Shown: positions 1-64,000 of the stretch, one piece after another
Layout of the letters: each line of letters opens with the position of its first letter
Numbering within the stretch: position 1 is the stretch's first letter
From: Laetmonice hystrix
Taxonomy: Eukaryota
NCBI GenBank assembly: GCA_965235115.1
Contig: OZ249441.1
Span: 10,912,001 to 10,976,000 of the forward strand
Direction: 5' to 3'
DNA: 64,000 nucleotides
Notes under the pieces: model-generated
What the model was told of the DNA's origin: nothing
Seen by the model: only the letters and a program-made list of their open reading frames with translations
The model's database searches: none
Position numbers and translations under genes: made by a program

Positions 1-116
1 CAGCTACTGGTACAGTGATTACTGTGATAGACTTGCTGCCGCTGGCCCAATTTTCATGGCTCATCAGTTGAAGACAAAATTGGTTTGACCCGGTTGCTAT
101 GATGCCTAATACTGAC

Positions 117-2193
117 CTGTGGTCATCTTTCCACTGATTCTCTCTGGGTTATCCTGAGCATCTGCGATGGCAGCCAGAGGTAGACCCCAGTTGGCCACTG
201 AATAACAAACACTGAATAAACTGGGAATCAGTACAATCAAAAATCAAAACACTTTATCAGTGACTTAGTCACTTACAAGAACTTTTTTTTTTCCAAAGCA
301 TCCTTACAAGTTGAGCAATGTCTTCTTCAAATTCCAAAAACTAGATATGGATTAAATATTTCAATATTTAACTAACCTGGACCCCAGAAGTGCTGAAACA
401 GAAAAAAAGAAGATTATTATTAATCCCAGTTGGTAGACAGTGTTAATTATAAATGGAACCTGTTGAAAACATGATCAAGCCTTCTATATTTTGAGTATTG
501 GGCATTTCAGAAAGGTTTTGGCACACTACCAGGGCAACAAATCAAGGAGGTGACCTTGCATCTTATATATTTACACTCATAATTGTTTCTTGTTTTCAGA
601 AATGTAAAGAAAAATTCTATCTTAATTTGTGAGCAAGAGATAGTTAACTATGATAAGCAAAAAGGATTTCTCCTACTAAACCCACTACGTTATGACTGTT
701 AAAACATACTGTACAAGGCAAAAAATAAAATGGAAGATTTATAATTCCTGGTACGTACAGTACTGTTTGAAGTCCATGTCATCAGGATACCAACCATCAC
801 AGAAAAGAGTAATGAAAAAGAAAAAATATTTGCACCTTTCAATGTTAATATACAATCATAATTATTATCATAATATATAAATTATGTAATTGTAAGATCC
901 TTAAAATGTAAAAGGTGTGGCACCATGGATACAGTTCACATCAATCAATGACTCAAAGACAGTCACTTCGATCCTGCCTACCATCTGGAATTATATGGAA
1001 ACCTCTGGAATTTCAGGTCACTTTTTCAAGAGGTCCAAAATCGGGGAAAACATAGAAGTTCAAAAACCTCCAAAATTCCAGAAATTATGTCTGGAGTTTC
1101 AGTATTTTTCACCCTCAAGAGACCTTATTCCTGTACATATTATCTCTTTGATTAAAAAAAATATCACAGCTTGGTCAGTATTTTTGTAAACTCGATCACC
1201 AATCCTCGATCCTATCCACAAGGATATATGGACTGGACACAAAGACATCTGTGGCCTGATGCCACCAGATGTCAGCACCCGGACCTGCCATCCCATATTT
1301 GGATGTGGCCTAGGCAGGTTACGTCCCTTGACTTTCTCATTTCGCAGAACCAGCATTTAGAGCAGGAGACCAGAGTTACTCCGTCCAATCAGCGCCGATG
1401 ATTGTTTTCTATCAAGGTCAGTGGTCACAGTGTTGGTGTTTAACCTAGATGGGTGTTTGCATCCAGACCCTTTTTTCAAGCCATGAGCGGCCTTTGGCGG
1501 GGAAAAAGGTCTGGTGATCGAGACTAGTAAGTAGTATTTTTGAGTCGTAATAAAAGATCCGGGGTGCATTTCACAACCCTGCAGAGTCTGCAGGACTGTG
1601 TAATATAATATGCCCGAGGATTTGGTACTTTAAAAGGCCTACTCCTTTATTTAGTCATTTATTATTTAAAATTGTGGCACTTCTCAGGGCAACCAGAAAT
1701 TCTGTTGGGCAACCAGATTTGTTCTGTAGTGTAGCTATTGCAAACACCAATTCTGACATCAGTGATTATTATTATTATGATGTTACGTAATCGTATTGTA
1801 AGGTGACTCGGGTGACTCAAGTCAAGGTTAAAGAAATAATCCGAAATGAACTACGGTACATAATAACATTAACATATGACTTAATTTCTATCCACCACAA
1901 ACAGTTATAAATGCGGTTAGGCTACAGCTGTGAAGCACGCTGGTCCCAGTTCATGTTCACTGCCGAACGTACGCCCCCTAGCGGAGACCGGGCTTGAGCT
2001 TGGAAGGTGTCCAACCCCTGACTGAGTGTGACTGTGTGGTGTGTGTGGGTCAGCGAGTCAACCGAGTCAACACTGACTCCCTTAAAAACATGCTCAATCC
2101 TGAACTTGCACAAATGCACAAAAATTAGAACGTCTCTTAATCTTATAATAATGCAAACCTAAAAAAATATCTTCCCCAACTCAGTCCGGCCAT
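117..2193 (-). CDS. MPC1: Mitochondrial pyruvate carrier 1, 5' part (remaining exons lie left of the window)
   Basis: Minus-strand exons 2193-2159 ([11 protein letters not shown]+AG, donor GTTTGC), 762-759 (TACT), 392-377 (HFWGP+G, TTTCAG/GTTAGT) and 197-117 ([27 protein letters not shown], donor GTCAGT). Joined they read ...[23 protein letters not shown]...ISGKMT, the MPC1 family signature. The 4-nt exon is inferred from frame. Confidence 0.9.
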
Positions 2194-2355
2194 GCTGTTC
2201 CGAGTTGACCTTCCCAACGTCTCGTACACTGTCCACTGTCCTGACGATCCCCCGTGCGATGTTTTGACGGCCTTGACTTTGGGCCCCCCATTCTCGTGGG
2301 CAGTCACGTGGCCAGTGCGGCCGGTGCGTGGCTTCACCCTGAAGTGGTAGTGACA
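2194..2355. promoter_or_regulatory. Bidirectional promoter/5'UTRs shared by MPC1 and CSTF2
   Basis: Only 162 bp between the divergent ATGs (2193 and 2356); GC-rich; E-box GTCACGTGG with core at 2305-2310. Confidence 0.7.
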
Positions 2356-5300
2356 ATGGCGGTAGCTATGATGCAGCAGATGAACCCGCCGCTGACGGCG
2401 GCGGAGAGAGCAGCTCGCTCAGTGTTCGGTAGGTGATAACCTCCTCTAACTCCAGGGTATGCGCTGCATCCATAATAAAGGTTGAACTGTATGGTTTTCA
2501 GAGAGATTAAGGTCCAACAAAATACCGCACGTTGAGCGATAATATGTCGATTAAAAGGGAAGACCCAAATTTTGTGATGTTATTTAGGCCTATATTAGAT
2601 CTAGGCTAAAATAGGCAGCACTGCCTGCGTATGGATGGGGCATGTGACTGCAATACTGGATTCTTATTGGATAATGTCTGACGGCAGAATAGCAGATTAT
2701 CTAATTAGTGTCCCAATTAACAATTTTGTGTTAGTTAGGCTTAACCATGTTAACCTAATTAACCTAACCCAAATTCCCAAACATATTGTAACACAGTGGT
2801 TATTCTGCCCTCTGACGGCAGAATAACAATGGGAGACTCGAAATAAGGGAGTTCCCGTCTTTTCCGCCTCGGTCCCGTATGGCGACACATTAGTATGACG
2901 TTAGATAGGATGACAAAATGCTAATCTGTAGCTGGGTGCCGTGGTGCTATTTGTTATGAAATTTGATGGTGCGTTTAGGAGCTATTCAACATGGCGGAGC
3001 CTATTGAGTTTTTCATAACAAATAGTCTAAATGCATCCTGCCACAGATTAGCAATTCGTCGTCCTATATAACGTCATGCTAATGTGCAGTAGACAGGACT
3101 GGGGCGACAGTGCTGCCGCCACGCAGATATTACTGGAATGCACCGTTGCGCATGCGTCTCAAGTCTCCCATTAAATGGAATTTGTATGTTTATTAGTGAG
3201 GAACGACTGGTATCTTTGTAGAGCCTGTCAAATTGTGTGGTCGTTGCCAGGAAATTCTGTTTGGAAAATGAGAAAATCTGTTTGTTTCCACACAAACTTT
3301 TGAAAATTCAGTTTTTTTGGTGTGTTTTCATATGTTAATGTTGTAAAAGCCTGCTGTAACTTTACGGTCTATGCATACACAAAGCAGTGGTCCACATTTC
3401 ATTTAATGTTTTTATGTTCTTACAGTGGGAAATATTCCATATGAAGCAACTGAGGAACAGCTGAAAGATATCTTTGCTCAGGTTGGACCCGTTGTTAGCT
3501 TTAGGTAAGTCTAGCAGGAGTTCATGAAATAATCTGATGAAGGAGTGAAGGGTAATTCTTTGCAGTATTGATAGGATTATTGATAGGATTATTGATACGA
3601 TGTCTGTCAAACCTAACAAGGTGAATTGGTTTTAAGATCTTTGAATTCATGATTTAGAAGAAATAAGGTGTCAAAACAAAACAAAGGATATGATTTAAGG
3701 GCAGTTGCTTTTCTTTTGCTATTAACAAAAGGAATGCAAGAATGAACATGACAAATAAACATGTCTGAATGTATCACTTTAATTTTAGAGGCCTATCTTT
3801 AAGGAGGTGGTTTGTCTTTAATAGTAGCAATACTGAATACATGTATTCATTTAGAGATCCAGTCCTAAATACACAGTCTATATACCGTATTTCATTAGAA
3901 TGGAAAGAATGATCAACCTAATGTATAAGTCTTGTTAATGTATTCGTTATAGGTTGGTATATGACAGAGAAACTGGCAAACCCAAAGGGTATGGATTCTG
4001 CGAGTACCAGGATATTGAAACGGCACAGAGTGCCATGCGAAACTTGAACAATCATGACTTCAATGGCCGTCCTTTACGGGTGGGTGTTGCTGCAGGAGAA
4101 CAAAATAAGGAAGATATGAAAAGTAAGTAACCTGTCATCTGTAATCAGCAAAACCTGTCGTAAAGTGGCACTGCAGGAACCCTTTTGAATGTTTGTTTTT
4201 GAATCCTCATTGGCCTGTGTTTCGTTGAAAGCAAACTTGTGATATTTGTGTGAACCAACTTGTGAATATTGATGGTGGTGTTGTGTCTATCGATTGGGCT
4301 CAGACAGGGGATGGGAGTTTTAAGTCAGATAAGTCCTGCCTTCAAAGATTTGTACATCTATGGTTTTAGATGACAAAAGATGAGTTGTCAGGAATTGTAT
4401 GCCATTCACAGTACAAGCTATAGATGAAATAGTTTAACCGGAGAGGTACCTATATAGCATGAGAACTTCAACCAAACAGTTGCACCCCTAATTTTGGTAC
4501 TCATTTTAAACAATTCTTAAATTGGATTTATAAGCTGTGGCTTTAAAAGCAGGATTGACGGTACTCACCACAAAGATCCACAGGCTGCTATGTTCTCTAT
4601 TTCTGTTCAGTAGAAGGATGCTTGTACAGTATTTCATGACCTGATAATGTCCGTTGATTTTATTTCCTGTAGGTATGCAGCAAGCTGTTGGTGGAGCCCC
4701 AGTGGAGGTAATAATATTGCATTGAAATACTTGACAAAATCAGATCTCGTAAGTTGGAAGGAAGAGGCTAACAAAAATTTCGATCTTGTAAGCTGTATGC
4801 ATTTATACAGCCTAGTGCCCTTTTATGTATACACATGTATGTAGATTTAAAACACACAAATCAGATAAACAAATACGTGGTAAGTGTATGAGCGTGTCAA
4901 TATTTTATGTTTCAGAGCCCATATGGAGACTCTATAGAACCAGAGAAAGCACCTGAGGCAATCTCCCGGGCTGTGGCCAGCTTGCCACCCGAGCAGATGT
5001 TTGAATTGATGAAACAAATGAAGGTAACAAATGAAATACCTCTGGCTGTTGATTTCAGATGAGAAAACTGATGAGAGAACTTGATTTATTAGGGGAGTCA
5101 TCATTAGGCAACATCCAAGACATAGATGAGAATAATAGCCTGAGGACTAGATATAACCAGTATTGAAGTGAAATATAATTTAACTTATAATGTAAGAAAA
5201 AATATGGAACACAGAATTCTGTGAGCAAAGTTTAACAAAGGATTGAAAACCATGTGTAACGTGATTTTTTTTGTATTTCAGCTATGCATTCAGAACAACC

Positions 5301-8300
5301 CAAATGAGGCTCGCAACATGCTGCTGCAGAATCCCCAGTTGGCATATGCCCTCCTTCAGGCCCAGATTGTAATGAAGATCGTTGACCCCCAAGTGGCCAT
5401 GGTAAGAACTATACATCCTGCCATGTTGTACACAGAGAAAAAAAATGCTAGAAAGGCCAGCTTCATTGTACCCCTTCCTGGTGGACAATCACTTGTTTAA
5501 TGCCCCTTCCTTTGGAGATAAACGCCAGTATAGTTAGCCCCCCACCTGGACAGACACTAGCTTCATTGTTACCTCTTCCTGACAAACCCCAGTCTAAAGC
5601 TACCCCCATTCTGAGCCAGGACCAGCTGGGCCACCTGGACCTCGTCCACATCCACTGTTTTAGGTGGTCAGTGCCACTACTTTCCATCTTGCAGGCCATG
5701 TTACACAGACAGACAGAGCACATCCCACCACTCCTTCCATCCAACTCCAATGGTGGCAACCCTGAAGATATGGTGAGCCTTTAGTTACAAACCAAAATTT
5801 AATCAAACGTTACGGCAAAGTCAAAACAAAACCACAGTGATGGGTGACTGATGGCACACTACTGTTGCATATTAATGAATAATTCGGTGGTAGTCTTTTG
5901 GTAAAGTGAGTAATTTTGGCAGTGTAAAAAGTACTGATGTCATGCAGATCTTAATGAGGTTTTGGGTTTTTACATAGAAAGGAGATGGCAGTAATGCCCC
6001 ATCACTTGGGGGTCTCACCGCTACATCTATGGGCGTACCGGCATCAATGGCACCACCCTCACTCATGGCACAACCTACTTCAATGGCACCACCAGTGTCA
6101 ATGACAGGAGGCTCAGACTTTGGTAGGCTTACAGACTTGTAGTTATAATTTTGGGAGGCATCTGTTTGTTTCCAATTAATCTGCGAATGCTGTCGTTATT
6201 TAGTATATTTTATTGAGCAGTCAACCAAACATTTCCAAAGTTGTATGACAGTTTTGCTGGGATAACATGGTATACAAAAATGTTATGTGGAATCCAGGTC
6301 GAGGTCCGCCTAGCTTGATGTCGCAGGTAGGAAGACCCGGTGCTGGTCTTCTTGGAGACATGCCACAGATGTCCAACCGTGGTGGGCAGATGGGGCAAGG
6401 ACAGGGAGCACCGCGACTCATGGATAGAGGTAATGTCTTCTTTTCCCTTTTTTTAAGTAGGACATGTATGTAGATGAAACCACTGGTAAATGTAAAACTA
6501 TAAGTTACTAGTAAGCCATCAATGACTGAGCAATAAAAGTTAATTAATCAGGCTTGAATTCCTATATATTGGCAAAGTTATTTCATGAACTCATCTTTAG
6601 GAAAATGGATGTAGTTTTAAAGCTTTGATTTCATTACAAAACAGTGAAGACAGATTAGATTTAAGCTATCAGTTTACTGAATGACAAGCCTGAGAATAAT
6701 CTTATTGAATATTAATATGGGAAAGAAAATTTATCATTCTGTGTTTCAGGGGCTATGCAAGATATGGGTGGAATGCGTGGACCTCAGGACATGGGAGGCC
6801 CGCGTGACATGGGTGGGCCTCGCGACATGGGTGCACAGAGAGATATGGGAGGACCTCGAGACATGGGTGGACCTCGCGACATGGGTGGTCCTCGAGATAT
6901 GGGTGGTGCAAGGGACATGGGTAGTGGAAGAGACATGGGTGGTGCAAGGGACATGGGTGGCATGAGGGATGTTGGTGCTCAAAGGGACATGAGCCGAGGT
7001 GGCCTTGGGCCAGCTTCAGGCCAAAGAGCCGGCCTGGGGGGCCCACCAGAAATGTCGCAGCGAGGCCTCCCACCACGTGACATTAGAGACCCAAGGAACA
7101 TGTCTGGTGGAGACCCACGCAGCATGGGTGCAGCTGACCCCCGTGGAATGGGAAGCGCAGATGGGCGTGGCATGGTGGGCACAGATATGCGGGGAATGGG
7201 TGGCACAGATCCAAGGACAATGGGTGGGATGGACCCACGTGGAATGGGCGGCGTCAGCAATCCCAGACCTATGGGCTCCGGCATGGATCCTCGCGGACCA
7301 ACCCGTGGCCAGCCAGCTGGAGGGGGACCACCATCTGGACCTCCTCGTCAACAGGTGAGCCTTGGCTTTACTTTGTTTTGTCTGGCCGTATGGTCAAGGT
7401 CAATATATACTTTTGACTTTAAGGTTTCTGTCTAACCTTTAGATAAGGAAAATAACACCAATTTAGAATCTTGCATGGTTGAATTGTGCACCTAGAAAAA
7501 ATGAATTACTTGACTAATTCTGCTTAGTTATAAGGAAAGCAGAATGTGCATCATGCAACAGTTGTAAAAGTTTTACAATTCCTTTTCTGTAAAACTGGTC
7601 AGGGTACTGGCCAGCAGTGTTAACCAGGGTTTTCTGCAGGCCTGGTTTAGGGGGCAGACTCCCCCCACCCACCCCCTACCCAAAACAAAATCAGGTACTC
7701 TCCAAAAGATTTCTGGCTGTCTATTTCTGAAAGAAGCCTGCCCCTAGGCACTGTCCCAGGAGTTGTTGCCCACTGTCTCTTTCACTATGATCAGCCATGG
7801 TGTGGCGCATACCTTCGCATTTTCTTCAGCAATGAGCTGTCGCCCATAATCTATGCCTGCCACAGCAGCTCTGTGGCCCACAATTTACACATTCCATTTA
7901 TTGCAGCTACCAAACACACCCCCCAACTTGGCAATGCTAAGCAAGGTAAGCCCTTGTAGGCACAGTAGCAGTAGGGGGTGGACAATTTGAAAGCCTACAT
8001 GTATTCACTGTTGTGGTCTTCATCAGTACTTGCACTCACAGGAATGAGTGCTGAACTACACTCAGCTGGATACATTAGCATTCATGATGGGAAAACTCTG
8101 CATGTGAAATTTTTGTATGCTAAATTGTGAAAAATGAAGTAAGCCTTGAGGTCCACAGCTTATTGTGGAGAGAACCCTTTTTCTTTAGACTAAATACCTC
8201 ATATGTTGAGTTCTGTGCTATTCAGTAAAGTCTAGTTGGTACAGATATCGTACTCATTCATTTCTACAGCCTGTGGAAACAAATCATGTTTATTTATAAA

Positions 8301-9468
8301 GAAGGATATGGTGATTCTGTAGGAGAGGTCCAAACCAGATGATGGTTTAACCTTAAAAGAGATAGGCCATATCGTTAATGAGCATGCCCTTTCTTTGGAA
8401 CTTTTAGTGATTTGCATTTCAAGTATCATGTGTATTTCAGTTGAGCCCAGTAAGGTTGCATTCCACTGAAATTTGCTTTTTATCAGGACAATATTGAAAA
8501 TGTTAATGCTGTGGTAAGATGCTGCTTGCATGACCATGACCTGGCTTTGGCTGTAATAGCAGTGTCTTGTGGTCTGTCAGTATTGTACCCAATGTGCAGT
8601 ACAATCTTGAGAAAGTCCCAGTTTAATCATGAACCTGGGATGCGTTTCTCATCATGTCGTTAGCTTGTCATATCGTTAGCTCCAATGCATTTTTAATGGG
8701 ACGTTTAATGCACGACCGGATAAGATGAGAAATGCACCCCAGATGTGTAAACTAGAACTAATTAGTAATATTATTTCAACATGCTATGGATGCATTTCTC
8801 AAGAGTTGTTTACGATTTATAGACTTGTAGCCAGTAACAAAGAGTGGATTGCTTGCTAAGGTAGAGGTTATTATGTATGTAAACATAAACATAATGTGAT
8901 CGTGTGTGCATGTTTGCAGCCCGGAGGGATGATGAGCGGACTGAGTGGATTGGGAGCACTTACAGCAGGTGGTCAGAGTGGTGCTGGAGGAGGGGGAAGT
9001 CAGGACCAGGAAAAGGTAAACAACAAAACGTTTCATTTTCTAAACATTCTAGACTAGTTTACGGGGTCTACTTACTTGTGGCAGGGTAAGTAGTGATCAG
9101 AGTCACTCTTGTTTATTCTGTCAGATGTTTCTGGGCACTTTTTATACAACCTACATTATCAGTAATTTTACGATTATTTTAAGATTTGAAGTATTGAGGT
9201 ATCAGAATGAAAATGTGTCAAACCATTGCTAATTTTACATCTCTTTCACTCGTCAGGCCTTTTTGATACATGTATTAATGAGAAGATAATGGTAACTAAG
9301 CAATGCTCTCTCTGTTTCTCTCCTTACCGACAGGCAGCACTGATCATGCAGGTACTGCAGCTGTCGGACCAGCAGATCGCCATGTTGCCTCCAGATCAGA
9401 GACAAAGCATCCTGATATTGAAGGATCAGATATCTCGAAGCGCTGGGCCAGGGGGACCACCCTCATAG
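2356..9468 (+). CDS. CSTF2: Cleavage stimulation factor 64 kDa subunit (CstF-64), 591 aa, 12 exons
   Basis: Exons 2356-2428, 3426-3504, 3953-4122, 4673-4707, 4916-5023, 5282-5401, 5695-5772, 5978-6122, 6298-6429, 6750-7354, 8920-9015, 9334-9468. All introns GT-AG and phases consistent (1776 nt). [24 protein letters not shown]...[18 protein letters not shown]; hinge [22 protein letters not shown]...[15 protein letters not shown]; C-terminal [38 protein letters not shown]. Confidence 0.97.
6788..6985 (+). repeat. Coding 18-bp repeat: 11 x DMGGPR-like hexapeptide in CSTF2 exon 10
   Basis: Read directly from ORF 6755-7435 (residues D12-R77); followed by looser DPRGMGG-type octapeptides. Confidence 0.9.
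8635..8742. mobile_element. Small MITE-like remnant in CSTF2 intron 10
   Basis: CTGGGATGCGTTTCTCATC at the left end versus GATGAGAAATGCACCCCAG at the right end (19-bp inverted repeat, 2 mismatches); no clear TSD. Confidence 0.4.
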
Positions 9469-9931
9469 GAGGTGGGACAGACAGGGTCGGTCTGGGCCCA
9501 CTGAATACACACACTTCTGGCGTCATTTGCATTTTGTTATGTTCATGCCGATGTCTTAGATATTCGAATGTGTTATCTTAGTGGACATTATATGCAGCAG
9601 CTTTATGTCGTTTTGAAAAGTTATATGTAATGAATTCTTATAGCAGAGATACATATAATTGCAGACTGCATAGATTGTAAATTTATTAACATTGTCAGGA
9701 GTGAGAACAAGACATTGTGGAATATCCTTTTTCAGTGTTACAGCTGGAAAGTAAGGGATGAGCATTTAATTGGGCGTTTAGTGAGTTACCGGTGTATTGT
9801 ACAACACGTGTTGTTCTAAGGTTGCCCTCATGACTAATAACGGTAGTCTCATCAGTTGCAGCTTATGGCACATCCCGAGGGTCTTTAACATAAATATTTC
9901 TGATTCCAGTACATGTACATGATTTAGAAAT

Positions 9932-9937
9932 AATAAA
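9932..9937 (+). terminator. Probable CSTF2 polyadenylation signal
   Basis: AATAAA 464 nt after the stop, TGTA motif upstream, U/GU-rich tract (GCGTTTTATTTGGTTGCATTTT) downstream. Confidence 0.5.
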
Positions 9938-12900
9938 CGGTGTTTCATTCACAGCTACACAAGTACAGTGGCGTTTTATTTGGTTGCATTTTCTACCCAC
10001 CCACGTAGGATGTATTATAGACTTTTATAGTACAATATTCCAGTTTTTATCAAATTTAGTCACTTGTAGTCAGGGTTGGCAATAAAATCGAGGATATGTG
10101 ACGGGGGGGATTATCTTGTAAACGAAAGTCTGCCTACGCATAGTCTATAGGTCTATTATTAGTGGACCGATAAATTGCATTCTGCAGTGGATGGGACCAT
10201 AAAATACTGGCTAACTTGCATGGAGTCAGGCAACTAGTGCAAGGCGACGGTCGACCGAGACCTAGATGAAATTTGATAAGGCTTTGATCGATCTTTACTA
10301 CCTCCAACCTGTTATCGGTATCTAAGAGTCATGCTTATGCATGGCCCACATGTCTCTGCCAAGCAACACTGTATTGGTAGTCGGGCTATCGTTTGAAATA
10401 GACTTAGGTGCCTCTACTAGCTTGTACTTTAGAACATTGAAATGACCCGGCTAAAGTGAGCGAGCTGTCGGATATTGCTGCTAAACTTTTCGTTATGGGG
10501 CGTAATACTGACTGGGTACCCCACGTAAGACTTTATCGGCCCACTCCTGAAGTTTGGAATTGTTCACAACAGGCAAGACAAATGGTGTATTTTGGGGAAC
10601 ATAGCTATGGAATAGCAGTAAGTAGGTATTGAAAATGTTAGTGGTAGAGTGTTGGTGCAAGTTAACCTTACATTACTAGAATGAGATAATGCAATAATTA
10701 AAATTGCGTGTAAGTAGATTTGTAGTAAGTAGGTCTATGCATGGTGTGTACCATATATCTTAAGATGGCATTGACGTTTGATAAAGAAAGGGCCCTGCTT
10801 AACGTTACTTGGAATGCTTTAATTCGCATCTTAGACCACTATGGATGTGCTTTCAGAATATTATCACTAGAGCTGCATCACCACGTCATATACCTATTGG
10901 CACGTCTTAAAGGGGCAGGACACTTCAGAGGCGTGGAAATTGGACTCTAACTTAGGCCCTGAGGATGAAATGGTTAAACTAGAGGATAATGTCTAAAAGA
11001 AAATCAGGCCTTGGAGGCTCCAAGCTATTTCATGAACGCGTCCGAAACGTTGTGAATGCAGACGAAACAACGTACAAACTACTGGCTGATTTAAGTCCAC
11101 ATCTTTGCTGCTCAAATAAACCTGGACACCACTGGTTCCGACAACAATTTTACCTCCCAACCAATTGTACTCAAGGCCAAAGTGTGTGCGATAAAATCAT
11201 GGGTAAAGAAGAGGAATATTTCACACGTGGGGCAAGGTTGACATCAGAAAGTGCAAACCTACACCATTCTAGCCTTTGTGACGTCATTGGTCCTGATGTG
11301 TGTTGGGAGTGCAGGCGGTCTGGACGACAAGGACAATTTTTAAGAGATCTTGAGAAGCATGCAGCGTTCCCTCAAATCAATCTAACCATGGGGAAACAAC
11401 GAAATAGACTGAATGCTTCAGTAAAACCAAATCGTTTTCAGAAAGTGAATAAATATACTTTTCCTATTAGAAATATGGATCCAATTAAAGCAGTTTCCGA
11501 TGCACAAACGTGGCAGAATCTTGCCCCAAATCAGGAAACGTGTTGCAGCCCAAAGGTTTGACTCTCAGCCCATACCTTTGGTAAACTATGTCTTGTGAAA
11601 TATAGGAAAGTAAATTAGTTGGATATTTATCCAAACCTATACCACAGACCATATTTAACCAGTACTACGTATACCGTGATCAGTTAATAAAATCACCTGC
11701 AGAGACAATTTGTTTTACATAATTTTTACATATTTATTTTTTGAAGACATGGAAATAGGAAGATGGACACAACATGTAAATGGAGATTATTTACCCAATA
11801 CAGAATGGCTTCTACATGACACACTATGTCCATGTAGCTCTTCAATACGTACAACACCACTGTAAAAACATTTAGTTCTAAGTATTACAATGTATAAATA
11901 AAAGAAATACATTGAACTTCTGCAAGACTTATAAAATGCAGCACTGACTAGCACACATACATGTCTATCGTATGTTGACGATATAGGGTAAATATGCATA
12001 CTTGTAACTTCAAAGGTAAAGATGACCTCTGCTTTATAACTCCCGACATACCGACAAATCTGCTGAACTCATCAGCAGAGTTTGTAGTACTTTGTATGTA
12101 CATACATGTCTATTTGAATACATACATTGTGCACCAATATATTTTGAGCGTATCTATGTGTATGTTTTGAATCACGGGTTTTCAGCAACCATGGCAGTTT
12201 ATTAATTCAATACATCCAGTGAACTGTCTGTAATAGATCTCAGGTCTTAGTTGCTAAGACTGGTTTTCTCCATGCATTACTACCGACTTCCACAGGAGAA
12301 CCACAACAGCACCTTCTCAAATCAATCGTGATGCCTTGTGGGTAGTCAGTGAAAAGATCATATGTATAAAGCTGAGATGACAACAATATGTACATGGTGG
12401 ATTTTCTTATCAACTATTCAATTAAAATATAACTTAAAGTGAAAACTTTTCCTTTATTTTTCCTTGGATTTCGCTTTGCATCGACCGGCAGTCAGACTTT
12501 TTATGTTTCCAGTCATAGATTTTCCCAATTTAGGTATAAAGTTCTGAAACTGCTATGGCATCAATCCAACTCTTAGGCAACACCTTTCATTATTTACAAC
12601 AATTACATGTAAAACTTCGATGTGAAATATGGAATTGAAATTAAAGAATACATGCATATTCTTGAATACTTAGTTAAATCACATTCATGTCCATCACATT
12701 TATTATACATCGCACTTCATAAATAACCCACAATAAATGAACACTTTCTCAACTTACTCTTTTGCAAATACACTATGATTCAACTCCACTTCTAAAAATA
12801 TATTTCTACTCTACATGTTGTTGTGAACAGCTGTTTAGTACACAAGTTTTAAACAAGTCTGTTTATTGTTGCTAACACATGACATCATTATTTTCAGAAA

Positions 12901-13070
12901 TTCAATGAAAACTTTTCAAGTATTTTGAAAATTGTAACCTTTGAATAATGTTGCAGAGAAACATCATTTTTCAAAAGCTAGAATAAAACTGATCTTCTCT
13001 TTCAAAAACCACCAAAACGGTACACAAATGCTTCATTGCTGTACAAAATTTCACTAAACCTGTGTAAGTT

Positions 13071-14905
13071 TTATTGAGTCTTCTTTTCTTTAGAGGCTGC
13101 CTCCCTTGCTTGTTTCTCTGTGCGTGCCCTAACTTGAAGGTGGACGATGTACCTACAGGCCAGTAGGAGACCAAACACAAGGGCAGGCGTCATCTTGTCC
13201 ATACCATAATTCAGTGCATAATGTGTGTAGACAGACAGGCACATGATGAAGAACAGTAGGATGTTAGCAAGCTCCTTTAACGGTCCTGCAGAAGACATGA
13301 GAATTAATTATTTTATATACTATGCACTGATGTAATTTCTTTTTAAAACTTTTCATAATTTGATATACATGGTGATTCTAATTTTCTTTCAAACTTTCCA
13401 GTTATTCTTTAATAATTTGATACAGATGGTGATTCTTATTACTGACAGACTGCCTTCTGACAGACTGCCTTATTTCTTTTAACCAGATCTTCTGTAAATT
13501 ATTCTACTCGTTGTCATAAACTTAACACTATAATGTAATTTTCAGATGTTGCTAATGCTCTAGTAAAGGGTAAGCTTTGTTTGTTGTTATTTGACTGAGT
13601 ATTAAGGATAAGAAATATGTTATCGAGAGGTTTTATAAACAATAGATGACAAACCTGGAATGATGGCCATGAGAATGCCGCACACAACCTCTGAGGTCCC
13701 TATTACTTTTCTGTACATGTGAGCATTGGGTTTCCATCCTGTCTGTTCTGCAAAGGGGAAAACTTTGCTTTCCCTAATGAAAGTCTTTCTCTGTAATTAA
13801 AAAGAAGCAAAAAAAATAACAGCAATGACAAAGATTTGAGATAGTAAAGTAGATCTAGTTGGTGCTCCATTCCCCATGATTTGCAACTGACATAGTCAAA
13901 CCTTGTGTAGACTCCTGAATCAAATCACGCCCATAGACCCCATTCATAATGATGTCCGATAATTTCCTTTCTGATTGACCATTTCTGCCATATTTCTGTT
14001 CTCCCCCCCCCCAACACACACACACACTTACAAAATGCTGGATCCACACCCGTTTGTCTAATCGTGTATCAGTGATGTTGTGTTTTGATATGGAATATTA
14101 TGTTCATCCAAACTTGTCAACGCTTTTCCTGGGGCCGGTTTTACTAGTGAATGGGTTGTTAGGTCGAAAATAACGACCTAGCAACCATTCAATTTTATGT
14201 TAAATTAGCGACGTCCTTAAATAAGGACCTTTAGTAAAACCAGCCCCAGTAGCCTACATAGCACCTGTAAACTTGTCTGCTTTGAAGTGATTTAATGTTA
14301 TTCCAAAATTAGATCTAGGCCTAATTGTTATTCTTTTTTTTTTAAATCAAAGTCAAAGACTAGGCCTACACAATCAGAAGTCTTCTTTTTTTTTTGGGGG
14401 GGGGGGATATAGTATTTGTTTCACTTTATAATAATTTACATGATCAGTCTCAGGAAACTGCAAATCAAATTTTACAAATTACTCCTCAAAATTGCTCCAG
14501 GCCCCTCAGAACTTAATTCGAGCCTTGCCCTTGGTCTTGGACTGGTGTGGTCAGTGTGAAATTAGAGCCCAGGCTGCAGCCGTGTAGGCCCAGCCTCTGC
14601 CCAATCTAATTAAAATTAGATCTTGGTATTCCGCGTCTATAACTAAGACCTAATTTTAATTAGATTGAGCCTCTGCCCAGGCCAGGCCCAGGATAAGGCC
14701 AGCGGCCCAGTGCCGTGGCACCTCTGAAATTTTGTGGATAATTGTCTAACAGATAGTTCAACGGAGTTTCAAAATGTGCATGGGTAAAACTTACCATTTC
14801 CCTATAAACCTCTTCATTTATAGCGGGCGTAAGTTTTAATGTGCCGATAAGAATAAAGAAAAACCCTATTGTCATGGATAGAACGGTCAACACCACATTA
14901 GCCAT
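13071..14905 (-). CDS. TMEM35: TMEM35 family / NACHO nicotinic acetylcholine receptor chaperone, 153 aa, 3 exons
   Basis: Exons 14905-14795 (MANVVLTVLSMTIGFFFILIGTLKLTPAINEEVYREM), 13790-13655 (RKTFIRESKVFPF...YRKVIGTSEVVCGILMAIIPG) and 13285-13071 (PLKELANILLFFIMCLSVYTHY...ALVFGLLLACRYI...KEKKTQ*). GT-AG introns, 462 nt in frame. Matches TMEM35 motifs GTxKLTP, EVxCG and ALVFGxLLxCR. Confidence 0.93.
14129..14249. mobile_element. Fold-back MITE in TMEM35 intron 1
   Basis: Ends CTGGGGCCGGTTTTACTA / TAGTAAAACCAGCCCCAG (18 bp, 1 mismatch) plus an internal hairpin GAATGGGTTGTTAGGTCG...CGACCTAGCAACCATTC. Confidence 0.6.
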
Positions 14906-14924
14906 CTTGCCGGTGTGTCATGTG

Positions 14925-15238
14925 ACTTTAGGGGTTGTCACAAACAAAATTGGCCAGCCAACGTTGTCACCAGCCGCTTCACAACTTTAACTCTAGAGGG
15001 CGTTTGACTGAGAAAACAAATTCTGCATTCGGAAACTCTGAAGATGAAATACTAAAACATAAAAAAAAAAACATAAATGCACTTTAGGGGTTGTCACAAA
15101 CAAAATTGGCCAGCCAACGTTGTCACCAGCCGCTTCACAACTTTAACTCTAGAGGGCGTTTGACTGAGAAAACAAATTCTGCATTCGGAAACTCTGAAGA
15201 TGAAATACTAAAACATAAAAAAAAAAACATAAATGCAC
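14925..15238. repeat. Apparently identical 156-bp tandem duplication in the TMEM35-LANCL3 intergenic promoter
   Basis: Copy 1 starts ACTTTAGGGGTTGTCAC at 14925 and copy 2 at 15081; both carry the same A11 run; AC microhomology at the junctions. Confidence 0.9.
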
Positions 15239-15524
15239 ATTTTGACCGGTACGTCAGTTTCTACTCTGCATCCGACCTTACGGAGAGAAGCGACACTTGA
15301 GCCAGTTGTTTCAGCAACTGCCGTAAGATTCAACAAGCTACCATCAGACCCCTCTGGCGGGAGTGAAGTGAACTACTAGCGCAGGTGCGTGCCGAGACGC
15401 CGAAATGAGCCAGGGGAACCAACGACAGGCTTTAGCCAGGTTTATGTGACAACTTCCCAATTTTAGACTGTTTTAAGGACATTTGCTCCTTCTGCAATAA
15501 CTTTAGGTGTTATCGCCCTGAAGC

Positions 15525-17526
<2,002 letters not shown>

Positions 17527-17899
17527 AACACATATTTGATGTCTTTGACATGTGTTAGTATCCTTGCTTTATTTGTTTTTGTTGCAATCTAGTAGAAGTT
17601 CTTATTTCTTTTACCTTGAATTTACAAAGCTTGGCTGGACTGCCAGTGGCTTGTGCTGCGAAATCGATGGCGGTACAGTATTATGTGACTAGAAAGGCGT
17701 TATTACCCCCAGTACACTACAGTGTATTAAAATCTTTCCTATTCGGTAAGAGGATCACTTGTAGTTTGGTGCCAAACATTTTGCGCCACTCAGGGGGTCA
17801 GATGCAGTCTTAACCTATTGACATCTTGCTATAATAAGCCTATATTATATTATAACGGACCTAGTAGGACGTCGATCTCTACATCTATGGGATTATGTT

Positions 17900-17905
17900 A
17901 ATAAA
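17900..17905 (+). terminator. Possible LANCL3 polyadenylation signal
   Basis: AATAAA about 375 nt after the stop, followed by a T-rich stretch. Confidence 0.35.
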
Positions 17906-19168
17906 ACATAGCAAAATCTTGTCTTTATTCGCGTGAATATATTTTTAAAAAATTAATCGAGGCTATATGCATGAGATTCATATTGCCCAATCGTAAACTT
18001 ATGTGTATCTATAACTCGTTCTTACACGTTAATATTTCAACTACAAACTGACTGGTGACGTTGAATTGGTGCATTTTTCAAGTTCTAGATGTAGAGGTCA
18101 TTAAAATGACCCCATGTGTTAGTGTTTTGGTTTGAATATAAAATGAGTCTTCTCCAACCAATAGCAATGCTATGTTATTGAAGTATCATCGGCCCATGTA
18201 GAGCGCTGGTCGTAGAGAATGGTACGCATCGAGTAACAATCCTTCAGTCCAGTCCTTCCGCTTTCTGTAAGACCGATCAGACGGAGGACGAGCAGAACGT
18301 CCTGAGATTCCTTGGCCACCTTACCAGCTGCCCTTTGATGAGACGCCCTACTGAAAGGTGGACTCGAGAGCCTGATGGATAGATGTGGGAATTCCCGAGT
18401 CTGTGATTATCACTCTCAGACTGAGTGATCGCCACCTCGTGACCTTTCATTCAGAAAAATGTCAAAGTGATATTCTAACCCCGTCTCGCTTGTTCGTTAT
18501 GCGGCGGCAAATTGACACCAAGTGTAGGGCTATTGACACCAAGTGTAGGGCTCTAGAATATCTTTTTCCACTTGTGAGCTCGATATCCTCGTGTCGACCC
18601 TTAAGTCTCGTGATCCAAGAGAAAAGTATTCTCTATATATATACGGACACGTTCAGACAGAGACTGCTTTGTTCAAGATCTGCGGTAATTGTGTAGAATT
18701 ACATGTATTGCACAAGTAATTATTGTTCCAAATACACACGTACACCTATACCGGCCTATTGGGCAGATATTGTATGTATTTTATGGAACAGAAATTTGTT
18801 GGGTCAATATAATTTTACAAAGAAACTGCTAGGAAGTAGGCCCCTATAGGATCCATCCCTGTCGATTTAGGCTATTTGCACGATAGAAAACTCCACCACT
18901 ACACAGGCAGAATATTTCACATGGGATCTATTTCCCAAGGAAACTCGCTGATACCATTGGAACCACAACTATAATGTTACATATTAGTAGGCTACTTTAT
19001 TAATATTTTTCCGTTTCCCAACCAAGCCGATCGGTTAGCCGTAAGCACATCATGACAGGTGTTGGTCTATAGCCAACTTATTGGCAGGTGCAATGGATTA
19101 TCCGCGTCTCCGCATAATAATTTCAGGGGTTGTAGGCCTATACGGTAGTGTATTAGGCCTAGACTACA

Positions 19169-19805
19169 TTGCAGTCGCATACCCGGAAGTCCAGGTGGTT
19201 CGGTTCTCCTGGAATGAGGAAGTTTCCTGATGAGGTGATATTGTGTGCAGCGGGAAGCCAGCTGACAGCAGGAGAGCCCAACTGGGCTAGCTGCTGGCTT
19301 CTTAGCCACCGCACCCCGCCCCATCCCTTCCCCGCCCTCGTCATCCTCGAGGCTGATGTGGCGTGCATTCAGCATCCAAAACACAGCCACGCTGCTGATG
19401 TAGCTGTAGCAGCAGCAGCAGCCCACCTCCTGCCCGCCCGCTCGTGCTCCCGAACAGCTCCACGCCGTACGCAGGCCTTGCCACATCCCAAAGCCTGCCT
19501 GCCTGTCTGTCTGCCCAGCCTCCTCAATATGTTCTCAGCGGCTGGTGCGTGTGGCAGGGAGGATTGTTGTTATTGTTTTCTCCAAGGTCGACGACTGAGG
19601 GTTTGATCTGACGGACATCACGAGACGGTCTGTTTGGGTAGCAGGGAACATGTACTGTACACAGCCATGGGAAACACGACAGGAGTGAGGGTTCCGTCCC
19701 TGAGTGGTGACAGAACATCTCAGTGAGGACGTGGCTGTCACTGGGCCAGGGCTGGGTCAACCAGACGGGAGGACAACAGGAAACACTGCAGGCAGACCAC
19801 ATAAG
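19169..19805 (+). other. Candidate non-coding first exon of the 7TM gene
   Basis: GC-rich island ending in a strong donor AAG|GTAGGA at 19805/19806. The first coding exon has an acceptor (TTTCCCAG at 25098), so an upstream exon must exist. Joining here gives an in-frame upstream stop and two short uORFs. The link itself is unproven. Confidence 0.3.
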
Positions 19806-21736
19806 GTAGGAAGGCTTAATTAAAAAGTCATGTAGGCCGAGATTGTAATAATATTTTATTGGCCCTGGTTAGGCCGAAATCTGTGAATGATTGAACGTAT
19901 ATGAACAGTCAGAACGTCGGTGTTATATGATGGCCTACAATTTCACTATAGATTGCCGGAACGGCCGACGGCTTTTGTTTATGTGCGCCTACATATATGC
20001 CTACCTACAGCTGGCCTCCGTAGGCCCACACGTTTCCGTAGGCTATAGGGCCTAGAGGTAGGCCTACATCGTTCGAGTTAATTATGACCGGATTACGTGA
20101 CCATAAGATATAGGAGCCGATATTAATCAGGAGTATTACGAATGTTCCGTATCTTGATTAATTAAGATTACAAATTATAGAGTGGATGAATCTAGCAAAT
20201 CACGAATAGACTTGCATATATCAGGACGGCGCAGCATGACTATAACAGAACGAGTAGATTTAGCGAGTATATCAGTATCAGTCTGTTTATAAATTTGTAA
20301 AAGAAAATATCCCACATCTTCTTGTTTAGTTTACAAATACTGTTTGGTATCTCGATCATCGTCACTCTCGATTGTCGATCGTCACGTGGATGTGGGCATT
20401 ATGTTTGCTGCCATTGATGACTCACATGACAGAAAAAAGTTGTTTTTCTATAAGAGCAGTATGTCAGTATATTTATAGTCCTACTCCAAAAGAAACAGTA
20501 GCTCGATTAGTATGTACTGCATTTCCCAGTCACCACGGACCAGCTTCTGGGTCGAATAATTAAACAATGACAAATACACTTCTATAGATAACCCCCAGAG
20601 GCGGAAGAAGCATGGTCAGCGGTTAAAACTGGAAGAGAATGATTGGGACATGTATCTGAGATAACCATGTACAATGTATAACATTGCCAGATTATAAGGC
20701 CATGCAGGCATCAGGGCCCTGCTTCGACTGAGCTTGTCATTGTGATGTGTTAACTCCTGACGTCCTATAACGACAGGCAGCGAGGCGGAATAATGAACAG
20801 ATACCACCGCACATTGGTCCTGTGCCTTGCTCTACCTGTTATCGCAGCAATGTTCTGTTCCTTTCAATAAGCAGGAACCGGCGACATCTAAATTTATGCG
20901 GCATGCAAGGAGTTCGGTGCAATTCAGATTAATCACAATAATAAGTTTCTACTAGATTATTCAAGAACAAAGGGAACTTATCTCGTCATTCAATTAACAA
21001 TGAAAAATATAACTGCTATTGTTAGGAAGGCCCATGTCATGTTACATGAATAATGTACTTTCCACCAGTGTCGGATTGAAAAACAGGGATTTCGCCACTC
21101 AATGCCATATAATGTCTCCAGGTCTATTAATGGGGTCCTATAGAGCAGCTGGTCCATATGTGCGCATGGGTGCGGGTATAATATTATAAGTATGATACAT
21201 TGTATAGGCCTAATGTATGAATGATAATGGCGATAGCTAAGCTAAAATATTCCTTTCATTCAATTGAAATGATGCCTCCCAGAACTCTGGGGGAAACCCC
21301 GGAGACAATTCAATGTCTTCATTGCTGCGGGTATTAACTATGCAGATTTCTGGTACCCTTTGTTTTGTACGGTTACCGACTGGAAGGCACGAGCCGCGTC
21401 CTATTCCCACGAGCCTGTTCTCCTGAGGTGTTCCTGCCATTGTTTGACATTATTAAAGATAATTCCAGGAGACAAGACCGAGCGGCCCGGAGAGTGGGGT
21501 ACTACCCTCCAACAAGCCGCCCTTGGGGTGGTCGCCACGCGTCGCTACAAACCCGTGACCGATAAGGAAATCAATAAGAACAGAACCATGATGAAAACAT
21601 CAACTCTGCAGCACCAAGATAATCCTCGCTACATCCGGCAAGCAATTCGTGTGTTTATTATCTTTTGGAAATTCTTGCTAATCCTGGCTACCGAGAACTG
21701 GATCGGTCAGGACAGCACGGATTTCTGGGAATGACC

Positions 21737-22307
21737 GTTCCGACAAAATAATCAGTTGGTCTCGTTTCTCTATCTGTGATATAGCCCTGTGGGGAGTTGT
21801 CAATTGTGTTGGCGACTTTTGTTCCGACAAAATAATCAGTTCTCGTTTCTCTATCTGTGATAGCCCTGTGGGGAGTTGTCACTTGTGTTGGCGACTTGTG
21901 TTCCGACAAAATAATCAGTTGTTCTCGTTTCTCTATCTGTGATAGCCCTGTGGTGAGTTATCACTTGTGTTGGCGACTTGTGTTCCGACAAGATAATCAG
22001 TTGTTCTCGTTTCTCTATCTGTGATATAGCCCTGTGGGGAGTTGTCACTTGTGTTGGCGACTTGTGTTCCGACAAAATAATCAGTTGTTCTCGTTTCTCT
22101 ATCTGTGATAGCCCTGTGGTGAGTTGTCACTTGTGTTGGCGACTTGTGTTCCAACAAAATAATCAGTTGTTTTCGTTTCTCTATCTGTGATATAACCCTG
22201 TGGGGAGTTGTCACTTGTGTTGGCGACTTTTGTTCCGACAAAATAATCAGTTGTTCTCGTTTCTCTATCTGTGATATAGCCCTGTGGGGAGTTGTCACTT
22301 GTGTTGG
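21737..22307. repeat. Minisatellite, about 7 x 79-84 bp
   Basis: Unit GTTCCGACAAAATAATCAGTTGTTCTCGTTTCTCTATCTGTGATATAGCCCTGTGGGGAGTTGTCACTTGTGTTGGCGACTT; copies at 21737, 21821, 21900, 21982, 22066, 22148, 22232. Confidence 0.95.
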
Positions 22308-25105
22308 TGTCGTGTTCGGGATGAAACGTTGTGTGCTCAGGGCAGCTCGTCTCTCTCTCGATGGAGATATTTCGTTATGAGCGAGGAAGTCAACTGCAGT
22401 ACCATAATATGTTCAAGGTCAGACTCTGGCGGAAACTACATGATGTCATATGACCTCAGCTAGGATATATACTCGAACGAACTACGTGTATTTGATTGGG
22501 GGTTGTCGGCCGAATATACAGTCGGCATACTGGACCCATATAGGCAGACAGGGCTTCAAATATGCCAAACCTTTGATAGCTGCGCATGGAGCACTGGTTG
22601 AGAGGAATGATATACTGGAAAAGCCTCTTAAAGCCTTGCCACATGGATGGTTCTGCAGTGTTATAGATCACCCACTTCGCCACATCAGCCCTCACCCCAT
22701 TTATTGCCTGTTATGGACGGTAAGGGGTTGTCGGGAGCCATTCTCAACCCGGCCCCAAATGGGGATGTGTGCATATTTGTACGGGAATATGAAAACAACT
22801 ATGAAAACCAATGATTATGCTTGCGTGCTGTTTTACAAAGGGCTTTTGGTGGTATATGGGGCTCGTCTATCTGGAGAGAGATTGCAGTGCTCCATCGGGC
22901 CTCTTTCTTCACGGCAGGATCATAGGACAGAGAGACTCGGATCGCGGAGTTGTGGGCTTTATAACCCTATAGCCATGACTAGACAATATATTGTTTTCTG
23001 CAATGGAAAAATAGGAAACACCAAGAATGCCAACTATTGATGATGGATCTATTATCACTGCCGAGATGACAGGGTTCAACCTGAATGTTGACCTCCTATA
23101 CAGACATCGCTTAAGACCCTCTCTGCAGCCAGCTACCCGACATGCATGTGGTCGTATGTATTCTCAAGTGAAACAACGGCAGAAGAAACGCTTTTTGCAG
23201 TAATGACGTACGGAACATGGAACCATCTTCAGAAAATTGACTTTGACGATCAGTAGCCATGGGCAAAAAGCCCTAATTCTGTAAGAAAAGTGCATGAGAG
23301 CTGGCCAATTTCCAAGCAAGAGGCGAGAAGTATTAGATCAAGGTGTTATAGTTACCTCCGAGGTGAGCATCTCTTTCAGGCAAACTCAAAATTAATATAA
23401 TGATGCTTTGAAATCGCAGACGTTTTAGGACATTAGGAGATTTTCAGTCGATTCTATACCTTCAAATGTGAACCGTATCTTTCCTATAGATGAAATGACG
23501 TTTTGTTTCTGATATGTGGAGTTGACATGTGAATACTGCCGCCGTTAAATAAGCCGAGTGTTATAAAAGTCGGCGATTCCTGGGCAATGTGGTAAATGCG
23601 AGCCTTTTTCTGTGAAGTGCTTCGTCTGGCACACACCTCCGCGGTCACATCACCCGTGGTAGCTCTCTCAACCTGCCGCCAGTCTAGTTATAGGAATTCA
23701 GCTGGGCGGGATTTCTTCACGGCCTTTTAGACTGTGCATTAGGTCAGGTGTAATTGATGCCACCTGCTCGTTTGGCGGGTGATGCCAACTTGGACGTTTA
23801 TGATCATGGAAAAAGTGATGAGATAAAGCGACAAAGCGAAGAAACTGGCATTGTGCCTTGTAAATGAGAGTCAGTGAGAAGATAAATGAAAGATTGAAAT
23901 CAAAGGGAGATGGTTAAAAGAATCTGTCTGTGCTTTGAGCCAGATAATTATATATCCCTCTTTATGAAGCAGAATGTATACTTAAATGCCAAATTTATAA
24001 TATATCATCAAATTCAATAAAAAGCTTGACCCCCCCCCCAGCACAATGGAAGTTTTATAGTCTAAGTATTGTTGGATCCAGCCAATAGGCCCAGTAATAA
24101 TTAATCATTCGTTTAACGTTGTCAGAGCTGATATTTCTTGATTGTATCTTTCTGACAAAGAAATAATTTTGATGTTGAAATCGGGGAGCTGTGTTAGAAA
24201 AAGATGCAAATCAGTTCTAAAACGGTCAACCCGTTCTTTGGAGCCCTCACTGGATCCTCTACGAGAGATGCCTTCTGATATTATACAGTCCAGTTCAAAT
24301 CAGGGGCGATTGCTCCCCTGTCCCCTTAACTCAACTGGTTTTAAGGTTAATTTTATTGTTGATACTACTAACAGCAAATACCTTAACAGCTGACCCCTTA
24401 TAGGAAAGTCTGGTCCAGACATAATAGTTGCATTCAATCCTGATGAATTTGGAGTTGGGGAATATTGTCTGACAAATATATTAATTTTCACGCCATGCCA
24501 ACAGTTTACAAATTTAACGAGACCTGGTTTTAGTGGCTGTTATGTCGACGCTGCGCCATAACTTTGTGATCATATTTGCCATTTGCAAACCTGATTACTG
24601 TGATTAAATGATTGCATGTTGAGCTGATTATTATAAGATTTTTTAAACGAACTGTTAATGTAAATCGTTGGGGAATTTCCATCTACTACGGTTTCCTGGA
24701 TGGAAGATAGAAACCGTAGTATGTAGAAGGTAGGGTGGGCGGTCTTCCTGCACAATTTTCAAGGTCAACCCTTTGACTGCATATGGGTCAAACTGGCAAT
24801 GTAAGGTCAAATATTTATTTTGCCTGCATGCCCCCAAAGCAGCTATTGCTATATTAAATATTAGAAATTGGAAGTCTCAATATTATCAGTGGTATGATAC
24901 GCAACTATAGGGGGCATGCCAATCAACGCACCTCTTCCTTATGCAAAAATAGGGATGGAATCATGGATCCAGCTTTGTATTTATATTTCCATGTAATGCC
25001 TCGTTATCAAAACGTCAGTTGAAATGGAAATTCTCCATATACAGAGGTTTTTTAAACCAGTATCATAGTTACCATGGTTGATGTTTGATGTTTCCCAGAT
25101 CGGCG

Positions 25106-28100
25106 ATGTTTGACGACCTGTTGTGGACAGTGCCGGCCAACCTAAGCCGATGGGATGAATCGTTAGTCGTCGGCGGGGTGACAAATACCTCCTTCCGACA
25201 CCTCGGTAATGATACCATCAATGTCATCATCAAAGGATGTTTCTCCGACTTCAGCCCCATTGCATGTGTCAGGTAAGCCTCCTGTTTCTTTGTTGGGAAA
25301 CATGGAAGAGGGCTTTCGCTATAGAAAAGGACTCGGCAGAGTCCCCGACCAGTGTACCATCGCCCGGGATAGGCAGTGTCTGATTTGCAAATTTGATTTA
25401 GAGATTGATCTATAGATCAGTTCCAGACTATTTCACGTTTGCTCTGCGTTGTCCTGATTTTTTGGATCACCGCGTGACCATCGCGAGCTGGGGTTTGAAG
25501 GTTGTAGATGACCATATTCCGTAATGCTCGGCAGCACACAATGATAATCATGATCAGGTGTGATGGTGAGGAGGTACTACAATGCCCGTCCTATACCTTT
25601 TTTGGCCTAACGCGTATCCTATTATTTACATGCCAGGCCATGCACATGTGGTAATTATGGAGCTTCGCAGAACCGAACCGAAGCTCAATTATCAACCTGG
25701 AGTGCTTCTCCCAAATGAGCATTTTTCCAACCATGACCTTTTCCGAACTGCCACGAGTTGATCACGTATTTCCATTCCAGCCATGGTGCTTCATATTATC
25801 AAAGAATCAGCCATCAGTTTCGGCGGAATATATTTGAAAGGCTAGACATGGGCATAGAAGACCGAGGCCATGTAATTAAGGATAGCTGCATGACCCTATA
25901 GTAGGAGGTAGCAGGATGTAGACGGTATTAGATCAAGGCTTGCTGTAACATTGATCACAGTTTCTCACGAATCCTCTATGAAGGGGTCCTTCTCATGTTG
26001 GGCCCTTTCTTCTCTAAAACCAGCTGTGTGGTGCAGCCAGCCGTATGGCCTAAACACAGCTCGCAACTTAAGTATCAGGCTCTGATCCGGTTTCTATGGC
26101 GACACATTCTGATCTAGGAACCCTAGGAACCAACTGAGGGATCGATGTTAGCGTGGTACTGGTAGTTCAGGCGTAGATGGAGGTCGGAGTGGCACGACCT
26201 CCTTCTTCTCAATTCTCTGTACATGTACACATGTATATTATCTCTCTCCAAATTAGGCATAACGGAATTAAATACGGAACGTCGGCTATCCCTCTTCAAG
26301 TATTCCGCATTAAATCGCAGGGCCTACATTTTAGCATAGACGTAGATTAGATTAGTGTAGGTCTATGATTTTAGGACGATATTTGAGATTAGGGATAAGG
26401 TCTGTTAAAGCGACCGTCAGGAAGTTAACCTGTAAATCGTGTGTATTATGATTGCAGGAATGGAGTGATGTCGATACTGATGCTGTTGACGGGGGCGATG
26501 TGTGCTGCCAAAGTGTGCAAACTTCACGTGAACCATCACCCCACACTACATCAGTACACGATATTTTACTGCGCTACTCTCGAGTGTTTACTATGGTAAG
26601 TACACACCCGCACCATGCATACTCGCTTTATAATAACAGACCCGTAGACTGGTCTGCAAGTGGGGGAGCTATAGGGGGTTTACTTCCAAGTTAAGTGAGG
26701 TCAATACGGGCAGGGAGTCTATTTAGGAAGCCAGGGGCATGATCCCGGGACAAAATGGAATTACAGGATGCATTTCTTACCCTCTGGGAGCGAGGCTAAC
26801 TGTTTTATCAGCGTTCCACGGGCATTTAACAAATAGTTCATAATTCAGGTTTTTATCTTTACCATGGAGACCTTGGCCAGTTCTGTGGCTAGGTACGGGT
26901 AGGCCTAACCCAAGCAAGTATCCAACCTATGGACCTGACCAACCTATCGTTGTCTCTGAGTGCAACATGCTGTTACAACGGAAATCATGGCATTGCATGC
27001 AAGAAACTCTATTAGTCCTTTCAAAAAGTACTTATACCATGTGAAACTGAAAAAGATATGAATTGTGGAGCTAAACATCAGTTCTGAAAAAGGTACCCTC
27101 TGAGCCCAATTCTTGGAAGTTAAACTAGAGACGCGAGAAAAAAACTACAACAAAACCGTTGTTTACCGCATGGCGTCTGCAACACTGCAGAGATAGGAGG
27201 CCCGACTGAGGAGCATTAATTGTGGGTTTTAGACACCTCGGCATTGGATACAACCGTTCGTAAGACGATTAGCTCGAGCACTTTACAGATACCAGGGGCG
27301 TATTATTGAATCCTTTGCCAACCACGCGGGTGATGTAAGGAAAAGAACGGTTGCTACCGGCAGTTGGAATGTCTGTATGGTGAATAATTACTCTGAGCGA
27401 TGTAGTCTTCGACTGATCTGCAATCCGCCGCAGGGACACAAGGCAGTCTGGACTCGACTTGTATCAATGATACACCGGTGTGGCTTACAGTGTTATTTGA
27501 CGTAAGGCCTACTGGTATTGACCGTTCTAAAGCGGTTGATATTATATTGACTACTTTCATCCTTTATGTTTCATAAAATGTAGCCAGCAGCTCCTTTTGA
27601 TACACTGGTTTGAGGCTGTTATATTATCAGTCTTCATCCCAAATTCCTCCTTCCTTTATAGATCAAACCATGAACTGAAATGAAGTAAAGGCAACGTATT
27701 GTGGCTTGGAAGGGTAATGGAACGCCATTGGTCTTGGTTAGACCTATTTGGGAGATTGGATACATAGAAGTTTATTGTATGATTCCTGACGAAATTGGGA
27801 AATTCTCCATTTCTTTGCAGCGCTATTCACTGGTTGCTAGGACTTTACTCTCAACTAGACTTCATTGCCCAGTACCTGAAGCTCGTACAGTTTTTGGTGG
27901 TCAGTCATTTCTACTGGACTCTGGCAACCAGAGCTCTGCGTAAAGAGGTTCTCACTCACAGGTGAGAAGATATTTCACATCCCAGTATCATAGGATATAC
28001 ATGCGATTTATCTGTGATTAAGACACAATTAATGGGTCAATAACACATTGTGTTAATGTGTATCCCCGTATACTTCTAGGGTGCTGATGCCAGCCTTTGC

Positions 28101-31100
28101 TGTAGCACTATTATATTTTACCGTCATCACGATTGTGGGTTGTGTCAATGTCAAGCCAAGCTGGATCGAATGTTTTGGTATGTATGCATCAGTTAATCAC
28201 TTTATCCTCAAATTCTGCTATGGCCGTCGAGAACTAGAGAGAGAGATAGAGAGAGACAGAAAGAGCGAGAGAGAGCGAGCGAGAGAGAGATAGAGAGAGA
28301 GCTGTTACTATATGTAGGGGAGATGGCAGTGGGCGTGTGTTGGGGGGGGGGGGAGGGGGTAATTTGTCTGGACACTGATCATCGCGGAGCCATAGAAAAT
28401 TGCTGACATGGTGAAACAGGTAGAAAGAGTCAATGAAGCCTGCATGGGGACCGTCATCGACCTAATGTTATTATCTCGATGTACATCCGGTCTGTTGTCA
28501 GTGTTCCTGGAGGTCATGTCAATCCTCAGTCATAACCATGGAAACAAACAGCACGGAAGACCAGTAAATGAAACCATTCAAACAGGTTTTTTCCAGTTTC
28601 AGAGTATTTCTTTTGTAAATATGCTCTATATTAAATGAGTTTGATTGCAGAACTGTGATTAATTTTCTGTTACGCTCGGTATGGGTAGTGTTAGCCGTTA
28701 GCGTTGTTTGTGTTTGGTTACAGAACCGTCAGCGTTGTGTGTGTTTGGGTACAGAACCGTCAGCGTTGTGTGTGTTTAATTACAGAACCGTCAGCGTTGT
28801 GTGTGTTTGATTACAGAACCGTCAGCGTTGTGTGTGTTTAATTAGGCCTACAGAACCGTCAGCGTTGTGTGTGTTTGAGTACTGAACCGTCAGCGTTGTG
28901 TGTGTTTGATTACAGAACCGTCAGCGTTGTGTGTGTTTGATTACAGAACCGTCAGCGTTGTGTGTGTTTGATTACAGAACCGTCAGCGTTGTGTGTGTTT
29001 GATTACAGAACCGTCAGCGGTGTGTGTGTTTGATTACAGAACCGTCAGCGGTGTGTGTGTTTGATTACAGAACCGCCAGCGTTGTGCGTGTTTGATTACA
29101 GAACCGCCAGCGTTGTGCGTGTTTGATTACAGAACCGTCAGCGTTGTGCGTGTTTGATTACAGAACCGCCAGCGTTGTGCGTGTTTGATTACAGAACCGT
29201 CAGCGTTGTGTGTGTTTGATTGTAGAACCGTACTGGTTAGCCCTGTCAGTGGCCGAGTTTGCCTTGGTGCAGCTGTTCCTGACGGCCGGAATCTACATCA
29301 CCCGACGGCTCAATGAGATCAGCACACTCGACTCGGTCAGACGGGCTCAGAAGAGAGACGTGTGGAGGTAAGTTGGTGCTTAGTTAGTACCTGTAAACAT
29401 TAGGCCTACTGATATTAGAAACTTTGTGGAGCTCTCTTCTTTCTGAGCCAAAGCACATTATCATGGTTCTAACTGACTGTTTGCTTTGCAGCCTCATCAT
29501 TGCCTTCGAAATGTCTGCTTTGGTCGGCTTAGTCTATGATTTGATACTTAAGACCCGTAAGTAGCCTATCATTAATACGACGCTGATTGCAACGATTTAC
29601 TGTTGACTATAAATATCCAACTATTGATAAATCCCTTTTCTTTGGACGGTGATCTACCGGTGAAAGTACCCTACTGTCGCTACAAATGATATTCTTCCCG
29701 ATTTCTGAAGGACAAGTTTGTCTCATTGTCACCTCATACTTTCTAAATTGATTTGAAGGATCTTTACAACAATTTGTTTTTTTTTAATTTTTTAGTGGGT
29801 GATGAAGAGGATGGCTGCAGTGGTGTTTTCGTATGTGAAGATATTACTATGTAATATTGTTAGAAATTGAACAATTGCTCGGTAAAATAAACGAACATTG
29901 ACTGCCATTACTGGAGGACGCAATGTAAATGTGCGCTCAGAAATAACACAGCCGCTAAATCGTTTTGTATGTTCGTCCTCGCTCAGAGAAAAAAACATGA
30001 CAGTTCATGTTTCCATTTCAGCTTCACATGCAGCAGATATATTCGCCCGTGTTCGGAACATTTATGGTAAGAATACGTCATAGGTTATAGGAGAGTTACA
30101 TTACAAGGGATGAAATCCTGATGATATCGAGAGGACTGGCTGAGTTTCTACCACTGCCCCATGTAGATGGATAGTGTTAACTGAAATCAATGGTACTGGT
30201 TTCAGCTGATGAAGTTTCTGGTACCGCTATGGGCTATGTTTCTACCACTGCCCCATGTAGATGGATAGTGTTAACTGAAAACAATGGTACTGGTTTCAGC
30301 TGATGAAGTTCCTGGTACCGCTATGTTTCTACCACTGCCCCATGTAGATGGATAGTGTTAACTGAAAACAATGGTACTGGTTTCAGCTGATGAAGTTCCT
30401 GGTACCGCTATGTTTCTACCACTGCCCCATGTAGATAGATAGTGTTAACTGAAATCAATGGTACTGGTTTCAGCTGATGAAGTTTCTGGTACCGCTATGG
30501 GCGATGTTTCTACCACTGCCCCATGTAGATAGATAGTGTTAACTGAAAACAATGGTACTGGTTTCAGCTGATGAAGTTCCTGGTACCGATATGGGCGATG
30601 TTTCTACCACTGCCCCATGTAGATGATAGTGTTAACTGAAAACAATGGTACTGGTTTCAGCTGATGAAGTTCCTGGTACCGCTATGGGCGATGTTTCTAC
30701 CACTGCCCCATGTAGATGATAGTGTTAACTGAAAACAATGGTACTGGTTTCAGCTGATGAAGTTCTTGGTACCTCTATGGGCGATGTTGTTCGTATTCCA
30801 CCCCATTGAGTCGACCCCGGAACCGGACGACCTTCACCCCGCCGTCAGTGAAGAAGGGGTTAGTATTTGTATCACTTCATCCCTCACCTCGACATTGTAT
30901 CACCTCATCCCTCACCTCGACATTGTATCACCTCATCCCTCACCACGACATTGTATCACCTCATCCGTCAGCTCGACATTGTATCACCTCATCCCTCACC
31001 TCGACATTGTATCACCTCATCCCGCACCTCGACATTGTATTACCTCATCCCTCAGCTCGACATTGTATCACCTCATCCCTCAGCTCGACATTGTATCACC

Positions 31101-31654
31101 TTATCCCTCACCTCGACATTGTATCACCTCATCCCTCAGCTCAACATTAGATCTTGGACTAAGACCTATTACTGCCCTTCCAAGAGAGACTGCAGTATCT
31201 GCAAAATTGTGAAATTGAGAAAGTCGACCCTAAAGTTTAGCCTTGAGCCATATGAAAGTATTTGAAGGACTTAAGTAGTTATGGCATATATGCCATAACT
31301 ACTTAATATGCCGCAATCCTTTTTGAAATGATGACGTAGCAGGTAGAGAGCCAATGTGGTAAAGCTTTGCTTTGCTTGTCGCAGACGTACACGTCGGTAT
31401 TTAGCCCGCCGTACTCGGGTGGCGATTCCCGCCACCGTTACAAGCCGCTCTACCACCCGGGAGGCAGTGACCTGACGCCGTCTGACTCCGACGTCAGTCC
31501 TTCACCAGCCTCCACCCCGGTGGCTAACTCCCTCCGACACTCCGCCTCCAACCTGGCCACCATCAGTGAGGAGGTGGCCGAACACAACGACGCCATAGAC
31601 GCCGACAACGCCAACGTCGAGGAGAGTGACAGGAAGCCAATCCTGACGTCATAG
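25106..31654 (+). CDS. Uncharacterised seven-transmembrane protein (orphan GPCR-like), 401 aa, 10 coding exons
   Basis: Exons 25106-25272, 26458-26595, 27821-27961, 28080-28177, 29226-29367, 29492-29556, 29796-29830, 30022-30066, 30754-30858, 31385-31654. All GT-AG, phases consistent, 1206 nt. N-terminus has sequons NLS, NTS, NDT. Seven hydrophobic segments (GVMSILMLLTGAMCAA; YTIFYCATLECLLCAIHWLLG; FIAQYLKLVQFLVVSHFYW; VLMPAFAVALLYFTVITIVG; YWLALSVAEFALVQLFLTAGIYI; VWSLIIAFEMSALVGLVYDLIL; VFGTFMLMKFLVPLWAMLFVF) and a Ser/Pro/acidic tail. Family not identified. Confidence 0.85.
28233..28300. repeat. (GA)n-type microsatellite
   Basis: Imperfect GA/GAGC run in intron 4 of the 7TM gene. Confidence 0.9.
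28696..29231 (+). repeat. 31-bp minisatellite (about 17 units) built from the intron 4/exon 5 acceptor junction
   Basis: Unit CAGCGTTGTGTGTGTTTGATTACAG|AACCGT; the last unit (TTGTAG|AACCGTACTGG) is the real exon start at 29226. Confidence 0.92.
30144..30786 (+). repeat. 87-94-bp minisatellite (7 units) containing the intron 8 acceptor plus the first 8-11 codons of exon 9
   Basis: TTTCAG|CTGATGAAG junctions with the AG ending at 30205, 30299, 30386, 30473, 30567, 30660, 30753. Confidence 0.93.
30866..31146. repeat. 28-bp minisatellite, about 10 units, starting just after the exon 9 donor
   Basis: Unit ACATTGTATCACCTCATCCCTCACCTCG. Confidence 0.95.
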
Positions 31655-31866
31655 GAGCCTCGCTTCCGGCCAACATCACATTATATATCCGTCAGGACAG
31701 GAACTAAAACGTGCGAAGTATTAAAGGTGATCAGAGATATAAGTAGGATAAGACTTTATCAGAGGAACATGCCTATTTTGACATATTTATCCCAAATGTC
31801 TTCTTGTCGGCCATGTATTAATCTAAATATTTATTGTGTTGAGTACTGATGAAAGGTTTTTACATG

Positions 31867-31927
31867 GCTGAGGTCGTCAGTGTGTGGAGTGGACATTGCT
31901 GAGGTCGTCAGTGTGTGGAGTGGACAT
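31867..31927. repeat. 31-bp tandem duplication in the 7TM 3'UTR region
   Basis: GCTGAGGTCGTCAGTGTGTGGAGTGGACAT x2. Confidence 0.9.
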
Positions 31928-33492
31928 GGAATGGGTGTAAATTATGAAAGGGTGGAAAATTGTCGCCCCATCCTCATGTTTCAGCCTTGGGCTATGAATA
32001 CACTATAATCAGTCCATGTTATGACGTTCCTTGCATATAACCTCCAGGCCTATAGAAATAGAGGGCCAACGCCAGCTGAAAGTAGGCCAATACATTTGAC
32101 TCAAATGGATTATTATAAATGAGTAACCTTCAAAATTACAGGCCAAGGTGAAGAAAATCATATCCATGTCCTTGTTAAAATGTTTTCACCAAGACGGCAC
32201 AATGTTATTATGTCTCCGAGTGATGACCTGCTGACAGGTTGGGAAGGTGTACGTTAATTATGGTACCTTTGTATTAAATAACCCTAGCCCAGCCCTGTAG
32301 ATGTATTGGCAGATACCGTGATAATGTGTACGGTCATTGTCCGGCCTGGTCAGGCTGGAAAATCTACCGTCCACTTAGGTCTACCCCACGAACACAAATA
32401 GGATGGTATTGTCTTTGAAAACCTTACTTGTTATCGACATTGGAAGTGACTATACAACTCAATCTTAGCTTGCTTTTTTTCTGAATACAGGTGTCATGTG
32501 GTTAATATATAAGTAGCATATATTTCATTAGGCCTGTTACATCACCCCTCTATAGCTCACCACCTCTCTATGGCTGCTGGTGGTTGATTCTGATCAAACT
32601 TGGAAGTAAAAAGGAATGAGTGTAACGGACAATTTTCTGTTCTGAGAAGGGGGGGGGCATCCTCCTCGGTATAATTGATCGACCACAAACGGGGGGCAAG
32701 CCAGAGGCGTTTTTTGAAGTAGGTCCCCAACAGGTGAAGTATTACCACAGCCGACATTACCACTAGTTTTCTTCCCCACATCTTAGGCTGAGACACACTG
32801 CTTGCCCGCGTGGATTAGTCGGAGGTAGGATTGCCACACACACCACCTACCTTAGAAACAACAAGTATTGATCTCTTCCCATTTAGGTTGACATTATGTC
32901 AGAACGGCGTGTGTTAATATAATTAGTTGATATAAATACAATGGAATCTTTGTTAGGTCTGTGCTGTATGTCATTCACTCTCAAGATCATGTCCTCTAAC
33001 GAGGTGTAGAAGACGATGTTATATCAGCACCCGCAGTGACTCCCCCCTGGTTTAGAAATGTGAAGTGGTCGTGTATTTTTTCTCATTTCCTCGTTGAGGA
33101 TGGATCGCATTGATTGCATTAGCTCGAGGTCTACGACCGTATTGCACATTATAAAAGTACAAGGAAGTGTTTGGATACCAAGAGGACAGTGAAATGCATG
33201 GCAATTTGCATGTCATAGAAACGTGAACTGTAAACCTGAGAAAGTACCTCTTGTTATCATGAACATCCATCAGCATCCTGTCCCTTCACTTTAATTGAAG
33301 GGACAGATCTTGGTGAAGAGTCAGTATAAAGTCGACTCTTGTAACGTTATTACGATAAACTACCCCAACTTGCGTTGTGATGTTCAGTAATTTATATAGT
33401 TAGTTTTACGCAAAATCCTCGACTTTTTGTAGCTAATGTCCGAATACATTGCCATAGGTCTCCGAGGTTCCGGTAAAGACAAGGCACGCCCT

Positions 33493-33620
33493 TCTCCCAA
33501 CCTTTTGGTGACTTGTCTGTCTGACTCACAGAGTCTCCCAACCTTTAGGTGACTTGTCTGTCTGACTCACGGAGTCTCCCAACCTTTAGGTGACTTTTCT
33601 GTCTGACTCACAGAGTCTCC
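33493..33620. repeat. 41-bp tandem repeat x3
   Basis: TCTCCCAACCTTTAGGTGACTTGTCTGTCTGACTCACAGAG; each unit carries GTGAGT on the minus strand. Confidence 0.9.
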
Positions 33621-34406
33621 TCGACAAGGCACACAAAACGACGAAGGAACCGGTCCGCAGTGTCCTTGGGACGCACGCGGTGATGCCTGGCTCACACTCT
33701 TGCTTTTGTTTTCGTCAGGTTTGCGTCCAGCCTCCCCCAAATTTCCTGCGTCGGTTCACGTCGAGTTTTGGGCGCAGTAGCGACGCATTCAGCTCTCACA
33801 TCTTGCGTTTTGCGTTGCGCTCACTTCCGTCGACTTTTAGGTAATTCGGCAGACCGTTGCTGGAACCTGTATACAAACGAATGTTTTCCAAAATATACTG
33901 TTTCGAACTTAAGTAAGGTCAGAGGGAAATGTCATTTCTAAAACTATATATAGGCCTAGAACGTCTTTTATTGTAAACAATTCCTTCATGTAGGCCTAAG
34001 ATGGATTTCTGTCATTAATGCTTTTAAACCCCTACTTCAGCATTGTGTATATATTTGTCTTCTTTTGATCGTCTCTATACATTTGTACCATCAAGGCAAG
34101 AATGCAGACAGACCCAAGTATCTTTACCAAAACTGACTTCATAAAGTCAGTTTTGGAATCAAGATTAAAAATCAATGTTTAAGTTTCTAAGTTGCCATTG
34201 GTGCTGGTAACTTTATTGGCAACATTTAGATAAATATCCAATGTATCACCTAATAATGACAAACGTGTTTTGTTATTGATCTCTTTGCTTGAACTACTTC
34301 AGTCACACAAACTGTTAATTGACGTGACGTAGGTCACTCTGGCCCTAACAATCGGCGAATGTGTGTGACCAGCTATCAACTGTCATTGAAAAGGTCACCA
34401 GTGCTG

Positions 34407-34654
34407 CCACCTAACGGTCACACACAGCGTGTATACGCGCCATCTACCGGGGCTTTCCTTCCCGCCGTCCAAACCACCTAACGGTAACTGTACACACTGC
34501 GGGTATACGCGCCATCTACCGGGGCTTTCCTTCTCGCCGTCCAAACCACCTAACGGTAACTGTACACACTGCGTGCCGTCCAAGCCACCTAGCGGTAACA
34601 CACTACGTGTATACGCGCCATCTACCGGGACTTTCCTTCCCACCGTCCAAACCA
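34407..34654. repeat. About 70-bp imperfect tandem repeat, 3-4 units
   Basis: CCACCTAACGGT...GTATACGCGCCATCTACCGGGGCTTTCCTT...CCGTCCAAA recurring at spacings of 67, 72 and 39 bp. Confidence 0.85.
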
Positions 34655-35300
34655 CGGGATTAGCAATCTTTGATCCCGTACGAGCAGATTCAGCCGATCC
34701 AGAAACACTGGAGGCGATATATTTTAAAGATCTCAGTCAGAAACATTAAATAGGCCTGCATGGTTTACAGTCATTGCTTTCGTTTCAGATTTACCTATTA
34801 TAATACTGTCTAGGCTAAGTAGTCCATGAGCCAGATGGGCCAAAAATGGCCAATCGGTACCAGTTTGGGGGGCAAATTCTAATATGCATTTTTGTTAAGT
34901 ATCATATCCCTACTTAATATTTCTGCATGATAGACATTTGTAAGTAGTAGCTTAATGTGTTATATCAACGGGTTTTCATGGGTGGGTCAGTGCAACTTGC
35001 TACTCCAAAATTAGGGATATATCGCCAATCATCTTGGTTTGCCCAATATTATTTAGGCATCCGGGCTTTTATTTTCCTTTTAAACCGTTATAGACTAACT
35101 TGAAATATGATAGGTATTGTTATATAACAATTTATAGTATTTAGATACATTTATGGCTTGGTAAATAATCATTTGTATACAAGTAGACTGTTATATGATA
35201 CAAGCAGGGTAGAACTTTCTTGAACACAACCTGATAAGTACATAATGTGCAGTTTTCTTCTTATAAGGTAGTATATGTTTATTTACAAGTCTACTGACAT

Positions 35301-35558
35301 CTTTTTCTGCGGGTACTCCGGTTTCCTCCACCAAGAAAAACTAACTTTCATCATCATCTTCACCGCCATGATCCCGTTGGGACCCGGGATAAAATAGGTT
35401 CCTTTGGTTTTATGGTCTTATAACTCTGTTTTCGCCGTGAAGATGGCCCCGGATGCCCACACGGCGGAAAACCACCACTACTCACTCACTCACTCACTCA
35501 CCGCCATGATATGACCCTCGCTGTTGCAAGGCGTAAAACCCCAAATACCCACCCACCC
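35301..35558 (+). mobile_element. 3' part of a tRNA-type SINE (V/Meta-SINE-like core), interrupted by a second SINE
   Basis: GGGTACTCCGGTTTCCTCCACCA core, then ACCGCCATGATATGACC...GGCGTAAAAC and a (CCCA)n tail. Confidence 0.6.
35373..35497 (+). mobile_element. 5'-truncated SINE inserted inside another SINE
   Basis: Flanked by the 13-bp direct repeat TCACCGCCATGAT (35360-72 and 35498-510); ends in a (CTCA)n tail. Confidence 0.7.
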
Positions 35559-35589
35559 AAATGATGTCATAGGATAAGATATAGATTTT

Positions 35590-37200
35590 GTCATGACTTA
35601 TATTAAAACATTCGTTGGAATCTTTAAAAATAGGATAACCTTCCACTCAAAGGGTATACATTGACGTATTTGTAATATGTCTAGAAAGTTACATCGTACT
35701 CCCTTGGTATGGAGATCAGTATGTGACATAAAGCCAGAGTCAGGTGTTAGTAAGTCAGAAATGTAAAGTACACCCATATTAATCCACTGTTTCCAACAAA
35801 AGTAAGTCAGAAATGTAAAGTACACCCATATTAATCCACTGTTTCCAACAAAAGGGTTTTTTGCCAATTAATAGAGAATTGTTATTCCAAATATTTTGTT
35901 TGAGAATAATGTTCCCGATTGGTGGGGTTAACATTCTTTATATCGTTCCAGAAGGTTAATAACTCCCTATAAAAGGGAGGCAGCGCTTTCAAGTCACAAT
36001 ATCTGTATATTGGAAAAAATGGAATGGTTTTGTGTTCAGGTATAGGTTTAAGAGAGACCTGGCTTACCTGTTAAAATCCACCATTTTCAAACCACCATTA
36101 TCTATCGTTTGCGTGCTGACACCTTTGGCAACTTTTGACCTACCACCACTCCATAAAAAGTCATGTAACAGTTCTTCTACTTCAACGATAACATTTTTGG
36201 CTACGCTAATTATTTAAGCCATATAAATAAAAGGAGAGATGGCAAGCGAATTAATTACAGTGATCTTTCCTTTTATTTAGAGATTTCTCCGACGCAAAAA
36301 GTTAAGTAAGTTACGGAGATTAGTGATCTTAGTTTCGAAGTTTATCTTTATCATGTATGATTCAAACTCATTGCGTACAAAAGTAACACCAGTGAACTGT
36401 ATATTTCCGTTGGTCCATATAATACCAAAAAGATTGGGCGTTTATATTTGGTGGAGCATTGATCCATTTTGCCACCGTTTTGTTTAAGTTAATTTTTAAG
36501 CCTGCGCATTAGAAAAATAAGTCTAAGATTTTAGGAGCATTCTTTAGGGACTCACAATCAAGGAGAATTAGTGTAGTATCATCAGCAGCTTGAGTAATTT
36601 TAATTTCGTAATCATTTCTAAAGACACCTTTTACATCTTTATCTTTTCTTATGTTAGAAGCTATGGAAGCTAGTTATGGAAAATAGGGCCAAAATAAAAG
36701 GCCTGAAGGGTTTTATTAATGAAGGTCCAGGAGACAGTATGGAAAGCCTTTTCAAAATCGACCGTAGTTATAATGCAGGATAATCCGCGTGTTTGTGCAA
36801 TGGACAGTATATCGTGTATATCACACGGATATGTTCACCAATGAAACGACCTTTGATATAAGCGGTCTGATCCGCGCTAATAATATCTGGTAAAATGGCA
36901 CAGAGACGAGCAGTGAGTGTTTTAGCAATAGTCGGTATTAAGGAGAGAGATAGGTCTCCAGTTAGTTATGAATAGTTTATTTTTGCCCTTTTGGGGATTA
37001 GGGTTATGACTCCACGCTTCTGCTCCATAGAAAGATGTCCAGCAGAGTAGGCATAATTTAGTGAGGAAAAGACAAGGTTATTGGTGTCTGTCCAGAAGAA
37101 TTTGTAAAATTCAGCAGGGAGACCATCAGAGCCAGGTGTTTTAGTGTTTTTCACCAGTTTCAAGTTCTCGAGGAGTTCCTTATGTAACAAGATGTCTTTA
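35590..37200 (-). mobile_element. Decayed L1/Tx1-clade LINE ORF2 (reverse transcriptase) fragment
   Basis: Minus-strand motifs KTPGSDGLPAEFYKFFW, EQKRGVITLIPK, ISADQTAYIKGRFIGEHIR, VDFEKAFH, KITQAADDT, GLKINLNKT, DNGGLKM, YISDLL...QIRQCIP. Many stops and frameshifts, an internal deletion, and an internal duplication of about 52 bp near 35752-35854. Confidence 0.9.
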
Positions 37201-37249
37201 CATCACGTTTCTTTGTATTAATGCCAGCGTCTTCGTAGGAAAGGGCTGA

Positions 37250-37975
37250 AGCTGTATCCTCACTGGACGCGTGCGACGCGAGCGACGCGCGCGTTTTTTA
37301 AAGTAATGGAAATGAATGGAGCGCGTCACAAAAAATGTCGCGCGCGCGAAGTGCAGATGGCTCCATTCATTTCCATTACTTCTAAAATAGAAGTAATGCG
37401 ACGCGATATTTTTTCTATCTTCACCAGATGCGCGTGATACGTCTGCGTATAGGCTACGGGCCTAGGAACATAGAGGTATTTACATTATGCCCGTCTATCA
37501 ATTGCGGGTCCCGGATATCACTAAAGCCTAAAGGGGGAGGGGGCACAGGAAAGCAATTCATAATTGTTTGCATTACGAATTAAAGCTCATGCTCTTGAAT
37601 GAGAGTTCTAGAGGTAGGCCTATAGGCCTACATAATAGCTCGGGGCTTCCATGAGATACACCGTCAGTGTTAAAATTAATTAAAAATGAGTAGGCTATAG
37701 GCGTGTATAGGTGTATATTAGTCTCTTGACACTCTTGAACAAAGTTCAAGGTCGTAGATCTCACTTTTGATTGGTCAAGATGTCTTTTGTCGCGCGCGTA
37801 GCGCGACAAAAATAGAACCAGTCCTATCGGTGTCGCGACGCGCGCGTCACAAAAAATGACGCGCGCGTCGCGCGCGGCCAGTGCAGATGGCTCAATTCAT
37901 TTCCATTACTTCTAAAAAAAAACGCGCGCGTCGCTCACGTCGCTCGCGTCGCACGCGTCCAGTGAGGATACAGCT
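37250..37975. mobile_element. Non-autonomous PIF/Harbinger-like element
   Basis: Perfect terminal inverted repeat AGCTGTATCCTCACTGGACGCGTGCGACGCGAGCGACG extending imperfectly inward; flanks TGA (37247-49) and TAA (37976-78), consistent with a degraded TWA TSD; CpG-rich internal hairpins. Confidence 0.8.
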
Positions 37976-38092
37976 TAACCAGACGGAAAATTTCATATTG
38001 AATTCATGTACTATCATCCAAAATGATACAAAAGTAAATCTCAGAGATGCAAATACAAATTTTATCTGAATCTTACACCAAATAGTATTGGA

Positions 38093-38323
38093 CAGGGGCG
38101 GATTTAGGGGGCGAGGGGTACCAATCAGAAAAAAGGCAAAATTGTGTTGTTTGCAACTGTAAAAGCAAACATTTTGCTTCCTTAGAATGCAGGAAATACC
38201 ATTTCAGAGACTCTATAAATGTTCAAAATTTCCGGGGAGCATGCCCCCGGCCCCCCCTAGCAGGGCTCAGCCCCCCTTTTTCAACCCCCCCCCCCCCTTT
38301 CCAAAATCCTGGATCCGCCCCTG
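38093..38323. mobile_element. 231-bp MITE with CAGGGGCGGAT termini
   Basis: CAGGGGCGGATTTAGG ... CCTGGATCCGCCCCTG; 5-bp direct repeat TTGGA on both flanks. Confidence 0.8.
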
Positions 38324-39290
38324 TTGGATAGGAAGTAATTCTATGCTTCATAGGAAGTATAGAACCCGTTATGGCCATTCCTGATACATGGTTACGAGTG
38401 TTATAAGCTAAATCCTTTGTATTAATGGGGGCATATCTTGGTAAAATGTAACACTGTAAAACAGTGATTAAGCTACTACTTTGGAATGTCTATCATACCA
38501 AATTTATTTACCTTTGGGTAGTACTACAAGATGGTACTAGTGACAATTTGCCCCCCAAACTGGTACCGATCAACCTATCTGGCTCATGGACTAAAGGGTC
38601 TGCGTCACGATCATACTAAACCTAACAACCGGTCATGCACAGATATTCAATAATAGATCTACAAGAGAAAACGTGATGGCTGGAGGATGATTAGGCCACA
38701 CTTTTATCAGATCACAACTGTTTTCTATCTTTACAACGGCCCATACTTGATCAGATGTTTCCGAGTAGGCCTATACGCGCCAATATATGAGGATATCGTG
38801 AAGTATTTTACATAATAACCGAAACCCAAACGTTCTGAATTGCAACCGCTCATCTATCACCAAGTGTGAACTCTAGCTTGACAGGCCCTATATGTAATTT
38901 ATGTTTCTATATTCTACCTTAATTCTACCTTAACCGTTAATAAGGTATGTGTGGCGGGGGTACGGCCATTTACCCCCGATAGTGGGTGTGACTAAATCTC
39001 CTGACCGGAACGAAATATTCTCGGGGGGGGGGGGGGGTTGCAGGTTAAGGTACCCCATTACCTCGGGAAATTAGTCAAAGGGGACCTATACATGTCCTGC
39101 AAAGAAAATATTTAATAAGGGTCATCCACTCGGAAAAAAACATCCCTTTTCCCGTCTGCATCTCCCAAATAGCTCCACTTTACTCAGCATGTAATGGTTG
39201 CAATGGTTAGCGACACATCCGGGCTCTAATTATATCGGTGCTTGCCAACTTAACTCGCCCAGTTTGAAACTTTTGGCTGAGCTTGTTACG

Positions 39291-41180
39291 GCTCAGGAAA
39301 CGGGCCCCACACACTCAGGACTAAATTCTCCTGGCCCAGGAAACGGGCCCCACACACACCTGATAAATTCTCCTGGCCCAGGAAACGGGCCCCACACACA
39401 CCTGATAAATTCTCCTGGCCCAGGAAACGGGCCCCACACACTCCTGATAAATTCTCCTGGCCCAGGAAACGGGCTCCACACACTCCTGATAAATTCTCCT
39501 GGGCCAGGAAACGGGCCCCACACACACCTGATAAATTCTCCTGGCCTAGGAAACGGGCCCCCCACACACCTGATAAATTCTCCTGGCCCAGGAAACGGGC
39601 CCCACACACACCTGATAAATTCTCCTGGCCCAGGAAACGGGCCACACACACTCCTGATAAATTCTCCTGGCCCAGGAAACGGGCCCCACACACTCCTGAT
39701 AAATTCTCCTAGCCCAGGAAACGGGCCCCACACACACCTGATAAATTCTCCTAGCCCAGGAAACGGGCCCCACACACTCCTGATAAATTCTCCCAGCTCA
39801 GGAAACGGGCCCCACACACACCTGATAAATTCTCCTGGCCCAGGAAACGGGCCACACACACTCCTGATAAATTCTCCTGGACCAGGAAACGGGCCCCACA
39901 CACTTCTGATAAATTCTCCTGGCCCAGGAAACGGCCCCACACACACCTGATAAATTCTCCTGGCCCAGGAAACTGGCCCCACACACACCTGATAAATTCT
40001 CCTGGCCCAGGAAACGGGCCCTACACACACCTGATAAATTCTCCTGGCCCAGGAAACGGGCCACACACACTCCTGATAAATTCTCCTGGACCAGGAAACG
40101 GGCCCCACACACTCCTGATAAATTCTCCTGGACCAGGAAACGGGCCCCACACACTTCTGATAAATTCTCCTAGCCCAGGAAACGGGCCCCACACACTCCT
40201 GATAAATTCTCCCAGCTCAGGAAACGGGCCCCACACACACCTGATAAATTCTCCTGGCCCAGGAAACGGGCCACACACACTCCTGATAAATTCTCCTGGA
40301 CCAGGAAACGGGCCCCACACACTTCTGATAAATTCTCCTGGCCCAGGAAACGGCCCCACACACACCTGATAAATTCTCCTGGCCCAGGAAACTGGCCCCA
40401 CACACACCTGATAAATTCTCCTGGCCCAGGAAACGGGCCCTACACACACCTGATAAATTCTCCTGGCCCAGGAAACGGGCCACACACACTCCTGATAAAT
40501 TCTCCTGGACCAGGAAACGGGCCCCACACACTCCTGATAAATTCTCCTGGACCAGGAAACGGGCCCCACACACTTCTGATAAATTCTCCTAGCCCAGGAA
40601 ACGGGCCCCACACACACCTGATAAATTCTCCTGGCCCAGGAAACGGGCCCCACACACACCTGATAAATTCTCCTGGCCCAGGAAACGGGCCCCACACACA
40701 CCTGATAAATTCTCCTGGCCAAGGAAACGGGCCACACACACTCCTGATAAATTCTCCTGGCCCAGGAAACGGGCCCCACACACACCTGATAAATTCTCCT
40801 GGCCCAGGAAACGGGCCCCACACACACCTAATAAATTCTCCTGGCCCAGGAAACGGGCCACACACACTCCTGATAAATTCTCCTGGCCCAGGAAACGGTT
40901 CTTCCCCCATGATAACTTTCCACGAAATGTTTGGGCAGGGGTTAGGGTTAAGGTCAGGGATAGGGATAGGGATAGGATAGGGATATGTTTTTGGGAGGTG
41001 TAGGGACTGGGGTTAGGGGTTAGGGATAAGGCCAGGGCCATGGATCTTTACTTTCCACCAAATTTCGTGGGATTTAAGTTATCATGGGCGATATACCCAG
41101 GAAACGGGCCCCCCACACACCTGATAAATTCTCCTAGCCCAGGAAACGGGCCCCACACACACCTGATAAATTCTCCTGGC
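39291..41180. repeat. 42-bp satellite (about 40 units) with a 419-bp higher-order duplication
   Basis: Unit CTGATAAATTCTCCTGGCCCAGGAAACGGGCCCCACACACAC; the variant unit TCCCAGCTCA recurs at 39791 and 40210. Confidence 0.97.
40897..41097. mobile_element. 201-bp MITE inserted into the 42-bp satellite (Merlin- or hAT-like)
   Basis: Ends GGTTCTTCCCCCATGATAACT / AGTTATCATGGGCGATATACC; 8-bp TSD CAGGAAAC (40889-96, 41098-105); internal TTAGGG/ATAGGG-like repeats. Confidence 0.7.
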
Positions 41181-41607
41181 TCAAGTAGACTCTACATGTG
41201 AAATGATGTGAGGTGAGACCGCACATCATCCCCCTTACCTTACGAAAGTGAGTGAATAAGTGTGAATAAGGACACTAAATTTTCAGGAGAGAGGGTGGAA
41301 CTGGAAGTCAGCAATCAAAATTTTTTTTCCGGGGGCGGGGGGGGGGGGTATGGGGATAAGTTAATTAGCTCGTGCCGATAAGGCCTATCCTTCACCAATT
41401 AAAGGGATCAGGCAGAAACTGTAAATCTAGACTGTAACATGCTCGCCTCACGATCCCATTCCCACACGCTCGTCCAGTATACCATATACATTATATGGGC
41501 AGTTCTATTATCACATTAACAGCTTCAGTGCCATGCAGAGTGACATGTTAATGGCGATGACACGTTACCAATTCACCCAGCGTGACCCGCTCACCTTCAC
41601 CTCAGGC

Positions 41608-41647
41608 CTCCTAGGGGGCAGCACTAATTAACTGCGCCCCCTGGTGG
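41608..41647. promoter_or_regulatory. Convergent pair of CTCF-like motifs
   Basis: CTCCTAGGGGGCAGC (+) and CCACCAGGGGGCGCA (-); motif match only. Confidence 0.4.
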
Positions 41648-43692
41648 TGTATCGTATACACGGGAGTCGGTCATGCATCTCGGCTCCTTGCGACTGTCTG
41701 ACAGTGGAGAGGTTGGTCGATGATACTTGAACTATAGAAGGGTACAGAGCGTACCGTGAAAACGGGTGCGTCGTTTCATTGATGACTTCAGTGTAAATGA
41801 CAACCCCGAAAGACATTCTCTACAAATGAACTGACTCTGTGCTGACTTGCGTGGCCATATGCAACCACCCCCGGCCCCGACAGAAGAATAAGTTACACTA
41901 GCGGGCCCAGAGGAAGGGGGAGGGGTGGGGGCGGTGGACCGACCTCTATAAAATTAGAAATTTTATTGCGCAAAACGAATTACTAGGCTAATGTTACGCT
42001 GCTATAGATTGAAATTCTTTAGATCTATAATCATGACTCGTGGGGATTAGCCTCTCCCGAACGACTTCATTAAGTAGCTCAATTAATCCTATATCCTACC
42101 ATCGGCCTGCTGTGTACACATTCTATAATATAATACTTCTAGTTAGACACAGTAACATTCTATCCTCATCTACTCCATTCCCATCAGCAGTCAATCCATA
42201 ACCGGGCCACGTATTGTTGAGCTTTATACGGTGGTATATATAAGCAGTCGACGACCCCGATCCAAAGTGGGCGGTTTGCTACCAAAGGACACTATTAGTG
42301 GCCGTTCAATGGGGGGGGGGGGGGGGGGTATTCTAGCACCGTTTTGTCCAAACCTTTAATGGACTTCACCGTATTACGAATGATTCTACTGTTACATAAT
42401 CTCAGAAACCTCTAAAATGATCATTCTGATGTCACCTTCATCCCTCGCCGTACCATGACTATATGTTACCATAACATCGACATGAATCTCGGAAGATAAA
42501 GGTCCGAACTCAAATGTTAAGACTGATCAAAGTGAGTGACAGGACCGCGAAAACAGCTCTTGTCAGCTACCCTGACATTTAGAATAAGTTTAGGTAATTT
42601 TATTCTATAAGGGTTTAGGAATTAGGGGTGGGGTGAAGGCAACCCTATGGGAAATCAACCCCCTCTGGAGGTCGCGTGCACGAGTAGGACCTACACATGT
42701 GATGACCTTTCTATTGGTGTCCATGGCAGTGTCCTACCCCTCAAACAATAGATTGTCCATGCGATCGTAAGATCACGGCCCAGGTGAACGCCTAGAGACA
42801 CAATACGCAATCATGCGTGATGAGTGAACAATAACCAATTAGTGTCACGGCCCTGCGTTCTGTCACGGCTGAGTGCGCCCACCAACCTCTCACTATAGTG
42901 ACACGAGAATACAATAGGAAGACGTCACCAGATGGAGCTGGTCTGTGCAGGGTCTGTAATCACGTGACAATGACCAAACACATCACGTAATGGTATACTT
43001 AGGGGAGGAACGTCTCACCCGGGGTGCTGTCTTAGATCGGGTCCTGTCGTAATTACTGCCAACAGGTCCCAAACTAAAATCGTCCCCGGGATTGACACGT
43101 TCACGAATAATTACAGCACTTAGAAATCTACTCGTGGCGGAAATGTGTTTGGTGTGTTAAGGGAGAGACCCACGCGCCTCCAATTATACATGTCATGTAT
43201 ACTGTCAGGTATACTGTGAACAGGTAGACAATGGTGCGGGTATATACAACTGGCCGAGTTCTAATTAATGCTAACAAGGTAACTCTAAAAATTCTTCAGT
43301 AATTGGCCGGTATACCATTCCATTAGGCTAACTACATGCAGCAGATTGGATTTGTATTTATGACAGATGTATGTTTATGTTTCATCCATCTGTTACGAAC
43401 TTAACTCCTTGGCGGTCTTGAGGACATTGTCTTGTTTTGCGAGTAATTTGTTTGACGTACATGGATGCTCCGGGAAAAGAGATCTACTGAAAATCTTTGG
43501 ATGACGTTACTGGTGGAGCATTCAGACAAATATCTGACGACCTGAGGAATTAAAGCCCATCCACAGTTACACAGTAATCTGAGGGCCGTGGTTCGATTCC
43601 TTTCAGACATTCTCAAAGTGAACGGGGTTAGATGCCCGTGCACAGTGGAGATAGAGTGTTCTTCTATCTCCGCTAAAAAAAGATCCGTGATA

Positions 43693-44126
43693 CGGTGGCC
43701 CAGAAGTACAAACTGCTGTATACTCTTCACAGACAATTACGTAGATTCAGAGTCATATTCCTTGCCTTCACAGTGGAATTCCTGGCCTACACTGAAATTT
43801 CTGGCCTTCTTAGTTGATTCCTTGCCTTCTTAGTTGATTCCTTGCCTTCTCAATCAATTCATGGTCGTCTCAATCAATTCATGGCCTTCTCAATCAATTC
43901 ATGGCCTTCTCAGACAATTCTTGTGAAGCGAAGAAACTGGCTGTGGAGGAAAGGAGCTGCCTGAGAAGGCAAGGTATTGACTGTGAAGAACAGAAATTTT
44001 AATGTGAGGAACATAATTTTCAGTGTGAAATCCAGGAATTCCGCTGTGAAGTGACGGAATTGTCTGTGAAGTGAAGGAATTTCAAAATGTTTGTGAAGTA
44101 CAACATTTTGTACTTCTGGCCCACCG
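43693..44126. mobile_element. TA-flanked fold-back MITE
   Basis: TA|CGGTGGCCCAGAAGTACAAA ... TTTGTACTTCTGGCCCACCG|TG; long imperfect inverted arms (CTTCACAGTGGAATTCCTGG) and internal 20-bp tandem repeats. Confidence 0.7.
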
Positions 44127-45393
44127 TGCACTAAAGCCAAAAGTCGGGGCCCCGAACAGTGGGGTTGAGCGAATGCGATACGTTTCTCATGCACCGTACT
44201 CATTGGCTGATACCGTAAATTATAACGACATATCTGATTGTTATAATTGTTGTATTTCAAGATTTAGATTGTGTGTAGACCTGCTCACACGGTGAGACGA
44301 TGGTGACGTTAGACGAAGGCCCACGCCCCGATACTCGGTGGTCAGTCAATAAGTCTGTAGGCCTACCAAGCCGCCTATTGACTCCGGGATATAATTGACA
44401 TGTGGAGGGCGCGATCACCTGTAGATGGCGCTGACGTACACGTGTGGCGTAGGTTACATGATGATCACAGTTTGTTCATGAAGACACATGGTGGAGACTG
44501 TATGATGACATGTTCGGGACACGGTACACACGCGCTCAGATACAAACTGTGAGTGTATTAACGCTACACGTGACGCTCGTGTCAAACTGTGATTCCTACC
44601 ATATTGAAGGGGCACGAGATCGACATCACACTTCTTCGGGCGATTCAAATCCATCTCACAGTATTTTCACAAGAGGTTATTTAGACTTATCAATCCCCCA
44701 TTCACTGTGCTGAATATCTGAGCTTGACATATAGACACCGTACCCATAATCTGAAGCCTGAGATCTGCATCTGAAAATTAAATGCATTCAACTTCTCTGA
44801 CTGAATTTGGAATGAATTGCCGTACTAGAAGAAATGAGTAGGTTAGTCTATAAATGTCATTTCACCTTGACCTGAGTCGACTTGTCCTCTGAAATAATAT
44901 TTTACGTAAGGGCCCGTTGTGTTTCAGAGTGTGTGCATATCTGGTGAACTCCAGTTCAATTAACCCATAAATATGCCAGATCGAATCGTCTACGAGAGGG
45001 CATTGGAGCGGGGTGGATATCGAGAGGGGTGGGAAGGGTAGCGAAATTGACAGCTATGTGTAAGTAGATTTTTACTTACGTCAACCTCGGTAGTTCCAGG
45101 CTAACACCTAATCAAAGTGTCATGGGTCCAGCCCACTCACAAGCTGCGAACAGAATGACACAATATAAAACATCCCTAGGAAGATTCACTCACGTCTTCC
45201 ATTGTTCCTATTGTCTCCTTACGTATACTATAGACCCCCCGTTTACTTGTCTCCGCGGGGGGTCGAGGGGGCTGAGCCGAGGACCAGTGGGTGGGTGCCA
45301 CGCCCCGCGCTGTGAACATCGAGTTTTACGTTAGGTAACGTTGTCGCCTCATCACCACCACTCGTCATGTCACGTATTGTCTGCGACGGCTTG

Positions 45394-45516
45394 CCAGCAG
45401 GGGGCGCCAAACGCCGCTAGAGGGTAGCAATTGTCGCCCGCATCCGCGCGGCGCGAAAACGAAGCTGCCACACGGGGGCGCCAACCTGGGCCGCGTCCCG
45501 TGGCGCCCCCTTGCGG
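45394..45516. promoter_or_regulatory. Cluster of four CTCF-like motifs
   Basis: CCAGCAGGGGGCGCC (45394,+), CCGCTAGAGGGTAGC (45414,+), CCACACGGGGGCGCC (45468,+), CCGCAAGGGGGCGCC (45502-16,-). Confidence 0.5.
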
Positions 45517-47999
45517 TGACCATTCCGACTCAGTATGATTGACTTGCACGAAGACAGTTCGTAAACCAAGCCAGCGTCCCGTAGTGACGTTACGTGTTGA
45601 GATGTAACGTAAAGTGGAGCTGACGAGTTCAGTGGTGACACTTGAAGAAATTATTGCCCCTCACTTTAACTGCGGCCCCTCGCTGGTCGGGAGTTCTGAC
45701 ATCGTCACAATGACAACTCTCGACGGTTTCTCACCCCCGGCCCACGGCAGGGTTTAGATCTACACGTAGCGTTATTGGCGTGATTAATCGGATAAGGATC
45801 ACATTATAGCAAACACAAGGGCTCAAAGACATAACGTTTGCAAACACCGTGTCATATATAGAAGCCAGGTGACCATCTTGATTTGAGGTACTTTACTTTT
45901 ATAGTTACACGCCCAGAGGCCCGCAGGTATCCTATACCTGATGTCCGACGAACCTCAAACACCCTCATTTAATTTATGTCAGTTATTCTGCAATTTGGCA
46001 GAGAAACGTTTCTGTCGGATTGGAAATATTTGACAGGAAAATCAACATATCATTTCGTGCCACCAGATTAATATGGGACTATGCATATGGTCTACACTAA
46101 TCTGGTGGCACGGATACGCTAGTATAAGCTCTTAGTATTCATGAACATGTTTAGTTGTATATTTTCTATATTTGTTTATTGAGAAATACATCATCACATC
46201 GCCAGGTTGATGCCTTCTGATTAGGCCTAATTATCGTCATCCGGGCCATTAGACTGCCGTCAGACTAGGCTAGTGTATACCGTCATACCAAAGTCTCAAA
46301 ATGACATCAATATACATTTGTATCAATATAAGTAGAAAAATAGTATTATATAGACATGAAACGCATTCTCATAAGAAAGGTAATCATATATAGGGTAGTT
46401 ATATATGAGATGCCCCCTATAGATGATATCCTTGACTGGCACAGGTGTTGATTTTGAGGCTAACGTCTCCGCCTCCTGCGACAATGTTCATGTCGGTCAG
46501 GCCTATCACACCAAACGAGGTCTGTTTGATATATTTGGTAATAATATTCCCCCTCAGTGAAATAGATATACAGTCGGTATTAACAATGATGACATATCAT
46601 GGAAAGTTGACATGTATCTGACCAGTTATCATGTTTTAATTAGCGTTAAAATGTTCCCACAATGACCACCAACTGCCCCCGTCATGAGGGTAATAATTGA
46701 AGCCCCACTGCCGACTTCCATAAAAGGTCGTCAAACACCTATCCTTGCCCTGTAACGCCACGTGTCAAGTTCTTGCCGCGAGGAACACAATTGACACGTT
46801 GACAATCATGGTGCTGTTCTCTCCCAACAATTAGCCCCACCCCGTCAGACCTACATGGCACTCTCTCCCAAACTATCTTTATGTCAGTCCCTCCCCCTCG
46901 AGTCCACGTCCCGGTGAACCTGAACTTAACCAATATTAATCTTGGTTTCCAAGACGGAAATTGTATTGGAAACATGTCCAGGACACGGGGTGAAGTACCC
47001 AGGTCCGGTCGAGTCGGGATCAGCCGAGGCAAAGGTCACTTCAACAATTCCGCAGATTCAATTAGAAAAAACATTGCCAGAGGCGAAGTACATATTTCAT
47101 GGCTTATTGAAATTTTAAGGGCTCGCCTGTCAATTTCAGGGTTCAGTGTGTCTTTAAGGTTGACCCCCCGGGAGAGACGTTAGGGACCTCGGGGGCGGGG
47201 CTTCGGTCACTGGACCGTGTGAATCTTGACCATGAGTGAGGAACGTTTCTCTGAGTGCCAGCGAGAGGTGGTCGGATTCGGTTACTTATGTCTGTGATTA
47301 TATTGTCTGGGTAGAGTCATAGACCTGAACATTCGTTATCAAACCGTTAAATTGTCCACCCAATAACTATAACATCCGACAACAGGACCCATTACACCCG
47401 TAGACATCATGCTATTTCATGAAGATAATCATTTTATATACTGTAAACCCATCATCTTATACAGAAGGAAAACACTCAACATGCATGTAACGGACTTAAG
47501 CATATACCGTGTCACTATATATACATATAAGCGGCTATACGTTGATGTAACCCGTGAACAAGGGGGGGATATCAATATAATGTCAGGTTCCCTCCAAATC
47601 ATGAGTTCCTGACCCGATATGGACATCTCCCTATATACTACTTGCTTCCCCTCACCCATCCCTTCAACCTTTCATAGCTCCTCATACCCTGAGGACTATG
47701 CATTCAGACCCAGGCATCATTATATGATGACCATGCGCTAGTATATATTTGCGTGCCACGCCCAGGCCTTGCGACAGGTGTCCGGTGTATAGGTGTTCTG
47801 GGGCAGTGACACGTTGGGGGTCGGGGCAGTGACACGGCGGGCCTGCGGTCATCACAACACTGGCCGACCGGGGACAAGGGGATAGGACCCGGCGGCTGGT
47901 GACAGCAAGGGCACGGTCTGTGCTGGACTGGGAGGGTGGGACTTATACGATTGACCAGCAATGACCGCCGACCTCTTCAACTCTTCACCTCATGAGAAC

Positions 48000-48183
48000 N
48001 NNNNNNNNNNNNNNNNNNNNNNNNNNNNNNNNNNNNNNNNNNNNNNNNNNNNNNNNNNNNNNNNNNNNNNNNNNNNNNNNNNNNNNNNNNNNNNNNNNNN
48101 NNNNNNNNNNNNNNNNNNNNNNNNNNNNNNNNNNNNNNNNNNNNNNNNNNNNNNNNNNNNNNNNNNNNNNNNNNNNNNNNNNN
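48000..48183. other. Assembly gap (184 N)
   Basis: Run of N bases, abutting a GA microsatellite. Confidence 1.
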
Positions 48184-48280
48184 GACCGAGAGAGAGAGAA
48201 AGATAGAGACGGAGAGAGTGAGAGTGAGAGAGTGAGAGACAGAGAGAGGGATAGAGCGAGGGAGAGAGAGAGAGAGAGGA
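48184..48280. repeat. (GA)n compound microsatellite
   Basis: Direct reading. Confidence 0.9.
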
Positions 48281-48403
48281 TCTTGGCACGTGTACCAAAG
48301 AGAGAGGGTGGATTTTGGCACGTGTACCAAATCAGAGCAAGTTCTAATCTGACTTAAAGCTGTGGCAAGCGTACATGTTTAATCACACCTGTCACCAAAC
48401 TGA

Positions 48404-48563
48404 TGACGTCGACCGTCCTCAGGCAGGGTTCCCCTCCGAGATGTGACGTCGATCATCCTCAGGCAGGGTTCCCCTCAGAGATGTGACGTCGACCGTCCTC
48501 AGGCAGGGTTCCCCTCAGAGATGTGACGTCGACCGTCATCAGGCAGGGTTCCCCTCAGAGATG
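48404..48563. repeat. 40-bp tandem repeat x4
   Basis: TGACGTCGACCGTCCTCAGGCAGGGTTCCCCTCAGAGATG at 48404, 48444, 48484, 48524. Confidence 0.95.
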
Positions 48564-48739
48564 GCCAATAATAATATCGTCCTGTCTCATCCCTGAGGTC
48601 ATGACATCAGTGGTCAGTTGACCTGGCGCGCCATGTCAGCGGCTCCGTGGTCCCGTCAGGTCAGTTTCACATATCGAAAAGAGTGGGGGTTCGCCCCGGT
48701 GCGCGGGGTTCTTCCTATTCTCACAGGATTGCACAGACT

Positions 48740-48818
48740 GAGTTAGTTACCTTGTTCTCGCCCTGATATAGCTGACATATACTGCTGACTGGGCGTTAAA
48801 CTAGTCACTCGCTCACTC
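48740..48818 (+). mobile_element. SINE 3' tail remnant
   Basis: GATATAGCTGACATATACTGCTGACTGGGCGTTAAAC followed by a (CACT)n-like tail; similar in layout to the SINE tail at 35500-35558. Confidence 0.45.
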
Positions 48819-49066
48819 TTTGGCTCCGGTTAAAAATGGAAAAATACATGATGCCCTAAAATAATGTCTCTACTTGCTAATAAGTTTTGGAGAAACATCA
48901 GTGAAAACAATGAGGGACAAAAAAATTGGCCTTTTGTAAGGTATGTCGAAGGTTGTGTTTTCCTCTGATCATGTATGAGAACCGATTGGTTGACTGATAG
49001 GCCTACGTCAAGTACACCGAGACTAGACCATCCCCGCTCTGTCACCTCGCTGAGACCCGATCCCGG

Positions 49067-49080
49067 CCACCAGGTGGCAG
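49067..49080 (+). promoter_or_regulatory. CTCF-like motif
   Basis: CCACCAGGTGGCAG, matching the canonical core; motif match only. Confidence 0.4.
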
Positions 49081-49807
49081 TGTTCACGCCGTATTCTGTA
49101 GCAGACACCTGTGATGGGGCTAGCCCCGCGGCGGGTGTGGTCCGCACAGACGGTCGCCTTCTATGGACCGGCTGTCAGGTGCTGTAGCCGCCAACATGTG
49201 GTATTATGCTGGTATAAAAAGGCTACGATGTGATCGGCTAACTGAGGAAAAGGTCAGGGTCACTGTGTGTGTATGTGCCGTCGTAACCCCCTCCCCTTGC
49301 TGGGGGTGTGTGAGGGGGCGGGGTGTCGGGTAAGGCAATAGTGTTCATGCATGTAACCATGCACCATGTGTCTACCTTTGTTTTATGCAACTTTCCCCCC
49401 TCTTATTATGGCGTGATGCTTTCATATTACATGTAGTATACGAGAGGAAAATTTCACCCTGATATTTGAGATTCAAAAGAAGCACGTGTACGATGCAGTA
49501 TGTAATTTTTAAGAAAACACCCTTATGATTGGATCAGCTTATATACAATCATGTCATGGTCGAACTGTGACTCTAGCTTTGGAGTAGTAAGTAGGCATCA
49601 TTATCATCGACTGCTGTTTGTCAGGGTGCAATCCCCTCCCGGTTTTCGCATCCGAGATAATATACGACGATGTGGCCTTGAACTTTTTACCCTGTGGTCT
49701 CTGACTGTGTCAAAGAAAACTACGGCTGAGGCTGCTCTATCGTGTCCGAACAATGTTAGAGATGTTATGGCAACCCGCCGCAAGGGTCCGGCCCTTCAAT
49801 ACCTCTT

Positions 49808-49809
<2 letters not shown>

Positions 49810-49846
<37 letters not shown>

Positions 49847-49892
49847 GGGGGGAGGGAGAGACAGAGAGACAGAGAGAGCGAGAGCGAGAGAG
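49810..49892. repeat. (GA)n microsatellite
   Basis: Direct reading. Confidence 0.9.
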
Positions 49893-50908
49893 AGGCGTTT
49901 TCCGGGTGTCAAATAGTCTTCAAGGTCACGCCCTCATCATAAATTAAGACGGGCGCGATCTAAGCCGGTATTCAAAGCTCTTCACTTTTCACTGAAGGAC
50001 CCGTTTCTTTTATAGTTATACACGGGTAGCTACCATATGCATATTATAATATTGTCATCATTCTATGCACTGCCTCGCCGCAGTTATCAATATAAGCACC
50101 AAAGAACCAGAACACCCATCTGGATGTGCTCTTGTAGCTATAGGCAGACGAATAAAGGACCAGCTCTCTTGTTAAGACGGCTGTATTAAGTCAGATATCC
50201 GGGAGGGGTCCGTACCGTGGTAGGGTGTCTGAGAGAGGGAGCTGGTTGAAAAGTTCATGCTACCTCCGACACGCCCTCCTCATTGCCATCAGATAAAAGG
50301 GCTGAGCCACCCACCATGTAGAGCCACTCTACATCATATTCGACAGCATCATGTCGCCTGTGTGATGACGTGGGTGTCGGGTTGGACAGTGCCGGAGCGG
50401 GATGCGTATTCACAAAGACATTTGTGGCACACAAAGCCACATGTAATGGATAGGCCTAATGAGTCGACCTCACCATGGTGGGGTCGAACCGACCGGCGAA
50501 CGAGGAATTCGATGGGCGTGGAAAGCGGCGCCATCTCAAGTCTTCAGATGAAGTAGGCTAGGACTTTAGACTCAGGCTAACAGACAATAGGGGCCAGAGG
50601 AGATATCTGGGTAAAGATGTCGGAGGTAGGGAACGGTAGATGTCAATTAAAGAGCGATGGCAGAAATACATGCATAATGTCTGCAGTATAGGTCTATACT
50701 GCAAAATGCAACAAGGATGAATTTCAGACAATGACAGAAATCGCATTTTTCCATGTTCACTAAAGATCAAGTCAGCCATATAATAAATCAAAAATGTTTG
50801 TTGTTGTTGTACTGTAATTACGATGTACAGAATAATTTAAAAAAAAAAGAATTGACCATGAACACAAACCATGTTTTATTTGAGAACGACACACGTCACA
50901 TTTCGAGG

Positions 50909-50928
50909 CAGCATGTTCTGACTTGTCC
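50909..50928. promoter_or_regulatory. p53-family response element-like site
   Basis: CAGCATGTTC TGACTTGTCC: 18/20 match to RRRCWWGYYY x2, zero spacer. Confidence 0.3.
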
Positions 50929-53928
50929 CACAGATTCAGCTCCGACATCATTGCGGTTTTCCTTTGTGGTCTCAAACACTGTCTGACTCACTATACCATG
51001 GATATATAGGCGGACAAAGAGACTACAAAATGGGATCCACGCTCACACTATATATAGCATTCTTGTGGCTTGGCGCGTCTCATGACAAGCCCCAACACGC
51101 TCGTGGATCGGATATGTTTTTGACAATGATGGGTATATTTGTGACACGGTGACATATATAGAGTTTGTGCCTATACGTATAACGGCTTACGTCGTGATCG
51201 ACTCGTATCGTGGGTGTGTTACCTGATGATGATGGGGGCAAGGGCATGGAATGTTGTTAGTGTGGGTTCACGGAAGTGATATAACTCAAAGTACACTTAG
51301 GTCAACCTTCGGTAGACACAGCCGTCGGCTGATAGTCACTGGTGCGTGGGGTGGAGTGCATGGGGAGGCAAGGAGACAATTTGACAATCTAACTGACTAG
51401 TGAGTGAAAGCCTGGTGGCACAAGATTATCACCTGTACGCACAGGATGGGAAGGGGTTACCCCGGGCCGTTATTCTTCCCCCTGTCCGTGCCAGGAAATC
51501 CCAAGACGTTTTCAGACATATCGTTTCATTGCACTGCAAAATGACAAACCAAGTGTGTAATTTGGTGGAATACTAATAATAAAAATGTATGTTGCGATAA
51601 GGCCCTATAATTATAAAAGACCCAAAAAGCTAAACGTTCCTAAAATATGTGCCTGACTGGATAAAGGATGTAGGCCTATGGGTGTAGGCCTGTAGCTGAC
51701 TTGTTTATTAGCGTTTATACATAATTCATAATCAGTCTCCATTCCTTCTCTCCGGGTTCCTCCCAAATATAGGCCTATACATTCCCCAAACTGCAGACGT
51801 AAATGGTGTTGTCGGGTACACCCACTTAATTCATTCGGCGAGACACGCCCTTACATTCCTCTCGCCTGAGCTGTTGGTCACCCACTGTCCCTGTATACGT
51901 GACATCTGTCTGTAGTAGACGATGGTTGTATCATTTTGATCTATTGATATTGTTATCATTGATACATGTTCGAGGCTCACCCGAGATTTTCAAATTACAC
52001 GGTATATTGTCCCCATTACGTGTATTGGGGGGTTAAAACGTTCGTGACGATAACTATTTAGTTGTGCTCAAGATGGGGTTATAGGCCTACTGTTCTTCTT
52101 CGGACATGGAATACAAATACCTTACACATGTAGGCCTATGTGAGGATCTATCCATAACAACACACTCCGTAATCAATAATTACCTCGCCTAGTCCCCCAC
52201 GGAAGGATAAACTACGTTTGTGTTGAGTAAATGCGGGAATAAAGTCTCTGGGAGCAAAGGATAATCGATATGAAAATAACCATGCAGTCCCATATATTTA
52301 TGCTCCATGCTGTTGTGCTATATATTTCTCTATACATAGGCCTAGAGCTATATATAGATGTACAACATTGTAATGAAGGACGTTTTTCGACATGACGTAT
52401 AGATTAGGCTTACGTGAAACATCCAGGGCCATTTCCGGTTCCGTTCCGATGAACGCGACTTGCTCACGACGTCTGAGTCCTGATCATCACGACAAGTTGC
52501 TGTTTGCGAGTTGCGTTCGGTCGTTGAGTAGACAAGTGGCCCGTTTACAATGTTTCCGTTTCCCGGTTGCTCGTAGCTGATTGGACGGAAATCTACACTT
52601 GGACTAGCCTGGTCCCCTGCCTACCAGACGCATCCGCTTTAAAACCTTGTGTTCGCATGATCGGCTGTGTTTCTCGCTGTTGATAATGCAAGATACAGTG
52701 TTAGGATTTTAGATCAATAATACTGAGTAAGACGTACTCGGAATAATCGAATTGTCTATATAGAACAAGCTCATTAGGGATTCAACATGGCAGTATGCTA
52801 ATACAACACCACCTTGCGATGAACGAATGCCAGGCAGAAACTTGCCCAGACTCTCGCGAAGCAAGTGAGTCTGGTGACAGAGACTGATATATGTCTGTGC
52901 CTATATATCCCGACATGCATGATTTAAATGCTCACGCATGAATTAGCGGCCCCACGAAAACTATAAGCTTGCGATAGGAAGAGTTCGGTCTATTCTTGGA
53001 CTAGGCCTAATCTTTATTATTCAACTCTCGCCCATAGTTTAAACATTGAGAGTCTATATGGTTTGAAGGCCATTTAAACCACCTACACGCGACAGGTTGC
53101 CTGAAGCGAGTAACTTTTCCCAGCCTTTTGTTTTTTTTTATCATTCTCCTTCGAGCTGTAACCTGTGTGCCGTTGGGCGATGGTCGACCCTGAGGGTGTT
53201 GACCAGTATATCCGGTTATCTCCGGTTTAGGGTGACCAGTAAAACCTTATTGATGGAATCACTGAGAAACCACTGGAATGTTGTGAGAGTCACACTATCA
53301 ATTCTTTGTTTGTTTGTTCCTTGATCTTTGTACATATATAATGAATGGACTGTTCTTATCGTCATGAATTCCCACGACTACCTTAACTTCCTCAGCCAGC
53401 TGCATATCTCAGAAAACAGGCTTCTGTTTCCTTCCAATTGGCATGACTTAATCGGCGGCCACTAATGGCTTTCTCAGGGATGTATGATATAAAGTGGGTA
53501 TCTGTTGGAGGGATATATTATAAGACATATAAATACAGTGTCACTGAGACATGTGTCATCACAGAGAATACTTCAAATATTGGAAACTTAAACAAAACAT
53601 CGTCTTCCCGGACCTCGATGAACCTCCCCTATTGACGAAGGATTGGGAAATATAACGTATTTCACACGTTTTTAAGACGTGTTTTGTGCGTTTAAACATG
53701 TCACCTGTATCTGAAACTATACCAAACAAAGGATTACTTAAAGTGTCCATTGGTCTCAGTCCGAATTAGACCAGCTGATCCCGTTTGATAAACAGATTAG
53801 TGCCGTATTGGAGTGAGATAAAGGTAATAGCTTGGAGTTTACAGCACCTTCCCAGGAACAGCTGAGTGTAAGAATCTGGTGTATAGAAGATCGATAATTA
53901 ACGTTAGACATTAATGACTGTTGTTGTA

Positions 53929-53996
53929 TTGGCTAACGTCACTAAAGAATTGGCTAACGTCACTAAAGAATTGGCTAACGTCACTAAAGAATTGGC
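53929..53996. repeat. 21-bp tandem repeat x3
   Basis: TTGGCTAACGTCACTAAAGAA. Confidence 0.95.
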
Positions 53997-55985
53997 GTAC
54001 ACTTTATAGAGTCACAGTATTAAAATAAACAGAGTCGTTGAACCCTCTAAATTGTTCTTCTAATTATAGGAGCCGATCAGAGTGCGTGGGTGGGGGTTAA
54101 TAACTGGCCCTATCTCACTCACAATGTACTAGTGACCCCAGGTGATGGTGGCACAATATATATTAATGTCTAATATAGGAATTATATCCATGGTTGTGTT
54201 TCTGTAGCGATGTAGAAAATGGGGCATCTCGCTTATATCTGCCGACATGCAACGTATATTTCTTGAAAAACCATGAATATCCAAGTCGATTCTCATGGCC
54301 CCTTCGTACACCTTGTACTATATAGAAATACCTGTGAAACAATGGCCCGACATACATTTCAATAACAAGGCTGATACTGGGAAAGTCGATTATCTTGAAT
54401 TAACTCGGGGTTGATTCTGTACGTGGTCTCGCTATTAGTCATGCTCACCGTGGACCATGCCCTTTGTGACTGGTCACTCTTCATACCGTCCAAGGTGCAC
54501 CACCCTTTCCCATTTTTCAACATACCATAATAAAAGGTCACAATTAAAGATAGTGAACTGTCCGATTGAAGGTCATCACCTGCAGTATAGGTACTTCACC
54601 TGTAGGCCTATTTATAGGAATGAAGTGTTGGCAAAGAACGTATGAATTCAGTTATGGTGTTTGTGAAATTAATTAACATTATCATTTATAAAATAAGAAT
54701 ACTGTATCTGTTACTGTATCTCATATACTCATGGTAGATCTATGTCTTTTCCCCAACAGGTCTTCCATAGTAACGTGGTTTTACTGTTACAACCTCGCTG
54801 AAATATTTATGACAGCTGGGAAATTCCGTGAACGTAGGCTTATATAACATATCAGGAAGCTTATATCGCATCCTTTTTACACCCCCCCCCCCCCCCAGCG
54901 AACTCGAACCTAAGAACACATTTAGTAATCACAAAATATGAGAGAGTAGGAATAGTATACAATGGATTACGAGCATTAAGTGATGACGTCACTGACCAAG
55001 TGGGTCGTTGTCCTGGATGTGTTCTGGCCTGTTGGTGATGGTAGTCGTTGAGACAGAGCGGTACTAAGGTCAGAGGCGGCATGAGGACAGACTAGTTATG
55101 ACCACCACTGAGAGAGGAGACACGTGCCAGAGTGTGACCTACGGCGTCAGGGAGTAGATCAAACGGTTAACGGGACGACGGTCACGTACGCCGACGGTAT
55201 ACTGCTAGATACATTGACTGCCACTCGAGACACTTGGTGTCAGTAGAGTAGAATAAAATATAGAGCAAGATATGGAGAGAAACATCAGGATATTTACCCG
55301 TAGCTCAACAAAGTCTTAATAAATTATTTCATCAGATAAAAAAACCTAATCTGATTCGCGAATCTTAAGGCTAGAATTCGTGATTTTATCATTGAATTGC
55401 AGGTTGGTGGAAACGGGTGGAATCGCTGCAAGATTGCATTTCATCGTGTCATTAGCGACTTACAAATTACTCTACCTCCATGTTGTTATGGCAACCTGTG
55501 ATTTATAGTGAACTGGTATAACTGTGCTGCAGTCATATTATATAACACTGAATCAGCCCTGTAAATAGTGTATAGATACGAGGCCGAGCTCGTCAGACAG
55601 GAGAACATGTTTGCCGCGGTATATTACACTTCTCGGCGCGATGTTGGCCCAGCATGTCGACACATGTAGGGAGGGCTATGTTATATTTGTAATAGACATG
55701 TTTATGATTGAACATTTTACATGTCCATAGAGATACTGGCTGTTTCAATTATGTTGTCATCTTGCTTGTTCTTTACTCATTTAACTAATAGTCCTGCTCT
55801 ATACTATAGAGGCAGATATATGGGATCGGCCAATATAGGTTAATTAATGTAGTACACAAATTATAACACATGCATATCTACATTTCTGTGTACTATAGGC
55901 TATAAGAGAAGGAGGCAGGCCTACATGTAAGCGCAACCTGTGGGGTAACCTGAATTGGACATTTATTTAGGAAAGGTTGCCCCTA

Positions 55986-56153
55986 TACTCTCTCTCTCTG
56001 CCTCTGTCCCTGTCTATCTCTGCCTCTCTCTTTGTCTCTCTGTCTTTCTCTGTCTCTGGTTGTCTCTCTGTCTCCGGGTTTCTCTCTGTCTCTGCCTCTC
56101 TCTTTGTCTCTCTTTCTCTGTCTCTGGTTGTCTCTCTGTCTCTCTCCCTCTCT
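55986..56153. repeat. (TC)n/(TCTG)n compound microsatellite
   Basis: Direct reading. Confidence 0.9.
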
Positions 56154-59100
56154 GCGTACATAATCTTTACGATATGGCCTTGCATTTTGGCGTATAGTCT
56201 GGTAACAAAATGACGGACAAAGTCGTTTTTTTAATTCCTAATGGGGGGGGGGGGGGTGCAGTCGACGCATAACTTTATACCATTGATTCACCATGCAGGC
56301 ATCAAACTAAGCCTTCCATCTGGGCGGTCAAAGTGCAGGTCTATAGCAACGATGAGTGACAACAAAAACAAAGGCTATTCAAACTATCTGTGTGTATAAA
56401 TCATTTAACAAACTATAAGAGGCCTATACCATGCCAGACACAGAGCTCCGAGGGACATCGATGGATTCTAGAAGACCCATGCAAAAGAGTCGGAAAGTTC
56501 TGGGGGCTCTTGCAAAAGGGCCCTGTGGTGCACCTGTATGGAGGGAACGTCATAAAGTCTCCCTGCAGAGCTTCTGTCGGAGGGTTTGGTCGACTTTCAT
56601 CACGCCGGATTCTATCCCCTTGTGACCGATGCGATTAGTTAGAACAATGATCGCTCCATTACCACCTGTCATTGTTTATGACCAACTCTATAGTTCATTC
56701 GTTTGTCATTGAGCTCCCAACTCGAACCAAGTAAATCCCAATAGGGATGCTGACCACTTCGCTGGACCCCTGGTCAAGTCAGCGGGGACTGGAAGCATGA
56801 AAAGGGAACAAATTGCAGGCCTTTATAGCGGGATGGTATTGTGTATAGTTGTTTGATGAGGCGGGAACGTGGCGGGAGGCTGGGACCATAAGGCGCGACC
56901 TCCTGGTATATCGTCGCTTCTATATGATAACATCGGACAACCTGCTGACCTGAACGGTCCACACACCTGCCCTTATTACTAGCAATGTGAGCGCGGCCTT
57001 ACCTTTGGAAGGATTACGGCTAGGATTATGACCGGCCGCTGGGGAATTGCTTATAAAGGGTCGAACATCAAAGGTAACTGGCTATTGTTCCAGCTCGAGA
57101 GAAGAATTACGAAAATAACCGCTTTGTTCTGGGAAGACATGCATCTATATAGATGCTCATCTCATATCTGTATCCATATCCGCATCTGTATTGTATGCTT
57201 ATAGTATACAAGTATAGATGCATACACGTACCGATGGATGGATGGATTGGTTAGTGCATAGAGTCAATATAGACTCTATGGTTAGTGTAGGCCAACATGT
57301 GTGTATTATTGCGTATATGTAGGTTATTCTATATCTGTTGCTGTACATATTTGCAGTATGAATACAACAGTATATGTTTCTCTGATTGCGTATAGATGCG
57401 TCCATGGGTGCGACCAATAAGTTTTTTACTACAGTATTCTGATATATGACATCTGTTGATGACCTTTCCATTAAGGTGTCGTTTCATATCTGTAGGCCTT
57501 TCCCCCCAACATGACGGCTTCATGTTTATCCTTGTACACTGTGGTCGAATCTATAACCACAACATGGCCAAGCGCCCACAGACTGGGCCAAGATCGTCAT
57601 CCGTAGATTATACGGTCGGACATGTTTAGGATAGGGCTTACGAACTGTTTCATAAAATGTTTATCATACAAGCTGAGGGTTGTTATATTTCTGCATGAAA
57701 GCGAGATTGACCGCAAGCCCCAGGTGTGAAACACTTGGCCACTGTCCTAATTGGAGTAGAGGTATTGTGTATGTGTTATGGCGTTTTACAATGTGGACAC
57801 CTGGACCTCTGAATAAAACGGATTGTTGTGAGTCGTTCTAAGTTAACTGACCATTCTCAAGACGATTCTTAAGCTAAGTATAGGCTACTTTTCATATCGA
57901 TCCCATCATCCGTTTCCCCACCCTTCTTCCCATTGTATTTTTCTGTAGGCCAACGTTATCTGAAATGAACTGAACTTTTCGTAGTCAATTGCAAGTAAGA
58001 TGAGTTTTGGTTGTTTGAAAAATAATTGGGTCACGAGTTTAATTTGGCTGACATTTAAATGAATTAGATATAGAGTTGACTTCAGTAAGTGCTGGATGCA
58101 GCAGGTCATGCGGGACGACCCGTATGTTACATCACTCGACAGACCACTCAGCCGGTAACTGAGGTTAATTCTTTGACCATATATAGTCAATAGTTCATCC
58201 CTAGGCAAGGCTTACGGCCCTTTGTAGTCAAGCCGGTCGATGATGGGCGGGCTTTGAAGACAGAACTCAGAGGGCATTAGTTTACACAACCGTGATGATG
58301 GGGGACTTATTACTGTTGACGATTTCAGTACAATGTTTTCTTATTAAATGGAGCGCACAGAGCGAGTCTGTGTTATGTAAAGTGTCCATGCGCGGAAGGT
58401 TAGAGAAAATGGTTATCTTGAGGACTCCCCGCAAGCCCTCTCATTAAGTGGGCGTGTTTTCTGGCGGCTAAACTTTCATGCATCTTTTCCAGTTCCACCT
58501 GTTCAGATATTCTGAGTCTTGTTCATTATAGTTCAAAGTTAATAACGATAGGGATAAACAGCTGTATATGTCCTATATAGACATGGATTCAAATCGGTAT
58601 AACCATACAACAAACCGGACTGACCATAAAATAGACTGGAGGCCTATACTCCCATTCACCCAGAAAATTACTATAACATTTAACAGTCGATGGAACGATA
58701 GGGTAAAACTGGTTGCTTTCACTTTAAGTTTGAGAATACGTGTGTCACACTATACAAAGTGGAAGAGAGATCGGTCATTGAGCTAATAATTGACCTAGCT
58801 CCCACATCTATATTAACAGTATCCTATACAGGCCAAGGGTGCCTGTGGTGGAGGCACCGTTAGATGAAGTGTCAATATACAATGTATAACAGAAAGTGTA
58901 TCTATAGGCCCTACAGTCGGCGACACACCTTCCTGGTCAAGGCGTTTCGTCACCATGGCAACGAATGATTTTTTATTGCCATATTTGCAAAACACTCGTT
59001 GATAGTTCACACTGGGAGTAAAGTCTAACACCCGCCGCGTGTAGGGAGCAGACGGCTAGCACCCTGCCCACATCATCAAAGGAACATTTTCTTTGAACTC

Positions 59101-60009
59101 CACTTTCATGTCCTCATCCCGCTTAAAGCGGCGGTCGGCAGGTCATCAGGCTGACAATGAAGCCTGTATATAAGAACATAATACGCTCAATGTGCTTAGC
59201 CTGTCAATTGGATTCACGTCTGCGCCAAAGGCCACTTGCCCGGATTGCAGGAAATTAAGTGACATTAGAGGGGAATCGACTCCAATTTCAATGTAGCGAA
59301 AAATGTTTGCACAGGAATTTTCAGCCTGGATGCTCGCGCCCATAGTTACGGTGGGGTAGTTGAGCGGGAACATGAAAGGCCGTCTGCTTATCACAAACCG
59401 GAGCGTTTGGAAGATACGGGTAGAGACAAAAACTGAGGTTAATGAGTTGTTTTGGTGTTTGTGGGTGAGGCTGGAGGCTGTAAATGATGCATGCAGGCGT
59501 TTATCTGGCAAGGGTTCTCTCTGTGATCAGTTATACATGGGCCTTCAGACCATCTGTCGACCTCCTCCAGGGATTAAAATAGACAACCTTTTCATTCAAA
59601 GTCATGATTATCATAGAATACCAATATGTTATTACACGAACTATTAATAGCAACGCCACATGGGCACAATGTCATCAACAATCACATACAATACCACAAT
59701 GTTTAGACTCGCCTCACCAGCCATTATTGATTACATAACCACTGCATTCAGCCGTATACACCACAACGACATGTCGTTATAATATCCATGTGCTGATTGC
59801 CGAATTAATAGACCTTCAGACCGCAATACCAATATGTCCTATGTCCCACCCATGGCCGTTTTGGGTGCGATGTGAGGGGTGGGTGCTTCACCCCTCATAG
59901 GTTAAAGGTCACCTTGGCGTGTGGACAGTGAACTTACACATCCCTGTCGTCTATCATGGTCATCCCGCACGAGAGGTCAAAATGGCGGACTCCGGACATT
60001 ATCTTCATG

Positions 60010-61350
60010 ACCCCATGCATGTAACTCTGTACAACACCATACACAGTATGTAACCCCATGTATAACTCTTTACAACACCACACCCAGTAGATATAGAATG
60101 TTACCCCATGTATAACTCTTTACAACACCACACACAGTAGATATAGAATGTAACCCCATGTATAACTCTTTACAACACTATACACACAGTAGATATAGAA
60201 TGTAACCCCATGTATAACTCTTTACAACACTATACACACAGTAGATATAGAATGTAACCCCATGTATGTAACTCTTTACAACACCACACCCAGTAGATAT
60301 AGAATGTAACCCCATGTATAACTCAACACCACACACAGTAGATATAGAATGTAACCCCATGTATAACTCTTTACAACACCACACACAGTAGATATAGAAT
60401 GTAACCCCATGTATAACTCTTTACAACACCACACACAGTAGATATAGAATGTAACCCCATGTATAACTCTTTACAACACCACACACAGTAGATATAGAAT
60501 GTTACCCCATGTATAACTCTTTACAACACCACACCCAGTAGATATAGAATGTAACCCCATGTATAACTCTTTACAACACCACACACAGTAGATATAGAAT
60601 GTAACCCCATGTATAACTCTTTACAACACTATACACACAGTAGATATAGAATGTAACCCCATGTATAACTCTTTACAACACCACACACAGTAGATATAGA
60701 ATGTAACCCCATGTATGTAACTCTTTACAACACCACACACAGTAGATATAGAATGTAACCCCATGTATAACTCTTTACAACACCACACACAGTAGATATA
60801 GAATGTAACCCCATGTATAACTCTTTACAACACCACACACAGTAGATATAGAATGTAACCCCATGTATAACTCACTATACACACAGTAGATATAGAATGT
60901 TACCCCATGTATAACTCTTTACAACACCACACACAGTAGATATAGAATGTAACCCCATGTATAACTCTTTACAACACCACACACAGTAGATATAGAATGT
61001 TACCCCATGTATAACTCTTTACAACACCACACACAGTAGATATAGAATGTTACCCCATGTATAACTCTTTACAACACCACACACAGTAGATATAGAATGT
61101 AACCCCATGTATAACTCTTTACAACACCACACACAGTAGATATAGAATGTTACCCCATGTATAACTCTTTACAACACCACACACAGTAGATATAGAATGT
61201 TACCCCATGTATAACTCTTTACAACACCACACACAGTAGATATAGAATGTTACCCCATGTATAACTCTTTACAACACCACACACAGTAGATATAGAATGT
61301 TACCCCATGTATAACTCTTTACAACACCACACACAGTAGATATAGAATGT
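60010..61350. repeat. 50-bp satellite, about 26 units
   Basis: Unit TAACCCCATGTATAACTCTTTACAACACCACACACAGTAGATATAGAATG. Confidence 0.97.
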
Positions 61351-61743
61351 TGTGTCTAATTATTCAATGGACGACCAAGCTTGAAAATTCTCCTAAAATA
61401 TGTATTTTTCAATTAAGATGTAATAAAAGAAATGTTATTTCGAAGTGGTCATTATATTCCCAAAGAATATAGGCTAAACAGGCGTTATGCCATTATAGAA
61501 GCTAGGTCTATCGGTGCAGATGAAGGCCTGATGTCACTAATAGTATGTTATTGTAATGTTCTGCGCTAACCATGTTAAGTGACATCAAGGGTGGGTGGTG
61601 CCACCCCGCTCTGCCGCTGTCTACAACCGGTGACATCACCAACCAACCAATGTATGTCGGCTGGCTGGCTGGCTGGCCGGCCGGCCGGCTGGCTATAGCT
61701 GGCCGACAGGACAGACGGATGGCTCACCGGCTGGCCCACTGGC

Positions 61744-61763
61744 TGGCATGTCGTGGCATGTCC
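61744..61763. promoter_or_regulatory. p53-family response element-like site 2.15 kb upstream of the CKI ATG
   Basis: TGGCATGTCG TGGCATGTCC: both cores CATG, zero spacer, 17/20 consensus match. Confidence 0.35.
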
Positions 61764-63628
61764 TCATGCCACTGAATGGTTCCCAGTATTATTGTTTCTC
61801 ACTGACCGCCCACTGAGGGGCCGGGGAGGGGGTGGAGCCGAGAGAGGTTGCCGTCTATGGTTGTGTGAGACTCGGCGATCACGGCTGCTGCACCGTGTGG
61901 GAGGGTGTGGTGGGCAGTTGTCATTTTTTGCTCTACTTATGGTGCAATGATATATAATTATGATGGAATTATAGTCCGTATATTACGGTGGCAGGCCGAC
62001 CGACCAGCATATAGTGCTATCACTGGGGGATGGTGACAGGCTGCCGTTATAATCCGTATCCATTTCTTGGCAACCTGTCACCAGATAATTAGGATTATTA
62101 ACGTTTGGATTATAGCCCTGGCTATCACAGCTTGGTTGTTTTGAGTAGCCAAATTTAATTGCTTGAATCCTATCATATACTTATCCGACACAAACTCAAC
62201 AAAACTACTAAAATATGTCTGCCGGCTTCATCCTCGAAACTATAGTGTGTGTGAAAGTGTGTGAAACCTATTAAATCCCTAACAACTTTATCCTTTAGTT
62301 TCTACTGCTCGTATAGGACCTGCTTAATTGCTTTATTTGACTTATGATTTTATAATTTATACCTTTCTTTTTTTGATCTTGAAAAAGTACTCTCAAACGT
62401 TGCAGAAGCAGAATTAGACATATGTATCAGGTGCGAAATAATACAGCCGTAAATAACTACAGTAATAGTCACATAACTGTTAATATATGTCTCTTAATAT
62501 AGACCTATATTATGACATAATATACCAGTATATGCCTACAATGTGTAGAGTCTATCGGAAAGGGGGGGGGGGGGGGTCACATCTCCATGGTCGCCACCAG
62601 TAAATTTTTTTTAGACACACAAATCATAAAATATATCGGTTGTGTGAACAGCGTTGATAGACGTAGGCTATATAGGCTACAATTAGAAAAAAACCCGTCC
62701 TTGCCCTATACTTCTCTAGGTACACAGGAGGGAGCGTGCCGTATCTGGGCTCAGGTCGCTTGTCTTAGTGATCTATCGATTCATGGTTCATGTAGGCCTC
62801 GCCGACCGAGGACCTACGTCAGCTCGTGCAGGTGGTCGGTCGGCCGACCACCGGGACTGACCGTGGGAGTCTCGGGGCGCGTTCAAGGCCACAGTGACGG
62901 TCGTGTATCCCAGTCGGCACGTGGGGACGGGACGGGCCGGGCCAGACTCCCGGGTCAACACAACGACAGGCACCGACACGTTTGGTAGTCCCGTGATGGA
63001 ATGTCACCGTCGCTTCACCAGGCCGATAGGATCATGGCGTCACCTGTATTAAACAATTTACATGTATGATATGATGCATGCCATAGGCCTATCTGATATC
63101 AGTGGGGGTTTTAAGGAGGGCGGGGGTGGGGGGTGTTATACGAAGTATTTTTTTTGCTAAATGTTTAGGCTAACATTACCTTGACCACCCAAAAGTTTAG
63201 GCTAACATTATAGGCCTACCTTGACCACCCAAAAGTTTAGGCTAACATTATACCTAGGCTATTATAACATTGTGTCTCTAAGTTCGTCTCTAAACGGTCC
63301 AAATGTCTGGATATATTTCATATTGAGGTCCTCATTGAGTCTAAATGCCTATACTGCTATTGTTAATTGATTACTAAGTTGGGCTTGCCAATGCCCACTG
63401 ATGAAGGCCTAGGCCTATGTAGGCCTCTATATCAGAGGCTTCCCATAAATGCGTTACCTAAGCCTAGGCCCCCCTCTGTCATAGCCGTGGCTGAATGATA
63501 AAGTCGGGGCTGATGCACTCAGTCACATGAATCAACTCGCTAGGGTTTGAGCGGGGGAACTCCGTACAACAGGCGGTTGTGTTGTGGTGGGACGCCAACC
63601 ATGTGTCTCAACAGGTGCGCGCGGGCGA

Positions 63629-63850
63629 ATTTGCATTCCGCGCCACGACCTGCCCCAAACACTCTCATTGGTCAATCTTTGAGAGCACTGGCCGCCGCTC
63701 CCCACCAGCTCCACCAATCAGCGAGCAGAACCTTGACACGGTACGCGCGCTCTCAGTCCACGACTCTGATTGGCTATTCAAGATACGCGCAGTAGTGGGC
63801 AGGGTGGGTTCGGGTATAAATATTCCGCCCCGGGTTGACTGAACCAACAC
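63629..63850 (+). promoter_or_regulatory. Core promoter of the CKI gene
   Basis: Octamer ATTTGCAT (63629), three CCAAT boxes (63667 reverse, 63714, 63769 reverse) and TATAAA (63815-20), about 100 nt upstream of an ATG in CAAGATG context. Confidence 0.65.
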
Positions 63851-63915
63851 TTGCGAACTGCAGTACTACAACAACATTCGGAATACCTACCACAACACTG
63901 TCAAATCGTACCAAG

Positions 63916-64000
63916 ATGCTCGGTGAGTTGAACACGGCTATGTACAGACCAAGCAGGCGTTCTACCCTGCCTAAGAGCAGCAAGGTCCGGCGGTGCCTGT
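63916..64000 (+). CDS. Probable Cip/Kip cyclin-dependent kinase inhibitor (p21/p27-like), N-terminus only
   Basis: MLGELNTAMYRPSRRSTLPKSSKVRRCL followed by a T (compatible with Phe). VRRCL(F) fits the cyclin-binding RxLFG motif that opens the Cip/Kip inhibitory domain. Only 28 codons are visible. Confidence 0.6.
   Translation, partial: MLGELNTAMYRPSRRSTLPKSSKVRRCL

Follow-up and report, generated by a model that had tools for sequence, protein, structure and literature searches.

In the genome of Laetmonice hystrix, the 8-bp palindrome TAGGCCTA is a derived sequence, formed from TA in one step (TA to TA-GGCC-TA). Five independent comparisons document this change: two come from tandem arrays within the window, one from a set of transposon paralogs, and two from sites that are polymorphic within the sequenced sample (52082 and 52131). 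The window is the whole 64,000-nucleotide stretch that we analyzed (contig OZ249441.1, positions 10,912,001 to 10,976,000), and all coordinates without a locus label refer to it. We consider it probable that these insertions are the excision footprints of one or more TA-targeting cut-and-paste elements with GG...CC ends.

How abundant is this word? A first-pass annotation of the window had counted 29 copies and estimated an enrichment of about 30-fold. Each of the 29 coordinates proved to be an exact match. The number expected in the window is 0.8–1.3 under Markov models of orders 0–3, and dinucleotide shuffles yielded a mean of 0.71 with a maximum of 4; against these backgrounds, the enrichment is 23–41 fold. 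The GC content of the window is 43.7%, not the approximately 40% given earlier. The excess disappears only with Markov orders 5–6, because such models already include the motif. Over the entire 627-Mb genome we counted 168,757 copies, 49 times the number for the reversed word ATCCGGAT (3,469), a control that includes CpG (observed/expected CpG = 0.68). The word accounts for 42% of the 398,543 WWGGCCWW sites in the genome (6% expected), and it is 11 times as frequent as the mean of the remaining words of that form. Another 29 copies were found in 91.7 kb from 29 scattered genome loci. The excess persisted with proper backgrounds. The flanks are different at every site; therefore, the copies do not constitute a repeat family. 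One-mismatch neighbors of the word occur in about the numbers that free decay predicts.

The sites, which carry no strand assignment, are spread across the window. Exact matches with no further peculiarity lie at 21205–21212, 26900–26907, 29401–29408, 38766–38773, 44358–44365, 46222–46229, 50451–50458, 51770–51777, 53002–53009, and 54603–54610. Others have related words nearby. The copy at 2585–2592 is followed 3 bp downstream by TAGATCTA (at 2596), and that at 14316–14323 has its first TA in common with another TAGATCTA (14310–14317). The copy at 63084–63091 has TACATGTA 17 bp upstream, at 63059. Decayed or variant copies (TAGGCCCA, TAGGCTA, and TAGGGCCTA) are close to the site at 20059–20066; 51671–51678 is followed after 7 bp by a decayed copy, TAGGCCTG, and 63410–63417 after 3 bp by another, TAGGCCTC. 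The site at 48998–49005 is the closest to the assembly gap (48000–48183), at a distance of 815 bp; no site is closer than 800 bp to the gap, the nearest being 46222 and 48998, and no result relies on continuity across it. Six sites fall within stop-free stretches of at least 100 codons. Two ORFs of at least 130 amino acids at 19067–19606, covering the sites at 19133 and 19154, had no Pfam match in a scan limited to these two ORFs.

The origin of the word as a 6-bp gain is most directly visible where an empty counterpart is available. The copy at 28843–28850 occupies one of the 17 units of a 31-bp minisatellite (28695–29231), and its sister units have an empty TA; twelve alignments in other registers of the array, all without gaps, agree with the reconstructed empty site. 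Likewise, the copy at 63211–63218 belongs to a single unit of a short tandem repeat (63159–63252), in which adjacent units read ACATTACC and ACATTATACC, and sister units ATTACC and ATTATACC. Both arrays had been cited in the first-pass annotation, and both examples held. Among fetched genome loci, one transposon copy reads GCA-TAGGCCTA-CTT (L040:1180), and its paralogs in L035 and L037 read GCA-TA-CTT. A variant, TA-GGGGCC-TA, is present at L039:1139 where L042 has TA. Finally, the sites at 52082–52089 and 52131–52138 are 6-bp presence/absence polymorphisms among contigs of one sample: the insertion at 52082 is present in X1 and missing from contigs of X2 and X3, and that at 52131 is missing on the same contigs. 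Indel polymorphism, which had been proposed as a check, is borne out at these two sites. Four 6-bp indel polymorphisms were listed in the 4.3 kb compared with the sample's reads; three of them have the form of TA-NNNN-TA scars, and only empty and scar alleles were observed at the polymorphic sites. The bases beside TA are arbitrary in the five empty sites. The first-pass annotation had named conserved sites, stepwise substitution, and loss of the excess under a proper background as outcomes contrary to its reading; instead, sites are indel-polymorphic, the five documented gains are one-step, and the excess survives.

The following sequence of events could generate such a word. Insertion of the element would duplicate TA. 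On excision, the transposase would cut as those of Tc1 and Tc3 do, two bases in from each 5' end, such that TA and two element bases would remain on each flank; end joining would then yield TA-GG-CC-TA, a gain of 6 bp. The scars would presumably be neutral, piling up until point mutations eroded them. From this we infer that a GG-ended parent element exists or existed, that its cut has a two-base stagger, and that it belongs to either a Tc1/mariner-like group or a TA-duplicating relative of Harbinger. Because the 6-bp gains at TA are polymorphic, the ends are palindromic, the word has its own target preference, and TACATGTA sets a precedent, excision footprints are the best reading of these data.

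The precedent is found in the same genome. Tc1 and pogo elements are abundant here, and the families whose reading frames are intact all end in TA|CAGT. TACATGTA occurs at 79,253 sites genome-wide vs. 28,579 for its control, and in one Tc1 copy it arose by a gain of 6 bp. It is also polymorphic in the sample: at 52333–52334, one haplotype has TA and another has TA-CATG-TA, a Tc1-type scar 3 bp from the TAGGCCTA copy at 52337–52344. The sequence taCATGta is the Tc1 excision footprint in Caenorhabditis elegans (PMC3520976), as the first-pass annotation had stated in general terms; Tc1-type scars are described as rare in that organism (PMC3520976). The word studied here shares with the Tc1/Tc3 footprint (TA-CA-TG-TA) the TA duplication, the two bases contributed by each inverted end, the 6-bp gain, and the palindromic form. 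It differs in its inner bases: none of the Tc1, pogo, or mariner copies that we examined carries GG/CC there. Its genomic count is also twofold above that of TACATGTA. Sleeping Beauty and mariner elements leave three bases per end, TAC(A/T)GTA. They likewise target TA, leave footprints derived from the element ends, and prefer TA-rich palindromic targets; in contrast, the main product here is 2+2 without a central mismatch, and the 7-mers TAGGCTA and TAGCCTA are a minor class only.

The spectrum of scars is narrow. The only enriched end pairs are palindromes (GG/GG, 24-fold; GA/GA, 8-fold; CA/CA, 6.6-fold), and the mixed-end words GG/CA and GA/CA are at background. The 2+2 form is dominant, with minor classes that have one base fewer or one extra G or C. 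Genome-wide, TAGGSCCTA has 19,570 sites vs. 5,072 for TAGGWCCTA; homopolymer slippage, rather than GGG ends, could account for the extra-G variants. A further word, TATCGATA, was considered as another, fourth class of scar but rejected, as it lies within the SINE used to fish loci. With respect to the target, 75% of half-sites have a purine at position −1 (background 53%) and 44% have T at −2 (background 33%); R..Y flanks the word on both sides at 58% of sites vs. 27%. The preferred target, T-R-TA-Y-A, is palindromic. TAGATCTA and TACATGTA have different target preferences, each its own. R/Y adjoins TA at 17 of 24 ends of Tc1/pogo copies here, as read by eye from printed flanks.

The copies are also clustered. 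Five of the 28 gaps between neighboring copies are below 60 bp (0.86 expected, P about 0.001), and the variance/mean ratio among loci is 3. The copy at 14361–14368 is 45 bp after the one at 14316; that at 19154–19161 is 21 bp after 19133–19140; and that at 33991–33998 is 40 bp after 33951–33958. Separated by only 20–50 bp on one haplotype, such pairs lie nearer to each other than is usual for the local hopping of transposons. Adjoining double copies occur in the window at 37615–37630 (TAGGCCTATAGGCCTA), as is expected if a TATA target is hit twice, and at L011:554.

Is there a parent element? Inverted-repeat scans for TA|GG...CC|TA and TA|GA...TC|TA elements were run on the window and 85 fetched loci. 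In these approximately 342 kb, TA|GG...CC|TA elements appeared only as false positives. The hits proved to lie inside longer repeats: 2906–3066 is within arms at 2886–3086, and L025:1858–2141 is inside a CAGT-ended MITE. When the genome was searched for transposases, the Tc1 (PF13358) and pogo (PF03184) families whose terminal repeats could be recognized were all CAGT-ended; mariner (PF01359) copies were degenerate and lacked clear terminal repeats; and the Harbinger (PF13359) loci retrieved were too short to reach element ends. The one GGG-ended family flanked by (A)TA that we found, a 394-bp MITE family with 466 termini, at first resembled the parent and was considered as the main source. 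The MITE, whose ends are GGGSGTTTAAGT, has A before TA in 459 of the 466 termini, and only 5.6% of TAGGCCTA copies are in an A..T context. Because the MITE needs an ATAT context that is rare among the scars, it cannot be their main source. TAGGGGGCAG was rejected as a candidate terminus, being a CTCF-like motif in unique contexts. A literature search on TAGGCCTA together with transposons returned nothing relevant. There would be at least a hundred times as many scars as copies of any parent family. The footprint interpretation put forward in the first-pass annotation thus stands on the polymorphic insertions at TA, the palindromic pairs, and a target preference of its own; a parent with TA|GG...CC|TA ends in general R-TA-Y contexts, which it calls for, was not found in these scans and searches.

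Could the Harbinger/ISL2EU (PHIS) elements, which are abundant in this genome, have left the scars instead of a Tc1-like element? PHIS elements are very active here: 720 DDE_Tnp_4 transposase candidates, mostly intact, were found in the genome search, and a Harbinger-type MITE that ends in GGCC...GGCC has inserted recently (L055:705–1093 vs. the empty L056). PHIS elements usually start with GG, ISL2EU has GG termini, and the inner GG/CC bases of the scars match these and the GG common to most PHIS groups (PMC4482050). Strict, short, AT-only palindromic targets are another likeness (PMC4482050). TA-duplicating relatives, PHISTA, are known in fungi (PMC12730594), and the GGG-ended MITE family of this genome is flanked by A|TA|T. 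However, the duplication is AT in A|AT|T for ISL2EU and TWA for canonical Harbinger, and Spy makes none (PMC4482050). The scars here instead occupy plain TA sites, preferably flanked by R..Y, and the bases beside the five empty TA sites are not limited to T/A, which argues against TWA duplication. The word is not enriched in the A..T context of the MITE family. The predicted scar words are absent or at background in the 342 kb: the Harbinger-type words TTAGGCCTTA and TAAGGCCTAA have no occurrences, and the ISL2EU-type words ATGGCCAT and AATGGCCATT occur 5–6 times (about 4.7 expected) and 0 times, respectively. The ISL2EU/IS4EU label of the first-pass annotation, which entails an AT duplication (PMC4482050), consequently does not fit the TA seen here, and we judge a PHIS source to be unlikely.

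A process independent of transposons would require a nuclease's staggered break at TA, addition of the same two bases to both 3' ends, and joining to yield TA-GG-CC-TA; the GG might be added, for example, by a telomerase-like or template-guided activity. To our knowledge, no such insertion process at TA has been described. It would accommodate the 342 kb without a parent, the surplus of scars over any candidate parent, the G-run variants (GGG and GGGG), and the closely spaced pairs on one haplotype. Yet the two halves are always matched, which independent end additions would not achieve unless the added bases were fixed; the GGCC, GATC, and CATG classes have three different flank preferences; and the CATG class has known transposon parents in this genome. 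The undescribed short-insertion process that the first-pass annotation had offered as its alternative is thus weakened by the matched ends and the target preference, although no parent was found, and we regard it as quite doubtful. It is very improbable that TAGGCCTA is a selected palindrome, protein-binding or other, or an 8-bp sequence into which another transposon prefers to insert, kept by selection and not made by insertion. Its perfect symmetry, clustering, and adjoining double copies would suit such a role, and a CTCF-like 13-mer, TAGGGGGCAGCAC, is also strongly enriched in unique contexts here; against it are the five independent one-step gains, the two presence/absence polymorphisms, and the roughly free-decay amounts of one-mismatch neighbors.

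Returning to excision footprints, we tentatively raise the possibility of a novel agent. This may be a TA-specific cut-and-paste lineage, as yet undescribed, that has GG...CC ends: either a Tc1/mariner relative in which the near-universal CAG terminus is missing or a Harbinger relative in animals that duplicates TA. Such a lineage would excise far more than it accumulates and be nearly invisible as an element, having marked about 0.5% of TA sites and produced a sizeable share of small indel polymorphism. Otherwise, the novelty may be a transposon-free, sequence-specific micro-insertion at TA.

If the footprint reading is true, one short word would be the record of several hundred thousand transposon visits by an element that is now rare or gone, and the scars would measure past cut-and-paste activity that copy counts overlook. 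Motif-discovery tools will flag the TAGGCCTA palindrome as a candidate binding site; abundant TACATGTA in Phytophthora was interpreted in that way (PMC3520976). Because each scar adds a TAG stop on both strands, scars should be kept out of coding sequence. Given their share of the listed 6-bp indels in the read-covered region, TA-NNNN-TA scars are a real part of small-indel variation in this genome, and they are usable as population markers with a known direction of change.

The first-pass annotation had placed the 8-letter palindrome TAGGCCTA (TA-GGCC-TA) at 29 positions in the window, and all 29 were exact matches, with no further copies there. Dinucleotide-preserving shuffles contained a mean of only 0.71 copies (maximum 4), and Markov models of orders 0–3 predicted 0.8 to 1.3; the GC content of the window is 43.7%. 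The enrichment persisted against each of these backgrounds and was lost only at orders 5–6, where the model already includes TAGGCCTA itself. Among palindromic 8-mers of the window it was the commonest; in a pooled sample of ~196 kb it ranked third by observed/expected ratio, below only poly-C and CGCGCGCG, and it is thus the highest-ranked word other than simple repeats. Runs of at least 8 G (or C) were ~35-fold over expectation, with 50 GGGGGGGG words in the window (examples lie at 14400 and 28350 and, in loci fetched from elsewhere in the genome, at L014:2747 and L048:2192). No TAGGCCTA site lies within 800 bp of the assembly gap at 48000–48183, and the results are independent of continuity across the gap.

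In the 627-Mb assembly, whose contig 6 contains the window, we counted 168,757 copies of TAGGCCTA vs. 3,469 of the reversed word ATCCGGAT. Because this control includes a CpG (observed/expected 0.68 in our sample), WWGGCCWW words were counted as a second control. TAGGCCTA accounted for 42% of the 398,543 such sites; an even share for one of the sixteen words would be ~6%, and the other fifteen averaged ~15,300 each. The enrichment is real and genome-wide: ~11-fold relative to words with the same core and 33- to 49-fold relative to the reversed word. The ~169,000 intact copies represent ~0.5% of all TA sites, as extrapolated from the TA density of the window. Some arrays do carry TAGGCCTA, but 29 sites were also present in the 91.7 kb of 29 loci retrieved by means of an unrelated SINE, and the count is therefore not satellite-driven. 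The 40 bases on each side were unlike at every site; these sites are no repeat family.

That TAGGCCTA is created from TA, as the first-pass annotation had claimed, was borne out by five independent comparisons showing the change in one step. In a 31-bp minisatellite (28695–29231), a single unit reads AAT-TAGGCCTA-CAG, and the empty site reconstructed from it was matched in twelve alignments without gaps to other array registers. The three units of a short array near 63211 read ATTACC, ATTATAGGCCTACC and ATTATACC. A Tc1-related repeat has GCA-TAGGCCTA-CTT at L040:1180 vs. GCA-TA-CTT in loci L035 and L037, and a variant insertion, TA-GGGGCC-TA, is present in L039 vs. TA in L042. Only a minority of the array units and paralogs carry TAGGCCTA, which marks it as the derived state. 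Indel polymorphism, which the first-pass annotation had suggested scoring, was also observed. When contigs from three runs of one sample were aligned to 50400–54700, the sites at 52082 and 52131 each lacked exactly six letters in contigs of two runs, jointly and on the same contigs, while the third run had the reference form; both are thus presence/absence polymorphic. Accordingly, 2 of the 8 TAGGCCTA sites in this stretch vary between haplotypes that differ at ~2% of bases, a proportion consistent with ongoing or recent scar-forming activity. That level of difference from the contigs over 4.3 kb implies a very high heterozygosity; at 54630–54667, contigs of all three runs have AAC in place of 38 reference bp.

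To examine the inserted letters, we scored every word of the form TA-xy-(reverse complement of zw)-TA. Only palindromes stood out (GG/GG, 24-fold; GA/GA, 8-fold; CA/CA, 6.6-fold). The mixed-end words GG/CA and GA/CA were at background, without excess; the GG/GA mix reached 5-fold, but it is a single transition from either parent word. Another high-scoring word, TATCGATA, was rejected as a scar class because it is part of the SINE with which the loci had been sampled. This tRNA-related SINE (window 48668–48828; ~150–170 bp; over 1,600 candidate copies genome-wide) mimicked a fourth class in the sample. In the TA-G(m)C(n)-TA spectrum of 257 kb, the 2+2 form was dominant (n=69); forms with one base fewer showed an excess of ~27, and those lengthened by one or two G or C amounted to a handful. 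Genome-wide, TAGGSCCTA occurred at 19,570 sites and TAGGWCCTA at 5,072. Per pair, transition neighbours of TAGGCCTA reached roughly 0.1 to 0.3 of the number of intact copies, and these one-mismatch amounts are consistent with copies that form steadily and then decay freely by point mutation.

The sites also preferred symmetric surroundings. The base directly 5' of TA was a purine in 75% of TAGGCCTA half-sites (background, 53%), the next position outward was T in 44% (33%), and R..Y flanked both sides at 58% of sites (27%). Gaps of less than 60 bp separated 5 of the 28 neighbouring pairs in the window, vs. 0.86 expected when as many sites were assigned to randomly chosen TAs (P about 0.001), and the variance/mean ratio across loci was 3. 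Unlike scar classes adjoin at 2585/2596, 14310/14316 and 63059/63084.

One of these other classes, TACATGTA (TA-CATG-TA), is reportedly the Tc1 excision footprint according to the work of Plasterk and van Luenen. The same assignment appears in the literature (PMC3520976). Here it numbered 79,253 genome-wide vs. 28,579 for its reversed control, was found as a 6-bp gain within a Tc1 copy (L033:2743 vs. L032), and is polymorphic at window position 52333. All Tc1 (PF13358) and pogo (PF03184) families with recognisable ends had TA-CAGT termini, and many of their frames are intact. R/Y adjoined TA at 17 of 24 copy ends, as read by eye from the flanks, resembling the preference of TAGGCCTA sites. A third TA-NNNN-TA palindrome class, TAGATCTA (TA-GATC-TA), numbered 37,955 vs. 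9,864 for its control and occurs in unique contexts (window 13850, 16962, 38654, 42020, 45755, 54735 and others); inverted-repeat scans of the window and fetched loci revealed no GA...TC-ended parent.

What element might have left the TAGGCCTA scars? The ISL2EU label of the first-pass annotation does not fit, and the mismatch concerns a defining feature. ISL2EU elements have GG at their start, but the duplication they make is AT, in an A-AT-T target (PMC4482050), whereas the empty TAGGCCTA sites are plain TA with arbitrary neighbours; moreover, the ISL2EU-type scar words ATGGCCAT and AATGGCCATT showed no enrichment. Elsewhere in this group, Harbinger duplicates TWA, Spy nothing, and others ANT, CWG or TNA (PMC4482050); TA-duplicating Harbinger relatives (PHISTA) are described from rust fungi only (PMC12730594). 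Mariner is rare and degenerate in this genome. Harbinger-type (DDE_Tnp_4) transposases are very abundant (720 candidates), and nearly all of the 150 that were scored have open frames (L049–L060). Some of these genes form long tandem arrays whose periods are ~13 kb, 7 kb and 6 kb (contig 12, ~27.56–27.93 Mb; contig 1, ~26.03–26.08 Mb).

Two MITEs were considered as sources. One, a Harbinger-type MITE of 389 bp (L055:705–1093), has GGCC...GGCC ends; the site is empty in L056, a 99%-identical copy, and the insertion is thus recent. It was rejected because its duplication is TTA and matching scar words were absent from 342 kb. The second belongs to a 394-bp family with ends GGGSGTTTAAGT (L069:384–3364; arms 386–608 and 3196–3362). 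This copy, interrupted by a 2.6-kb pogo, ends in TA-GGGCGTTTAAGT ... ACTTAAACCCCC-TA, and GGG-ended, TA-flanked elements therefore exist in the genome. We counted 546 copies of its terminal 12-mer genome-wide (control, 113), most of them in inverted pairs spaced by ~394 bp; TA precedes 466 of the copies (control, 5). A stands before that TA in 459 of the 466 and a pyrimidine in 3 only, so that the context is strictly A-TA...TA-T; such A..T flanks occur at only 5.6% of TAGGCCTA sites, below the 9.9% background, and the family was rejected as the main source. Its termini would imply either a strict A-TA-T target or TA-containing ends inserted between A and T without duplication, recalling the logic of ISL2EU (A-AT-T) and Spy (AAA-TTT).

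Several other features were recorded. A 3.8-kb TA-flanked element (34820–38593) has long interrupted terminal inverted repeats with GTCC...GGAC ends and no reading frame of at least 130 aa; nested in it, a 0.7-kb foldback (37249–37976) bears a double TAGGCCTA. A 450-bp insertion (L057:2344–2793 vs. L058), rich in G and C runs and with its own TAGGCCTA at 2649, is Transib-like in its CAGTG...CACTG ends and 5-bp duplication (AGAAG). The 13-mer TAGGGGGCAGCAC (window 41612–41624; position 1501 of L073–L086) occurs 442 times genome-wide vs. 5 for its reversed control, with unrelated flanks; a shorter form, TAGGGGGCAG, lies at 7648–7657. CCA precedes several copies, consistent with the CTCF consensus CCASYAGRKGGCRSY, and the word looks like a CTCF-type binding motif, which points to a bilaterian animal as the source.

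We consider TAGGCCTA sites to be probably the excision scars of TA-targeting elements with GG...CC ends, the best-supported mechanism. The first-pass proposal of excision footprints is supported by the insertion at TA and by the matched ends; the GG...CC parent was not found, as a search of up to 342 kb for TA-GG...CC-TA elements gave false positives only. Among possible parents, the 2+2 product and the R-TA-Y preference speak for a Tc1-like element, and the GG ends and the abundance of its superfamily here for a TA-duplicating Harbinger relative. A transposon-independent insertion process at TA would accord with the lack of any filled allele among the sites seen, but it is weakened by the matching of the inserted halves and by target preferences that differ by class: the flanks of TAGATCTA and TACATGTA are unlike those of TAGGCCTA, so that the three classes look like products of different enzymes rather than of one general mutational process.

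By our own estimate, if a mutation in any of its eight bases removes a scar, keeping the scar number at steady state would take about one fixed excision every hundred generations or so; with a thousand elements, each would excise at ~1e-5 per generation. Active cut-and-paste elements not uncommonly show such rates. A small family of high mobility would therefore suffice, and an excess of scars over elements is no contradiction in itself.
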